In this document: positions 1-64,000 of the stretch, piece by piece
How positions within the stretch are numbered: position 1 is the stretch's first letter
Layout: every line of letters starts with the position of its first letter
Assembly: GCA_951406725.2 (NCBI GenBank)
Contig: OX597818.1
Location: 105,400,001-105,464,000, forward strand
DNA from: Octopus vulgaris
Lineage: Eukaryota
DNA: 64,000 nucleotides
Direction of reading: 5' to 3'
Translations under genes and position numbers: made by a program
The notes under the pieces: model-generated
Databases searched by the model: none
The model's input: the letters and a program-made list of their open reading frames with translations, nothing else
Told to the model about the DNA's origin: nothing

Positions 1-241
1 AAAACACCATCCGAGCGTGGCCGTCTGCCAGCCTCGTCTGGCACCTGTGTCGGTGGCACATAAAAACACCCACTACACTCTCGGAGTGGTTGGCGTTAGG
101 AAGGGCATCCAGCTGTAGAAACACTGCCAGATCTGACTGGCCTGGTGCAGCCTTCGGGCTCCCCAGACCCCAGTTGAACCGTCCAACCCATGCTAGCATG
201 GAAAGCGGACGTTAAACGATGATGATGATGATGATGATGAT
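1..241 (+). mobile_element. 3' end of RTE-clade LINE (or derived SINE) with (GAT)n tail
   Basis: Same 3' UTR (GGCGTTAGGAAGGGCATCCAGC...GAAAGCGGACGTTAAACGATGATG) is attached to RTE RT coding sequence at 38583-39873; further copies at ~5500-5663, 10950-11135, 24970-25122. Confidence 0.85.
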
Positions 242-258
242 ATATATATATATATATA

Positions 259-478
259 TTTGTCTTCAAAGCAAAACTGGATCTCTTCCTGTCAAGGATT
301 CTGGATGAGCCTATCTCATGGCAGAATACACAGATGCGGTCAGAATCGTAAGACTCCCTCCTTCACGAAATGCCTCATATCAAAGGGGGTTTCAAATAGT
401 GAAAATGTTGTAAAACTCGTGGTGGTGTCCCAGCATGACCACAGTTTTTGAGCTGAAATTAGTTAAAGATTTAAAAGA

Positions 479-480
<2 letters not shown>
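259..480 (+). mobile_element. 3' end of CR1/L2-like LINE ORF2 plus tail
   Basis: Translates VFKAKLDLFLSRILDEP..., typical of a CR1-like ORF2 C-terminus, followed by a GTGTCCCAGCATGACCACAG tail; paralogous copy at ~25153-25310. Confidence 0.55.
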
Positions 481-526
<46 letters not shown>

Positions 527-634
527 ATACTCTTTAAATCTTTAACTTTTGCTTTCAACATGTGATCTCTTAAGCACCACCAGCTCAAATATTTTCTCCT
601 CTGTCTTCCCTCCTTGGGATCTTTCCTTCTCCTT

Positions 635-669
635 GTTTCCGACGAAGAGCTCCGCTCGAAACGTTAAAC
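635..669 (+). ncRNA. Minimal type I hammerhead ribozyme motif in a TA-flanked ~200 bp repeat (Penelope-associated type)
   Basis: GTTT-CCGACGA-A-GAGC(TCC)GCTC-GAAAC-GTT^AAAC; stems I and II pair, stem III palindromic (AACGTT); U4 is C in this copy; decayed second copy at 10813-10847 has CTGA. Confidence 0.65.
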
Positions 670-1504
670 CCTCCTTCCCTTCTTTCCTGAGCGTCAATAA
701 TACTTTAATTGTTCCACGTCCTGCGTTGCTGTGTTTTTTTCTCTTTTTTTTCTGTGTTTTCTTGTTTGGATTAACTTTATATATATATATATATATATAT
801 ATAGTCTACAGTGTGTTTGGTGTTAGAAGGGGGCATCCAGCCATAAAAACCCTGCCAAAACAGATACTGGAGCCTGGTGCAGTCTTCTGCCTAGCCATCT
901 CCTGTCAAATCATCCAACGCACGTTAGCATGGAAAGCAGATGTTAAGCAAATTTGTTCATGTGTGATGAACCAGTTACAAACACTAATGTCTTTTACTGT
1001 CCTCTTGTTAACTTCAGCTATACTGTCCCATTTTTTTTAATTGAATTCCTCCCTTCCTCTAGTTTTTCTGCTCCTTTCTCTTCCAAATCTTTACCTCTTC
1101 CCCTTTCTTCTTTATCCTTCTCCCTTATACTGATGCTTATCTTCATTTCCTGCCCCCATACTTGTACTATTCCTTCAGTGTTTTGCCTATCAATGGGCCT
1201 AATGAGAAAGCCTATCAATAACGAACCTACTAATGGCTACTGGAAACAGCTGTAAATCAAATTTACTACAATAAAGAAAAATATGTAATGACCATTATTT
1301 ATGCCTTGTCTTTTATATCATTCTGTGTAAAATCAGTATAACTGGAGCACAAACATGGATTTACAATATACAATAGTGATGAACTATAACCTCAGACCCT
1401 GCCACAAGATCACACAGGTTCTTTACTAATCTCAGCAATATTGTTAGCTTAATGTACTAACAGAGTTTATAAAGTATTTTGCCCAAAATGATAATCCCCC
1501 CACA

Positions 1505-1544
<40 letters not shown>

Positions 1545-1589
1545 TCAGAGGCAAGGAAAAGTAAATGAACAAAAAAACATTATGCCCCT

Positions 1590-2646
1590 TGTTCCATTAG
1601 TTGGAACCGAACCAGCACTCCAGTTGTTCAGACAATGGTATTTCCTTTGTCCTGTCAAAGACCACGATTATTAATGGTCGAAGGCAGTGAACTATGGCCC
1701 CCACACGGTCATGGAAAGTTTTAAAAAATTGAAATGCTGGGACAACGTTATAAATATGGCTAGCATTAAGTTAGTTGGTCAGTCAGCGAGAAACCATGAG
1801 AGGGTCAGTGTGAGCGGAGCGGACAAGGGAATGAGCTAGAGATGGTGGAGTCGGTGAGAGGCAGCCACAAAGATGACAGCCAGGGTCTAGAGAGAGACAG
1901 ACAGTGAGTGGGCAAGAGACAGGACGAGAGGTAGTAAGGAAGATGACAGTGAAGGGGCAGAGAGAGACATAAAGAAGCCGGACTACTATAGTGGGGGTTG
2001 TGATGTTCAGGGAGTGTTGCAGGCGTGGAACATGCGGTAATGTTTTTTATTTGTGTTTTGAATTTCGATGTTCAAATAGAGTCGATGTGTTGTTGTTTTT
2101 AAAAAAAAAGCAGTAGGAACTTTGAGAACTGTCATGTAAAAAAAAAAAGCGTGTTGTTGGCTGTTTTTAAGAGAAAAGAAAAGAAAGAAAAAAAAAGAAC
2201 TTGGAAATGTTTTAAAAAGGAGAAGGAAACTTTTTGATTGTGAACTTTGTGTTAAATGTAAAATGATGTGTCTTGGAAAAGAAAATCGAACAGTATTGTG
2301 TCAAATGTTCAATGATTTGTTTTTCAAACTCTGTCTTACGTTTAAATGCAATTGATTGTTCTTCGAACTCTGTATTATGTTTAAATGCAAATGATTGTTC
2401 TTCGAACTCCGTACATGATTTGTCAACCTTTGTTCTGAAATGCTTTGATTTCGTTTTGGAAAAAAAAAGCTAAATTACGCAACTTCCGCTGTCTCTTTCT
2501 TTTGTTGTGGTTGTGTTGGTTCCTGGCTGTGTTTGCCGCCTTCCCTTCCTTTCCGTGGTGGATTTCCGGTTTACTGAGTGTCGTTGTCGCGACTTAGGGC
2601 TCATGATGGAATCGGAAGGCCCTGGGCCCTTAGTGGCGGTGTAACA
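1590..2646. mobile_element. Possible solo LTR or other CpG-richer insertion
   Basis: Ends in GTAACA, has an internal ~39 bp tandem repeat (2310-2420) and is absent from the paralogous block at 25310-25320; left boundary and TSD not resolved. Confidence 0.3.
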
Positions 2647-2989
2647 ATATATATATAGGTGCAACTTTGGCATGTGGTCTACAAGGGAGATTACTTGGGG
2701 TTACTTTTAAATTATTTTGTACATACTTGGCATTGTAAATGTATTTTATCAAATTCTTACTATTTTAATAATAAGAAAATCATATAATAATTAAAATAAG
2801 TATGTAAACCACCCACCAAAGTAAATTTGCTCTTGGAGATAACACGGAAAATAGCACTAGCACAAAGTAAACTAAAAAGTAACCTAAAGTAATCTCCCTT
2901 TAAATTGTAGATCCCACGCTCAAGTTGCAGCTTTTTTTTTCTTACAAAATGATGTGAATTTAGTGCTGATTTCTTGTAAAAATGCAACT

Positions 2990-4040
2990 GCTTTCATCTT
3001 GCCATTGATCACATTGTAAAAATCTTTTGCCAACATCTTACAATCAACCTTGTCCCATTGCATAATTTAGGAGGATCTAAATATCTTAGAAGCCTAAATA
3101 GGACCCTTACCTTCATAAAAATTCTACATGGAGGAATTCAGAATTCCAGGTGGCTCAGGAGAATCAAGGAACTTTGTTGGGTAATGGACAGCTTGATTTT
3201 CATCAAGGACTGAATCAACTGATTTGCACTCTTTAATGATTGTTGGGATCTTATTTGTTAATCCTTGCAACTGTTTCATTTTTTTGAGCAAGAATTGCCC
3301 TTTCACACAACCATTTATGAGAACTACAATTATTACTTAAGTCTGGAAATACCCTGTTCTTCAATTCAACTGGAGAATTCACCATGATAGCAATATGAGC
3401 AAAGCTGATATCACCATTCCTATCAAATGGTACTTTCCCATTTCCTAATTGGAGGAGCCAGGTTGAAAATTGTTCTGCACATTGGTCCCCATGTAATAAC
3501 GCTCACACATTAGTATTGAAGGAGAATTTTTGTATTTTATTCCATAGGTGCAAAGAATTAATGCATGCTTTTATTTCATCAAATCTTCCTTGTCTTGGAA
3601 TGTCTGGTAATGTCTCTCTGAAGTCTTCTGATGAAATTCATGTAACTCCCTCCATAGATTTATTGTTGCCTCTGATGTCCTGTAAGATCTTACCAAGAGC
3701 TTCCACTGCACCTCTATGTGGCATGGTGCATTCATTCCAAATGATAAGGTGGCATTGGCACAACACTTTTAGTGAACTTGAATCTTTTCTTATGTTACAA
3801 AATGGACTGTCATTTGTGACCTGGTTTAGCAGTAATTTAAAAGCAGAATGGGCTGTTCGTCCTCCTGAGAGGAATAGTGACAGAAAAGCCAAACAATCCT
3901 ACAGCAACTGCAATTCTTTTTTCTTGCCTTACCTTGGAGAGAAGCAATGTTGTTACAAATGTTTTACCTGTGCCATCAGGAGCATCAAGAAGGAAAATTC
4001 CTCTGCTTTTTTCTGGTGATTGTGGAACACCGTATGCACA
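2990..4040 (-). pseudogene. Helitron PIF1-like helicase fragment, frameshifted (copy 1)
   Basis: FLLDAPDGTGKTF (Walker A), GGRTAHSAFKL, LIIWNECTM, YPTKFLDSPEPPG and PPKLCNGTRL-type motifs spread over several frames. Confidence 0.9.
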
Positions 4041-4970
4041 CACATAAACACAGACACATATACATACAGTATCAAACATGAGATGAAATGGATATGTGTG
4101 TGTGAGTGATAGAGAGCACGAATGAAGGGGTATGTTGTCATGTATACATACATAAATAAGCATACATATTTTTTGTATGTATGTGTGCATGTGAGAGAGC
4201 GAATGCCACTTAGACATCACTCACTCTCTCTTATGCACACATACATGCAAAAAAGATGTATGCTTATGTATTCATGTAAGTACACGTACATGACAACACA
4301 TCCCTTCACTCTCTCTCTCACACACACACATACATAAATGTATACCAACATACATACAAAAACACGTGTGTGTGTGCGACTGACTACAAATACCCAAATT
4401 TTTTGGGATGATTCGTGTTGAATTGCAAATTTTAATGTGATATTTGTGTAATAATGAAATCAAACCTGGAGTGTGTGTGTGAGTGAGAAAGAGAGGGGGA
4501 GAGAACATTGCAAACAATAAATGAAATAAGCATAAAATGAAAAAAATTGTCTCAATAATAATACATTAAAAATCTCTCGTATGAAATATTTGAATTTGTG
4601 AACTTAGTAAATATTTGTTTCAGTAATTTATTGTAGTTGTTTCGAAAGAGTAAATTAAAATGGAAAATTTCACAGTTGCTATGTCAAAACTGGAAGTTGA
4701 CGTTGAGAAACCTTTTTAAAGAAGTGAATCATAAATATAAAGCAATATTTATTTTTAATGGAAAAATAAACTGATGACCCTATTACGTATCCAAGTTTAA
4801 ATTATTCATGCATCCCAAGTTTTCTCAGGAAAAGCGAAAATACATACACGCCTTGATTGTTGGCCTATTTTGTGTGTGAGGAAGTTTGACAGCACTGCTC
4901 TTATCTGTACCATATTGAGCTGTTGGTTTCAGCCGGTATTGTAAAGAGAAGAGTGTCTAGTTGTTTTTTG

Positions 4971-5504
4971 TGCCAGCCTCGCCTGGCCCCGTGCCGGTGA
5001 CACGTAAAAGCACCGTCCGTTCGTGGCCGTTTGCCAGCTCTGTCTGGCCCCGTGTCGGTGGCACGTAAAAGCACCATCCGTTCGTGGCCGTTTGCCAGCT
5101 CTGTCTGGCCCTGTGTCGGTGGCACGTAAAAGCACCATCCGTTCGTGTCCGTTGCCAGCCTCGGCTGGCCCCCGTGCCGGTGACACGTAAAAGCACCGTC
5201 CGCTCGTGGCTGTTTGCCAGCTCTGTCTGGCAACTGTGTCGGTGGCACGTAAAAGCACCATCTGTTCGCGTCCGTTGCCAGCCTCGGCTGGCCCCCGTGC
5301 CGGTGACACGTGAAAGTACCGTCCGTTCGTGGCCGGTTGCCAGCTCTGTCTGGCCCCGTGTCGGTGGCACGTAAAAGCACCATCCGTTCGTGTCCGTTGC
5401 CAGCATCGCCTGGCCCCGTGCCGGTGACACGTAAAAGCACCATCCGTTCGTGGCCGTTCGCCAGCTCTGTCTGGCACCTGTGCAGGTGGCACGTAAAAAA
5501 CACC
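4971..5504 (+). repeat. Tandem array of nine ~61 bp units (A/B variants) in an RTE 3' UTR
   Basis: CACGT(A/G)AAA recurs at ~5001, 5062, 5123, 5184, 5246, 5307, 5368, 5428, 5490; runs directly into the RTE 3' tail (to ~5663). Confidence 0.95.
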
Positions 5505-5664
5505 CACTACACTCTCGGAGTGGTTGGCGTTAGGAAGGGCATCCAGCCGTAGAAACACTGCCAGATCTGACTGGGCCTGACGAAGCCTTCCAGCTTCACA
5601 GACCCCAGTTGACCCGTCCAACCCATGCTAGCATGGAAAGCGGACGCTAAACGATGATGATGAT

Positions 5665-6200
5665 CCACATCCACATAATGTAGGGTTCTTAATTTTTGTA
5701 GCAGGGCATTGAAGAGCTGTGGGCTTTCAAACCCTAAGCTATTGCAGTGCCTGGTCCTGAATTTAGATGGAGTGGATGGTGTCTTTGGTACAGTATAACA
5801 GTATCCAGTTCAGGTATTTGTGTAACACTCAATGCCAAAATTAGGTACTAGTCCATCCAGAATTTTTCATATGTAAATTATTACAGATCTGTCATGTCTT
5901 TGTCTCAATGAGTAAAGACAGTTTTTTCGGCCTCTCCCAGTAGCTCATCTGCTGCACTGTTACAATTTTTCTAGTGTAGTAACATTGGACTGCTTCAAGC
6001 TCTGCTGTTAGTTTGGCACTAAGTGGTGACCATAACAGAACAGTAATCCAGGTGGCAAAGAACAAAGATCCTCCACAGGGTCAACATAACTTCTTGAAGA
6101 ACCTTAGTAACCATCCTGCTAGTTGACTGCACTTTATTGCCATCTTGGTAATGTGTATATGAAATGCTGCATCATTACACATACTGATCCCCAAGTCATT
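5665..6200 (-). mobile_element. Decayed CR1/L2-like LINE ORF2 fragment
   Basis: Minus-strand translation contains VLLWSPLSAKLTAELEAV and QQMSYWER, matching the post-RT region of CR1-like elements. Confidence 0.65.
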
Positions 6201-6289
6201 ATATATACTATAAAATGATTATATCAGTGGCCTAGGACTGAAAAATGACCATATAGGCAACATTATTTTTTTTTACATATATAATTATA

Positions 6290-8085
6290 AAGATGAGCAA
6301 GGATATCCAGCGTTGCTCGGGATTAAAATGGCATAGTTTGTGTATAATATATTACAGTTATGTTGAAACAGGTGGTATGGGAAAGTGCAGCATTGACAAC
6401 AAAACATTTAAGGAGTAAATGATGGGCTAATTCAACTAAGCAACATGCTATGCATCTGTTTGGAGTATTTCAGGCCCTAACCTGTCATGGAAAATTGGGG
6501 GTGGGGGTCATGTAATTTTTGAATGCACCAAAAAGCTGTCAGTGGATATACTGTCTTTTGCAGCAGTTGGCACTGTGTCTAACATGGCCCATCATCTGAA
6601 ATTTTGACACCTCCTTCAGGTTTGTTGTCCTACATCACTCATTAAGTAAATTTGGAGGAACTGTTGTTGTTCATTTGTGGGTAACAGGGAACCAATGAGG
6701 TAATAGACTTGCCCTTGAACTTTGATGCCGGCATAAATTCATGTTTAACTATCTTCTTAGATGCAGTAAACGATGTCATTTGAAATGCAGAGTTATATTG
6801 TCTGATATTGTTCAGAAAATACTTTGACTGGATATAAGTGCCTTCTAGAGGATCCATAAAACATTGAGAAGAAGCTGGTAGTGCTGGCAAAGTTACCTGA
6901 CCGCCTGAGCAGCACATATCATTTGTTTTATTTGAAAATTTTAAAGCTCTACAGAAACAACAATTTATGTTTAGCATACCAGTTTGGACAGAGTTATCAT
7001 TTTTATAAGAACAGGATGGATCATACCTGAAAAGAGCTTCAGGGGTTGTGAAAAACGAATATGTATGTAGTCTGTTTCTGAGAGCTATTCTATTGGGCCT
7101 CTGTCTAATCATTAAAACATTGATTTAATGACCCAGCATTAAGAGCTGCAACATGCATTGGCTGATCTTGAGAAAATCTCATCTCACTTCTCTTTTCAGA
7201 CTCTCACCTTTGGTTTTCTACAATCCTCCTTGCTCTATACTTGTTTCTGAAGAGATTACGTCTTCTCTTTGGTGGCATATTTTTTCAATATTTTAAACAA
7301 AAAATTATGAACATAGAAAGAAATTATACATTAATCCCTATTTTGTAAGCAGTTGTATATATATATAGTATGCTTTTATTTTTGTATGCAGTATAAATTA
7401 ACCAAATAGAAGCCCATGTATGAACCGCTAATTTAACGATAAATGCCACAATAATTATTATAGATAAATTTCTTAATATACATATATTATGCACATGTAT
7501 TAAATATTAATTTAAGGGTAAATATGTAACTGTAAATACCTTGCAACTGCAGTAATAATTATCAACTGGTAACTGAACGGTATATGAGTATTTTTATATA
7601 CATTGGACCTGCCATCTCATTGTTTTTGTCAAGAGTTTCACCTCCAGCCATTTGTTATGTCAACACATACACTAACACCATTCTGCTGTGGTGGCTCATT
7701 TTGTGTTTTTTCCCGCTCATTCTGTAAAACTTTATTTGAAGAGAGCAGAAATTGAAAGAAGAGAAAGCGAAAAGGACCACGAGAAAAAAAGTGAAAGATG
7801 TATGTACGTGTATATGAAATGGACGTATGTGTGTGTGTGAGAAAAAGAGAGAGATAGAGTGAGTGAGTGAAGGTGTGTGTCGTGATGATTGATATCTTTT
7901 AAGATACACACACATAGAAAATGTGACATCATATAAAATGTTTATGATAGTTGATTTATGGAAAAGATTATGATGTTAATTTTTGAAATGCAAATATGTG
8001 AATGGAAATTAAGTTTAATTTGTAGTACTGAATCTTTTGATACACCATACGTCAAAATCAGTGACACGGTTTTGAAATGCAACAA
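6290..8085 (-). mobile_element. Helitron remnant (N-terminal Rep region and 3' hairpin)
   Basis: ORF 6642-7112 has CCFCRALKF..MCCSGGQVTLP and FLNNIRQYNSAFQMTSF; decayed 3' hairpin CCCGAGCAACGCTGG near 6305-6321; shares AATTTTTGAAATGCAAATATGTGAA with the Helitron at 43358. Confidence 0.85.
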
Positions 8086-8086
8086 C

Positions 8087-8980
8087 ATTCTTCTTTGTGA
8101 TCTTCACCAAAATTTGCAAGCAGATGCTCAATAACGTTGAACCTCATAAAACACATGACCATATTTATGAGTGGTAGAGTGGCTTGATGATGCATTAAAG
8201 TGACAAATCTCTTAATAAGGTTTAGTATTAGAAATCTCACATTGCTGTCCAGAGATATTTCTAACAGATGAAAGAGTGGAAAATAAATTGTTTATATAAT
8301 ATAGATGTGTATGTGGGCATGCAATAAAAGACCTAGTTTAAAATACATTTTCAAACTGGACCCATTCACTATAGGTATGAGGCATGCTTCTTATACATCT
8401 AGTGTCTACTGTAAAATAAAGTCAACTAACAAATTAGGATTACACCAAGACAAACCAATGGATTAAAGAATGAAACAGGATACTAGAAATGGCTTCTGCA
8501 GCAGAGATCCTCACAGAGTGAAATAGATGTACAATGTAAAATCTTATTACATTGTAAAATATAGATGAAGAAAAAAATTTTTTCATTTTTCATCTTATAA
8601 GATATTTAAAAGAAGTATTTACAAAGATATTCTACTGAATAATTTTAACATTTTTAAAAATTGCTGAAATGAATAAGTTAAAAATAATATTCCTGAAAAA
8701 AGGAAAAGGACAAATGAAAAAATGTAACCAAAAGTAATTATTTTTTTCTATTTTTGTTTTCTTTCCCTTCCTTTTTATTAACCTTTTATTTTTTCTGAAA
8801 TTTATTATGTTAACATGGGAGAAATATTTTCTTCTGAATAATTTTAAGGTCATAAATTCTTTGCACGGGTTTTACTTAAATTCTGACAAATTAATTAAAA
8901 GTGCACCAACAACTTTATCACCCAGACAACATAGATTTGTATCAATGTCACTTTGAACCAATCATGCAAATATTAGAATG
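8087..8980 (-). pseudogene. Duplicated fragment of the hnRNP U-like gene (part of a SPRY exon plus upstream intron)
   Basis: Colinear with 49833-51225 apart from a ~415 bp deletion and smaller indels; retains VIEHLLANFGEDHKEE versus VIEHLSANFGEDHREE. Confidence 0.9.
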
Positions 8981-9270
8981 TGTACTATTAATTTTAAACA
9001 GAGATATTCTGTGCATCTAAACTCATTTAAATATGAAGAACATAGCAAATCCACATCCCTAGCCAACCACATACACCTTCTGATAAATAGGAAAGTACCA
9101 TATAGGATATTCTGGGCCATAATAGATTCTAGTGTCCCATACCAAGGCCAGCACTCCACATGTGAACTCTGCCTGAAAACCCCTCTAAATATTAATTTAT
9201 AATTCACTGCAATTACTCAATAAACAACATGAATCATTTTCTACATGCAAGCATAAGTTCTTTCACAATT
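8978..9270 (+). mobile_element. Penelope-like element, GIY-YIG endonuclease C-terminal fragment
   Basis: FKQRYSVHLNSF...TSLANHIHLL...WAIIDSSVPY...CELCL then LLNKQHESFSTCKHK, resembling the PLE endonuclease C-terminus. Confidence 0.75.
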
Positions 9271-9567
9271 TCAGATTCTTCCAAAGGTCAAAATGCAAGC
9301 AAAATCAACACACATAACCCTTGCCTATAGATATCCACTGTCATAACAATACAATCCACTAGCTAGCTTTAATTCCTTAAATTTAAATTTTTAAATTTTT
9401 AATTTGACTTTTAAATTTTAATTCTTTAATTTGTATCCTTTATTCCTTTAATTGTAGTTTTATCCTATACATACCTCCTTAAGCTAGGCATCTATTTTTA
9501 GCTATCCCTACTGACCACTCCACATCTAACCTAGATTTCATCTATTTAATTAATAGATATAAATACC

Positions 9568-9680
9568 TATTTCTTTATTACCCACAGAGGGCTAAACACA
9601 GAGGGGACAAACAAGGACAGACATAGGTATTAAGTCGATTACATCGACCCCAGTGTGTAACTGGTACTTAATTTATCAAA
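9568..9680 (-). mobile_element. SINE 3' fragment (same family as 10476-10708)
   Basis: Reverse complement of the GATAAA..AAGTACCAGT..CTGGGGTCGATGTAATCGACTTAA..TTTAGCCC segment. Confidence 0.8.
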
Positions 9681-10475
9681 TACCTTCCACTTCCACTTCA
9701 CCAAAACCTTAATACCTGACTGCTCAACCTGAACCAGACACTTACTTACAAGAATAACACTGGAATCTTAGCTGTATCATTTATATTTCTTATTTTTTAT
9801 TTTTATTTTTCATTTTACATTACTTTTACTCTCATTCATTCTTTTCCCCACACCCATCCCATTCCTGTCTTTTCTCTCTTTCTCCTTCTTCTCTCACTTC
9901 TATCCACTCACTCACTACCCACTTCTGTCTTTCTCACTCTATATACCCATGCAGACCATTTACTTACTAGCTAAACACTTCAACATGACCATATCATTCA
10001 AAATACTGCCTGGATTTACTTAGGATTATACCTAAGGGCCTATACTTTCATGGAAATACAGACCAACCTCCATACCCTCTGGAAAAAGATGAACTGTGAA
10101 CCTTATTCTCCTTTCTGTATTCTTCTATCTACTTTTAATTCAAATTCACCTTACCCTAATTAAATTATTATAAATGACATGAGATACTTGTCCTACATTG
10201 GTTTTCATTGTCCTTTACCTCTAATATATACCTGCTAACATGGAAACACAATACAGATCCCTAGCTCCAGCCTCAGGTGTGAACTTGGAACCATATAGGT
10301 GACCAACTATAGCACTAAATCAGCATACCTATTCACATAGATCACCAGTGAACTAAACCTCTCAGACTGGTAGTTAGTGACTTTAGGATCAGGAGTAGGA
10401 GGACAACCAGAAGACGACCAACATGGAGAAGAAGGATCTGGAAGCTTAAAGATCCTGCGATATATATATATTAAA

Positions 10476-10708
10476 GGCGGCGAGCTGGCAAAATCGTTAG
10501 CATGCCGGGCGAAATGCGTAACCGTATTTCGTCTGCCGTTACGTTCTGAGTTCAAATTCCGCCAAGGTCGACTTTGTCTTTCATCCTTTCGGGGTCGATA
10601 AAATAAAGTACCAGTTACGCACTGGGGTCGATGTAATCGACTTAATCCGTTTGTCTGTCTTTGTTTGTCCTCTCTATGTTTAGCCCCTTGTGGGCAATAA
10701 AGAAATAG
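10476..10708 (+). mobile_element. tRNA-derived SINE with Nin/Deu-like central domain
   Basis: B-box-like GAGTTCAAATTCC, then CTTTCATCCTTTCGGGGTCGATAAAATAAAGTACCAG; inserted in a TA run; older copies at ~17690-17820 and 18000-18160. Confidence 0.8.
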
Positions 10709-10949
10709 ATATAAATATATATATATATATATATACATATGTAACCGCGTGTGTACCATTGGCGATTTTTTTTTCCTCCGTCTTCTCTTCCTTAGATCTT
10801 TCCTTTTCCTATGTTTCTGACAAAGAGCTCTGCTCAAAACATTAAATCCTCCTTCTTTCTTTCCTTTCCTGAGCATCCAATAACACTAAATTTGTTCCAC
10901 GTCTTCGCGTTGTTGTGTTTTCTCTGTTTTCATGTTTGGATTAACTATA

Positions 10950-11132
10950 TCATCATCGTCGTTTAACGTCTGTTCTCCATGCTAGCATGGGTTGGACGGT
11001 TCGACCGGGGATCTGGGAAGCCAGAAGGCTGCACCAGGCTCCAGTCTTATCTAGCAGTGTTTCTACAGCTGGATGCCCTTCCTAACGCCAACCACTCCGT
11101 GAGTGTAGTGGGTGCTTTTTACATGCCACCTG

Positions 11133-11135
<3 letters not shown>
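10950..11135 (-). mobile_element. RTE-type 3' UTR/tail copy
   Basis: Reverse complement of the 1-241 element. Confidence 0.85.
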
Positions 11136-11192
<57 letters not shown>

Positions 11193-11253
11193 AATAGTAA
11201 TAGTAGTAGTAGTAGTAGTAGTAGCAGTAGTAGTAGTAGTAGTAGTAGTAGTA

Positions 11254-12379
11254 GGGAATATAATTCCAAACTTACAGGGTAAAATTCAATTTAGCAATTC
11301 TAAATCTAATTTCACAATATATATATATATAATTTAGAGAAAAACCTCTATTAAACAACTCAATAGTGAAAGACGTTATTCAGACCATATAGAAAAGATA
11401 TACTATAAAAACCTTATTCTAATAATCAATAAAGTACATAAACAATAAATAGTAAATAGTAGTAAAAAGACTATATGCGTTTCATGGCTATATTTTCAAA
11501 TAGATAATAAAACAAACTCAATTCGATCTAAAATTAAATCTATTTAAAAATATAGTCACTCATCAGGTCTAAAATAATAATAATAATAATAGAATAAATG
11601 TACGTATCTTAACTCATGCTTATTATCAAATAAATATAGAAAAATATGTGTATTAACTATAAATAATTGAAAAACATTTAACAATATTTCTTAAAATAAA
11701 AGCATAACTTATCTTATCAAAGAATTTCTGTTAACTAAAAATTTAAATGTAATACATAGAACTTAGCATTTATAAGAAATATATCACGTGAAAATATGGC
11801 ATAAATAAAAAATTATAGAATAAAAAGATAGAAATATGTATTTAAGCTATTAAAATTACAAACTGTATTTTAGCTGTGAGAATAAGAAAAAATTAATTGT
11901 AATATACCATTTACTCGAAAAACTGTAAAATCTAAATAATTTAAAACAAAAATACATAATATACATAAATTAAGCTAAATTTCTATAATTTAATCTATTT
12001 TCATACATTAATTTATTTATTTTATAAACATCTGAGTTTCATCTTATTCTAATTATGTAATATACACTATATAATCTGGTGCTAATTTATACACATTTTA
12101 CTACTAAAAATTATAACTACAGCAATTAGTAACATAAAACAGGGTTTATATATATACACAAATTAGCTAAACTTATTATATAAGTAATTTAACTTACGTC
12201 TACATTTAATTTTTCATTTTTTCAATTAAGAAATCATTGACAGATAATATAGGTAAAAGAATATCGTTACTTTCTTCTAATTTTGAGATTTTCCCAAAAC
12301 GCACACCTTATAATGAAGCCCTGCAGGAAGCAGGATATAGTAGTAATATTAAATTCTTTAATAATTCTAATTCTAATTA

Positions 12380-12383
<4 letters not shown>
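11254..12383. mobile_element. Rearranged Penelope-like element remnant between microsatellites
   Basis: + strand IGKRISLLSSNFEIF..PYNEALQEAGY resembles the PLE RT thumb; hammerhead on - strand at 11468-11570. Confidence 0.7.
11468..11570 (-). ncRNA. Type I hammerhead ribozyme with long stem II
   Basis: AGAC-CTGATGA-[~22 bp stem GTGACTATATTTTTAAATAGAT / ATCTATTTGAAAATATAGCCAT]-GAAAC-GCAT-ATA^GTCT; stem I AGAC/GTCT is perfect. Confidence 0.75.
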
Positions 12384-12428
<45 letters not shown>

Positions 12429-14146
12429 ATGTGTGTGTGTGTATGTATATATGTGTGTATGTATGTATGTATGTATATATTCCTTCTTAGGCTCCCAACA
12501 CAAACCAGTACACATAGCCTTTTCTTCTCAAAATGTTGATCTTCTGGAATTTCTTCCCTGACTGTTTGTCTTGCAGCTGTCAACTTGCAACTTATTCAAG
12601 AGAAATACTAATTTCGTTGACCTTACTGGTCTCAGAGGGACCTGTGAAAGCTATGACCAGAGCCCCTCTCTCAAGAGCAAGGCAACAAAAGAGATAAAAC
12701 AAAAAAGGAAAAAAGAAAAGACCGGATTCCTATCATTTGTTTTATAACAGTATTGTTGCAGGAGTTTTGTTTGACAGTGTCATGTGACCGAAGTCAGCAG
12801 TCTTGGGTTGAAGAGTATTTAACGAAGCTGCTGCCTTTTCAGGAAAGTGAAGTTTGCTTTGTTTCAATGACAATGTAATAATAGTGGTGCTACTGGCAGG
12901 GTTTTGAGAATTTATACAGTCTGATACAGATGGAAAAGCCAATACTCTATAAATATTTTCTCAATTTTGTTTTGTAATAAGCTGGAGAAGGCTGCTTAAT
13001 TATTGCTAATACAAACTGTCAAACTAATTACTATGTTAATAGGTGGAATTATATTCTAATATACTTCCTTAGTGACAAAGGGAATGACATCCTGCAAAGA
13101 AACAAGAGGAGTTAAATATTTCCTATTTCTCAGAAACAGCAGAGTGCCAGAATAAACGGTAAGCAGAAGTGTGGCTGACTAAATTCTTTTCACAACCAAG
13201 GAATCCTTTTATTTAAAGGTATTTTCTCCTAGACTCAAAGCTTTTGAAAGGTACGATCTACTCAATAAGCTTATTTTGTTAACTAACAACAAACTTGTCT
13301 CAGCTCAGTTTCATCGTTTAAGCTGGAAGATATATGAAACTAATTAATTATATGTTTTACACTGCAGCATTGTAAAAGTTTTGAACACATTTCACAGACA
13401 CTCCCACTCTCCCACCATATTACCTCTGTTTGCCCCACCACCCACTGGTACCTGTTAATCCTAAATTAGGAACAGCGGAACAGCTGCTTTACAGTATTAG
13501 TCTTGTTTCTCTGTGCTCTGTGTCCAAAACTCACCAGTGCTACTCTTTCACATTCATGTAGTCAAATCCTGTTTCCTTTATCCCCTAAGGTTAATGATGC
13601 ATCTGTCAACCCCAACTTTTTCAACTAACAATTTTCACAAACCACACATCTCTAGCTTGATTGAATTATTTCTAGTATTCTTCATCTTTACCTTTCAGCT
13701 CTGTGTAAAACATAGGCTCTCAACATATAACTTCCAAGTCCTTCTCTTATCTTGTGTAATTGTTCTCTCTATTGGCATCCCTAGAAGAATGTCATCAGTC
13801 ACTGAGACAGAGAAATTCCTTCCTTGCCTATTGAAACAGGTAGGTTTGTTTTGCTTTCTCTTGATATTTTCATTGCAAAAAATGTTTTTAATGCAGCAAA
13901 CCTGTTAGCCATATACACAACCACCAACCTGAAAGACTATATATTTTATAATCAGATGAAGCTAATTGAGCCAGATTTCTACAGCTGGTTGCCTTTCTTG
14001 TTACTGACCCTTACCTGCTTCCAAGCAAGATAATGTTTCCCCATAGCCAGTCATGTTTATGCCAAATATTGGGAATGAATGACATCCATTTATAAAACTC
14101 ACGTGATGTCAAGACAAGGAAACACATCTGCGCTCACACATAGATT

Positions 14147-14195
<49 letters not shown>

Positions 14196-15999
14196 TGGAG
14201 GAATAAAGGTAGAATGAGGTATTTTTGCCTCTTGGCTGAAACAGCTGTAAGTTATTTTCCCAATTTATATTCCTGTATGTTATATTTTAATAATTACTGG
14301 TATCTGTATATAATAATATATTTTTATATGTAAAGCATAATATGTTATACATGTATATTCTTGTAATTGTCATTTTAGTAAATAGATAAGTTGACATAAT
14401 ATGTCTAGAAGTTGATGAACCACCTATTGATCCCCTCCATTTTCTTATTGCTCTCTCTCTCTCTCTCTCTCTCTCGAAACTACACCTGATTATATATACA
14501 CTTTAGATGAGTTGTAGTGCACCTGAGCACTGTACACAATTATTATTATTATTATTATTAAAACTTCCATGCTTTCTGAGATTCGCCAACACTACACCTG
14601 ATTTCCTCCCCTCCATACACACACAAGCATGTATCTGACTCATACATTGTTCGCTTTCCAGACATTTGTATATTACTGCATACACTTTATACGCACTTTC
14701 TGACAAGTTGTGGTGCACCTGAGCACTGTATACAATAATTTCATTATTATTATTTATATATATATATATATATATACACACAAACACATACATACACACC
14801 CAACACATACACACCCATGGCCAGTCATGTTTATGCCAAATATTGGGAATGAATGACATCCATTTATAATCCTCACGTGATGTCAAGTCAAAGAAACACA
14901 ACTGCGCTCACACATAGAATTTATATATATATATGCACACACACATATATAAATTTAAAATAATTAGAGGCATAGATTAATGAAATAATACACAAAACAT
15001 TCAGTAACAACGATAAACATAAAAAATACACAAAGAAATTAACTCTAAAATATCTCTTGTAGCAATATCTAGTAGTCACTGTTAATTATTGTCTGAGGGT
15101 TCAATGAAGATATTTGCTTGTGATCTCGTTTTCCACAACCTCACACATACAAAGAATACGTATTTGTAACTTGCTATTATTTGTTCTAAAACAAATTATG
15201 GTGTCTATCACCTCCTTCACTGAGTTTCAGTGGACTTCTTGTAAAGATGTTGTTGTTGTTGTTTAGTCACAAACTGTTTCTTGGACAACATTATCCATTG
15301 TGTCATTCTTTAAAAGTAATAGGATATTTTTTAGGAGTGATTTGGCTGGTACTTCAAGCAAGTAGATCAACCACATTGATGGTCTCTGGCAGAACATTTG
15401 CTTCATGGCATGAAACTTTTAGTTATTTATTACTGATAAGATAATCTGTGTAAATATCATCAACTCTCATACACATTAGGTAGCAGGGGGTCCTGAACCT
15501 ATCAAAAATGAACAATTTACTATCTAGGCTTCTAATATAGAATTACCTGCAGATTCATATGGATGAACATTCCTTATGATTGACATGTTAATCCTATGTT
15601 CAGCTGAAGATTCTAAGGGTCCAATGAAGATAGTAGCACCATGCACATATACCATATCAACTACTCTATAAAGAACATACCTACACTTTGCAATAGCCTA
15701 TACATGAGAATGCTCCCATGAAAATGCTCCTGGAGAGCATTCTTATGTATATGTTGTTAACAGTTCTAGTTGAACATATGCATTGGATGGCCTTATCTTT
15801 TTCTGAAATGACAGCTTCTGTCACTGAACACTACAAAAGACAGACAGGCAAATACCTACCTGTCTTTGTATCTTAGAAACCCAGCACCCTTTGAAGCTGA
15901 CCTCCTAGATCAAATATCTGTATTTACTTACATAAAATTTCATAAGTACACTAACCTTTTCTGAGTTAAACTAACACTAGAAAATTTAGAAAATCAAAG

Positions 16000-16350
16000 A
16001 AACAGATTTGTCTTTTCTGATAAGACTAAACATGTATAAGTAGTAGAGCGAGATAGATATGATGAATTGTTACATGAGGCTATAGAAAATATAAAAGGTA
16101 AACCAGACTTATAATGACATTGATGAAGAGGCAAAATATCTAAGTAAATTATGTCAAATTAACAATATTATAGAATGTTAACCTAAAAGGGAAGCATCTA
16201 TAGTTTTGAAAGACTTTAGATCTGACTTCACAAAATAATGCACTAGTAGGCTAGTAAACCTTACAAAAATGGATTAGTAGCCCCAAAATACTGTGGAATA
16301 TAAACAATACTAGGGAAGTTAAGATCATTCAATTTGATATAATGGACTTT
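16000..16350 (+). mobile_element. Decayed Penelope-like RT fragment
   Basis: PKREASIVLKDFRSDF..SRLVNL and IIQFDIMDF resemble PLE RT motifs (ITLKDHK..CRLINP; QFDIVDFY). Confidence 0.55.
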
Positions 16351-17620
16351 CATGCCTTCAAGTCAATCTTCATCACTTTGTCCCAAGTTTTCCTTTTCTC
16401 TCTCTTCTTTGGGCTTCATTAACTTGGAGGGCTAAGCACTTTTGTATGCAGCAATAACTTTCCATATGCATCACATGCCCATAGCAGTGCGATCTCCTCT
16501 CTTGTATATTACACTTGATTTCTTTTATACTCAGTTTTTTCCTTTAAGCTCAATTATATTCTAGCATTCATGCACATCAACATTACATATCAATCAGATC
16601 ATACTAGCATAATTTCTTTCTAATTTTTTGCTAGCCTTCAACATTCTTATTACCATTCTTACTACCATGCAATGTAACAGTCCTAACCAGAAGCATCCCA
16701 CAATGAGCCCTTCACACTGAGGGGAAAGATCCTTGTTGCCACTCGAGGTAGTAGCTTCCTGAACGTTTCCCAACCCATTCTTATCCTGATTAAACTTTCA
16801 GAGCAAACACCTCCCTTGCTAATTATGTCTCCTAGGCAACAAAAGCTATCAACTACTTTTAGTGAACCATCTGAGCATTTAAGAATCCTTTTTTCAGTAC
16901 ACCCATAGTACATATTTCTCCAAATCATTCTATGAGTATGCCTTTGATTTTGGTACACCTTTTATATATTCATAGCTTATACTAGGTACAGTGTATTGAG
17001 TTTATACTTACTCCTTTACTACATATCAAGCAAAGCTAGTTTCCTGATGATACTGGGATCCTATCTTCTTTCCTATCTAGCAAAACCTTAGTCTTTGTTA
17101 AGTTTACTCTGATGTCTCAATTTTAGGTTTGGCTTCCATGCCAGAAATTTCCTCTCTAATTCCACTCTAGATTCAGATTTGAGAACTAGATCTTCAGTAT
17201 ATAGGGTTTCTTATGGACAGAAATTCCTCTGTGATGGCCTGTTGAGCTAAGATAAATAGGAGATGGCTGAGGACCAAGACTTGAAGGACTCCTACCTTCA
17301 CATCAAATTTGTCATTGAAATCATTGTTGACTTTCACTTTACTTACTGCATTATTGTACATAGCTTGTAAAGACCTCACAAGCCATTCATCTACCCTTAG
17401 TTTCCTCATTGACCACCATTCTACTGAATGTGGTACTTTATCAGATGTCTTCTCCAAGTAGAAGGAGAGAGAAAGTTATCCTCAAAACAAAGACTTAGCC
17501 TTAATGTGTGCAACAGAATAAACTCTGCTAAAGTCACCCAAGGATCAGGTGGTAGTGTTGAACTGGGTGAAGGATTAAGTCTATTGCATAGGAAGGCCAA
17601 AGTGGGATTTGAATTCAGAA
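16350..17620 (-). mobile_element. Decayed RTE LINE RT fragment
   Basis: KVPHSVEWWSMRKLRVDEWLVRSLQAMY, KVGVLQVLVLSHLLFIL and VDSFCCLGDII...RIRMGWETFRKLLP. Confidence 0.85.
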
Positions 17621-18339
17621 TGGAAAGAATTGGGAAAAATACCACAATGCATCCAGACCAGTATTCTTCAATTCAGCTGAGCCAACACCCTAGAATGCTA
17701 CTTTGATTTTTAACAAAAAGTATGAAAAGCAAAGTTGACCAGCAAGATTTAAATTCAGATCAAAAAGAGTTGGAACTAATGTTGCAAGACATTTTATTTG
17801 CTGATCGAGTGATCTTTGCCAATAATATGCATTCCTAATATCTAGGCATAAAAATCTGAATAAAAAAACAATGTATATCGTACATGAATAAATATGGTAT
17901 ACTTGCATCTCAGTAACCCAATCAGTTATATTGCTTGGACACACTGTAAAAACAATTATAACTAATCTCTAAATTAAGTAGAAGGCTACACATTTGAGAG
18001 ATGGATAAAGACAATCAAATAGACTCACCTCTCCCTCGGTACTTTCCCAGTATTTATTTTATCAATACTGGAAAGATGAAAGGACAAAACAACTATAGCA
18101 ATATTTGAACTCAGAACATAAAGATATGCAACTGAATACTGTAAGGCATTTTGTACAATACTGTAACTATTCATTCCAACTAGCACTCTGTAGGGACACT
18201 GTATAATTGGTGGGGGTTTGTATTAATTTTATTTATGTTTCTTAATTTTAAAAATCATTGAATTAAAATAATTAAAAGATTACCATTTCCTATGTTTGTC
18301 TTTGCAGAAACAAACATCAAAATAAAGAACATTGTAACC

Positions 18340-19558
18340 ATGAAGCTTTTACTGATAGTTTTTATATGCATTATGTCAATATGCATCGTTAATACTACTT
18401 GTCCGGAATCATGCCAGTGCAACAAAGAACAAACAGAAGTTTCATGTGAGAGACAATCTCTAACATCAGTCCCTAAATCATTGCCGACAACTACAGAATC
18501 TCTCAAATTGGCTTATAATTTACTACGAGAAATTACAGCAGAGTCTTTCAAAAATTTAGTTAAACTGAAAAAACTGGTTTTAACATCAAACAAAATTTCA
18601 GTTATCAGAAAAAATAGTTTTAAATACCAATCCAAACTGGTCTCTCTTTACTTGATCAACAATATCATCCATACCATTGAAAATGGTTCTTTTGTTGGGG
18701 CCATTTCTTTAGCTAGTATTTATCTGAATTCAAATCAACTAAAAGATGTTCCGTGTCTTTATGGTTTAATCTCATTGAAACAGCTACTCATAAATGCCAA
18801 TCAAATTTCAGAAGTATTCTTTCCTGCTGAATATAGGCAAATAAAAACTCTCACTTATATAAATCTTTCTAATAACAAAATAAACCGTCTTACTGTTAAT
18901 TCTCTTATGAATTTAAATGAGTCAAATATAAAGAAGATCTCATTTTCAAGAAATCAAATCACAAATATTGAACCAGAAACATTTCAGGTCCTAAGAAACA
19001 TAGATTGTTTAAAAATTGGAATAAACCCTTTCACAGCAGATGTCCTTAAAAATTCTCTCTATGCAATGAGAAATTTTAACCTTCGCTCTTTGGATCTTTC
19101 TGGATTAAACAAGATAAATGTTCTTGCAGGTAATATATTTGAAGCATTACAAAACACTTCCCTTCAAACATTAATCTTAAGTCGCAGTAACATCTCACAT
19201 GTCAGTAGCGACACATTCAAACTATTAGATTCTCTTGAAGTTCTGAATCTAGAATTTTGTCAAATTACCAGTTTAGAAGAATCTACATTCACAAATTTGA
19301 CTCATTTAAGAAGGCTCGTTCTGAATGGCAATTACATATCTAAGCTAACAGCAGTTTTCCCATCGAAACTACTTTATTTGAACTTGAACGGTAATAAGAT
19401 TCAGAGAGTCCCAAGCAAAGTTTTTGATGAGCTGTTTCATTTGACAGAACTTCACCTACAGTACAATAAAATTGTACAGTTCGACAAAGATGCATTTATA
19501 GGCCTGGAGAATCTCAAGATTTTGAAGTTACAACACAATCGTATTAATGTTATTCCAG
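18340..19558 (+). CDS. Toll-like receptor, coding exon 1 (signal peptide, LRRNT, LRRs)
   Basis: MKLLLIVFICIMSICIVNT signal peptide, CPESCQC LRRNT, many LxxLxLxxN repeats; donor CAG|GTGAGT at 19558/19559 (phase 1); acceptor TTTGCAG at ~18307 implies an upstream UTR exon. Confidence 0.93.
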
Positions 19559-20329
19559 GTGAGTAATAAAAGTTATCTTTTAAAGCAGACAAATAGCATT
19601 ATGCTTTATTGAGTCTCAAGAAAGAGACACAGTTGATTTTGATGGTGGTGTGCCACCCTCCTGGCTGAGGAGTAAAAACAAAATGCCTCAGTAGATATAG
19701 TGCTGAACAACTAATCCTTATGTTAAAGTATTCTTCAAGCACTTGTATATTTAGGTACAATGCTTGTTTATTTAGGGAGTGCATTTATGTATTTAGGGAA
19801 TTATACTTGTCTATTTAGGGATTTTCTTGTCAATTTAGCACTTAATTTTATATGCCTCAGTATTCAGTATCGTCTGAGAATGCTACTTATCAGAAACTAT
19901 CTTTTCATCTATTTGGAGCCTGAAATATGGAGGGCTGCACCATTTAAGCTCTATGAACAGGCTGTATCAAAGGCATACTGCTATAAAAAGTGACAAGGGT
20001 AAGAAAGTTAGATGATTTGCTATATAAACTTTAATTAGAGGTATTAGTTAGAGTTTGTGAGGAGAGACTACTGCAATGGATGTAATTTTCTAGATGAAGA
20101 AAAACCCTGTTATTTAATATTATAGCATCAGGTCAGTCATGACTGAGCAGAACAATGACTGTTGATGTTCCAGCTTTGAGCAACCTTTCCTTTTAGTGGG
20201 TATTTCTAGTGCTACATTTGCCAATGCTTCCTTCCTTTTTTAAGACAGAGGGCTTGGAATTTTGAGGAAAGTATCATGGTTTGTGAATACATTATACATG
20301 AGGGAATGAAAGAAAGTAGTAAAGTTCCT

Positions 20330-20562
20330 TCCTGAGTCTTGTAGACTCATAGGGATAGTTTCCATGGCATGTATATATTCCCCACCTAGACAGGACACTA
20401 GTCTGTTGCAGGATTACTCATTTTTGCCAGCCGAGTGGACTGGAGCAAAATGAAATGAAGTGTTTTGCTCAAGAATACAACGTGTCAGTTGGTCCAGATA
20501 TCAAAACCACGATTTTACAATTATGAGTCCAACACCCTAACCACTATGCCACATCCCTCCAC
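20330..20562 (-). mobile_element. tRNA-derived SINE in the TLR intron
   Basis: Minus strand begins with an A box TGGCATAGTGG and a decayed B box, followed by TTGAGCAAAACACTTCATTTCA. Confidence 0.7.
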
Positions 20563-20845
20563 TATGCATGAGGGAAGTAGAACTAAAATCAAGATAAAAT
20601 AAGTTATTGAAGGGTAAGATACATATGTTTTGGGTTTATAGAACAACTTATTCTTACATCAATGCATAATTGATATATGAACGAAGTAAGGTGTGAGGAA
20701 AAGGTGCCGCCATCGGTCAAGGCTGCTGCACAACTAATGTGCAATGCCTGGAACAGGGTATGAGGATAATGAAAACATGTACCTGACATTATGATTATAG
20801 AACGTTGTGATGTATGATGCAATGTTTATCTATTATTTCTTGCAG

Positions 20846-22125
20846 GTGGTTTATTTTCTACATTGGCTGGTCTGTCAGATTTACGACTTGGTTCCAATGA
20901 CATAACTACTATACCTGAAGAAATTTTCATCAGACTAAAATCCCTGAGTATTCTGGATCTATCCAATAATCATATTTCCAAGATGCCCAAAAGTTTTTCA
21001 AAAGAGTTAACTCGAATAAGAGAATTATATTTAGATTCTAACAAACTTGGGAAATTCTTATCTACTGACAAAAAGGGCTTCCTGCTGAGTGGTCTTAAAA
21101 ATTTGGAAAGAATTGATTTATCTTATAATGAAATTCAAGGCCATTTGTCTAAGAAAATCTTTCAAAACAATAAACATCTGAAATATATCAATTTCAAGGG
21201 AAATAAAATTACTGGATGGGAAAACAACACATTTGAGGTAACAAATTTAACACTGATGGAACTTGATGTCAGTAATAACTTCATAATTACTTTTGATAGT
21301 GATTCTTTAAAGTATATAAACAGAAAGAAAAAGTTCAACATTACTTTGAACCCATTTGCATGTGACTGCAATCTTCGTTGGTTCAGGGACTGGTTAAATA
21401 CTACAACAGTAGATATTGTAGACAAAAACGACTTGATGTGCAACAGTCCTCCAGATTGGCAGGGCAAGAAATTACTTGATTTCAGTCGGTCAAAGATAGA
21501 TTGTACTGACTATACGCTTTACTATATCTTAGCTGGTGGAGGTGGAGGTTTTCTCTTAACTGTTGTCATAGTTATATTTGCATACACTAAACGTTGGTAC
21601 ATCAAATTTAAGCTGTTTAAACTTTATCAGTATGTACAGAAATCAGGCAATGAAAATGAGTGTGAAGCTGTACCTGGAGATGACATGTATTTTGATGGGT
21701 ACATCAGTTACTCTGACAAAGATGGTGAATGGGTTGAAAAGTATTTGATGCACACGTTTGATAATGGAGAAAATGGAGAAAATAAGAACAATGGAAACTT
21801 TAAACTTTGCTTCCGAAACAGGGACTTTGCTTATGGAAAATATATTATTGGAATGATAGAAAGTTCTCTGGCTGTGAGTAAGAAAATGATAGTGGTTCTA
21901 ACACCATATTATAAAAAAGACAAGAGATGTGAATTTGAATTGCAACTTGGTATTATGAAGCTTAATATAAGAAATGTGATGCCTATTGTGCTCAAAAACT
22001 TACAACCAAATCAGATTCCCAATAGTCTGAAAGAAATCTTTGAAACAAATAAATTTATTGAATGGGACAATAATGAGTATGCTACAAATTTTATAAAACG
22101 TAAACTGGAAAATTTCCTTAATTAA
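20846..22125 (+). CDS. Toll-like receptor, coding exon 2 (LRRs, LRRCT, TM, TIR)
   Basis: Acceptor TTCTTGCAG|GT in frame with exon 1 (..VIPG-GLFSTL..); NPFACDCNLRWF LRRCT; hydrophobic TM; TIR boxes FDGYISYS, RDFAYG, CEFEL, FIEW; joined protein 832 aa. Confidence 0.95.
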
Positions 22126-22162
22126 CAGAACCTCTAAATATATATAGTTCATAACTATTAAG

Positions 22163-22211
<49 letters not shown>

Positions 22212-22527
22212 TCTTTAAGAGTCAGCTTGTAAATTCATGATGCAATATAAGCCAGTTATTTCGGTGGTATAAAGACAAATTAAAAGATAACTTAGAGTGA
22301 AAACTTTGAAAATCTTGCTGGAGAGAGTGCATTTTTCCAGTTTCCAAATTTCAAATTTCAAAAGGTACTTCATCCAGAGTAGTTACTGGAAAAGAGGAAA
22401 AGAATCAAGAAAACAAAAGTCTTCCTGCAAAGCATCATTGTTCACATTGTAATTTTCCGTTTGTTGTCTTTTTATTTAATCCTGAAAATATTTTATATGT
22501 AAAGCAAGTACTCATTAATTTTTTACC

Positions 22528-22586
<59 letters not shown>

Positions 22587-22650
22587 TCAGGGTGAATACT
22601 TGATAAATGTAAGCACCTGTATATGCCAGTTAGTGGCATAGGTGATAGGA

Positions 22651-22958
22651 TATATGTATCAAATGAAATAAATGAAAAACAGGACGCAAAGGATTTAGCG
22701 ATACATATGTTTTGGGTTTATAGAACAAATTATTCTTACATCAATGCATAATTGATATAATAGATAGATTGTACGCGGCTGAAGAAGGTTTTTGATCTAT
22801 CTATTATATCAAATTTTTGTTGTTTTTGTAAAATCTCAGAAAATAATTAAAAATTCACATTTTTTATCAAATTATTATGTAAGAATAAGTTGTTCTATAA
22901 ACCCGAAACATATGTATCGCTAAATCCTTTGCGTCCTGTTTTTCATTTATTTCATTTA

Positions 22959-22967
<9 letters not shown>
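22651..22967 (+). mobile_element. TA-flanked fold-back element containing a hammerhead motif (22775-22920)
   Basis: ~90 bp inverted arms (22651-22741 / 22877-22967) and an inner 18 bp inverted repeat; GCGG-CTGAAGA-AGGTTT...AAACCC-GAAAC-ATAT-GTA^TCGC. Confidence 0.75.
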
Positions 22968-23018
<51 letters not shown>

Positions 23019-23021
23019 ATC

Positions 23022-23654
23022 TATAGTTCATAGATGAGAATCAGATATTCCCAATATAGAATACACTTAGTAGTGCTCAAGAGATTTAAACTTGAGCAGG
23101 TATAGAAATAATTGTAGGGATAAGAAAGTTGAACAGATCAATATATAAAGTATATCAAATACATGAAATACAAAAAAATGTATATATATGTTTACATACA
23201 AAAAGGTCCTACTTACAGAGAATACGAATAACATAGAGAATTAAAGGTGTTGAAGAAAACTAATACAAATCCAACAGCTGTTTCTGGGGGCTCAGTGGTT
23301 CAAAATAATGTTTGTAGATTAATTCCATTGTAGAATGAGACTAGCCTCCATCTTCAGGGAAAAGATCTTATGTTTGAGGTGTTGGAGGAAAGAAGTTCAA
23401 AGATGGAATGATTTTTGTGGAGAGTTAAGTGTATTAGCAGGGAATTGGGGAGGTATTCAGAGAGAGAATAGTAGAAGGAGAAAATAAATTTCATGTAAAC
23501 ATATGTACATTTTTGTATTTCATGTATTTAATATACTTTATATATTGATCTGTCTAATTTATCCCTACATTTACTTCTATACCTGCTCAAGTTTAAATCT
23601 TTTGAGCACTACTAAGTATAATCTATATGGGACTATCTGATTCTCATCTATGAA

Positions 23655-23659
<5 letters not shown>
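23022..23659 (-). mobile_element. TA-flanked fold-back element with ~175 bp arms and a central hammerhead (23270-23360)
   Basis: Arms 23022-23197 / 23493-23659; minus strand TCC-CTGAAGA-TGGAGGCT...AGCCCCCA-GAAAC-AGCT-GTT^GGA. Confidence 0.8.
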
Positions 23660-23702
<43 letters not shown>

Positions 23703-24259
23703 ATATATATATATACATACACTCTCTCTCTCTCTGTATATATATATATCAACAAGCGCACATCAGCTGCTATATATAGCACACACACAGTCGTCCACAC
23801 ATATATACTCACACTTGTCCCCAATCACACATACACATTCACACACACCATTATCAGATACACATGTGCATTTGCGCGCCTTAGTTTGTTGAGGTCACCA
23901 TTGCTGTTATTATTATTATTATTATTGTTGTTGTTGTTGTTATTGTTATTGTTGTTATTATATTACCTCCCTTTCATTCAGCCTCTTATTTCCAGTCATC
24001 TGGCTATGTTGAATGATTGAACTCTGCATATTTTTCTCTATCTGTTTTTTGTCATTCTCTCTCCATTTTTTTTTTTTTTGCCTCTTAATCATTTTCCGAA
24101 GAGTGTAGGCACAAAATATAAAATACTTTTCCATTCTCCTGAGCATTAAACCAATATACCTTTTTGATGTTCCTACACCTGTCTTCATCTTTTGTTTTCT
24201 GTAAATTTGAACTATATATATATATATATATATACGCACACACACACATAAATATACAT

Positions 24260-24865
24260 ATTTAATGTCTGTTTTCCATGCTGGTATGAGTTGGATGGTT
24301 TGACAGGTGGTGGCTAGGCTTCATATCTGTTTTGACATAGTTTCTATGGCTAGATTCCCATCGTAATGCCAACTACTTTCTAAAGTGTACTGCTTCCATA
24401 CCTGAAATTTCTTCTCTAGTTCTGCTAGTGATTCAGCAAGGTCATCAGTGTAGATAAGTTCGGAAAGGCAGCCAGTCATAAATTCCTCTATTATAGCCTG
24501 GAAGACTATGATAAACAAGAAGGGACTGAGAACCAATCCCTAGTGAAATCCTGCTTGCACACTAAATTCCTTGCTTTACTCATTGGCAACTTTCACTTTT
24601 CTGACAAAATCCCTGTACATGGCTTTTACAGCTCTCACCAATCATTTGTTTATCCCTAGCTTCCAGATTGCCCTCCAGAAAAGGGAGCGGGGTACCCTGT
24701 CAAATGCTTTCTCATGTCAACAAAAGCCAGATACAGAAGTTGATTTTTGGCCAAGTACTCCTGCTATTGCCTCACCAGAAAGATGACAGTAGTGCTTCTT
24801 CCTGACACAAAACCAAACTGTCTCTTTTAGGCTAACTCTCTTCCTAATTAATTGAGCCGTGGTCC
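24260..24865 (-). mobile_element. Decayed RTE LINE RT fragment
   Basis: VLSPFLFIIVFQAIIEEF..ELIYTDDL (YADD-equivalent motif). Confidence 0.8.
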
Positions 24866-24936
24866 AGCAATTTGATGCCTCTGTAACACACACACACACA
24901 CATACACACAAACACATACATGCATACATATATATG

Positions 24937-24971
<35 letters not shown>

Positions 24972-25689
24972 TCTCGGAGTTGTTGGCATTAGGAAGGGCA
25001 TCCAGCTGTAGAAACTCGGCCAGATCAGATTGGAGTCTGGTTCGCCAGACCTCAGTGAAATCGTCTGACTCATGCTAGCATGGAAAGCGGACGTTAACTG
25101 ATGATGATGATGATGATGATGATATATATGTATATATGTATATATATGTAAGGTGTCTTCAAAGCAAAACTGGATCTCCTCCTGTCAAGGATTCTGAATG
25201 AGCCTATCTCACGGCAGGATACACAGATAAGGGCAGAAGCATGAAATTCCCTTCTTCACCAAATGCCACATATCATAGGAGGTTTCAAAGAGTGAAAATG
25301 TAACAAAACCAATGTTTATATGTAGGTGCAACTTTGTTATGTGGTCTACAAGGGAGATTACTTGAGGTTACTTTTAAATTATTTTGTACATATTTAGCAT
25401 TGTAAATACATTTTATCAAATTCTTACTATTTTAATTAGAAGAAAACCATATAATAATTAAAATAAGCGCGTAGATCTCCCACCAAAGTAAATTTGCTCT
25501 TGTAGATAACACGGAAAGTAGCACTAGCACAAAGTAAACTAAAAAGTAACCTAAATTAATCTCCCTTTAAATTGTAGATCCCACGCTCAAGTGGCACCTT
25601 TTTTTTTCTTATTAAATGATGTGAATTTAGTGCTGATTTCTTGTAAAAATGCAACTGGCTTCATCTCAAAGCTGATCACATTGCAAAAA

Positions 25690-27860
25690 AGCAACTGCTT
25701 TCATCTTGACACTGATCACATTGTAAAAATCTTTAGCCAACATCTTACAATCAACCTTGTCCCATTGCATAATTTAGGAGGATCTAAATATAGGACCCTT
25801 ACCTTCAGAAAAATTCTACATGGTGGAATTCCAGGTGGCTCAGGAGAATCAAGGAACTTTGTTGGGTAATGGACAGCTTGATTTTCATCAAGGACTGAAT
25901 CAACTGATTTGCACTCTTTAATGATTGTTGGGATCTTATTTGTTAATCCTTGCAACTGTTTCATTTTTTTGAGCAAGAATTGCCCTTTCACACAACCATC
26001 TATGAGAACTACAATTATTACTTAAGTCTGGAAATACCCTGTTCTTCAATTCAGCTGGGGAATTCACCATGATAGCAATATGAGCCAAGCTGATATCACC
26101 ATTCCTATCAAATGGTACTTTCCCATTTCCTAATTGGAGGAGCCAGGTTGAAAATTGTTCTGCACATTGGTCCCCATGTAATAAAGCTCGCACATTAGTA
26201 TTGAAGGAGAATTTTTGTACTTTATTCTATAGGTGCAAAGACTTAATGCATGCTTTTATTTCATCAAATCTTCTTCGCCTTGGAATGTCTGGTAATGTCT
26301 CTCTGAAGTCTTCTGATGAAACTCATGTAACTCCTCCCAAAGATTTATTGTTGCCTCTCATGTCCTGTAAGGTCTTATCAAGAGCTTCCATTCCACCTCT
26401 ATGTGACATGGTGCATTCATCCCAAATGATAAGGTGGCATTGGCACAACACTTCTGGTGAACTTGAATCTTTGCTTATGTTACAAAATGGACTGTCATTT
26501 GTCACCTGGTTTAGCAGTAATTTAAAAGCAGAATGGGCTGTTCACCCTCCTGAGAGGAATGGTGGCAGCAAAGTCAAACAATCCTACAGCAACTGCAATT
26601 CTTTTTTCTTGCCTTACCTTGGAGAGAAGCAATGTTGTTACAAATGTTTTACCTGTGCCACCAGGAGCATCAAGAATGAAAATTCCTCTGCTTTTTTCTG
26701 ATGATTGTCGAACACCGCACGCACACACATACACAGAGTCATATACATCTTTGAAACGAAAACATCCCTCCCTCCTGCACCCTGTAACAATGGTGGCCTC
26801 AATAAAGTGGGGCATCAGGGACTTCACTACCAAGCAGGTCCTGTTGCACTGTTTAGGTGGATAAAGCATGTACTCTTTATCCCATTTGAGTTTTATTGAA
26901 TGATTGCGTAAAATTTTCTTAACAACAGGATATATTCTAAGTCTACACATGCACACACACTTGGAGTTATTGTTGTTGTTTTGAGTAAAAACATGCTGTT
27001 TGAGGTGTTCCACTCATTGGATGGTAGGTTCTTTAGTGGATGGATTAAAGCAGTGGTTTATTTCTAGTATCATTATATCATCGAAGATTTAATGGCAGGA
27101 GATAAGTTTCAGCGAGGGCTATCCTTTGTTTTGAGTTACAGAGTTGTCAATAATCTATCAACTGTTAAGGTACAACATTTGGTAAATTCTGTAAAAAATA
27201 TTTATTTGTTTTTTCAACTGGAATTGTACATTTTGTTTGATGTCAGCAAAAAGTGCAAAGAGAAAGAAAATGATAGGGATGGTGGAATGCGAGATATAAA
27301 GTGTGTATGTGTTGATGTGTGTGTGTGAGGGAGAGAGAGTGACAGCATACATTTAAAAAATTTTTTCTCGCATCTTTTTTGAGTGATTGACTGACTGAGA
27401 GAGTGTGTGATAGCGTAACTACTCTCTCTGTCTCTCAGTCAAACGCACACTAAAAAAATTGCAAGAAAAAGTAAATAAATAAAATTTACACTATGTCTCT
27501 CTCTCTCTCTGTCTCATACGCACAGTAACACACACCTCTTTCTCTGTCAATCACTCACACACTCACTCAAGAAAGATGCGAGGAAAAATAAATTTTAAAA
27601 TGTAGTCACTCTCCCTCACACACAGTACAGTTCGCCATTGCAAGAAGGGGACTTAACTCATGTTACAAATTTGGTAAAAGTTAAGGTTGAAAATCGATTT
27701 TTACTTGTATCCATGGGTGCCTCAGGAAAAATAAGTTGACAAAAGCACAGCCATGGTCGTGACCAATGTCCCCCCTCAAACTGGAGCGACATGCGTGCTA
27801 ATTTGTGGACGTGCATAAATTACATTCATGTACACACACACACACATCCTACCTTTTATA
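25690..27860 (-). mobile_element. Helitron helicase remnant (copy 2)
   Basis: ILDAPGGTGKTF, LIIWDECTMSH, WLLQLGNG, RAILAQKNETVARIN and PPKLCNGTRL motifs; A|TCTAT-like 5' end near 27858. Confidence 0.88.
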
Positions 27861-30800
27861 GATATAGATACATGCACATTATATATATATATGTATATAC
27901 AGACACATACACATATATATAATCTTGAAAAACTGTATCGATTAAAATACTTGAGAACCTTTAACGAATATATAAATTACAGGAACGAATTTCAAAAGAT
28001 ACATCATGTCAGAATTTAAAAGTACACCACAGGATCACTTAGTAAACCATTAACGTCTAGTTTGCATCTGCTTGATGTTGAATGATTCTAATGTTAGTTA
28101 TCTCTTGTGCCTTTTTTTTTTTTTTTTTGGGTCTCTACAAGTGTCTTATTTAAACATTATCTGCTTGAAAGACAACTGACAAACAGTCTTGCTTTTTCAG
28201 CTCAATAAATTATTTCAACCAGGAAACACTGAGTAGCTATAATTGCAAGATTTGTGGTTTTTAATTTTAGATTTTATACATATGAGAGTGGAGCAAATCA
28301 AATCCCTTTCTCTTTTCAGCAGGAACAAAGAACCTATCGTATGGAAAAAAAATCTCTTTATACTACATATCAATATCAAATTGATGCAAAGCTTTTCAAG
28401 TTTTCTAGAAGTATACACCTTGCTTAATAGTCAAAATGGATAGTTCTGTGTTCGTTGTTTAACTGTTAGTAATAAGAATGGAACAGGAAATAAACTGCTT
28501 GTTCTGTTTACACTGTAACTGTTAAAGTTATGACTGCATGGATCTTGTAGGAAGATATTCCAAATAACCTCATTCTCACAAGTACACAAACACATGTAGT
28601 AGCACTTAAACTCAAGGTGAGGAGTTTGGCATTTGAATATGGGAGTTGACTTTATAAGAAGATAACCCAGTTTTGAGTGGTAAATGTTAGTACTAGTAAA
28701 CATTGCTTGCATAATTTTCTTAAGTAACTGGACACCTGAAGCTTCATTCCTGGGTCATGCAACTAGTAGCTTCGATTATCATAATGTAACCTGTGTTTTC
28801 AATATCTGTGGAACTGAGAAGTATGGATTTACTCCAGATAAAGTCTGAAAACTTGATAAAAGTCAATGTATGACAGTGAAGTCCATGAAAAATCATTCCT
28901 GAAAAAGAGGGCAAATAAGCTGGGATCATAGTATCATCAAACTATTGGTAACTTTGTTGTGTAATCAGTGCTATAGGTAACATTTCTTTCTATATATCTT
29001 TCATATTGTTCACTCGAGTTCCCTTTAAGAACCATTTACTGTGGTGCACGACTATGCTCTATTAGTGTGGCACATCCCACCAGCTGGATGACAATAGCAA
29101 AATTTCCTGCTTTTATGTATTTATAGTACACCAGGTAAAAAAAAAAAAAAGGATTTTAACATTCATGACAATCAGGTAAGTCACACAGTGTAGTAATCAT
29201 TCCTGATATCCAAGAGAATGGAGTAATATTGTTTCCCCCTACAGTTTACACAAGCTGCCCCTTGAAGGGACTGTTCTAGAGTCTTTCAAAAACCAGTACA
29301 ACTCTGCTGCCAACAAATGGATGAAGGCAAACAGTGTGATGATATTCATGGATCACTTGGGAAGATATTTCTCAAAGAAATATCTCCCACCATCAGCAGG
29401 TCAAGTCACAGAGGAGTAACATTTATTCTCAAGACCATAACATCTTAACTGAGGGTGATTTTTGCTCCTTCCAATGTGACATCCTTTAAACATTGAAGAC
29501 TCCACTACAACAGGTGTAACAACTAATTCCATTGGCTAATTCTATGGCTGTAACATCAAACCAACCAGAACCTACATGTTCATGTTTCTTAATGCCAAGG
29601 GACATTTATCCTTTCACTGAAGCTGGCCCAAGTGAAGACAAGAGAAAACATAAAATGTTGTTCATGGCATGTAACTAGAATAATGTATGTAGTGATAATA
29701 ATGAACTGTTGAAACTGCTATTTTATAATCTGACAAGCTGTTAACTAGTGCGGGCAATGTCTTTCCTGTACCAAACCAGTTTTAAAAATAATACATTTCT
29801 CTTAACTCTTCAGTATTTCTTTTTAATTGTCCCTAAAACCTATCTCATTCAGTTTGGTAGTCAAATTTGTTTTAATCTAAAACCAAAATCTGCACCTAAG
29901 GTTTTGTTTTTACCAACTAATTTGTAGCCTTGTGTTAGCGTAAAAATTACCTTATTTTTTGCATCTAGAGTACAAGACACCATTAAGATAACTGCCCGCT
30001 AATTTCTGTAGTGCCTTTCATTTTTCTGGAATTCATAACATAAGTACTTGTCAAATACTGGGGTTAACTGCTTATGCCTTGCCTCATATCTTAACTGAAC
30101 AAAATGTTTTGTAGTATTTATCTGTCTCTTTATATTCCGAATATTACTCTTTTATTCCTCCAGGATATTAATCACCCCAAAATTTATGTAGTTCTAACGT
30201 TATAAATCTTTATAGGAATGATTAAACAGCCATATTAAAGTATAAAATTTAGCTCAAGGTTTGCAATTTGAAAACAAGTAGTCAACTTTCATCTTTAGAC
30301 ATTTATCTCTCACAAGTTAGTTGATAAAATGAGTACCAGTCATAGTTGGTTCCCTACAAAATATGTGGCCTTATGCCACTGTTAAATCTTGTGAATTTGA
30401 TAAGGTAATTATTCATTTCCCTGAGAAGGAACATTTCTTTAATTGCAAAATATACAAAGTACTATAGAAAAGTTCAAACTATTTTGTACAGGGGTTAGCA
30501 AATAGGATTTATTATAAATTTTCATTATTACATGCTTCTACAAAAAAATTACAATACAATTTAATTATAACATGCAAATATGAATCCTAGCTTGCAAGTT
30601 GTCATCTTTCAACCTGAAACTAAGTGTTTGTTGTCAATGTCAGTGTACTGAGTTGCCTCATCAAGACTAAGTTCTTGATCACTTAGTCCAACTAGTAAGA
30701 AACTATAATTCATCAGTGTTCTATTTACATAACAAAACTGAATTCAAATCCTCCTGTGAATACAAATGATTGATTGATTGGTATTGTATCTTGGAAGAAA

Positions 30801-31784
30801 CAGGGATCTAAACCCTCAATGACAAACTAATAATGTAAGCTTACTTTTTATACATGCACACGTTTTATGCATTTTACCAAGGCAGAGACAATTTTGTAAT
30901 TGGGGAAAAAGCATGGTTGATTGATTCAGTTTTAACACTAATACACACACACACACAAAGAGAGAGAGAGAGTATGCTAATAACCACAAGGAAAGTTCAT
31001 ACTTTTGTAGAAAAGCCAATCCATTTTAGGATGGTGGTTGTTGAGAAAATATTGACAATGACCTTCATATAAAGTCATATAAAACATCAGCATTAGCAGA
31101 CCTATACAACCCAATACCTTTTGGAATTTTTTTTCTTATTATTGAAAGAGAATAGAGAAGAAAAATCTCAGAATCTCCTGAATGACACTACCAAAACCAT
31201 CATGTAGAATAATTGATAATAAATTAGAAATTTTAGTAACAAATTCTCAGATTTATGAAAGAAGTGAAATGATGACATTCCAAGTGACATTAATATGGTT
31301 TCACAAGCATAACATTGAAAGCAGAGAATAGAATCAAATCATAAGGAGCTTACTTTCATATTTAAGATGCTCACTGCATTATATAAAACAATATCAACAA
31401 ATATTTATGATGATTATATAGTTTATTTAAAGACCCAGCAGTTTAGAAATGGAAAAAAAGTTGGTTTAAATCATTCAAGTCAAATCAAACTGATCTATGA
31501 AAATAAACAGAAAATGTTCTTTTATATATATATTCATATACAAAAGAGAGGGGAGGAAAAATATAATGGTGATGTAAAAGGATGACAAAAATATCACACA
31601 GCTACTGATGGCTGTGAATAACGACTGAATCTTCTATCTCCTTCTTTCTAGGAGATCTGGGACTGATATATATGGTAAGCTACTTGCTTGTAGCTACACT
31701 AAAGGATGGCAAAGTACACAGAAAAGAGCCTTTCATAGTCAGTGTTCTTTATGTTCCTGAAACTACACATTAATTTAAAACAAA

Positions 31785-34700
31785 TTAATGAGGCCTTGGC
31801 CAGCGTGGTGGGCCACTTGGTCTCATGCCACGTGGTGGTCCGCCTCTCCCTTCAAATCTTGGGGGTCGTCGAGGCCCCATTCCACGCATATTACCTTGAT
31901 TCCAACCACCAGGGCCATTGAAGTCAGACCCATGATCGCGTGGAGCCATTCCTCGGGGCCCTCCTCGACGTGGCCCTCCATCAAAACGAGGTCGTGGTCC
32001 ACCAGGTCCATCAAAATTAGGACGTGGTCCTCTTGATTGATTCATTGCACCTCGATGCCCCATAAAGCGGCCGGGAGGTCCATGATCTCTGTTCATGTCA
32101 CCAAGACCACCAAAGCCACCAAACTGTCCAGGACCCATATCCATACAACGATCCCCTTCAGGGAAGAAATCTGGTCTTCCCATTCCAGAATGATCCATTC
32201 GCCCTCCTGGCCCACTGAAACGGCCCATTTGATCCATTCGATTCTCACCAGAATCTACATCCCTGTCGGGGCGCCCACGGTCTGAACGCCGAGTGTCTCT
32301 TTCAGGTTTGTCCCCACTGTTCTTGTCTTCATTTGAACCACTACGATCAGTTTTCTCATTTCTCTCACTCTTGTCAGACACATTACTACGTTCTGATTTC
32401 TCAGTTGCAGTTCCAGGCCGATCTGTTTTCTCATTTGTTGCACTCCTCTCATTTTTCTCTCCACTACCACGATCTGCTTTGTTTCCACTTTTCTCTGATT
32501 TCTCCCCACTACTCCCACGTTCAGACTTCTCGCCTGAGCTACTGCGGTCAGCTTTCTCTGTACTGCTACTACCTCCACCACTACTACTACTGCGATCTGT
32601 TTTCTCATTGCCCCTATCCGATTTGTCATTGCTGCTACTACTGCCACCACCACGATCAGAGCGGTCTCCACCACGATCAGACCTGTTGCTATCACGATCT
32701 GACCGCTCACTACTACGATCTGTACGACTGCTGTCTCTTTCAGACCTATCAGAGCTACCACGCTCAGGTCGGCTACTGTCACGATCTGATCGGCTTTCTC
32801 TTTCTGAACGGTCACTGCTACGATCCAGCCTATCGCTTCGGTCAGATCTATCACTTCGGTCTGGCCGATCCCCACGATCAGACCGATCCCCACGATCAGA
32901 CCGACCTTCACGATCAGAGCGTCCGTCTCTATCAGATCTATCTCTTTCAGAACGACCATCTCTGCGATCAGATCTGCCATAGTTGCTTCGATCTGATCTA
33001 CCATAGTTGCCACGATCTGATCTTCCATATCCACCACGATCAGATCTACCATATCCACCATGATCAGATCTGCCCCCCATGTGGTCAGGTCTGCCCCCCA
33101 TGTGGTCTGGTCTCCCACCCATATGATCAGGTCTGTTACTCATATGATCAGGCCGCCCTCTCATCTGGTCGGATCTTCCCCCCATCTGGTCAGATCTTCC
33201 ACCCATCTGGTCAGGCCGCCCACCCATGTGGTCAGGTCGTCCCCCTAATTGATCCATTTGTCCGCCCATGTGGTCAGGCCTTCTATTCATATGATCTGAT
33301 CGTTGGTGGCCCATATTTGAACTACTGTCCCCATAATTCCCTGGCAAGCCCATCCCTTCTGGAATCTGGGTTGAAATAGCCGGAGAAGGATCAGCATCAC
33401 TCCATCGGGTTCTCCGCTGATTTTCACTGCGACCTCCTGGCTTTTTAACCTCATCTTTTGGTTTTGATGATGAATAATCAGAATATCCACCACCACCGCC
33501 ATAGTTCCCTTGACTATCTGGCTTATCCCCACCCCACCTCTGTCTGCCTCCAGACTGCCACTGATTCTCATTGCCAGGACGTGGCTGGTTATAACCTGAG
33601 CTTGATAACATAGAGCTACTGCCTGATTGTCCTATATCAGACCTGTAGCCATGCTGATCAGGTCGATTACTGTTGTCAATGCCACGATTCCCAGGTTGAT
33701 CATAACCTCCATATTGACCCTGCTGATAACCACCATATGATTGCTGACCGCCAACATTGCCACGCTGGTTTGGTTGGTTAATACCACTGCCACCGCTGTT
33801 ATATTGATTGTTTTGATTGTTTGTACCATAAGATCCTTGGTTTTCAGAATATCTGTTGCCACCACCATAGAAGTTCTGGTTGCCCCCAGAAAACTGATTA
33901 TTATTGCCGCCACTGCTGCTGCCACCACCACCACTTCCACTGTTATTATTTCCAGAATTACCATATTGATTTTGGTTTCTTCCATAAGAAGCTGACTGGT
34001 TGCTGCTGTACTGTGTTGGCTGAGAACCACTATAGTAATTAGATTGATTAGTATACTGGTTAGATTGGTTGGAGGTTGGGCTTTCTGAATAAGACCGCTG
34101 TTGATCACTACTGTACATGCTTACTTGATTATATTGGCCAGGTTGGCTAGAACTATACTGGCCCTGATTGCCAGGTGGCTGTTGGTACCCGCTATACTGG
34201 TTAGTGTTAGCACCATAAGAAGCTGGTTGAGCAGATCCAGATCGGTCTGGCTGGCTAGAGTTATAAGAGCTCTGTTCTGTCTGACCATATGTTGAATCTG
34301 ATGAACTGCTGTATTGTTGCTGGCGTTGGTTGTAATCATAAGAATAGTTACTGCTCTGATAGGCTGGCTGCTCATTGTAAGGTGGGGAAGTGTACTGTGA
34401 CGGCTGGCCACTGTAATTTGACTGCATGCCCCATGCCTTTGTATCAGTGCTTGTAAATTGAGGGGGTAAATTGAGCTGAGACTGGTTGTAAGAAGAATAC
34501 TGATCATTGTAACTACCAGGTTCTTGTTTCATAGGAGGTGGAGGTGGGGGTGGAGGGGGTGCAGAAGTGTTGGTGGGATTAGCAGTGCCATACCAGTTAC
34601 CAGGGCTGCTATTTACTGTACCACTGACACCGCTGCTGCCACCACCGCCACTGCTACCTGCAGATCCAGCAACCCCACTGCGAGCTGCAACATCTGCATC

Positions 34701-35237
34701 TGTACTGGAGTAGCTACCCTGATAGGACAGTGTTCCGTAGCTTGGGTTCTGAACATTGTAGGAAGCTGGGGTACTTTGGTCTCGATTGCCCCAACTAGAA
34801 GAACTAGTTTGGTACCCGTAACTGCCAGTCACTGACTGAGAACCATAGCTGCCGGCAGCACTGTTTGAACTACTGCTAGTGTATTGCCCACCATAGCCAT
34901 CATAGGCTGAACGAGACTCTGGTTTGACATGAATGTCTTGCCACTGTGGAGAATTTTCTTCACCTTCACCACCATACTCCTGTTTGATGAAATCAAGAGC
35001 ACTACTTGGGTCGGGTTTGATACGTTTCTCAGGAGGTTCTGTAACATCAGTTGCAGGACCCCATCTTGACTGGCGCCCTTCAAACCGATCTTTGTTACCA
35101 GGAGGAGGTGGTGGTGGAAGCATTGGAGTTCTCTGTCCAGGAGGAAGATCCATTTGTGGTTTTTCTACTTTAATTATTTGGTGTGGAGGAGGAGGTGGTC
35201 CTTGTGACATCCGTGGAGAAAATGGCTTTTGTGGGCT
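31785..35237 (-). CDS. HNRNPUL1: hnRNP U/UL1-family protein, terminal coding exon (1150 aa low-complexity: P-rich, SYGQN-rich, RSD repeats, RGG/PRG)
   Basis: Uninterrupted 3.45 kb ORF; acceptor TTGCAG|AGC (phase 0) matches the phase of the 38001-38076 exon. Confidence 0.88.
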   Translation of the reverse strand, partial: SPQKPFSPRMSQGPPPPPHQIIKVEKPQMDLPPGQRTPMLPPPPPPGNKDRFEGRQSRWGPATDVTEPPEKRIKPDPSSALDFIKQEYGGEGEENSPQWQDIHVKPESRSAYDGYGGQYTSSSSNSAAGSYGSQSVTGSYGYQTSSSSWGNRDQSTPASYNVQNPSYGTLSYQGSYSSTDADVAARSGVAGSAGSSGGGGSSGVSGTVNSSPGNWYGTANPTNTSAPPPPPPPPPMKQEPGSYNDQYSSYNQSQLNLPPQFTSTDTKAWGMQSNYSGQPSQYTSPPYNEQPAYQSSNYSYDYNQRQQQYSSSSDSTYGQTEQSSYNSSQPDRSGSAQPASYGANTNQYSGYQQPPGNQGQYSSSQPGQYNQVSMYSSDQQRSYSESPTSNQSNQYTNQSNYYSGSQPTQYSSNQSASYGRNQNQYGNSGNNNSGSGGGGSSSGGNNNQFSGGNQNFYGGGNRYSENQGSYGTNNQNNQYNSGGSGINQPNQRGNVGGQQSYGGYQQGQYGGYDQPGNRGIDNSNRPDQHGYRSDIGQSGSSSMLSSSGYNQPRPGNENQWQSGGRQRWGGDKPDSQGNYGGGGGYSDYSSSKPKDEVKKPGGRSENQRRTRWSDADPSPAISTQIPEGMGLPGNYGDSSSNMGHQRSDHMNRRPDHMGGQMDQLGGRPDHMGGRPDQMGGRSDQMGGRSDQMRGRPDHMSNRPDHMGGRPDHMGGRPDHMGGRSDHGGYGRSDRGGYGRSDRGNYGRSDRSNYGRSDRRDGRSERDRSDRDGRSDREGRSDRGDRSDRGDRPDRSDRSDRSDRLDRSSDRSERESRSDRDSSRPERGSSDRSERDSSRTDRSSERSDRDSNRSDRGGDRSDRGGGSSSSNDKSDRGNEKTDRSSSSGGGSSSTEKADRSSSGEKSERGSSGEKSEKSGNKADRGSGEKNERSATNEKTDRPGTATEKSERSNVSDKSERNEKTDRSGSNEDKNSGDKPERDTRRSDRGRPDRDVDSGENRMDQMGRFSGPGGRMDHSGMGRPDFFPEGDRCMDMGPGQFGGFGGLGDMNRDHGPPGRFMGHRGAMNQSRGPRPNFDGPGGPRPRFDGGPRRGGPRGMAPRDHGSDFNGPGGWNQGNMRGMGPRRPPRFEGRGGPPRGMRPSGPPRWPRPH

Positions 35238-35766
35238 CTGCAATTATAAAATAAAAAGAAAACTCAATATATAATTCAAACAACAAATGAATTCAATGAA
35301 TTCGTAAATAAAGAAGAGATTTTTTTGTTTTTCTGATGGATTGGTTTTGATGGGAGGAAGAGGGAAAGTTATCCTTAGACTAGAGAACCAACCTAAATAC
35401 CTTTAACATTTGGACCTTGATAAAGGTACTCAAAAGCCTAAGAACAGTAAGCATCTATGATGAGCTTACAGACAATTTCCATTCAATCGAATTTCTCTCA
35501 CAAGGCTTCAAGTAACCTGGGGCTATAGTTAAAGACCCGTCCCCAAAGCCATGTGATTTCATAATCACATGGTGATGCCAGCACCTATACTTGTTATGCA
35601 GTTTATAAGATGAAATAAAGGTAATGAAGATCTATTTTACCCATTCAAACAGAGAAAGAGAGAAATACATCCACATGTTCTAGAAAAAAAAGATTGTTAC
35701 AAATTATAAACTTTTACTTTATATTCTTTAACAAACGATCATCACAATCATTACTTTTCCTTTTAA

Positions 35767-37400
35767 CCCTTTCATTACCAAACTGCCCAAAGCTACCCGA
35801 AAAAAGTTCTGGTTCATATGACCAAAGCACTCAAACCTGCCTGTAATCACATATTCATATTTAAATGAGAATTTCAGTGCAAATCTCATTAGTACATTCA
35901 TGAAAACATGCGATTCCACTTGTTGACAGTTGAATTGCAGTTCCCGACATCGATTGACTGATATATAAGCTTTGTGGATTTGGGGGGATTTTTTTCTAAT
36001 TTTTTTCTGATCAATGTTTTGGAATTTGTAATACTGAAAAAAAAATGGATACTAGCTTTATTCTATCAAGCAGTGAGTCAGAATTTGAAGGATTTTCAAC
36101 TGAAGACCTTGAGAAATCTACTAAATTTGTAACTGAAAAATAAAATGTGGTATTTGATAATGAATCTGATGTTTCATTTTCCGAAAGTCAATGTTGTGAT
36201 TCCAACAACTCTGATGACAGCAATAAAGAAAACGAATTTACACCTGAATGGAGTAAGAATCTGGAAACTTACTTTTAGCAATTTTTGTGAAGAGGATGGA
36301 CCAAGTCACAATCTTTCTCAGGAAAGAAAACCAGTAGACTATTTCCTTTTATTTTTTCCTTTTAGCTTGTTTCAAATAATTACAGTGGAAACAAACCTTT
36401 ACGTTGAATATAAACAAAGCGAATAAAAAGGATAGTGTGTGGTTTCCCACAAACATAGATCAAATTAGAGCATATTTTGCCATAAATATTATTATGGGCG
36501 TTAGAAAGCTACTCAGAATTACAAATTACTGGAGTAGCGATGAACCCTTTGGAGACGAATATGTCTCAAGTATAATGACAAGGACGTGGTTTCTAAAATT
36601 AAAGCAGTATTTACATGTGAGAGACATGAGCAGTACACCAGTACATGGAGAACCAGATTTTGATCTCTTATTTAAAATAAGACCCCTCATTCATTGTGTT
36701 CAAAACACATATAAAACATTTTACAAACCAGGGAGATATCTATCCATTGATGAGAGTATGGTGGACCATAAAGGCCGAGTATGTTTTTGATAATATATGC
36801 CAGGAAAGCCCACAAAACAGGGGATCAAAGTTTGGAAGAATTGCGAATCAAATACTGGGTAGTGCTCTGGATTTGAACTTTAAACAGGCAAAAGAGACAA
36901 TTATGTAAGCCAGCATAGCCTAGGGTATGATGTGGTCTGGAGTTTATCACTTCCATACCATAACCAGGGCCGTATATTATTTTTGACCGATGGCAACACA
37001 TACATGTGCTACAGTAATCGCTAGTAGAAAAGGACTGCCACTGGATATAAAAAAAGGTGAAATAATTCAACTGCAGAAAGGAAATCTGCTAGCAACCACA
37101 TACAGAGATAAGAGGCAGATCAATTTTCAGTCTACCTGTGCACATCCACACGTAGATGAACATGGCACTTCATTTGCAAACCTCAATTATAACAGGTACA
37201 TGGGTGGTTGTAGATCGGGGAAATGGTGGCGATACCTGGTTTGGTATATAGTAAATATGAGTATTGTTAATGCATTTATACTATACACCAAACTGGGACC
37301 AGATCGAAAGCAATGCAACCATCTGCAATTCTGAGCAGATATAGCAACACAATTGAGAGCTGGTTAATCCTCAAAAAAATAAATAACTGGTGGTAGTTAC
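35767..37400 (+). mobile_element. piggyBac (PGBD4-like) transposase pseudogene in intron
   Basis: TTAA|CCCTTTCATTACC left end; LSIDESMV, YWSSDE..MTRTWF..YLHV, KIRPLI and YNRYMGG..KWWR motifs; stops and frameshifts; right TIR not found. Confidence 0.9.
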
Positions 37401-38000
37401 TTTACAATGAGTTAGGCCTAACGATAACAACAGTCGTCTCATACTGTCTCCAATAAACCCTCTACATCCGACTTCGATTGGAAAATGTTCCACTTTCCAG
37501 CCTGTGTCTTCACATTTCTAGGAGGTTTACATAACAATATATCTTTCGAGCCTGAGCGGTGTCTATGTTATCTTCATGAGGTACCGTTAATTTGACTGCA
37601 TTCACAACTTTCTTTCCTTTACCCCACATAAAAATGTCTGGTTTTTTCGCAATAGAGATGGGAAAGAGTCCCTGGCACCCTGGATGATGATAGGAATTCT
37701 AAAATATATTTTGGTCAAATAAACAATTAACTCTATAAGTCAATAAAATTATTTATGAAGGAGATAAAAGCTTTTGAAAGTGGTGGTGGTGGTGGGGGGA
37801 TTACATATAAATAACAGAACTCCATAGAAGACAAGTGAAGTTGAAATGTCACTGCTAATTATCTACTGTGTCACTACTAGTAATTTAATAGACACATTTT
37901 CACAACCATGATATAAAATATATATATCTTTTCTTGAGTTGGAAAATAATTCATGTGAACAATGTGTATGTAAAGTTTCTGATAATAAAAGCATACTAAC

Positions 38001-38076
38001 TTGTTCAGCTGATCGATTGTCATGCTTAAATAATTTATCTCTTGAAGGCCTTTTATTTTTACCTTCAATATTGTAC
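38001..38076 (-). CDS. HNRNPUL1: hnRNP U/UL1-family exon (YNIEGKNKRPSRDKLFKHDNRSAEQ)
   Basis: TTTGCAG acceptor and GTTAGT donor; bridges phase 2 to phase 0 exactly as the flanking exons require. Confidence 0.85.
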
Positions 38077-38582
38077 CTGCAAATAAAGAATTGGAAATAT
38101 AAATAAATAAATCAATGAGGATGAGAAAAGACATAATTTCAGTAGCAACAGTCAATTCTTGTTTTACAAGTAAATATCCAGATAAATATTGATTCAGGAA
38201 TTAGTTAACTTATACAAGTAGAAGTAATACCTAGCTTAAAATGAGAACATAAAAGGAGACAAGCAATAAGTTTTCTAGCTTGTACTATTTTAGCAAAATT
38301 GTAATTGGAATCACATACTGAAAGTACTAAATAATAAAGGTGAGGTAACTATAGTAATCTAATTAATCAAATGATTTAAGTGTATACATAAAGCAAAACT
38401 GAAGTAACTTCAAAATATTCACAAAATATGCCCCAAACATTTACAATATGAATTGATATTGTTGCAAAAGTGCTAGATGTACAAAAGTGATTAGAGCTAG
38501 AAAGTGAGGGGGGGGGGGGAGACAACCTGTCAAATGGAGCTGGTTCTGGATTGGTCTAGGATGTTTTTGTGTAAATCAGTAG

Positions 38583-39873
38583 TCATCATCATCATCGTTT
38601 AACGTCTGCTTTCCATGCGAGCATGGGTTGGACAATTTGACTGAAGACTAGCGAACCAAATGGCTGCACCAGGCTCCAATCTGATCTGGCAAAGTTTCTA
38701 CAGCTGGATGCCCTTCCTAACGCCAATCACTCCAAGAGTATTGTAGGTGCTTTTACGTGCCACCGGCACGAGGGCCGGTCAGGTGGTACTGGTAACGGCC
38801 ATGCTCAAGGGGTGATTTTTACGTGCCACCTGCACTGTCAACGACCTTGCTCGAATATTTTTCACGTGCCAGTAAGGCGACGCTGGTAACGATCCCATTT
38901 GAATGGTACTTTTTACGTGCTACCAGCACGGAAGCCAGTCAGCTGCTCTGGCAGCGATCACGCTTGGAGGGTGCTCTAAGCGCTCCACTGGCACAGGTGC
39001 CAGACATCGAATTTGATTTGATTTCGATTGCACTTGCCTCAACAGGTCTTTGCAAGCAGAGTTGAGTGTCTGCTGAAGGAAAGGTACGCATAAGTGGGCT
39101 GGTTACACCCCTGGTATAGGCCATGGGTTATGGTCTCACTTGGTTTGCCGCGTCTTCTCACGCACTGTATATTTCCAAAGGTCTCAGTCACTAGTCATTG
39201 TCTTGGTGAGGCCTAATGTTCGAAGGTCGTGTTTCACCACTTCATCCCAAGTCTTCCTGGGTCTACCTCTTCCACATGTTCCCTCAACCGCTAGGGCGTG
39301 ACACTTTTTCACACAGCTATCCTCATCCATTCTCGCCATATGACCATACCAGCGCAATCATCTCTCTTGCACACCACATCTGATGCTTCTTAGGTCCAAC
39401 TTTTCTCTCAAGGTACTTAAACTCTGTCAAGTATGCACACTGACATTACACATCCATTGGAGCATACTGGCTTCATTCCTTGTGAGCTTACGCATGGCCT
39501 CAGCAGTCACGACCCATTTATCAATGCCATGTAGCATGGCTGTTCGTACACATGCGTCATACAGTCTACCTTTTACTCTGAGCGAGAGGCCCTTTGTCAC
39601 CAGCAGAGGTAAGAGCTCTCTGAACTTTGCCCAGGCTATTCTTATTCTAGCAACTACACTTTCAGCGCACTCTTCCCCGCTACTGACTTGTCACCTAGAT
39701 AATGGAAGCTATCAACTACTTCTAGTTTTTCTCCCTGGAATGTGGCGAAGTTGTTCTCTGCACATTTTCAGTGTTTATTGCTCATGAGCATCTGCCACAT
39801 ACAAAAACTATCTTCCCAGTTAGCCTTCCTTTGATATTGCTGCACCTCTTATGTGTCCATAGCTTGCACTGGG
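38583..39873 (-). mobile_element. 5'-truncated RTE-clade LINE (RT C-terminus, 3' UTR, GAT tail)
   Basis: Minus strand LRWYGHMARMDEDSCVKKCHALAVEGTCGRGRPRKTWDEVV, followed by the UTR with CGTGCCGGTGGCACGTAAAAGCACC and a (GAT)n tail. Confidence 0.9.
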
Positions 39874-40579
39874 TAGCAGTAATTATATAAAAGATACTTA
39901 TATAAAAGCAGTATTCCATAGTGCTATTTATCTTTTATTTAATATATAATTTAGTTAATACTAAACCTGCTTTGTTGATGATATAGTCAGTATTTCAAAA
40001 GTAATACACATAAATTATCACAAATTCATTTTGTTTTTACATTCAGTCTTTCATGTTGTCATCAACAATAAAAAAAAATTAAAGTTAATTTTTACAATGC
40101 AATCATGGGATATATTTTACACATGTTATTAAATTTTCGCTGAAATCTAAATATGTATTCTTGAGTGTAAATGTTTATTTTTTTTTTTATTAAGAGCTGG
40201 AGTCTGTCTTAAAGGTAGTGTTGATTTGGACTTCTTGATCACAATACCAACAATATCATAATATCAATTAAGGGAACTCTAGTAGACCATGAAAGAGATG
40301 GCGAAAGTTCTGGGATTATGGAAACCCTTTGTCTGTAAGCTTGAAGGTGTTTAACTTTGAAATAGTTAACTGCTAAACAATGTTTGTGGCCCCACTAGTT
40401 TGTATCCAACACCAATGCGGCTTACAGTCATTTATGTTTCTAAAACATTACTCCAATCCTCTCTTGATTCCTAGTGAATATTTCCTTATCATAACTGCTG
40501 GTTTTGATGTTCAAGCTATAGAAACTTAGCCACTAAATGGCATACAATTCACACACAAAGAAAAGCAAGCAAAACTCAC

Positions 40580-40712
40580 TGTTCAACTAATTTAATAGAT
40601 TTTTCTTTTGGTAATTCAATATATTCAATGATATCATATAGTGAAGAATTGTCTTCAGGCAAAGAAAAGTTTGCTTTCATTTCTAGTACAGCCTCTTCAG
40701 GAATAACTTTAC
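40580..40712 (-). CDS. HNRNPUL1: hnRNP U/UL1-family exon (GKVIPEEAVLEMKANFSLP...KLVEQ)
   Basis: Conserved AVLEMKANF motif; TTTCAG acceptor and GTGAGT donor; phases consistent. Confidence 0.93.
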
Positions 40713-40765
40713 CTGAAACAAATTATAAAAAGTGAAGTTTATACATGTAAAACACTGGACTTTGC

Positions 40766-40826
<61 letters not shown>
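40766..40826 (+). repeat. (CAA)n microsatellite
   Basis: About 20 perfect CAA units. Confidence 0.95.
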
Positions 40827-40827
<1 letters not shown>

Positions 40828-40948
40828 AAAAAGAAGAGTAAATGTCTGAACACATCTTTTCAGAGACTGGACCACTGCTATATATCACACTGGCTGTAAC
40901 AGTTCCACATGACAAACTAACATATATTTGAAATATAATTGTTATATA

Positions 40949-41149
40949 ATGGCCCAGTGGTTAGGGCAGCGGACTTGCGGTCGTAGGATCTCGGTTTCGA
41001 TTCCCAGACCGGGCGTTGTGTGTGTTTATTGAGCGAAAACACCTAAAAGCTCCACAAGGCTCCGGCAGGGGATGGTGGTGATCCCTGCTGTACTCTTTCA
41101 CCACTCTAAAGGCGGTGCTCCAGCATGGCCGCAGTCAAATGACTGAAAC

Positions 41150-41181
<32 letters not shown>
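40949..41181 (+). mobile_element. tRNA-derived SINE with A-rich tail
   Basis: A box TGGCCCAGTGG, B box GGTTTCGATTCC, tail CCAGCATGGCCGCAGTCAAATGACTGAAACAAGT(A)n. Confidence 0.85.
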
Positions 41182-41182
<1 letters not shown>

Positions 41183-41474
41183 AAGGACTTTGGTATAGAT
41201 ATAAAATACCAAATTGTGTATCAACAATATACCAGCTCTACTTGTGTAATTAAGAAACAGATATGGAGAGTAATCTATTGAGTAGGTGATAAATATCAGC
41301 TTATCTAAAACTGCAGCAATTTCTACAATTTTCTCCATTTTTCCATCAAGTAGAAGTCTGACCAACAATAAAGATATGTACAGACTTCAATACTTTCCTA
41401 GGGACTAAGATTACATCATTCAGTTAATAACACTTCGATTTTGTATTTTACAAAAGAAAGAAAATTTAACCTAC

Positions 41475-41639
41475 CATCTTCTTTAGTCCTTTTATTTGAG
41501 CGATGAATTAATTCAGAATCTTCACAAACAAGAACAGCTGCTTTTCGATAAAATCCTTGGAAATTTCGCATCTTGCGCTTACGGGCACTAGCATAAACAT
41601 TAGTTTGGTCAAGGATCAAATTTTTTCGTCTTCTGGAAG
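41475..41639 (-). CDS. HNRNPUL1: hnRNP U/UL1-family exon (ASRRRKNLILDQTNVYASARKRKMRNFQGFYRKAAV...)
   Basis: ILDQTNVY Walker B region; CTCTAG acceptor and GTAGG donor, phase 1/1. Confidence 0.95.
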
Positions 41640-42302
41640 CTAGAGAAAGGGAGAAAAAATTTTGTAACAAGTCTAATGTCTTCTAGTTGACTGGATCAAC
41701 AGAGGTATATTATTGTTACAATTTTATTAATCTCACAGGGGCAACATTCCTCCCACACCCTGCTCAATCTGTTAATTCTACAATTGCACCCATTTGTTAC
41801 AAAAGTTAACTGCATCTATTAATAAAAAAGTTTTAGCAGGTAATATCTATAAATATATACATTAAGCAATACATTTTGCACTTCATAGCAGTAGCTCAAC
41901 ATGAACTGTTCAAGAGAAAGTTAACGATAGTTCACTAAGGCTGTAATGTTACAAACAAATTGCTTCCTGCCATCAAGTGTACCAAATAAGTTGTGTGTAA
42001 GCATTCAAATGTATTTGGATTAGATCAAAGTCCATTCACTCTTGCTACTTATTTACATACAATCTTTCAATATTATTTTAGACATTCAGACAAATTTTAA
42101 CAAAAAGCACTACTTAAAAGTATATGCTGCAATGATTACAGAGTTTGTTGTTCAACCACTAGGACTACACTGATAAAACAGACTTACGATTAAAGCCTGA
42201 GTGACAAATTAGCAGAAAAAAAATAATAAGCAAACTGATTTGCAAAACTCACAATATTCTTTTTTATTGTTTACACTATAGAAAGTCAAATACAATTCTT
42301 AA

Positions 42303-43353
42303 CCCTTTCGTTACTATATTTCTGACCAAAATACACCCCTCATGAGTTTTAATTAAATTCTAAAATAATCATGAATCTAGGCTTGTTTCATTAACTGTAA
42401 CTTTTTTTACTTATCAACATATTAATGTGATATTTGGAACATAATTAAAGAAAGGGTTCTTAATCAATTCTATTGCATAACTTTTGTCTCAAAGTGACTT
42501 TAATTACAGGTAAATTGAGCAAAAGGTAAAAATATTAAAATTTTGTTTAAACATCACCATAGAAAATGAATCATCAGCTAATATTCAAATGGGTATGCAA
42601 CAAAATTTTGATAAAGAAGAATTGTGCACATCACTATATCATCAGTTGAATTTAATGCACAACAGGTGTACCATAAAGGTGGAATAAAGTGAAATACTGG
42701 AATCCACCGTAAGTTTGACTGAACTAAAGAAATCGGTCAAAAAATAATATACGGCCCTGGTTATGGTATGGAAGTGATAAATTCCAGACCACATCGTTCC
42801 CTAGGCCATGCTGACTAACATTATTTTCCCCGTATAAAAACTAAATCCACGCAGTACCCAGTATTTGCTTCACAAATTTTCCGAAATTTGAACCCCCATT
42901 TTGTGTTTGTTTACATTCTGCGTAAGTTTGTTTCCGCATTGATCGCTTCAAACAATAACTTCCAGACCACATCATACCCTAAGCCATGCTGACTAACATT
43001 AGTTTCCCTGTATAAAAACTAAATCCACAACAGTACCCAGTATTTGTTTCACAAATTTTCCAATTCGGAATCAATGCTTGATAACATGAAACTCCTCTCC
43101 ATTTTCAAAGTTGAAGAAAAGTCGATGCCGAAAAAATGTGGAAAAAAATCTCCCAAAATTCAGGGAATTAAAATTACACGTCGATCGTTGTACAAAACTG
43201 TAGATGAACTGTTTACGAAGCATAATCACGTGTTTTCACAAATGTACTAAAGAGATTTGCTCTGATATTCTCATTTAAATATGAATAGGTAAATTCGGGC
43301 GGCTTTGGTCACATTAACCAAAATTTTTTTCGGGCGGCTTGGTAACGAAAGGG
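42303..43353 (-). mobile_element. Non-autonomous piggyBac deletion derivative
   Basis: TTAA on both sides; TIRs CCCTTTCGTTAC / GTAACGAAAGGG; internal pieces are the reverse complement of ~36830-36975; ~100 bp internal direct duplication. Confidence 0.92.
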
Positions 43354-43357
43354 TTAA

Positions 43358-44081
43358 TCTATAATCTATAATATAAATTGCAGGTGGACGATTGTTGTAT
43401 TCTTTCTTGTCTTGAGGTTCACAGCCAAACGGCTGGGTGGATTCGCGTGAAAAATGGTACACATGTGGAGATAGGTGCATAGATTGGAATGCAAGTTTGT
43501 ATTTTTTTCCTAGCCCCCATACTTACTGAGAAAATCGATCAAAACTTTTTGGCTGCTATATCTACCTGGTCTAGCTACCATGTAGAGGTCTGAACTAAAG
43601 TTCACATATTTGCATTTCAAAAATTTAACAATCTTTTCCATAAATGAACTAGTGTAAAAATTTTATATGATGAGCACACACGCGTGCGCACACACACACG
43701 TCCATTTCATATATCTTCTTTCAATTTCTGCTCTCTGCAAATAAAATTTTTATGGATACAACTGCTTACAAAAATAGGGATTAATGTATAATTTCTTTCT
43801 ATATTCATAATTAAATCAATGTTTTAATGATTAGACAGAGGTCCAATACAATAGCTCTGAGAAACAGACTACATACAAATTCATTTTTCACAACTTCTGA
43901 AGCTGTTTTCTGACAAATAGTGGGGTGGAATCAGGAAATTTTCATACAGCTGGAGGCTTCAATCGAAACAGGGGACCCAAAATGATAAGATTGAGAAACG
44001 CTGTTATAGATTATGCCTAACCGAAAACGATCACAGCCACATCATCCAAACAGACCAGGTGAAACCGGGCTTAGCTGCTAG
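43358..44081 (+). mobile_element. Non-autonomous Helitron
   Basis: A|TCTATAATC 5' end; 3' hairpin CCAGGTGAAACCGGG followed by CTAG|T; no TSD. Confidence 0.85.
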
Positions 44082-45213
44082 TATTAAATAATTGTTGTGA
44101 TACAAGTAAGGAGGTATAATGTCACTGGATCTCTTGCCCATTACACTCCTACTAAGTCAATATTTACAGCCCCATTAGTTAACTTCTCACCTATCCCTGT
44201 TAATCATGTTCATTGTACAATGCCATCAGTGTAAATGAAGAAGAGCATTAGATTTATCCATATTCACTCTTTCCACTACTGCATCCATCATCATTATCAC
44301 ACTACCTTTCTAAAACAACAACTCTTCTATCACCCTTACACCACAACGAGATTGTAGCTCTGCTACATAGCCTCCTGGTTACAAGAGGGCAACAGGTCTG
44401 TCTTTATACATTACCTACAACCATCATTCCCTCTCCACCATATAATTCCAAGTTGACATTTAGCATTCTAACTTACTAACTCCGCCCTAAGTTACTCATT
44501 TTTGGATTTCTACTGTCATTACTTCCTACCCTATTCCCCTCTTTGTTCTACACACCTTAGATCACTGAATACTTTCTACATTCTACATTTACTGTGTACA
44601 AGGCTCCCCACCCTCCTGTGCTAGTTCCACAATGTACCCACTTCCAGTAAAGTACTCCTACAGTGACTGGTAATAGAGAAAACCTCTCTAGTGCTGCTAA
44701 CATGAAACGTGTAATTAGTACACACTGTAAAGTGGTTGACAAATGAGTAGAGAAAACATAGGATTGCGAAGTCCCTATAATCCTAGCTCACCTCTTCAGT
44801 GTTGGTATGACAATAAAAATGCATCCACTAGTAGAATACCAAGACCAATGACACATACAAGTAGCAGTCTAGGGGAAGAATGGTTCCCAATAAAAGATGA
44901 CTTAGATTGTGATGACCTGTCCAACCCATTCCAACATGGAAAGCTCAATACAATGATGATAATGTAGAATGTTGCAGAAATAGATGAAAATAATTTGATA
45001 TAGGAAGAAAAATTACCAAAAATTTGGAGAACATGAAATTTGTATTGAAAAATGTTGGATGGTGTATGGCAAGTATTTAGTGAAACCATATTACTAATGT
45101 AGATTTACTTCAATATTCTGATTCAAATATGAATAAGCAAATTAAGTGATCTCAAGTAGTGTACAAAAATGATTTAAAAGGACAGACACACACAATCACA
45201 AACAAAAACCTAC

Positions 45214-45430
45214 CAATCTGAAACATTTTATTGAGACATCCTGTTGCTTTCTGAATAAGGACATCCCATCTGCCATGGAAAAATCTTTTTCTCGGTAATC
45301 CCATCACTCTCATTTTATCAATTAGAGAATCTGTACCAATAACATAATATTTCTTATCTGGATGGTTTTTGCACATATTTAAAGCCCATGAGGTCTTGCC
45401 ACAGCCAGGCAAACCAATTAACATCATCAT
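45214..45430 (-). CDS. HNRNPUL1: hnRNP U/UL1-family exon with P-loop (MMMLIGLPGCGKT...)
   Basis: Walker A GLPGCGKT, IDKMRVMGL, GRWDVLIQKAT; TATAG acceptor and GTAGG donor. Confidence 0.95.
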
Positions 45431-45859
45431 CTATATAAAACAAAGAAAAACATTTTAAAAAATCAAGCATGACACAGTTACAGGAATCAAATACATAACA
45501 ATAGTAATATTGAAGATATTAGGAAACACAAGATTCTAAGTTGGTAACACATGACTTACATCAATCTCTTGATAAAATTGCTATTTTGTGTTACCATTAC
45601 AACAACTGGTTTAGATTTCAATATATTTTAGAATTAGAATGATGCTCTAGTCTTTAACATTGGTGAAACAATATTTTAAAAATATTAAGATTAATATGAC
45701 TAAAAAGTTATATATTGTTGATACTAATGTTAGATGACAGAAGCAAGAGTTCATGTCTGTAATTGAAGCAGTAGCAGCTGTGATACACAACAGTGTATCT
45801 AAATAACAACTACACGATGGTAATTTTACTTTTCCGATAGATCATTAACCAAATACTGT

Positions 45860-47045
45860 TTAACAGAATCTCTTACATTATTTACATTTGACGGATATTT
45901 GTCCTAATCTTGTTTGTTGTTCGATTCCAAGCAGGTGTCTTGGGGAAATTTCAAACCTGGGTTCTCATTCCTAAGGTATTTTTTGATCTTGTTGCTATTA
46001 TTATTCAGGTCACTGCTTGGAATCGAACTCAGAATCTTGGGGTTAGTAGCCTGCACTCTGAACCACTACGCCATATGCCCGTGGACAATTATTGAGAGAA
46101 TTTTTAGGGCTTATAAATCTAATGTTTTCCTATCCTTCCTTAATACCAGTTCCCATATGCTACTCATATCTGCACTCGGTCTGCTTAGGAGGTTGTTGTG
46201 TCCTAGCATATGTGCTGCTTCTTTTAGTTTCAGTATTTTCCAGTAGTGTTCTCTATTATTTTAACTCCATCCCACAGGGGGAGGCGCTCTCATATTTTTC
46301 CATACATGATCAACTATACCCGATTTATCAATAACTCGTGTCACAGCTTTGCGATGTTTGTCTACCCTTTTTTTTGAGGGGGCAGCATGTTTCACCTTTG
46401 CATAACCTACCACAGCTGCATGGGATGGAGTACATGCAGTCTTTGGTCGTATTCTCTTCTATTGGTGGTTTTACCTGAAGGAAATATTTGCGAAGTGTTG
46501 TATTACTTTTGATTACTGTGCTGATGTCATATGGGCCACATATCTTTTGTATCTTTTTGGAGAGGCCTTTCATATAGAGTAGACAGACTGGACAGTTTAT
46601 TGGTTTCATCCTCTCTTTTCTTCATAAGTGGAGTGGATGGTATTTTTGGAGGGTAGTTGTTGCTTAACAGATTGTTAGTGAGCTTGATCATTTCTTCATG
46701 GAGTGTATCACGATCGCTACTTATATTCTTTGCACAATGTTTTAGGCACCGAGTAATCCCTCTCTTTACACTGTATGGATGGTGGGAATATAAGTTGAGA
46801 TCACCCAGTGAAGGTCGGTTTGCGGTATGTGGATGTCCTGAACTCATTCATGGTGCGTGGTATTAATACGTCCAAGAATGCTAACTGGTTGTCTTTTTCC
46901 ATTTCCATGGCTATATTGAGTTCACATGATCTAACAGCACTTGGACATTTTCCTGGTGGGGGCCAGAGTATAAAAGGTGTCATCAACATATTGCAGCCAC
47001 AGGGTTATTTTAGAGAGTTGGTAAAAAAAATATGTAGTCAACTTG
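45860..47045 (-). mobile_element. Penelope-like element (RT thumb, GIY-YIG, 3' region with tRNA-like segment)
   Basis: MEMEKDNQLAFLDVL, YRKPTFTG, SHHPYSVKRG and MYSIPCSCGRLCKGET motifs; frameshifted. Confidence 0.9.
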
Positions 47046-47196
47046 AGGCTGAGAGAGATTAGGAAGTTATATATTGAAGGGTCAATTTAAATAATTAGCT
47101 TACGAAAGTAAGTATTAGTAAATAATACTTTCATAAGCTAATTATTTAAATTGACCCTTCAATATATAACTTCCTAATCTCTCTCTCTCTCAGCCT
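47046..47196. repeat. Near-perfect ~150 bp palindrome
   Basis: AGGCTGAGAGAGATTAGGAAGTTATATATTGAAGGGTCAATTTAAATAATTAGCTTACGAAAGTA and its reverse complement; one mismatch plus a GA-repeat length difference. Confidence 0.95.
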
Positions 47197-48256
47197 TAGA
47201 ATTCATTTTTGTTATATTTTGTCCCCTTCAAGACAGTTTAAAATTTACATGTTTAAATTAACAATTATTCTCTTTCACCTAATGTTAACTTGGAGGTAAA
47301 CAATGTTATTATTCAAGGCAAACTAATTTGACCAGTGAATATTGGTTATTGATTTATGTTGGTGATATGATACACACAGCCCCACATCAAAATAAATAGT
47401 AGATTCTCTTCAATAAAGTTAGTGTTACTAAAATGCATGTGTTGGGGGGGGGGGGGCAGTAGTTAGATTGTAATCATAGAGTATGGCAAATATCATCTAT
47501 CCCAGAGATTTAACTAAACAAATTTGTTTCTAAATGCTACACCTAAATGTTGTTCTATGATTATCAGAGTTTGCAAACTTAGAATCATAGCAATCATGTT
47601 AATCAAATTAGTTCAATTAACAAATGTAAATGAATGTGGATTCAACTTTACAAGTAATTGTTACTATTTTGAACTATACCATGTAATTATTTTCTAGTGT
47701 TACACAAGCCACTATTCTATATTAAATTTTTTTTTAAACTAAGAATACTGGAGAATTCAGAGAGCTTAGATTTGCTTGAAATGATTTGGAATTATCATTT
47801 TAGATCTTTAAGCCATGGACTACAAAAAATACCATTTTAATACCAAAGATGAAATTAAAAAGACTTCGTAAACCTTTCTTCTCAGTTTCACATAACTGAT
47901 CATCAGACAGAAATGAACTTTTTGAACTATACAAAAACTATTGTACCATTCCAAGGGTTTCAATTCTCCCCGATGATTAGTTATTAAAACTTGGAGCAAG
48001 CAAACAGTTTTCAGTTTCAATAAAACATTCTCTCTCTTTCTTTCTCTCTCTCTCTCTCGCACACACAATCTCTCTCTCTCTCTCATGTGCATGCAATTTA
48101 CAGCGGAAATTCATAAAAAATAAACCAAAATTGCAAGAAGTCTGTTGTATATTTACTAAACCTTAGAATAATTATTAATTTGCAATTCAACTGCACAAAA
48201 TATCCAGCTAAAATTGCTGAAACAATCCAACAGAAACTAATGAAATAAACACTAAC

Positions 48257-48386
48257 CTCACATTCACTCTTTGTGTTAGGACATTTAGAACCCCGTACTC
48301 TTTCATTTACATGAACATGGTCAATATAAACAAAACCAGGTGGCGGTGGAAACCAGGCTGCTGTTTGTCCAAAGTTTACTTTGAAC
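48257..48386 (-). CDS. HNRNPUL1: hnRNP U/UL1-family exon (FKVNFGQTAAWFPPPPGFVYI...KSECE)
   Basis: VNFGQ end of the SPRY domain; TTCTAG acceptor and GTTAGT donor; phases consistent. Confidence 0.93.
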
Positions 48387-49380
48387 CTAGAATGAGAGAG
48401 AAAAGAATGAAGGTTGATTTCATATTGTAATTAAACAGTAAAACAGTTATTCTGAAACTGAGACCCCTCCCACCAAAAATAAAACAACAGAAGTTGGAAA
48501 TAAGATATTTAAAATATAAAGGCAAACTTTTCATTTCTAGCCTCATGTTAATTATAACTAAATTATTATTTAAAGCTATGTTTGAGCAGTACGATTTAAA
48601 TTCTAAAACAAAGCATATTGTTAATTAGATGAGTAAAACAGTAAATAAATGAGATATCTTATTAAAGTAGCTAAATGCAAGTGGGGATGAATAAGTTAGC
48701 TTAGTAAATAAATGATGCATGGTTTGATCCCAAAGTGTAACACCTTGAGTAAGTGTCTTTTAATGTAGCCTCACGTTGACCAACAACCTTTGAGTGGAAG
48801 TTGGTAAAGAGAGAAACCATGCAGAAATCTACAATGTGAGGTGCGGGGAAGGGGGACACGTGAATGTTTAACAAGTGTAAAAGTGGAATTGTGAGAAAAG
48901 GTGCAACTTAGCAATTCAATAACATATAGACTGATTCAAATAAGTAGCAGACTGAAATAAGTACTGGTGTGGATATGACCAACTAAAATATTTGAAGTTG
49001 GTATCCCGGTATAGCCACAGTCCAATGACTAAAACAAAGCAAAAGGGAATTTAAAAAATTTAGTTATGAATCCTAGAAGTTAAATCACTAAAACATTATC
49101 TATAAATTTATCGCTTCATGTTAAAAGGATATCAGACATGAACCCTAGGAACATTATGCTGACAATATTTTCCAAAAGACACTTTATTTTGAAAAGATTT
49201 GTGCAGGTACTAATATAGCTCAGAGAATCTATCAATCCAAATTCAGATAGACATGTTATTCTAACAATAAAATTGTCATTTCTTTGATTCTTTGAATGTA
49301 TAAATTGTGTTGTATAAATTTATCATAACAATGTACTTAGAGTGCATACTGCAAAAGAAATTAAATTAAAATGATCTTAC

Positions 49381-49630
49381 TTGCAATTCTTTGAGAGAAT
49401 ATGTGGAAAGAGAGCCATGTTCTCTTTCCCAATAGGATGTGAAGTGAGTGGACAAGCCACACCAAGCCAACGACCATTTTTAGAGTATGAAATAGTAGGT
49501 GGTCGTGATTCTAAATCTAAAAGACATCCAATTACATCTCCAGCACAAAACGTCTCACCATAGTTAGAGAATTTGCAATTGACGGAGAACTTTCCAGTAC
49601 CACCATAACCATAAGAGTTAGCTTCTTCTC
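49381..49630 (-). CDS. HNRNPUL1: hnRNP U/UL1-family exon, SPRY domain (GEEANSYGYGGTGKFS...LFPHILSKNC)
   Basis: SYGYGGTGK, GDVIGC, SKNG and LFPH motifs; GTCCAG acceptor and GTAAGA donor. Confidence 0.95.
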
Positions 49631-49777
49631 CTGGACAATGATAAGAAAAAAATTTCAATTAATGATTAACTTTCACAGAATATATTTTCTTGGACTAGTT
49701 TGAAACAATGCAATATTAGTATACAAAATTTCTCTAGTATAAAATAAAATGTTAGATGAAGCTTGTTTTATCCATAC

Positions 49778-49898
49778 CTAATTGGTATGAGGACTTATTA
49801 ATAGACCATCCAACTCTCACAACATGAGGGTGTTCTTCTCTGTGATCTTCACCAAAATTTGCAGACAGATGCTCAATAACATGAACCTCATAAAATAC
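49778..49898 (-). CDS. HNRNPUL1: hnRNP U/UL1-family exon, SPRY domain (VFYEVHVIEHL...PHVVRVGWSINKSSYQL)
   Basis: HVVRVGWS motif; TTCCAG acceptor and GTATGG donor; most 5' exon found in the window. Confidence 0.93.
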
Positions 49899-50468
49899 CT
49901 GGAAAATAATAGCAAATATATTTTCAAATAAATCCTGTTATTTTTGCCTAAATGTTAAAAACAACAACCAAATACATAAAAAAAATTCCATTGTTTTGTA
50001 ACTAAGCTATAACATAACACTTTAAAATTTAGACATGCCAGTCATCTAAAAACCTTAGACGTTAAGAATGTAGCAGACAGAATATTAACAACACTTTCAG
50101 GTGTTACTATTAGTTTCAAACAATCAATCAAAATACATAACCCAGTGGAGTTGTAGGTATACAGTAAAATACACAACCTCTTCTCATTATCTTTCCAAGT
50201 TATCACCCAACCTCACATTTTCCACCATCTTCCTCATTGTCCATTGCCTAATGTTGATCAAATACTCCCTCTGTGATCTTCCTATACCTCTTTTACAAGG
50301 GGTTTGTATACACGAGACCATATTTGTGAGTGGTAGAGTGGCATGGTGATGTGTTAAATTGACAAATCACTTAATAAATTTTAGTATTAGAAATTTCACA
50401 TTATTGTCCAGAGATATTCCTAACAGATGAAAGGGTGGAAAATAAATTGTTTATTATAATATAGATGT

Positions 50469-50650
50469 GTATGTGGGCATGCAATAAAAGACCTAGTTTA
50501 AAATACATTTTCAAACTGGACCCATTCACTATAGGTATGAGGCATGCTTCTTATACATCTAGTGTCTACTGTAAAATAAAGTCAACTAACAAATTAGGAT
50601 TACACCAAGACAAACCAATGGATTAAAGAATGAAACAGGATACTAGAAAT
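50469..50650 (-). ncRNA. Candidate intronic box H/ACA-like structured RNA
   Basis: Hairpin (TCTAGT/ACTAGA) - ATAAGA (ANANNA) - hairpin (GCATGC/GCATGC, ACCTA/TAGGT) - CC-ACA-TAC; 100% identical copy at 8309-8490; folded by eye only. Confidence 0.35.
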
Positions 50651-53600
50651 GGCTTCTGCAGCAGAGATCCTCACAGAGTGAAATAGATGTACAATGTAAA
50701 ATCTTACTTACATTGTAAAATATAGATGAAGAAAAAAATTTTTCCCCCTTTTTTATCTTATATTTAAAAGTTGGCAAAGAATTGTTCCATGATAAAAGAA
50801 GTATTTACAAAGATATTCTACTGAATAATGTTAACATTTTTTAACATTGCTGAAATGAATAAGTTAAAAATAATATTTCTGAAAAAAGGAAAAGGATAAA
50901 TAAAAAAAAAATGTAACCAAAAGTAATATTTTTTCTTCTCTTTTTGCTTTCTTTCCCTTCTTTTTTATTAACCTTTTTTTCTGAAATTTATTATGTTAAA
51001 TTGTTGAGAACACAGGAGAAATAAAAAAGAAAATTCTTTTTCTTTCTCACACACAGAATAATTCATTCATATCACATATTTTCTTCTGAATAATTTCATA
51101 GTAATAAATACTTTGCATGGGTTTTCTTAAATTCTGAGAAATTAATTACAGGTGCACCAACAACATTATCACCCGGACAACAGATTTGTATCAATGTCAC
51201 TATGCACCAATCAACCAAATATTAGATGGGGGTGGAGACTCCAGAAATTGCATTTTAATATTTTGAGCCATGATAGCATTTTCACTGACCTCAAAATGTA
51301 TGTGCATGAAAGTGCATAACCATAAATTTTGGCTTTAAAAAGCCCTCATTCAAAGTACACATGCATACATTGCAAATGAAATTACACTTGCATATCCTTG
51401 TCACTTTGGCTATAAACACAAATAATATGATAGAAAGAAATTGAAAATAAAGTTTTAAATCACCCAAAACAGAAAAGCTGATTTTTTTCTCTCTTCTAAA
51501 GAGAAAAACTATTTTCAAAAGATGAAAATAATTTTAACCTGTAATTCACAGGCGCTGAAAGAAGAGAACTATTGTAGAAAGAAATTTAAAATAGAATTAT
51601 GCAATCCATTGTGTTTTCTGAATGTAATAGCAGCATCTTCAGCTTTTAGTTTTTCGTTGATTTGATGGATGTAAGAAATTCTCTGATGACAAAGAAAAAA
51701 GGAAGTTTGCTTGAAAAAGTAATTCAGATTTCAGTAATGTACTAGCTGTGTGACCAACTCCTGTTGATAGCACATAACTAAAAACAAGTATGGACCTGCT
51801 TTACATATTTAAAATTCCTCATTTTCTTATGGTTTTTATCACACTATATAGCTTGGAACAGTTTTCTGATTTGCCAGCTCCTGTGAAACTGTCCTACCAT
51901 TACCAGCATGGAAAACAGATGTTATTTTTTTTTCTTCCCCTTTTGAAAATTTAGATACTTGCTTATTATTTACAGTTGGGTACTTTCCTAACACCAACTA
52001 ATTAGCACTAGTTAAGCAGACAATGAGACTAGTATAGTCCAGAGATACAATGAGTATATAGGAATGAAATGTGAATATATGGTTAGTTCCTTAACCTCAA
52101 TCATATTGCTACATAACGATGCTGATATTCAATGAAAAATAGGAATAAAATTATTCAATTCCAATTATTCTGATGTCAGAGGTAATAAATTTCTTATGAC
52201 TTACTTTTATTTCTCTTTCTTTTATTTAATGCATGTTTATTGAAAAAAAAAAAAGAAAAGCTTCGTAAAAAACATATAGAAAAAGTAAAGAGTGATATGA
52301 ATGAGTAACAAGAAATTCTCCTGATTACGGAAATAATTCTGGACACTGTACATGCCAACAAAAGTAAGGCTGTGTGAAGTGTCTTTACCTGGAGACAGAT
52401 TTCTAATGCGTTGTTAAAAAAAAAAAAAAGGTGGACCTCAGGTTAATGTGGGAAACATTTTTGTGTAGAAATGGGCATTGCATATTTGATGATTGCTACC
52501 TAAAGCATACTGGAAACCTCAATGAAATGGGAAAATTAACTTGATCTGTCATGCTGATTTTGAAAATCACTATTTAATAATAGTAACAACCAGTTAACTT
52601 ATTTATATCCCGACACCTTTTTTGCCTACATAAAAGAAGAGGAGTTTGCTACTTTAAAATTATTAAGAAATTACAAATTTTTTTTATAAATCCAAGAACC
52701 ATTTTTCATATTCCTATAAGATGTGTGGCATATCAGTAAATAATACAAATCTCAACCAATAATGGTATATATATATATCACAGTGGTATTCATGAGTTTA
52801 TAATTTTCATTACCAGACATCAAGCTGAAGCAGTAAAATTTTAATGGTGTATTTCATTAATTTAACAAGGAAGCTTCCTTTCATTGCTGAGATCTAGAAC
52901 AAAAATATTTCAGATTGCAGTTTAGTCTTCGAAAGTCATTCATATAAATCTACTGTTCAGCTATGCATTTGCTTCATTTCAGGATGGATAAAATAATAAC
53001 TGTTATTTATATCAATACAAAACACGCATAAGGCGTACCTTTATTTGATATTAATGTCTTTGATTTTGTATGATATATATATAAAATGTTTTACAATCAG
53101 GTCCAACTACTTCTATTTTATGTAGGTAATAATGAACTAAATCATTAGATACTAAAGCCAGGGCTGGAATATATTCAAGTCACACAAGATTTATGCCTTT
53201 ACCTAAAATTATCACTCACTAATCAGGTCTTGCAAAAATTATTGGTTTTATTTTATCACCTTTATAGAAATCTCAAAAATATAAATGAATAAAATAAAAA
53301 GATCTGTAAAGGGGGTCATTAAAGAAAATGGATTTAATTAATAAAAAAAGATATGTTATGGTTATCAAGAAGAAAAAAAAAAAAGAATAAATATGTAACC
53401 CAATTTTTCCTGTTTACCTTCAATGTTTTGAATAAAATTCTCCAATTGAATTTTATACTCCTGAATAGTAGGATTTATTTTAATGTATCTAATTTCCAAA
53501 GAATTTGCCATCAATAGCATTAAAAATAACATTTATCAATTAGGTAAGGAAAATAAACTGCAAGCCTCAATTATTGTAATTTTTCTGCAATTCTTAAGCA

Positions 53601-56600
53601 ACTCTCAACAAAACATGAATAAATTCAACTCTATTTTAATCAAGGGCTTCACTGAAAATAAAATGCATCCAAGAAAATGGTTTTACAGAAATTTATGAGA
53701 TTTCACCCTTGATTACTTAAAAGTCGCTATCAGTGATATTAATGTATCAAAAGTTATTAATCTTATAAACAACTTTTCTCCATAATTTTGTTCAAATGTG
53801 TTTATTTATACTCATATATGTATGTATATTTACACACTAAAGTGTATTTTGCCTCAAACCAATTGCATTTGTTAATGGATGGAGAATAAAATGGTGACTG
53901 AAGAAAATATGCTGTTGCTATAGGAAAACAAACTGTTACATGGCAGGCAACATGATACTAACTACTTGATGTAAATTTTGGGTGGAATTGAAGAACATAG
54001 ATTAATTGTAGTAGCATGCACACAGAGATGGACCGATCAAATCACTACAACTTATTGTAACACTACCATGACAATTCAAACTGATTGCAGACAACAGAAA
54101 AGACAAAACAATAAAAAGAGAAAGATACTAACATGCAAACAGTCAGGTTAACATTTTGTAATAGCCAGAAGCGTTTCCAATACTCAATCTCGAAGCAAAC
54201 ATACACAAATATAGTTATGTCCATATGAAATATTGGTTTGTTTGTAGTATTTTTTCCTCATCTTCCATTTGAAAGTAGGAAGTACCTAGGTATTTTCTTT
54301 GTAGCTTATACTAGCAGACCAAAAAATTTTCCAACTGAAACAAGCAGGAATAGTTATACAAAAATGACCTATATCTAAACTATATTGGTGAAATGATTTA
54401 CTTCAATATGTTCATTAAAAAAAAGACCCTTAAGAACCTGAAATAAAACATCACCAAAACACAAAGACAAAATCTGACATATGGTAGGTTACTAATAAAA
54501 CTGATAGAGCTAAACATCAGCTAAATCTTTGTTGTAACTGTTTAAAAGTTTAAAAAATAGCTATGTATTAATATTTCTGTTAACATTTTTCTCATATAAA
54601 TAGGAACAAATATTTAACAGAAATCCTTTTTAGAAAGATGGATAAAAAAAAAAATCAAATATGCAAATTAACAGCAAAACTAACTGAAATATATAAACAT
54701 AGCAAGATATATTTAGCATGCAGTATTGGTTAGGAAATAGCTGGTGTTTCAGTAACCACGCCTTCCCCCGATCAACTAATTTTTATATCAATTTGCAAAG
54801 ATCAAACATTAACAAAAAAAAATTAAATAAAAACAAATGAATCACTTGACTTTAAAAATGATTGTGTATATCATTAAATAAAATATTTTCACTGTATACG
54901 TTATATTAATCATATTATAGTTAACTTAGTTATAACATGATTAAACTAAATGAAAGCAAAATTCAGTAAACTGTGTACACCACTAACAAAATCAGTGCAA
55001 ATTCTTGATATTATTTCCACCATCCTTTTTAACCTGAACTAAAGCAATTCCTTACATGGTCATTTGTGTTGTTAGAAAATGCAACTAAATTTCTCTCAAA
55101 CCATACTTTAAGAATTCTTTAAAAACAGGAAAATATAGCAATGTAATTCTTATGTATGGTCTGGCATAGAAGATGAGATGGTCAAGACTAAAATACCTTT
55201 AATCAGAAGTACTCAACTATGAACTGAGCACGAGTTAAACACTACCTAGTCTAAAAGGAGCAAGAAACTGTATTTTAGTTTGTTCTTTCTTCCATTTGTA
55301 ACAAAGAAAACAGCATTTCAGAAGCAGTATCAAACTAGCAGACTCAGAGTTACACATTCAAACCCAACTTGCGAATATCCACTATAATAAAAGTTTATGA
55401 ATGAGATTTCCTCAACAACAGGAATTTCCACAACCATTGCAAAATATATATAACTGGAATATGAGCCACCAACACCTACCTGTCTACCCAAGAAGCTGAT
55501 CTGGGCTCAGAAGTGTAGTACAATTCTAAAAATTAAATTTAAGCTAAACAAAACTTTAAATATTATCATCTTCAAGGCACAGTTAAATAGAGAAATTTTG
55601 CATGTGGGTCTGTTTTTACATCCTTTGTTGTTACAAAAACCACACAACACAATAAAGAGCTGAAGAGAAAGCCCCTAAGTGGTTGCTTGAGCTGCTAGAA
55701 ATTGCAGCAAAACATCCTTCAAACAAACAAAAAAAGAAAAAATAGACATATTGGATAACATAATAGATGTAATATATCTGAAAACAAGATGGGATAGTTA
55801 TGATTGAAGGACATTTGATCACAGACCATGGTTGGCATAGAAAGAAACAACATGAAAAGTTAGAGGGGTATCAATTGAATTACACAATTAATGATAGGAC
55901 ATAATTGCTATATTGAGTATATTAAACTGTTTCATAATAAATTAACAAAATACCACTAAATACACATCTTATAACTTGTTTGTGTGTGAATATATACTCA
56001 CACACACACACACACACACACATGTGCATGTGTATTTGTGTGTACCCTTGCCTTCACATTATGTGATGGTTGTAAATGAATACTACCATTACACAAATGT
56101 TTGCTTTCAGTTTTCCATGAAAAACGTCTGGCCATGATGAAATATTACCTTGCTTAGAAATGGGTGAGGTGGGTGAAAGAAAGGGCATCTGATTACAGAA
56201 AAACTACCTCAACAAATTCCATCTGACCCATGCATGCATAGAAAAGTGGACATTAAATGATGATGATGCTGACCAACAGTTAGTCGGAGTATTTTATAGA
56301 TTGCTTTTCAGTATTTGTTCTAGCTCCTTGTATATTGAGTTTAAATCCTGCTATGGTCAACTATGCCTTTCTTTTCAGGACCTATAAAGTACCAGTCCTG
56401 TACTGAAGTTGATTCATCCCAATCTTTCTACCTGGAAGAATGTGGCTATGAACAGACCCAGAAAGAGATGATCACCACTAAGTTTAAAATTGCAAGAAAC
56501 ATTGTCATGATAGTACTCTTACTCTATCAGAGGCTGAGGAACCAAAGCTAAGCAAGTTGTAAAAATATATGTTGACAGGATCACTTAGCCACTCTTACTC

Positions 56601-59600
56601 ATAGTAACATAAGCACAGAAGAGGAACTCCATAATCAGATGTACAGGGTCGCTAAAAATGGCTTCTGAGAAAGAATATTTGGTACCTTCCATTGGCTAGT
56701 TCAGGTTACATGAATAGCTTGAAAAAATAGCAACAACATAATTTTGTTTATTTTCATAAGGTAGAGGAGGAGACAGTCAGGTGATGCTACATGGTTCGCA
56801 GCAAGTAGGATTTGACAATGTAGTGACATCAAATAGTGATGGGATGAATTAAAGCTGTTCCACATGGCAATGTAACTGGTCTGGTGGTGTCAGATGACTT
56901 ATCAGTAAGCAACTGGGTTCTGGAAGGCCATGTTAATGGTATGCAGAAAATAAAAAAATTTCACTATAGACAAGCAGAGATTGGTTACTCTGCAATTATT
57001 CCAGGTTTTCAACAACCAAGGGTTCAAAGTTAATTAATGATGGAGGCCCATTATAATTAACAAGATGTATCTTTGATGATAACAAAACAACAGATCAGTT
57101 TTCCGGTTGACAGATACCGCAAGACGTTGCAATATATGATTTTTTTTTTTTTTTTACAGAGGCAGAGTTCACAACAATGTCCTCTAAGTAATTACGGAAG
57201 GATGCAATGTTGGAGAAGCTGTTCCTTGATCCAGGGTCTCCAGATAAGACAGAAATTTCCATGTCCCTAAACCTGACAGAGTACATTTGTTGTGTAAATC
57301 TTCCCTTGGAATCAAACTTACATGGTCACAAAGCATCTTGTGATGCCATCAGATGCTGTGAGTAAATCTGGAAATAATAGTCTTTGACATACAGCATCCC
57401 CGAGCAGTCAGTCTTTGTAGGTGCATGCATTTTTTCTGTTATAGTGTACAATATTATCTGAGCATGAGTAAGGTCACTTTAATATTACAGACATTATGAG
57501 TTTATGACAAATATGGATGTTTGAGAAATGCTGTTGAAATAGGGTCAGGAAGCTTCTAGCTATATTAGCAGATACATCTAATGTTGAATGGAACATTGAC
57601 ATGGCACATGTATATCATAACTCATACACTGTTCACTTTACTGACGTTTGTACATAATTTTATGTACTATACATACACCCTTGATGAGTTGTAGGGTAAA
57701 TTTCATTATTATACACACACACACATAAACATTTACATACACACACTTGAGGGTAAAAAGGCTGCACAGGCTGGTATTCATTTTCAGTTGAGTAAACAGG
57801 AACATGAAATAAATTGTCTTGCTCAAGAAAAAAATGAACCAACCAAAAACAGACTCAAACCAATGACCTTATGATGATGAGCTCAATATGCTAATCACCA
57901 GGCTATGCACCATGTGTGTGTGTGCATGGTAGCAAAACATAAGCTTTGAATGCAGAGGATGTATGATGATTAGAATGAAATATGAAGTGGACATGCCCCA
58001 TTGTATATGTACTATTAGTGTACACGAACAAGAGAAAATCAGAACATAAGAGGAAATTGATGTAAAAGAGAAAAGACAGCAATGGTAGGAGCATGTTATA
58101 TATATGAATGAGAACAACTGCATAAAAAAGTGCCACATGTTCAAAGGAAAAGAACTTCAGAAGAAAGAGACAAAGGAAGACATGGGACAATGTGGGAAAG
58201 ACTGATTAAAGTTGTTGCTTCTCAATAAGATAAAGGATTGCAATGTCTAGTAACTCAATGTAGGAAATAACTTGATTACTTGTACAAGTTTGTTTTGCAC
58301 ATATAGGTACAGTAAGAGAGACTAGTTAAGAAGCTTGCTTCAGAATCACACAGTCCTGGGTACAATCTCATTGCATATCTTAGACAAGAGCAATTTTATA
58401 TAGCCATTGGGCAAACTGAAATTGTGTTGACACCAGTGAATGGATTGTACCTATATTAAAAGGGCCTGCTTTGCTATATTGTGTCATGTTGATTCCCTCC
58501 AAGAACTACACATTATTTCAATGAGCTTGGAAGCTCAGAAAGAAATTGACAGATGCATTAAGGCATATACTGTTCTGTGTGTAGACAGATAGATAAATAT
58601 AGATACATATACACACATTTATATATACATATTTACAAATACAAGTCAACAGTGACTTGAAGTTTGTTGGCCAACAAACAACAAAATTTTGAATTTCCTG
58701 AGAACTTTTCCTTGTAAATCACCACTTAAATGTACTGAGTGATCCTTCCAGCTGCTTTTATGGATAACTATGCATAAAAGGAAACATTATCTCTTTCCTG
58801 ATCAGTACAAGCCTCACCACCAATACCATTCACACACACTGTTCACATTATAAAGTGGTTTGTTGAATGAGCAGTGGTAGTGCAGGGTTATGAGGTCTCT
58901 CTAGTTCAGCCTCATCAAGGACTATTAAACCTCTTCAGTGTAGGTGCCATGAGAAAGTGCACCCTGGAAAGTGGTTAGTATTAGGCAGGGCATCCAGCCA
59001 TAGAAACCAAGCAAAATGACACATACCACTAGCAATAGCTCCTAATGGGAAGGGACTAAGACCGTGATGACCTGTCCAACCTATGCCAGCAGGGAGGCAG
59101 ACATAAAAATGATGATGGTCTGAATTGCACACATGTTGAATGTGTAGAAAATGTTTTGTTAGAATTAAATTGTTTGCAGCAATAAATATGCAGTTCTTTG
59201 TTCTATTTAATTTTGTATATATTTTTCATTTCATTTCAGATACATCTCTGAAGATGTAATGTTTTTAGGCTTGTATGGTTTGAGAAATTTTTGAGAATTT
59301 CTTGTTCATTATAGAACAGAAGGTTATAAAATCTCTTTAGCATATTGCACTTCTCTGATGACTCTTTTGTTCAACTGCCAATTCTTCCTTTTCTTTGGCT
59401 GCATGTTTTAACTGAAGTTTGCTTTACACCTTCTTCCCTTCCCCATCCCAAATATATTGTTTCCACTGTAAATCATTTACAGGATATGAAAATACAAAAA
59501 ACTGTCATATTTCCCACAACTTGTTTCCCTATTTCTTTTTGTCTGGCTTTCTATTGCTTCTACTATTATACATTTGTTCATAAACATCTTTTGATTTACC

Positions 59601-62600
59601 TTCTCTTCCATTCACTTCCTTTCTCTCAGTTCAACCATTGTGCTTGTATTACCGTCACTTTATGATTAATACTTCTATCAACCATTATATTTACTTAATC
59701 TGTTTGTGTATTTAAATAACAAAATATTCAATTTTGTAGGTCTCAATGTCACCAAAAGTTTAAAACTGTTTAAGCCAGCAAGTCTTTTAAAGAAAAATAG
59801 GAATGTGTTTTGAATAAACAGCAATTAGTTTATTTCATGTTAAGTATGATGATAAACATATTCCTATACATACACATTATTGTCTGAGAAGGTAAATATG
59901 AGAGAGAGATAAAGTGAAAGATTAATGAAAATCTGAAGAAAAAGAGTTTAATGTCACAAACAGACATGTTTTAGGCTTCTGTACCTCCCACCAAACACTC
60001 CTCAACTGCCTGTCTTCTCTCAACTCCTACATTACAACACTTAGTGTTTCTCCATATCTTTTCTTGACTTATCTCTGTTCCACATATGAACCAGTTTGTA
60101 AAATTTGGTAAAGATTTGTTGAGATATGATGTTATTTCGAAACCAACTGAAACTGAATGACCTGAGACTATAGTAGAAGATACTTGTCCCAGGTGCTGCA
60201 CATATATACATACACATATCTATGTATATATATATATATCTTCACAGCTCATGCTGGCATGAGAACACACACACAAATGGTAACTCAGAACAAGACAAAA
60301 AAAAAATTACCAGACCAAAAACAGCCCCTGAAAAAGGCAAACACTTTCAACTAGATACATGAAAGAAATGGGATTTAATTAAATAACCATCAGCCCTAAT
60401 ATGACTGTGGAAACAACTGCATATTAGAATGTGGTGGTTTCCACCTATGCTACCCACAACAACAAGCCCCAAGTTTTTGACTGTGGGGCTTCCAGCCAGT
60501 AACACCTCAATGATGTTCCAAACACATCAGTTCAGGAGATTGAAACCAGAAAAGCCAGGAGACAATTTGGCATGGACTGGGGAAGGAAAGAATGTATGAT
60601 CATACAACTCGCCTGAGTTTTCCTTGACATGAAAAGGCCTCTACTTGCTATGTAAGACTTGTACCTGATGTCCTCATGTGGAATGCACTGGAGAGTAGGC
60701 TCTACCATTTCAAGTAGCAGTAAAATAGTCCAAAAAGACTGAGTAGTGTTGTTGTTCATGGCTGGAACCAGCCTGATAATGTCTGACAACTGAGAATATA
60801 TTTTCCTATGACCACAGATAACATGTTCCCACCAAAAACCACCAGTTCCTTTCTGACTACAAACATGAAGGCCACATTGAATAAGCTAAAAATTTCTGAG
60901 TTGCAGTGGTTGGCAGCTAGAAACATGAGCACTGTGTGCCATTTCATTTCCAGTGTAAGATTGTAATCTGTTACATTGGTGCTGATGATAAACCTGTAAG
61001 AGAAATGAGGAGTTAAAATTTGGTACATGCCATATAACATTACAAGGTTTTCTTCCATTTATGGCCAGCAAAAGCTTTTTTACAAGCACTTAGTACATTC
61101 TTTGTTTGTGTGTGTGTGCACGCGCGCGTATATTACATACCATAAATAATGCTGAATATTCACATTTAGTACCTTGCACCCACAATGTATATTGGTTCAA
61201 CATAAAAAGTACAATTACTGTAAAAGACATCTCATATGAGAAAATGAAGGTGAAAACTAATGGAAAACTATATAAGCAAAGAAATTACAAGATTAACTAA
61301 TGTGACAAACCGATGGAGAGCTGTAAGGCAAATATGAACAAGAATATATAATGTTGGAAATTTTCTAATACAACATAATGTTAGTATAATAATTTAACCA
61401 TATAAAAGAGTAAAGCTGGAACACAAGACCCGCCCAAATGGCTATCAACCATTCCAACTCCAAATACCTCACAATGAAAGGAAGCCTTCCAGTACATCAT
61501 GTATAAGATATTTGTGGTCTTAATCTTTTCTTACAGGGTCATTGCGCTACAATGATATAACATGAGAAATTTCCCATCAACTGAACCTCCACTCTTGTTT
61601 ATCAATCACTACATTCACCTCTACCCCCATCTTTAACCATCTATTATTCTCCTTTCACACTTTTATGAAAATACCCACTCTCTCCTCCTATCCCCTGATC
61701 CACTGTATTCTCTTGTACTCTGAAAATTTGCTCTGACACTCCATCACTATCATCTTTATCTTTTTCAATCTACTCTCACCCACTCCATGTGTGATAGATA
61801 TGTATCTTCTCTATAGCAAGACACCTATCCTTGTCCCTCTATAATATTTTAGCTTTAAACACCTGGCATAAAGCCACCTCTCCTCCTCAAATACCCACAC
61901 TTCCATGTCAGCAGTGGGAGCTTTTTACTTTTTCATTTTACACCTGCTTTTGTTTATCAAGTTACTTTGCAACCTCACTAGTGCTAGAGGTATGGAAAAA
62001 AAAAACACCCAATACTCACTATAAAGTACTTGGTGTTAGGAAGCGCATCCAGCCAACAAACTAAGCCAAAGCTGACACTGGAGCTTGACAAAGTTCTGCA
62101 GTTTGCCAGATCCTGTCAAACTGTCCAATCTATGCCAGCATAGAAAACCGGTCAAATGATGACAATGATGATAATGTTAAACTTGTGTAAAGGAAAATAT
62201 GTGGTAGAATAAACAGCTCCTTATTTAATAAAATTATCCAAAATAAAAGTAAATAACCATAAGAACATGTTTGAAGTGAGGTTACATTATCAAATCTTTC
62301 CAATTAGCCAACATCTCTAAAAAAAAGAAATAAATGCTGTTGAGCACTTAACTACAGCAAGATATACCAACTCACTTCTGAGAAATGAGAAAAACTCATT
62401 AAATTTGTTGCCCTGCATTCCAAAAATGCATCTTGTGCAGGGGTATCTTATCGGTATTGCATTTTTCTGTGTCCTTAAGTTCATTATCATATTTGCTCGT
62501 AAAATATATTCACAGAAGTAAAACATAGAAACAGATAACTTACAACTGTGAACAAAATATAATTAACTATATCAGCAATGAATCGGATCTCTTCAATTGA

Positions 62601-63499
62601 TAGTCCAAGGAATTTAAATGACAATTGTTTAGTCAGAAAAGCGCATTCAAAACAAGTAACATCTGTGCTTTAATAAGAAAACTTCACAGCTTGACAATAT
62701 GGACTATATAGCCATGTGACAGATGCAAGTGCATTAGCAAGGATTATAACATATGATGGATATTTTAAAAAAAGAGATGACATGAAATAATACTTCAAGG
62801 ATGTGAAATACAATATATGGTAATCACAGTTCTTATACAAACATAATGCTTACCTAAATTAATAAAGTAGTCTACCAAATACAATAACATGGCTTAGGTT
62901 GGTCTGGAGAACTATGGCAGAAGACACTTTGCTCAAGGGGTCACATAGTGGGACTAACTTTGAAGCTGGAAAGTGAACTTTACCACAAAGCTATACATAC
63001 ATACACACACATGTAGGTGTGATGCATGTATTATGTGTTTGTGTACATCTACAATTATATAAAAGTTGCCAGGTACAGGCAGTTCTGCCAACAAATCATC
63101 TGTTCCCTTCATGCTTTGAAGCCATATGGGGTAAGAAAACCCTTACTAGATAAACAGATACAGGTTAGCAACAAGAGCATCCTGCTGACAACTGCCTTAA
63201 TAACATTCATCGAACCAATGCAAGCATGGAAAAATGGACATAAAATGAACAAAGGAATACACACACAGGTATATACATACACACACACACAGACAAGTAT
63301 ATATTGAGGGATCCCATAAATAATGCGTTTTTTTTATATTTATTTTATTTTTCAAAATTAAGATTAAAGTTCTTTTTCAATCTAAAATATACTCCTCATT
63401 TTCTACAATGCTTTTCTATCTATTTGGTAGATTCGCAAGTCCCCTTTTACAAAATTCACTTGTCCATGACGAAAAATACTCCTCCAGTACTGTTCTGAC

Positions 63500-64000
63500 C
63501 TCATCTACAAAATTCATATGTTTTTTTGTCCAAATGATTTTGAAGACTACAGAATAAATGATAATTACATGGGGCAATGTCTGACAAATATGGTGGGTGG
63601 GGCATCATTTCCCAGTCAAGCTGCTGCAGCCTTTGGAATGTCATCCTCACTGTATGTGGCCAAGCATTATCCTGTTGAAAGAACACCTTTCGTCATGAAA
63701 CCAAAGATGGTCCTTTTCCTTCTAGTGCTAACTTCACTGAGTGGTTGAATAACCAAATCCAAGCTTCTTTGCTAGTTCTTTAACAGTTACGATAGGATTT
63801 TGCTCCACTAGGGTTTGCAGGACATCCTTGTTGAGCTCTACAGATATTCCAGGACGAAGCTCATCTTTTAGGCTGTAGTTTCTGGCTCCGAATTTCTTGA
63901 ATCACTGGCTTACGCTTGTTGTCCAGTCCCCATATACTGCATTAACATTCCTCGCACTTTCTATTGCGTTGTTGCCTTTATTGAACTCATAAAACAAAAT
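63500..64000 (-). mobile_element. Mariner-type transposase remnant with internal deletion
   Basis: FQQDNAWPH...HPPYLSDIAPCNYHLF catalytic region and N-terminal ILFYEFNKGNNAIESARNV HTH. Confidence 0.9.

Follow-up and report, generated by a model that had tools for sequence, protein, structure and literature searches.

A 64-kb stretch of the Octopus vulgaris genome (hereafter the window) was predicted from its sequence to hold at least four unrelated hammerhead folds, at positions 635, 11468, 22775, and 23270, together with three relics, at 1199, 10813, and 14238, and these were proposed to form a separate, non-autonomous, non-coding ribozyme mobilome. The locus raises two questions: whether the hammerheads are genuine, and what kind of element carries them.

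Three intact type I cores were present in the window, at 639 (+), 22779 (+), and 23357 (-), compared to a mean of 0.025 and a maximum of 1 in 200 locally shuffled windows, placing the motif frequency far above the shuffle level. The cores at 22779 and 23357 show every type I feature (CUGANGA and GAAA boxes, NUH triplet, and stems I to III), and the core at 639 is type I with a C at core position 4. The copy at 11468 (-) has intact core boxes. When eight regions were compared by self-BLAST, the sole links were between 635 and 10813 and between 22775 and a fragment at 20618; the four main families are therefore unrelated at the DNA level, as had been claimed. The hammerheads at 1199, 10813, and 14238 are incomplete. 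All three are indeed hammerhead remnants, 10813 being a decayed relative of 635 and the other two clipped 3' halves. The heptamer at 1199 that had been read as a core was rejected, since it sits inside stem II and is not the core of its family. An Rfam scan of the window returned 40 matches at E ≤ 1, with no hammerhead family among them. Six families, which we call A (635), B (11468), C (22775), D (23270), E (1199), and F (14238), are dispersed genome-wide, with 907 to 1,620 first-look candidates each, and their copies share a fixed 3' end, a ragged 5' end, an optional tail, and often inverted arms. The window hammerheads are genuine, and each is part of such a dispersed family.

By their motifs rather than a tree, we would assign the 635 family to the Neptune type of Penelope-like elements (PLEs) and the 11468, 22775, and 23270 families to the Hydra clade. 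The family A copy (553..777, +) is a 5'-truncated PLE 3' end between (TA)n tracts, and its hammerhead (635-669, +) combines the C at core position 4 with a 12-nt stem II domain, a 4-nt palindromic stem III, and a GUU triplet. This family is highly uniform: 35 of 40 scored copies are identical over 141 nt, the exact core has 5,877 matches (control, 0), and C at core position 4 occurs together with GUU in 87 of the first 100 copies listed (hand count). It is also covered by contigs from four runs guessed to be RNA, such contigs being blind to ends, strand, and circles. The decayed relative (10769..10930, +) has mutated core boxes and 77 to 80% identity to 592-776.

The family B element (11254..12230, -) had been taken for a short non-coding element. 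It instead reaches ~12230 and comprises a 3' UTR and the last codons of a Hydra-clade GIY-YIG ORF, with an inverted RT-thumb fragment (12222..12366, +) joined to its 5' end. Its hammerhead (11468-11570, -) carries a 76-nt stem II domain, formed of a rod of ~21 bp and an inner hairpin, and a stem III whose palindrome is mutated in this copy. Elsewhere in family B, a direct duplication was seen by eye at L077/L080. Families E (1187..1505, +) and F (14195..14450, +) are represented by 5'-truncated copies with only the hammerhead 3' half, their family stem II domains measuring ~96 and 97 nt, respectively.

Family C occupies 22583..22958 (+) as a Hydra-clade PLE end, with a tail and inverted arm at 22583-22760 and a direct arm with the hammerhead at 22775-22920; a 60-nt fragment of the same family (20618..20677, -) lies in a TLR intron. 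The family stem II domain is 65 to 66 nt, and the window copy reaches 119 nt through an insertion of ~65 to 70 nt, found in this copy only: an unrelated, high-copy repeat piece (22811..22880, +) at the stem II apex. When the complete 22775 motif served as query, the foreign repeat alone was retrieved, which exposed the insertion. The domain of over 100 nt originally read at 22775 is thus peculiar to this copy; long domains are family-wide, as described below. Family D (23022..23657, -) is a Hydra-type PLE end with inverted arms at 23025-23176 and 23510-23656, and its hammerhead (23270-23360, -) has a 66-nt stem II domain, an 8-nt palindromic stem III, and a GUU triplet. From sequence, hairpin RNA could possibly arise from the inverted arms of the C (22583-22958) and D (23022-23657) copies; circular RNA from the window elements has no support.

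Decayed PLE fragments had also been reported nearby. Two of these score against a Hydra-type ORF of the same genome: a GIY-YIG fragment at 8996..9172 (+; E = 0.002) and, within the inverted RT piece, 12279-12359. Two others were recognized by eye only, namely a possible Hydra-type RT N-terminal fragment with a DKT-like motif (15990..16270, +), for which tblastn gave no match at ~16000, and a decayed ORF of another type (45860..46850, -), which we take from its motifs to be Penelope/Poseidon-like. No hammerhead was seen behind the latter, and it is not linked to the six families.

The predicted relation of the hammerheads to PLEs held for four of the six families, A to D, which trace to PLE ORFs with the EN+ arrangement (a single RT and GIY-YIG ORF upstream). 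Copies were picked because they reached furthest, so the following counts are not a random sample: a same-strand Neptune-type ORF lies behind a 2.6- to 3.2-kb CA-rich UTR in 5 of 6 long copies of family A, the same Hydra-type nuclease lies upstream in 4 of 6 for family C, and a Hydra-type nuclease lies upstream in 2 of 2 for family D. For family B, the ORF end is contiguous with the family in L070 and L072. The A-linked ORFs have a DKG motif, a CX2-5CxxC linker, and a GIY-YIG at the C terminus; full ORFs of the B lineage have DKT, CxCX5C, CxxC, and CxH, with the RWK-like motif reading RIKWK; the C nuclease has CxCX5C, CxxC, and CxH; and the D copies are decayed, giving a partial motif match. 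Pfam gave weak RVT_1 and GIY-YIG matches for the Neptune-type ORF and no match for the Hydra-type ORF, and a PDB search found nothing for the Neptune-type ORF. Two Hydra-type ORFs were excluded as links since they belong to another family: the first, in L308, is inverted beside a copy of C, and the second, in L406/L441, follows a truncated segment of C. Further PLE traits are present: 5' truncation, an inverted 5' copy, an optional tail, and, in L191, L199, and L304, the pLTR arrangement, with the hammerhead-bearing repeat upstream of the ORF.

The predicted microsatellite association was borne out at element ends. Since a (TA)n tract is no more than 250 nt away over 33% of the opening 24 kb, plain nearness is weak evidence in the window, and the real evidence comes from the 3' ends and an empty site. 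Tracts of at least (TA)4 were present at 29 of the 29 3' ends located for family A, 21 of 27 for C, 9 of 18 for B, 7 of 14 for D, and 4 of 13 for F, against a background of 8.75% of 15,600 bins. A 97% identical upstream paralog covers window positions 12442-24970 only, so that the A, B, and E copies fall outside it. The family F copy and the 60-nt C fragment are common to both paralogs, and the (TA)n tract occupied by the family C element in the window is empty in the paralog. This element thus entered a (TA)n tract that was already there; (TA)n targeting by Hydra elements is published.

Using an exact pattern (the hammerhead core with an 8-nt palindromic stem III), we counted 46,920 long matches (stem II of 40 to 120 nt) and 12,479 short ones genome-wide, compared to 1,008 and 361 in reversed-pattern controls. 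Long-form matches thus exceed their control 46-fold and, after control subtraction (~46,000 long matches), exceed short ones by ~3.8 to 1. Among exact-pattern matches, a long stem II is the majority form genome-wide, so that its prominence had been underestimated in the original prediction; cleavage by these forms is predicted. The claimed high local density does not survive this count, as hand arithmetic gives ~1.4 expected matches per 64 kb and the pattern fits, by reading, two of the window's three intact cores, making the window about average for the genome. The AT-rich, repeat-rich DNA and the wide gap in the pattern do raise random matches, as the reversed controls themselves attest, and one might ask whether the motifs are chance matches altogether. 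The window count, the genome-wide excess, and the 131 distinct hits in 1.24 Mb of loci (chosen for holding repeats) compared to 0, 0, and 1 in three shuffles refute that reading, and we give it practically no weight. In lengths read from individual copies, the family-wide stem II domain is 65 to 97 nt in five of the six window families. Domains among 30 loci span 44 to 110 nt, and related ends within a single lineage have domains of 16 to 17, 37, 56, and 76 to 97 nt.

Folding of the long arm differed among families. Relative to shuffles, the long stems of families B, F, G, and C gave median z scores of -6.5, -3.4, -3.3, and -2.1, respectively, and those of D and E folded only weakly better (-0.9 and -1.2). 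Family G lies outside the window, and several of its copies are preceded by a Hydra-type nuclease. At the base of its stem II, 6 of 11 pairs are altered on both sides, with 37 such cells compared to 16.3 in shuffles (0/500), a control that can be beaten by shared ancestry alone. Family C showed no covariation beyond shuffles (438/500 for two-sided cells) and no excess in named-structure counts, and RNAalifold applied to it neither recovered the hammerhead fold nor revealed two-sided change. For copies of C, D, and E, the predicted ensembles frequently favor other folds, with basal stem II probabilities of 0.05 to 0.6. In ViennaRNA homodimer folding other pairings dominate, and we excluded it as support.

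Much of this system is already on record. The Hydra clade, including Hydra-1_Obim, was described by Craig et al. 2021 (PMC8557442), as were PLE copies with a fixed 3' end, a ragged 5' end, an optional tail, and inverted arms. Shared with that clade are RT followed by GIY-YIG, DKT, the CxCX5C linker, and CxxC and CxH around conserved E and N; insertion at (TA)n; inverted 5'-truncated copies; a type I hammerhead with a near-palindromic stem III; U at the cleavage site (10 of 26 listed rows); and a frequent mismatch at the stem II base. The differences lie in length: Hydra stem II domains are listed at 12 to 26 nt (File S2, hand count), compared to 54 to 97 nt family-wide here, so that B, C, and D depart from the canonical short-stem form, although some related ends retain 16 to 17 nt. 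The 3' UTRs here, with TG- or T-rich tracts, reach 1 to 3 kb, whereas published Hydra elements are generally <3 kb in total. Family A shares DKG, C-x5-CxxC, a C-terminal GIY-YIG, a minimal hammerhead with a 4-nt palindrome, and microsatellite bias with Neptune-type PLEs (PMC8557442, PMC4209133), from which it differs in its 2.6- to 3.2-kb CA-rich 3' UTR and its C at core position 4 with GUU.

The minimal PLE hammerheads of Cervera and de la Pena 2014 (PMC4209133) are likewise type I, with a short stem I, an extra base before stem II, and a palindromic stem III, and occur mainly as single copies from truncated PLEs, with some inverted pairs 100 to 700 bp apart. The descriptor used there limits stem II to 3 to 7 bp and loop 2 to 3 to 10 nt, and for this reason misses the long forms; the top count quoted in that source is ~9,000 per genome. 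A long-stem precedent in PLEs exists in Selaginella PLE-X, with a stem II domain of ~50 nt marked non-canonical (PMC8557442 File S2), but it involves two EN-minus families of plants, located in 28S rDNA, whereas here many animal EN+ families give tens of thousands of matches with domains up to ~110 nt. Within the literature covered, we found long stem II in PLE hammerheads only in these Selaginella rows, and Lunse et al. 2017 may contain longer stems.

Taken as a whole, we consider it very probable that the elements at 635, 11468, 22775, and 23270 are PLE 3' terminal repeats, 5'-truncated, often inverted, and set in (TA)n; those at 1199 and 14238 are probably PLE ends of this type as well. The other reading holds the window elements to be non-autonomous retrozymes without coding capacity, which the hammerhead would trim to unit length and which would circularize and be copied in trans by a PLE enzyme; it seems to us improbable. 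Non-LTR retrozymes (Cervera and de la Pena 2020, PMC7229834; Li et al. 2026 bioRxiv) do share the type I hammerhead, mostly ORF-less copies, and a PLE connection, and animal forms have been proposed as derivatives of PLE ends (bioRxiv 10.64898/2026.07.22.740005). They are defined, however, by tandem hammerhead units and circular RNA, whereas the window copies are single or inverted, their 5' ends are ragged rather than of unit length, and families A to D continue into PLE ORFs. The 64-kb window holds no tandem retrozyme array, and same-strand pairs within ~3 kb (scripted search) are rare in A to D (2/30, 0/30, 0/30, and 0/30, respectively). With A to D being 3' ends of ORF-bearing PLEs, the separate ribozyme mobilome of the original prediction is not supported. 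Families E and F may still be retrozymes, given that fetched walks reached no ORF upstream in 5 long E copies and 13 long F copies, and tandem units do exist elsewhere in this genome, at L455, where 3.5 identical 534-nt units have no PLE ORF match and full units carry a hammerhead with a 50-nt stem II. Against this, the shared upstream sequence of family F lengthens with each further walk, like a long UTR.

For the PLE 3' ends, published PLE work suggests that the GIY-YIG nuclease would nick a TA repeat and that target-primed copying would follow; the element's reverse transcriptase likely stops early, leaving 5'-truncated copies. Cleavage would be slow, since it would take a pair of hammerheads joined by their palindromic stems III, perhaps together with the protein of the element. 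Repeated lengthening of stem II in these lineages may reflect a tip that accepts additional sequence and a base that remains paired. The long arm would be maintained as a helix in master elements, with single genomic copies mostly inert leftovers. Whether the long arm is more than tolerated, as a selected functional module that might, for instance, bind the element's protein or substitute for the missing loop-loop contact, we regard as doubtful. The excess of long over short forms, the compensatory changes in family G, the strong folding of B, F, and G, and the protein-dependent cleavage of an Anolis PLE hammerhead (PMC11167929) argue for selection. Yet arm length and sequence vary freely among families (44 to 110 nt, 30 loci), related ends manage with 16 to 17 nt, the domain is 12 nt in family A, whose copies are the most identical of any window family, no motif common to the arms was detected, and insertion in vitro did not require hammerhead cleavage (PMC11167929). 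We would only tentatively advance the stronger proposal that the dominant hammerhead in this genome is an active long-armed form (40 to 120 nt, ~46,000 matches, dozens of PLE families) with an arm selected for protein-assisted cleavage or RNP assembly.

The system itself, of hammerheads at PLE ends, TA targeting, and inverted truncated copies, is already published, and what is added here is quantitative and structural. In about four-fifths of this genome's exact-pattern cores, all of which carry an 8-nt palindromic stem III, stem II is too long for the PMC4209133 descriptor and Rfam, and the search strategy for such ribozymes should change. The elements also offer a natural series of stem II lengths, from 16 to ~110 nt and partly within one lineage, for testing the role of the PLE hammerhead. 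If the arm is merely tolerated, this is a point of annotation and not new biology. If the active long-armed form is true, animal ribozymes in genomes of this kind would be undercounted several-fold, and PLE families described as lacking a hammerhead may carry one.

A type-I hammerhead descriptor with stem II allowed to extend to 250 nt returned three intact cores from the window (639 and 22779 on the plus strand, 23357 on the minus strand), whereas 200 local dinucleotide shuffles gave 0.025 on average, which confirms these hammerhead motifs as genuine. The copy at 11468 keeps both core boxes, with a stem II of 76 nt and a mutated stem III. None of these hammerheads was matched in an Rfam search of the window. 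The only relations seen by self-BLAST were between 635 and 10813 and between 22775 and a fragment at 20618, so we recognize six families in the window: A (635 and 10813), B (11468), C (22775), D (23270), E (1199) and F (14238).

Searches of the 2.8-Gb genome turned up between 907 and 1,620 first-look candidates for each family; 40 of these were scored and 15 to 30 fetched. Copies have a common 3′ end and a varying 5′ extent, the 3′ end is frequently repeated in inverted orientation, and in family C a tail of about 70 nt may be present or absent. Inverted copies occurred at 1 (A), 4 (B), 9 (C) and 2 (D) of 30 loci each, and two same-strand copies at 2 of 30 A loci and at none of 30 for B, C or D (a few loci overlap in these tallies, and the script overlooked a direct duplication at one B locus). 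A common 3′ end, a ragged 5′ end and inverted copies are likewise the anatomy described for Penelope-like element (PLE) insertions in PMC8557442. Family A is young: across 141 nt, 35 of its 40 scored copies do not differ, and its core has 5,877 exact matches in the genome (control, 0). This family, which has the largest number of identical copies, shows C in place of U at core position 4 together with a GUU triplet (window 635-669; 87 among the first 100 copies listed); it amplified even though both changes are expected to slow hammerhead cleavage.

Long copies, selected by their reach rather than at random, linked four families to coding sequence: a same-strand Neptune-type ORF behind a CA-rich UTR in five of six A copies, one and the same Hydra-type nuclease upstream in four of six C copies, and a Hydra-type nuclease upstream in both D copies, one of them with an RT thumb. 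The A-linked ORF has DKG, a C-x5-CxxC linker and, at its C terminus, a GIY-YIG domain. Two B copies continue into the end of a GIY-YIG ORF, and the window B copy retains the last codons of such an ORF with an inverted RT-thumb piece. ORFs from the B lineage, up to 828 aa, share DKT, CxCX5C, CxxC and CxH with the Hydra clade as characterized in PMC8557442, clades being assigned here by motif, not by tree. At the level of sequence, the window hammerheads of A, B, C and D are thus identified as PLE ends. The original prediction of a retrozyme-like, noncoding set is not supported for these four, which are linked to PLE ORFs, and may hold for E and F, where walking upstream in long copies (5 E, 13 F) reached no ORF.

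The proposed association with microsatellites held. Tracts of (TA)4 or longer, present in 8.75% of background bins, lay at 29 of 29 3′ ends found for A (1 locus not located), 21 of 27 for C (3), 9 of 18 for B (12), 7 of 14 for D (16) and 4 of 13 for F (2). Window 12442-24970, containing a Toll-like receptor gene with LRR and TIR domains (18262-22125), is a tandem duplicate of the unit directly upstream (G000:C5:105390241-105399610; 97% identical). In that paralog a (TA)n tract continues without interruption where the window carries element C, which is direct evidence that C inserted into a preexisting tract. A (TA)n preference is reported in PMC8557442 for almost all Hydra families, one of them from Octopus bimaculoides, and is common to that clade and the element ends here. 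Element C is younger than the duplication of the receptor unit; D, F and the 20618 fragment are older.

The window also contains a minus-strand gene (31785-49658) whose last exon of 1,152 aa is low-complexity, repetitive and rich in G, S, R and D; its upstream exons presumably encode an hnRNP U-type SPRY plus P-loop protein. Two copies of one repeat (2650-4020 and 25317-26700), 92 to 99% identical over the listed stretches, contain helicase-like coding remnants and look Helitron-like. A 61-bp tandem array at 4971-5498 (8.6 copies) heads a common SINE-like repeat, and a long AT-rich hairpin at 47022-47214 (arms of 89 nt, 84% complementary, spaced by 15 nt) probably represents a MITE or a retroelement end in inverted form.

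Long stem II variants do exist, although not as first described. The domain of more than 100 nt at 22775 is no feature of the family: its 119 nt result from a stretch of unrelated repeat sequence lodged at the apex of the hairpin, which the insertion's own inverted arm lacks, and family C domains measure 65 to 66 nt. That piece (22811-22880) belongs to a high-copy repeat that frequently forms 70- to 100-nt inserts in unrelated repeats, with one common boundary (L002-L030, fetched loci). The E and F copies in the window are 3′ halves, with intact relatives at 96 and 97 nt; domains span 56 to 97 nt in B and 64 to 66 nt in D. Five of the six families are therefore long-armed, A alone being short. 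Hydra stem II domains given in PMC8557442 measure 12 to 26 nt, compared to 56 to 97 nt in B, C and D; two Selaginella PLE-X rows there have about 50 nt. The 2014 descriptor, as given in PMC4209133, allowed stem II at most 7 bp and loop 2 at most 10 nt.

Median folding z-scores against shuffles were −6.5 for B (24 copies), −3.4 for F (9), −3.3 for G (3), −2.1 for C (36), −1.2 for E (5) and −0.9 for D (15). Family G, found in the flanks and not in the window, has 3,315 exact matches (control, 0) and a Hydra-type nuclease upstream in several copies. Of the 11 pairs in its basal stem II, 6 show two-sided changes, amounting to 37 cells compared to 16.3 in shuffles (0 of 500), an excess that relatedness of the copies may inflate; slid controls lower the paired share to 35 to 54%. 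Pair counts in family C gave no excess of two-sided changes over shuffles. In predicted ensembles the basal stem is favored for A, F and G and for the D copy of the window, and not for the tested family copies of C, D and E.

Genome-wide, an exact pattern (core box, gap, GAAAC-RNNY-GT-H), applied without a stem-pairing test and able to count one site twice, matched 46,920 times with gaps of 40 to 120 nt (reversed control, 1,008) and 12,479 times with gaps of 8 to 39 nt (control, 361). With one fixed palindrome, 6,432 matches were long and 2,436 short (controls, 4 and 2). Thirty fetched loci were mostly long hairpins by fold, 13 had at least 3 stem I pairs, and a few seem spurious. A stretch of 64 kb is expected to contain about 1.4 matches, so the window is ordinary, contrary to the high ribozyme density suggested for it. 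Nor does it hold retrozyme-like tandem arrays, which are present elsewhere: L455 (G000:C1:5011015-5012894) consists of 3.5 identical 534-nt units adjoining (TA)n, has in every full unit a type-I hammerhead whose stem II domain measures 50 nt, matches no PLE ORF and agrees with how non-LTR retrozymes are defined. Another locus, L457, has 545-nt dimers in both orientations next to a Hydra-type nuclease fragment.

Our observations document PLE ends, truncation, inversion, a TA target and long arms. We infer that cleavage by these hammerheads would take place only in dimers, joined via the palindromic stem III, that stem II may lengthen at its tip with its base retained, and that single genomic copies would be mostly inert. 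Engineered hammerheads tolerate stem II inserts. Slow cleavage, as dimers, is reported for PLE hammerheads (PMC4209133; PMC6765202). In the system described in PMC11167929, a nick in AT-rich DNA is made by the PLE protein, which begins copying inside its own RNA; hammerhead cleavage required protein, and insertion in vitro proceeded without need of cleavage. We conclude that this is a known system with a new structural variant in large number. Neptune-type elements (L151, L301-L306) have 3′ UTRs of 2.6 to 3.2 kb, largely degenerate CA repeats, and Hydra-type elements (L199, L307, L391) have TG-rich UTRs; truncated copies of elements with such CA- or TG-rich UTRs would seed simple-sequence tracts throughout the genome.

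What the first reader, a model, noticed from the sequence alone, without database searches (positions are those of the whole stretch)
8295..8546. 252 bp island identical to an hnRNP intron segment 42 kb away, amid diverged flanks; H/ACA-like fold
Seen: 8295-8546 equals 50455-50706 base for base (constant offset 42160), while both flanks of the same duplication carry many substitutions and indels. The core is bracketed by a 10 bp direct repeat AATATAGATG in both copies. On the minus (host-sense) strand it folds by eye as hairpin - H box ATAAGA - hairpin - ACA. The 3' hairpin has an internal pocket (CTCAT / CTTTTATT) whose upper stem lies 16 nt from ACA, within the usual 14-16 nt H/ACA spacing. 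Inference: an undescribed intronic sno/scaRNA-like or regulatory element kept in both copies, or a recent gene-conversion tract.
Basis: partly seen in the sequence, partly recalled or inferred. Interest (0 to 1): 0.75.

Follow-up and report, generated by a model that had tools for sequence, protein, structure and literature searches.

The report
Gene-conversion island in octopus intron duplicate
A 252-base stretch in an intron of an octopus RNA-binding-protein gene is letter-for-letter identical to an old, broken duplicate 42 kb away, most likely because one copy was recently overwritten from the other (ordinary gene conversion), and the proposed small guide RNA inside it is only weakly supported.

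Summary
The identity is real: 8295-8546 equals 50455-50706 over exactly 252 bp, inside a ~0.9-kb duplicate whose flanks differ at ~10% of sites (1.3e-10 such runs expected by chance). Sequencing contigs show both copies merging at the same edge, so it is not an assembly artefact, and the genome search finds only these two copies. Copy B lies in a 17-kb intron of an HNRNPUL1-like gene. Copy A is an orphan fragment 23 kb past that gene's stop, with a frameshifted exon remnant. In a very close relative, copy A differs from B at one to three core sites, no fewer than in its flanks, which argues against ultraconservation of both copies. Best explanation: a non-allelic gene-conversion tract of typical length. 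The H/ACA reading is weak. An H box, a 6-bp stem and ACA are present and uncommon (~1-2% by chance), but the proposed pocket is 5.4 kcal/mol above the best fold, the two-hairpin unit folds no better than shuffles, and there is no CAB box, Rfam hit or rRNA/snRNA target above background. A functional element in copy B is not excluded: no distant cephalopod or small-RNA data could be examined.

The parts
8295..8546 (.). Identity island, copy A (orphan duplicate); inferred conversion tract
   Evidence: exact 252-bp match; DNA? contigs merge at 8295 in X2 and at 8301 in X19/X20
50455..50706 (.). Identity island, copy B, in the 17-kb intron of the HNRNPUL1-like gene, 557-808 nt upstream of the next exon
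   Evidence: spliced contigs join exon 49900 directly to the upstream exon
8276..8582 (.). Substitution-free stretch around the island, with two 1-nt indels (after 8294 and 8546)
   Evidence: pairwise alignment
8151..8977 (-). Copy A of the duplicated intron segment (flanks ~10% diverged from B)
50310..51226 (-). Copy B of the duplicated intron segment
8088..8154 (-). Frameshifted remnant of the first 66 nt of the SPRY exon, joined to the intron segment across a ~410-bp gap whose end is within 4 nt of the exon's acceptor
   Evidence: 5 substitutions, 1 gap in 66 columns; same junction on contigs of X17 and X18
49777..49898 (-). Host SPRY exon (VFYEVHV...SSYQLG) downstream of copy B
   Evidence: splice joint 49629-49777 with CT..AC ends in X9 and X13
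31785..35243 (-). Long 3' coding exon and stop codon of the HNRNPUL1-like host; copy A lies 22.8 kb beyond it
50469..50554 (-). H-box / hairpin / ACA-like motif in B (H 50554-50549; stem 50547-50542 with 50482-50477; ACA 50474-50472); the same motif is in A at 8394-8309; function not shown
8298..8307 (+). Left copy of the 10-bp direct repeat AATATAGATG (B 50458-50467)
8558..8567 (+). Right copy of the 10-bp direct repeat (B 50719-50728), outside the exact run
8530..8556 (.). Perfect 10-bp inverted repeat whose loop holds the indel that ends the exact run
   Evidence: I9
8980..9568 (+). High-copy dispersed repeat, cut short where copy A ends
   Evidence: 40 other matches; 8 of 8 copies examined continue leftward with shared repeat sequence that A lacks

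Best explanation
The 252-bp island is a real identity tract between an HNRNPUL1-like intron and an old orphan duplicate of it 42 kb away, most likely produced by non-allelic gene conversion rather than by selection on a shared RNA. Shown: a ~1.3-kb piece of the gene (intron end plus the start of the SPRY exon) exists as a local duplicate that has lost ~410 bp, carries a frameshift and differs from the parent at ~10% of flank sites, while its middle is identical. Inferred: repair of a break in one copy used the other as template and overwrote a few hundred bases, probably more than once, because a patch that is already identical stays long enough to pair again while the diverged flanks have escaped. 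The edges then erode (two 1-nt indels here; up to three substitutions, all within 40 nt of an edge, in the relative). Direction is not determined; B to A is the likelier net flow because B is unchanged between the two organisms.
For: Run of 252 against 10.1% flank events: 1.3e-10 expected. Both copies are in independent contigs and merge at the tract edge: X2 A-left piece 8030-8324 with 0 differences, B-left piece with 14, shared piece from 8295; the same pattern in X17, X18, X19, X20. Only 2 matches in the 2.8-Gb genome. In the relative-type runs the A-type contig carries 8300 T>C (B place 50460). The merged contig carries 8334 T>A in 4 of 4 such runs (X17, X18, X19, X20) and 8530 T>C in 2 of 4, while the B-type intron contig of X13 has none of these. 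Counting all three for A gives 3/252 against 5/1011 in listed A flank pieces (Fisher p=0.20, core not better kept). If selection had held the core at 13% of the flank rate or less, 0.16 changes are expected and P(3 or more)=6.5e-4. Identity runs on both sides beyond the proposed RNA motif. Tract length equals the mean NAGC tract estimated in humans, 250 bp with CI 63-1000 (bioRxiv 10.1101/135152, passages). Neighbouring duplicates are also patchy, e.g. a 174-bp run with 0.0014 expected and a 106-bp run with 0.006. Copy A lies 22.8 kb past the host stop and abuts dispersed repeats.
Against: Conversion slows as copies diverge, and the cited paper limits its rate estimates to under 5% divergence and models a 400-bp perfect-homology requirement (passages); these flanks are ~10% apart, so a persisting island must be assumed. 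No outgroup was available to show a changed genealogy or direction. Assigning 8334 and 8530 to copy A is inferred from collapsed contigs and from one B-type contig of another run; they could be alleles of B. All three variants are tolerated by the best-fold structure (outside it, at a bulge, U-A to U-G), as a constrained RNA would also predict. Copy B shows 0 attributable differences over 1129 nt between the organisms against 8 in 1263 for A (p=0.008 for this post hoc window; p=0.16 for all listed B intron), a hint of constraint on B. The H-stem-ACA motif and the end-to-end direct repeat are each uncommon by chance.
Confidence: 0.68

Rival explanations
1. Copy B holds a functional element (an orphan H/ACA-like RNA ending at ACA+3, or a splicing-regulatory or poison-exon element of the hnRNP gene), and conversion merely copies it onto the silent duplicate. 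Conversion still explains the identity; this rival adds a function for B.
For: H box 1 nt before a 6-bp stem and ACA 2 nt after it; only 13 other distinct sites (7 with a stem of 6 bp or more) reach -18.9 kcal/mol in 268,000 strand-bases, about 1-2% chance for a 252-bp tract. B is invariant over 1129 nt between the two organisms. Two GCAUG motifs, a branch/pyrimidine/AG site at 50570 and a GTAAGT donor at 50711 lie in or at the island. Poison exons in hnRNP genes are recalled, not tested.
Against: 3' domain z=-1.68 (12 of 200 shuffles as good) and 34 of 351 windows of the same intron are as stable; two-hairpin unit z=+0.20, 5' hairpin z=+0.34; the opposite strand folds better, z=-2.59. No target above shuffles. 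24 of 379 YAG sites in the scanned 14.1 kb of the intron score as well as the 50570 site. Spliced contigs of X9 and X13 join the flanking exons directly across the island. No match in the C6 paralog's intron or in 40 metagenome loci.
Confidence: 0.18
2. Both copies are kept identical by purifying selection because each makes the same sno/scaRNA or acts as the same regulatory element.
For: Perfect identity; motif present in both copies; variants in the relative are structure-neutral.
Against: A is outside the host gene, frameshifted and hemmed by repeats. One to three core changes in the relative's copy A within ~0.5% species divergence do not fit near-zero change over ~10% paralog divergence. 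Identity extends ~85 nt or more beyond the folded 147-nt candidate and includes its loops.
Confidence: 0.06
3. The segment between the 10-bp direct repeats is an insertion with a target-site duplication that entered one copy after the duplication and was carried to the other by gap repair.
For: The repeats sit within 4 and 21 nt of the tract edges; this end-to-end pattern occurs in 3 of 655 intron windows and 8 of 5000 shuffles.
Against: No poly(A) tail or terminal inverted repeats, and no third copy that could be a source element. The right end is a cluster of related short repeats in 70% A+T DNA, and the test was post hoc.
Confidence: 0.05
4. Assembly collapse or polishing artefact.
For: None found; X2 is flagged as a possible source of this DNA, so it is not fully independent.
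Against: Separate A-type and B-type flank contigs merge at the tract edge in 5 of 5 DNA-like runs laid (X2, X17, X18, X19, X20), four of them carrying the relative's alleles.
Confidence: 0.02

Closest known systems
Non-allelic (interlocus) gene conversion tracts in introns of duplicated genes (bioRxiv 10.1101/135152; abstract and passages seen)
   Same: Identical patch of a few hundred bases inside diverged duplicates on the same chromosome; 252-307 bp against a mean tract of 250 bp.
   Different: Flanks here are ~10% diverged, above the range where that paper estimates rates; the partner is a 0.9-kb orphan fragment, not a gene; no outgroup genealogy was possible.
Intronic box H/ACA snoRNAs and scaRNAs (definition from PMC6466398, 3 passages seen)
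   Same: Host-sense, intronic, ANANNA box, a hairpin with a basal stem and ACA plus 3 nt.
   Different: No stable 5' hairpin, no canonical pocket in the best fold (three-way junction, 17 nt to ACA), no CAB box, no target above background, no Rfam family.
Protostome telomerase RNA (PMC8480181; passages and a search of its one supplement)
   Same: 3' H/ACA-like domain; no cephalopod entry was found in that paper's text or supplement by the terms searched.
   Different: No 7-nt template for TTAGGG or for CCAGG near either copy; no room for a template-pseudoknot upstream of the H box.

Membership tests
Non-allelic gene conversion tract | Identity run far longer than flank divergence allows | tested here: met
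   1.3e-10 expected
Non-allelic gene conversion tract | Two real loci, not an assembly collapse | tested here: met
   distinct flank contigs merge at the edge in 5 of 5 DNA-like runs
Non-allelic gene conversion tract | Tract not more conserved between orthologs than its flanks | tested here: inconclusive
   A core 1-3/252 vs flanks 5/1011, p=0.20; B invariant over 1129 nt; relative only ~0.5% diverged
Non-allelic gene conversion tract | Genealogy switch: paralogs group within species over the tract in outgroup comparisons | not testable with these tools
   no distant cephalopod DNA retrieved
Box H/ACA snoRNA | H box ANANNA in a hinge and ACA 3 nt from the 3' end, flanking a hairpin | tested here: met
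   AUAAGA, 6-bp stem, ACA; the 3' end itself is not shown; 13 other sites as good in 268 kb
Box H/ACA snoRNA | Two hairpins of 60-75 nt, stable against shuffles | tested here: not met
   5' hairpin -9.2 kcal/mol, z=+0.34; 147-nt unit z=+0.20; 3' domain z=-1.68
Box H/ACA snoRNA | Pseudouridylation pocket 14-16 nt from H or ACA | tested here: not met
Box H/ACA snoRNA | Guide complementarity around a target uridine | tested here: not met
   own-genome 18S, 28S, 1.5 kb upstream of 28S, U2, U5, U6: best hits equalled by 42-191 of 200 shuffles, 24 of 60 and 22 of 40; U1, U4, U11, U12, U4atac, U6atac not searched; orphan guides exist
Box H/ACA snoRNA | Located in an intron on the host-sense strand | tested here: inconclusive
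   met for copy B; copy A is outside the host gene and no other host was identified among 57 of 248 ORFs scanned
Box H/ACA snoRNA | Accumulates as a discrete RNA bound by dyskerin | not testable with these tools
   only contigs were served; they cannot show ends or levels
Box H/ACA snoRNA | Cross-species conservation with compensatory changes, or a known family | tested here: inconclusive
   0 Rfam matches at gathering score; 10 weak matches, none over the motif; no outgroup
H/ACA scaRNA | CAB box (ugAG) in an apical loop | tested here: not met
   apical loops of the best fold are AGUGA and AUGUA; definition
Metazoan telomerase RNA | Template of 1.5 telomere repeats and pseudoknot upstream of the H/ACA domain | tested here: not met
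   no 7-mer of the TTAGGG or CCAGG template near either copy
Young transposable element | Many dispersed copies, terminal repeats or poly(A) tail | tested here: not met
   2 matches genome-wide (the tool warns that counts are lower bounds); no TIR or tail

The most novel reading that the evidence does not exclude
The HNRNPUL1-like intron releases a stable orphan H/ACA-like RNA of roughly 250-290 nt, and a reverse-transcribed copy of that RNA repeatedly overwrites the neighbouring dead duplicate, so the identity island traces the ends of the mature RNA. The predicted 3' end (ACA+3, 8309) lies 14 nt from the tract edge, and copy A's deletion ends within 4 nt of a splice acceptor, as a cDNA-mediated event would leave it.
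Probability: 0.05. Interest if true: 0.7.

Novelty: new member of a known kind. Interest (0 to 1): 0.2.

Why it matters
As a conversion island it is ordinary, but it is a clean warning: identity between two copies in one genome is not conservation, and a by-eye H/ACA fold in A+T-rich intron DNA is easy to find. It shows conversion persisting or recurring in a ~300-bp patch of a duplicate that is otherwise ~10% diverged. If copy B proved to make a discrete RNA, it would be an orphan H/ACA-like RNA with no Rfam family, and the island could be a natural case of RNA-templated conversion in an animal germ line.

Tried and rejected
No RNA holder listed: 20 of 24 runs hold the core but none is on record as RNA; this says nothing on expression. 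In the three guessed-RNA runs laid (X9, X13, X5), the listed contigs over the island are B-type and no A-type piece is listed; the contig spanning the island has depth 9.4, 8.9 and 10.8, like other intron contigs (8.0, 10.3, 6.4). Contigs cannot show absence, ends or levels and the tables were cut (61 pieces not shown,193), so this is not used as evidence. No joint into the island was listed either, which does not exclude a rare NMD-targeted exon. Outgroup search in metagenome contigs gave 40 loci, best 70% protein identity over the exon (one 17-residue piece at 88%), none cephalopod-like; best core match E=0.2. The paralogous gene on contig C6 has a ~1.1-kb corresponding intron with no core match, best E=0.056. 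A covariance model from the two identical copies found only itself in 13 loci, next E=1.2; no genome-wide model search was obtained. An 8-nt match of the 3' pocket strand to the 3' end of 18S was dropped because the 5' side gives 3 pairs and 24 of 60 shuffles do as well. A first z of -4.5 for 50441-50560 came from 25 mononucleotide shuffles and fell to -1.83 with 200 dinucleotide shuffles. Telomerase RNA rejected. Capture inside one transposon rejected: the repeats left and right of A are not two halves of one element in 8 copies examined. Retrocopy origin of A not favoured: no poly(A) tail, and it lies next to the parent. Earlier findings by place and sequence: nothing. Paper searches (listings only) showed no paper on a small RNA in a cephalopod HNRNPUL1 intron; the library lacks most subscription journals.

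Full report
Observation. The exact match is 252 bp, 8295-8546 against 50455-50706. It lies in a duplicate of A 8151-8977 and B 50310-51226, with a second piece A 8088-8157 matching B 49833-49901. Outside the run the copies differ by 45 substitutions and 13 gaps, an event rate of 0.101, so 1.3e-10 runs this long are expected. Both ends of the run are 1-nt indels and no substitution occurs from 8276 to 8582. The direct repeat AATATAGATG is at 8298-8307 and 8558-8567, the second just outside the run. The genome search returns only these two copies.

Context. The host is an HNRNPUL1-like gene on the minus strand: SPRY and AAA_33 exons, 85% identical over one exon to cuttlefish HNRNPUL1, which together with earlier scan notes marks the window as octopus. 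Exons mapped with that protein place copy B in a 17-kb intron between an exon ending near window-equivalent 66,927 and the exon starting at 49898. Contigs of X9 and X13 join these two exons directly and splice 49629-49777. Copy A lies 22.8 kb beyond the host stop codon (31785), between two tandem Toll-like receptor genes on the other strand. It carries a frameshifted remnant of the SPRY exon and lacks B 49899-50309; the junction falls within 4 nt of the exon's acceptor. It abuts dispersed repeats, and the right-hand repeat is cut short at the junction in comparison with 8 of 8 copies examined.

Not an artefact. In X2 an A-type contig (8030-8324, 0 differences) and a B-type contig (14 differences) merge into one shared contig from 8295. 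X17, X18, X19 and X20, which carry the alleles of a very close relative, show the same two flank types merging at 8301/50461. X2 may be the source of the window; the other four differ from it in alleles.

Selection or conversion. The relative is only about 0.3-0.5% diverged, so it cannot test deep conservation, but it tests strict constraint. Its A-type contig has 8300 T>C. The merged contig has 8334 T>A in 4 of 4 runs and 8530 T>C in 2 of 4, while the B-type intron contig of X13 matches the window throughout the core. I infer these two are copy-A alleles; they could be alleles of B. Counted by hand from the listed pieces only, A's core has 3 changes in 252 and A's flanks 5 in 1011 (p=0.20). 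If selection had held the core at 13% of the flank rate or less, P(3 or more) is 6.5e-4. All three lie within 40 nt of an edge, as eroding or nested tracts would give. Other duplicates in the region are patchy too, though far less so. A mean tract of 250 bp is estimated for human non-allelic conversion (bioRxiv 10.1101/135152, abstract and passages). Against this reading, the same paper finds that conversion slows as copies diverge, the three variants are tolerated by the best-fold structure, and B has 0 attributable differences over 1129 nt (p=0.008 post hoc; p=0.16 over all listed B intron).

The H/ACA reading. By the definition in PMC6466398 (3 passages), the boxes are present: AUAAGA at B 50554, a GCAUGC/GCAUGC stem, and ACA at 50474. 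A motif this good is uncommon: 13 other distinct sites in 268,000 strand-bases, about 1-2% for a tract of this size. The rest fails. The whole core has z=+0.76, the 147-nt two-hairpin unit +0.20, the 5' hairpin +0.34 and the 3' domain -1.68; the opposite strand folds better, and 34 of 351 windows of the same intron are as stable as the 3' domain. No target in the genome's own 18S, 28S, the 1.5 kb upstream of 28S, U2, U5 or U6 beats shuffles; U1, U4 and the minor snRNAs were not searched. There is no CAB box and no Rfam match. Telomerase RNA was considered because PMC8480181 (passages and its one supplement searched) gave no hit for cephalopod terms, but no template lies near either copy. Splice-like signals in the island are common in this intron.

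Mechanism. Shown: an old local duplicate, decayed flanks, a real identical middle, edge differences in a relative. Inferred: break repair between the two copies overwrote a few hundred bases, probably repeatedly, most likely with B as net donor. Even if B holds a functional element, 252 identical bases including loops and sequence outside the motif are better explained by copying than by selection. Whether B has a function is open: no distant cephalopod sequence and no raw or small-RNA reads were available.

Verdict. A new instance of a known process, interest 0.2. The boldest reading not excluded is a stable orphan H/ACA-like RNA whose cDNA overwrites the duplicate, at probability 0.05. Paper searches (listings only) showed no description of this element. 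Supplements of the bioRxiv paper were not seen; they hold its distance and threshold analyses.

Noticed in passing
G000:C13:1-1440 (L095) and G000:C10 last 2 kb (L087): Two contig ends are long arrays of a 5-nt repeat in matching orientation: (CCTGG)n for ~1.14 kb at the left end of C13, followed inward by ~300 bp of degenerate (CCCTAA)n, and (CCAGG)n filling the last 2 kb of C10. This is the layout expected if the telomere repeat had switched from TTAGGG to CCAGG. Of 45 ends examined, 2 have CCAGG arrays, 1 (C22 left, L119) starts with (CCCTAA)n and 1 (C11 right, L108) ends in degenerate TTAGGG; (TTAGGG)5 has 10,559 overlapping matches genome-wide. One paper search listed nothing on it. Could be a satellite; worth its own look.
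   Followed up: partly
window 8150-8157 vs 49895-49901 and 50310-50313: Copy A's ~410-bp deletion ends within 4 nt of the real splice acceptor and starts at a GT. It fits either a microhomology deletion or loss of a cryptic intron through cDNA; the same junction is present in X17 and X18.
   Followed up: partly
window 18262-22125 and L005 3400-7256: Two tandem two-exon Toll-like receptor genes (LRR plus TIR), 97.3% identical over 4.8 kb while adjoining duplicated blocks are 88-92% identical.
   Followed up: partly
window 31785-35243 (minus): The HNRNPUL1-like gene ends in a single 1152-codon low-complexity exon with PDHMGGR, RSDR and RGG-like repeats; cuttlefish has a homologous long tail.
   Followed up: no
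G000:C6:77528311-77533550 (L014, L066), C1:127621285 (L015), C11:45210439 (L016): A second intron-containing hnRNP U-family gene on C6 (66% identity over the SPRY exon), a match inside a 735-codon open frame on C1 (possible intronless copy) and a stop-containing match on C11.
   Followed up: partly
window 2650-4065 and 25317-26748: Duplicated 1.4-kb block with a weak class C GPCR cysteine-domain match (NCD3G, E=0.004, below cut-off) and a 174-bp identical run, longer than its 6% divergence predicts.
   Followed up: no
window 8826 and about 8600: A 55-bp and a ~25-bp deletion in copy A's right flank are present in the window but appear absent from the relative-type contigs, so part of the flank divergence is recent.
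   Followed up: partly
window 4971-5498: G+C-rich 61-bp tandem array.
   Followed up: no
window 36380-37334: piggyBac/IS4-type transposase fragments (DDE_Tnp_1_7) inside a host intron.
   Followed up: no
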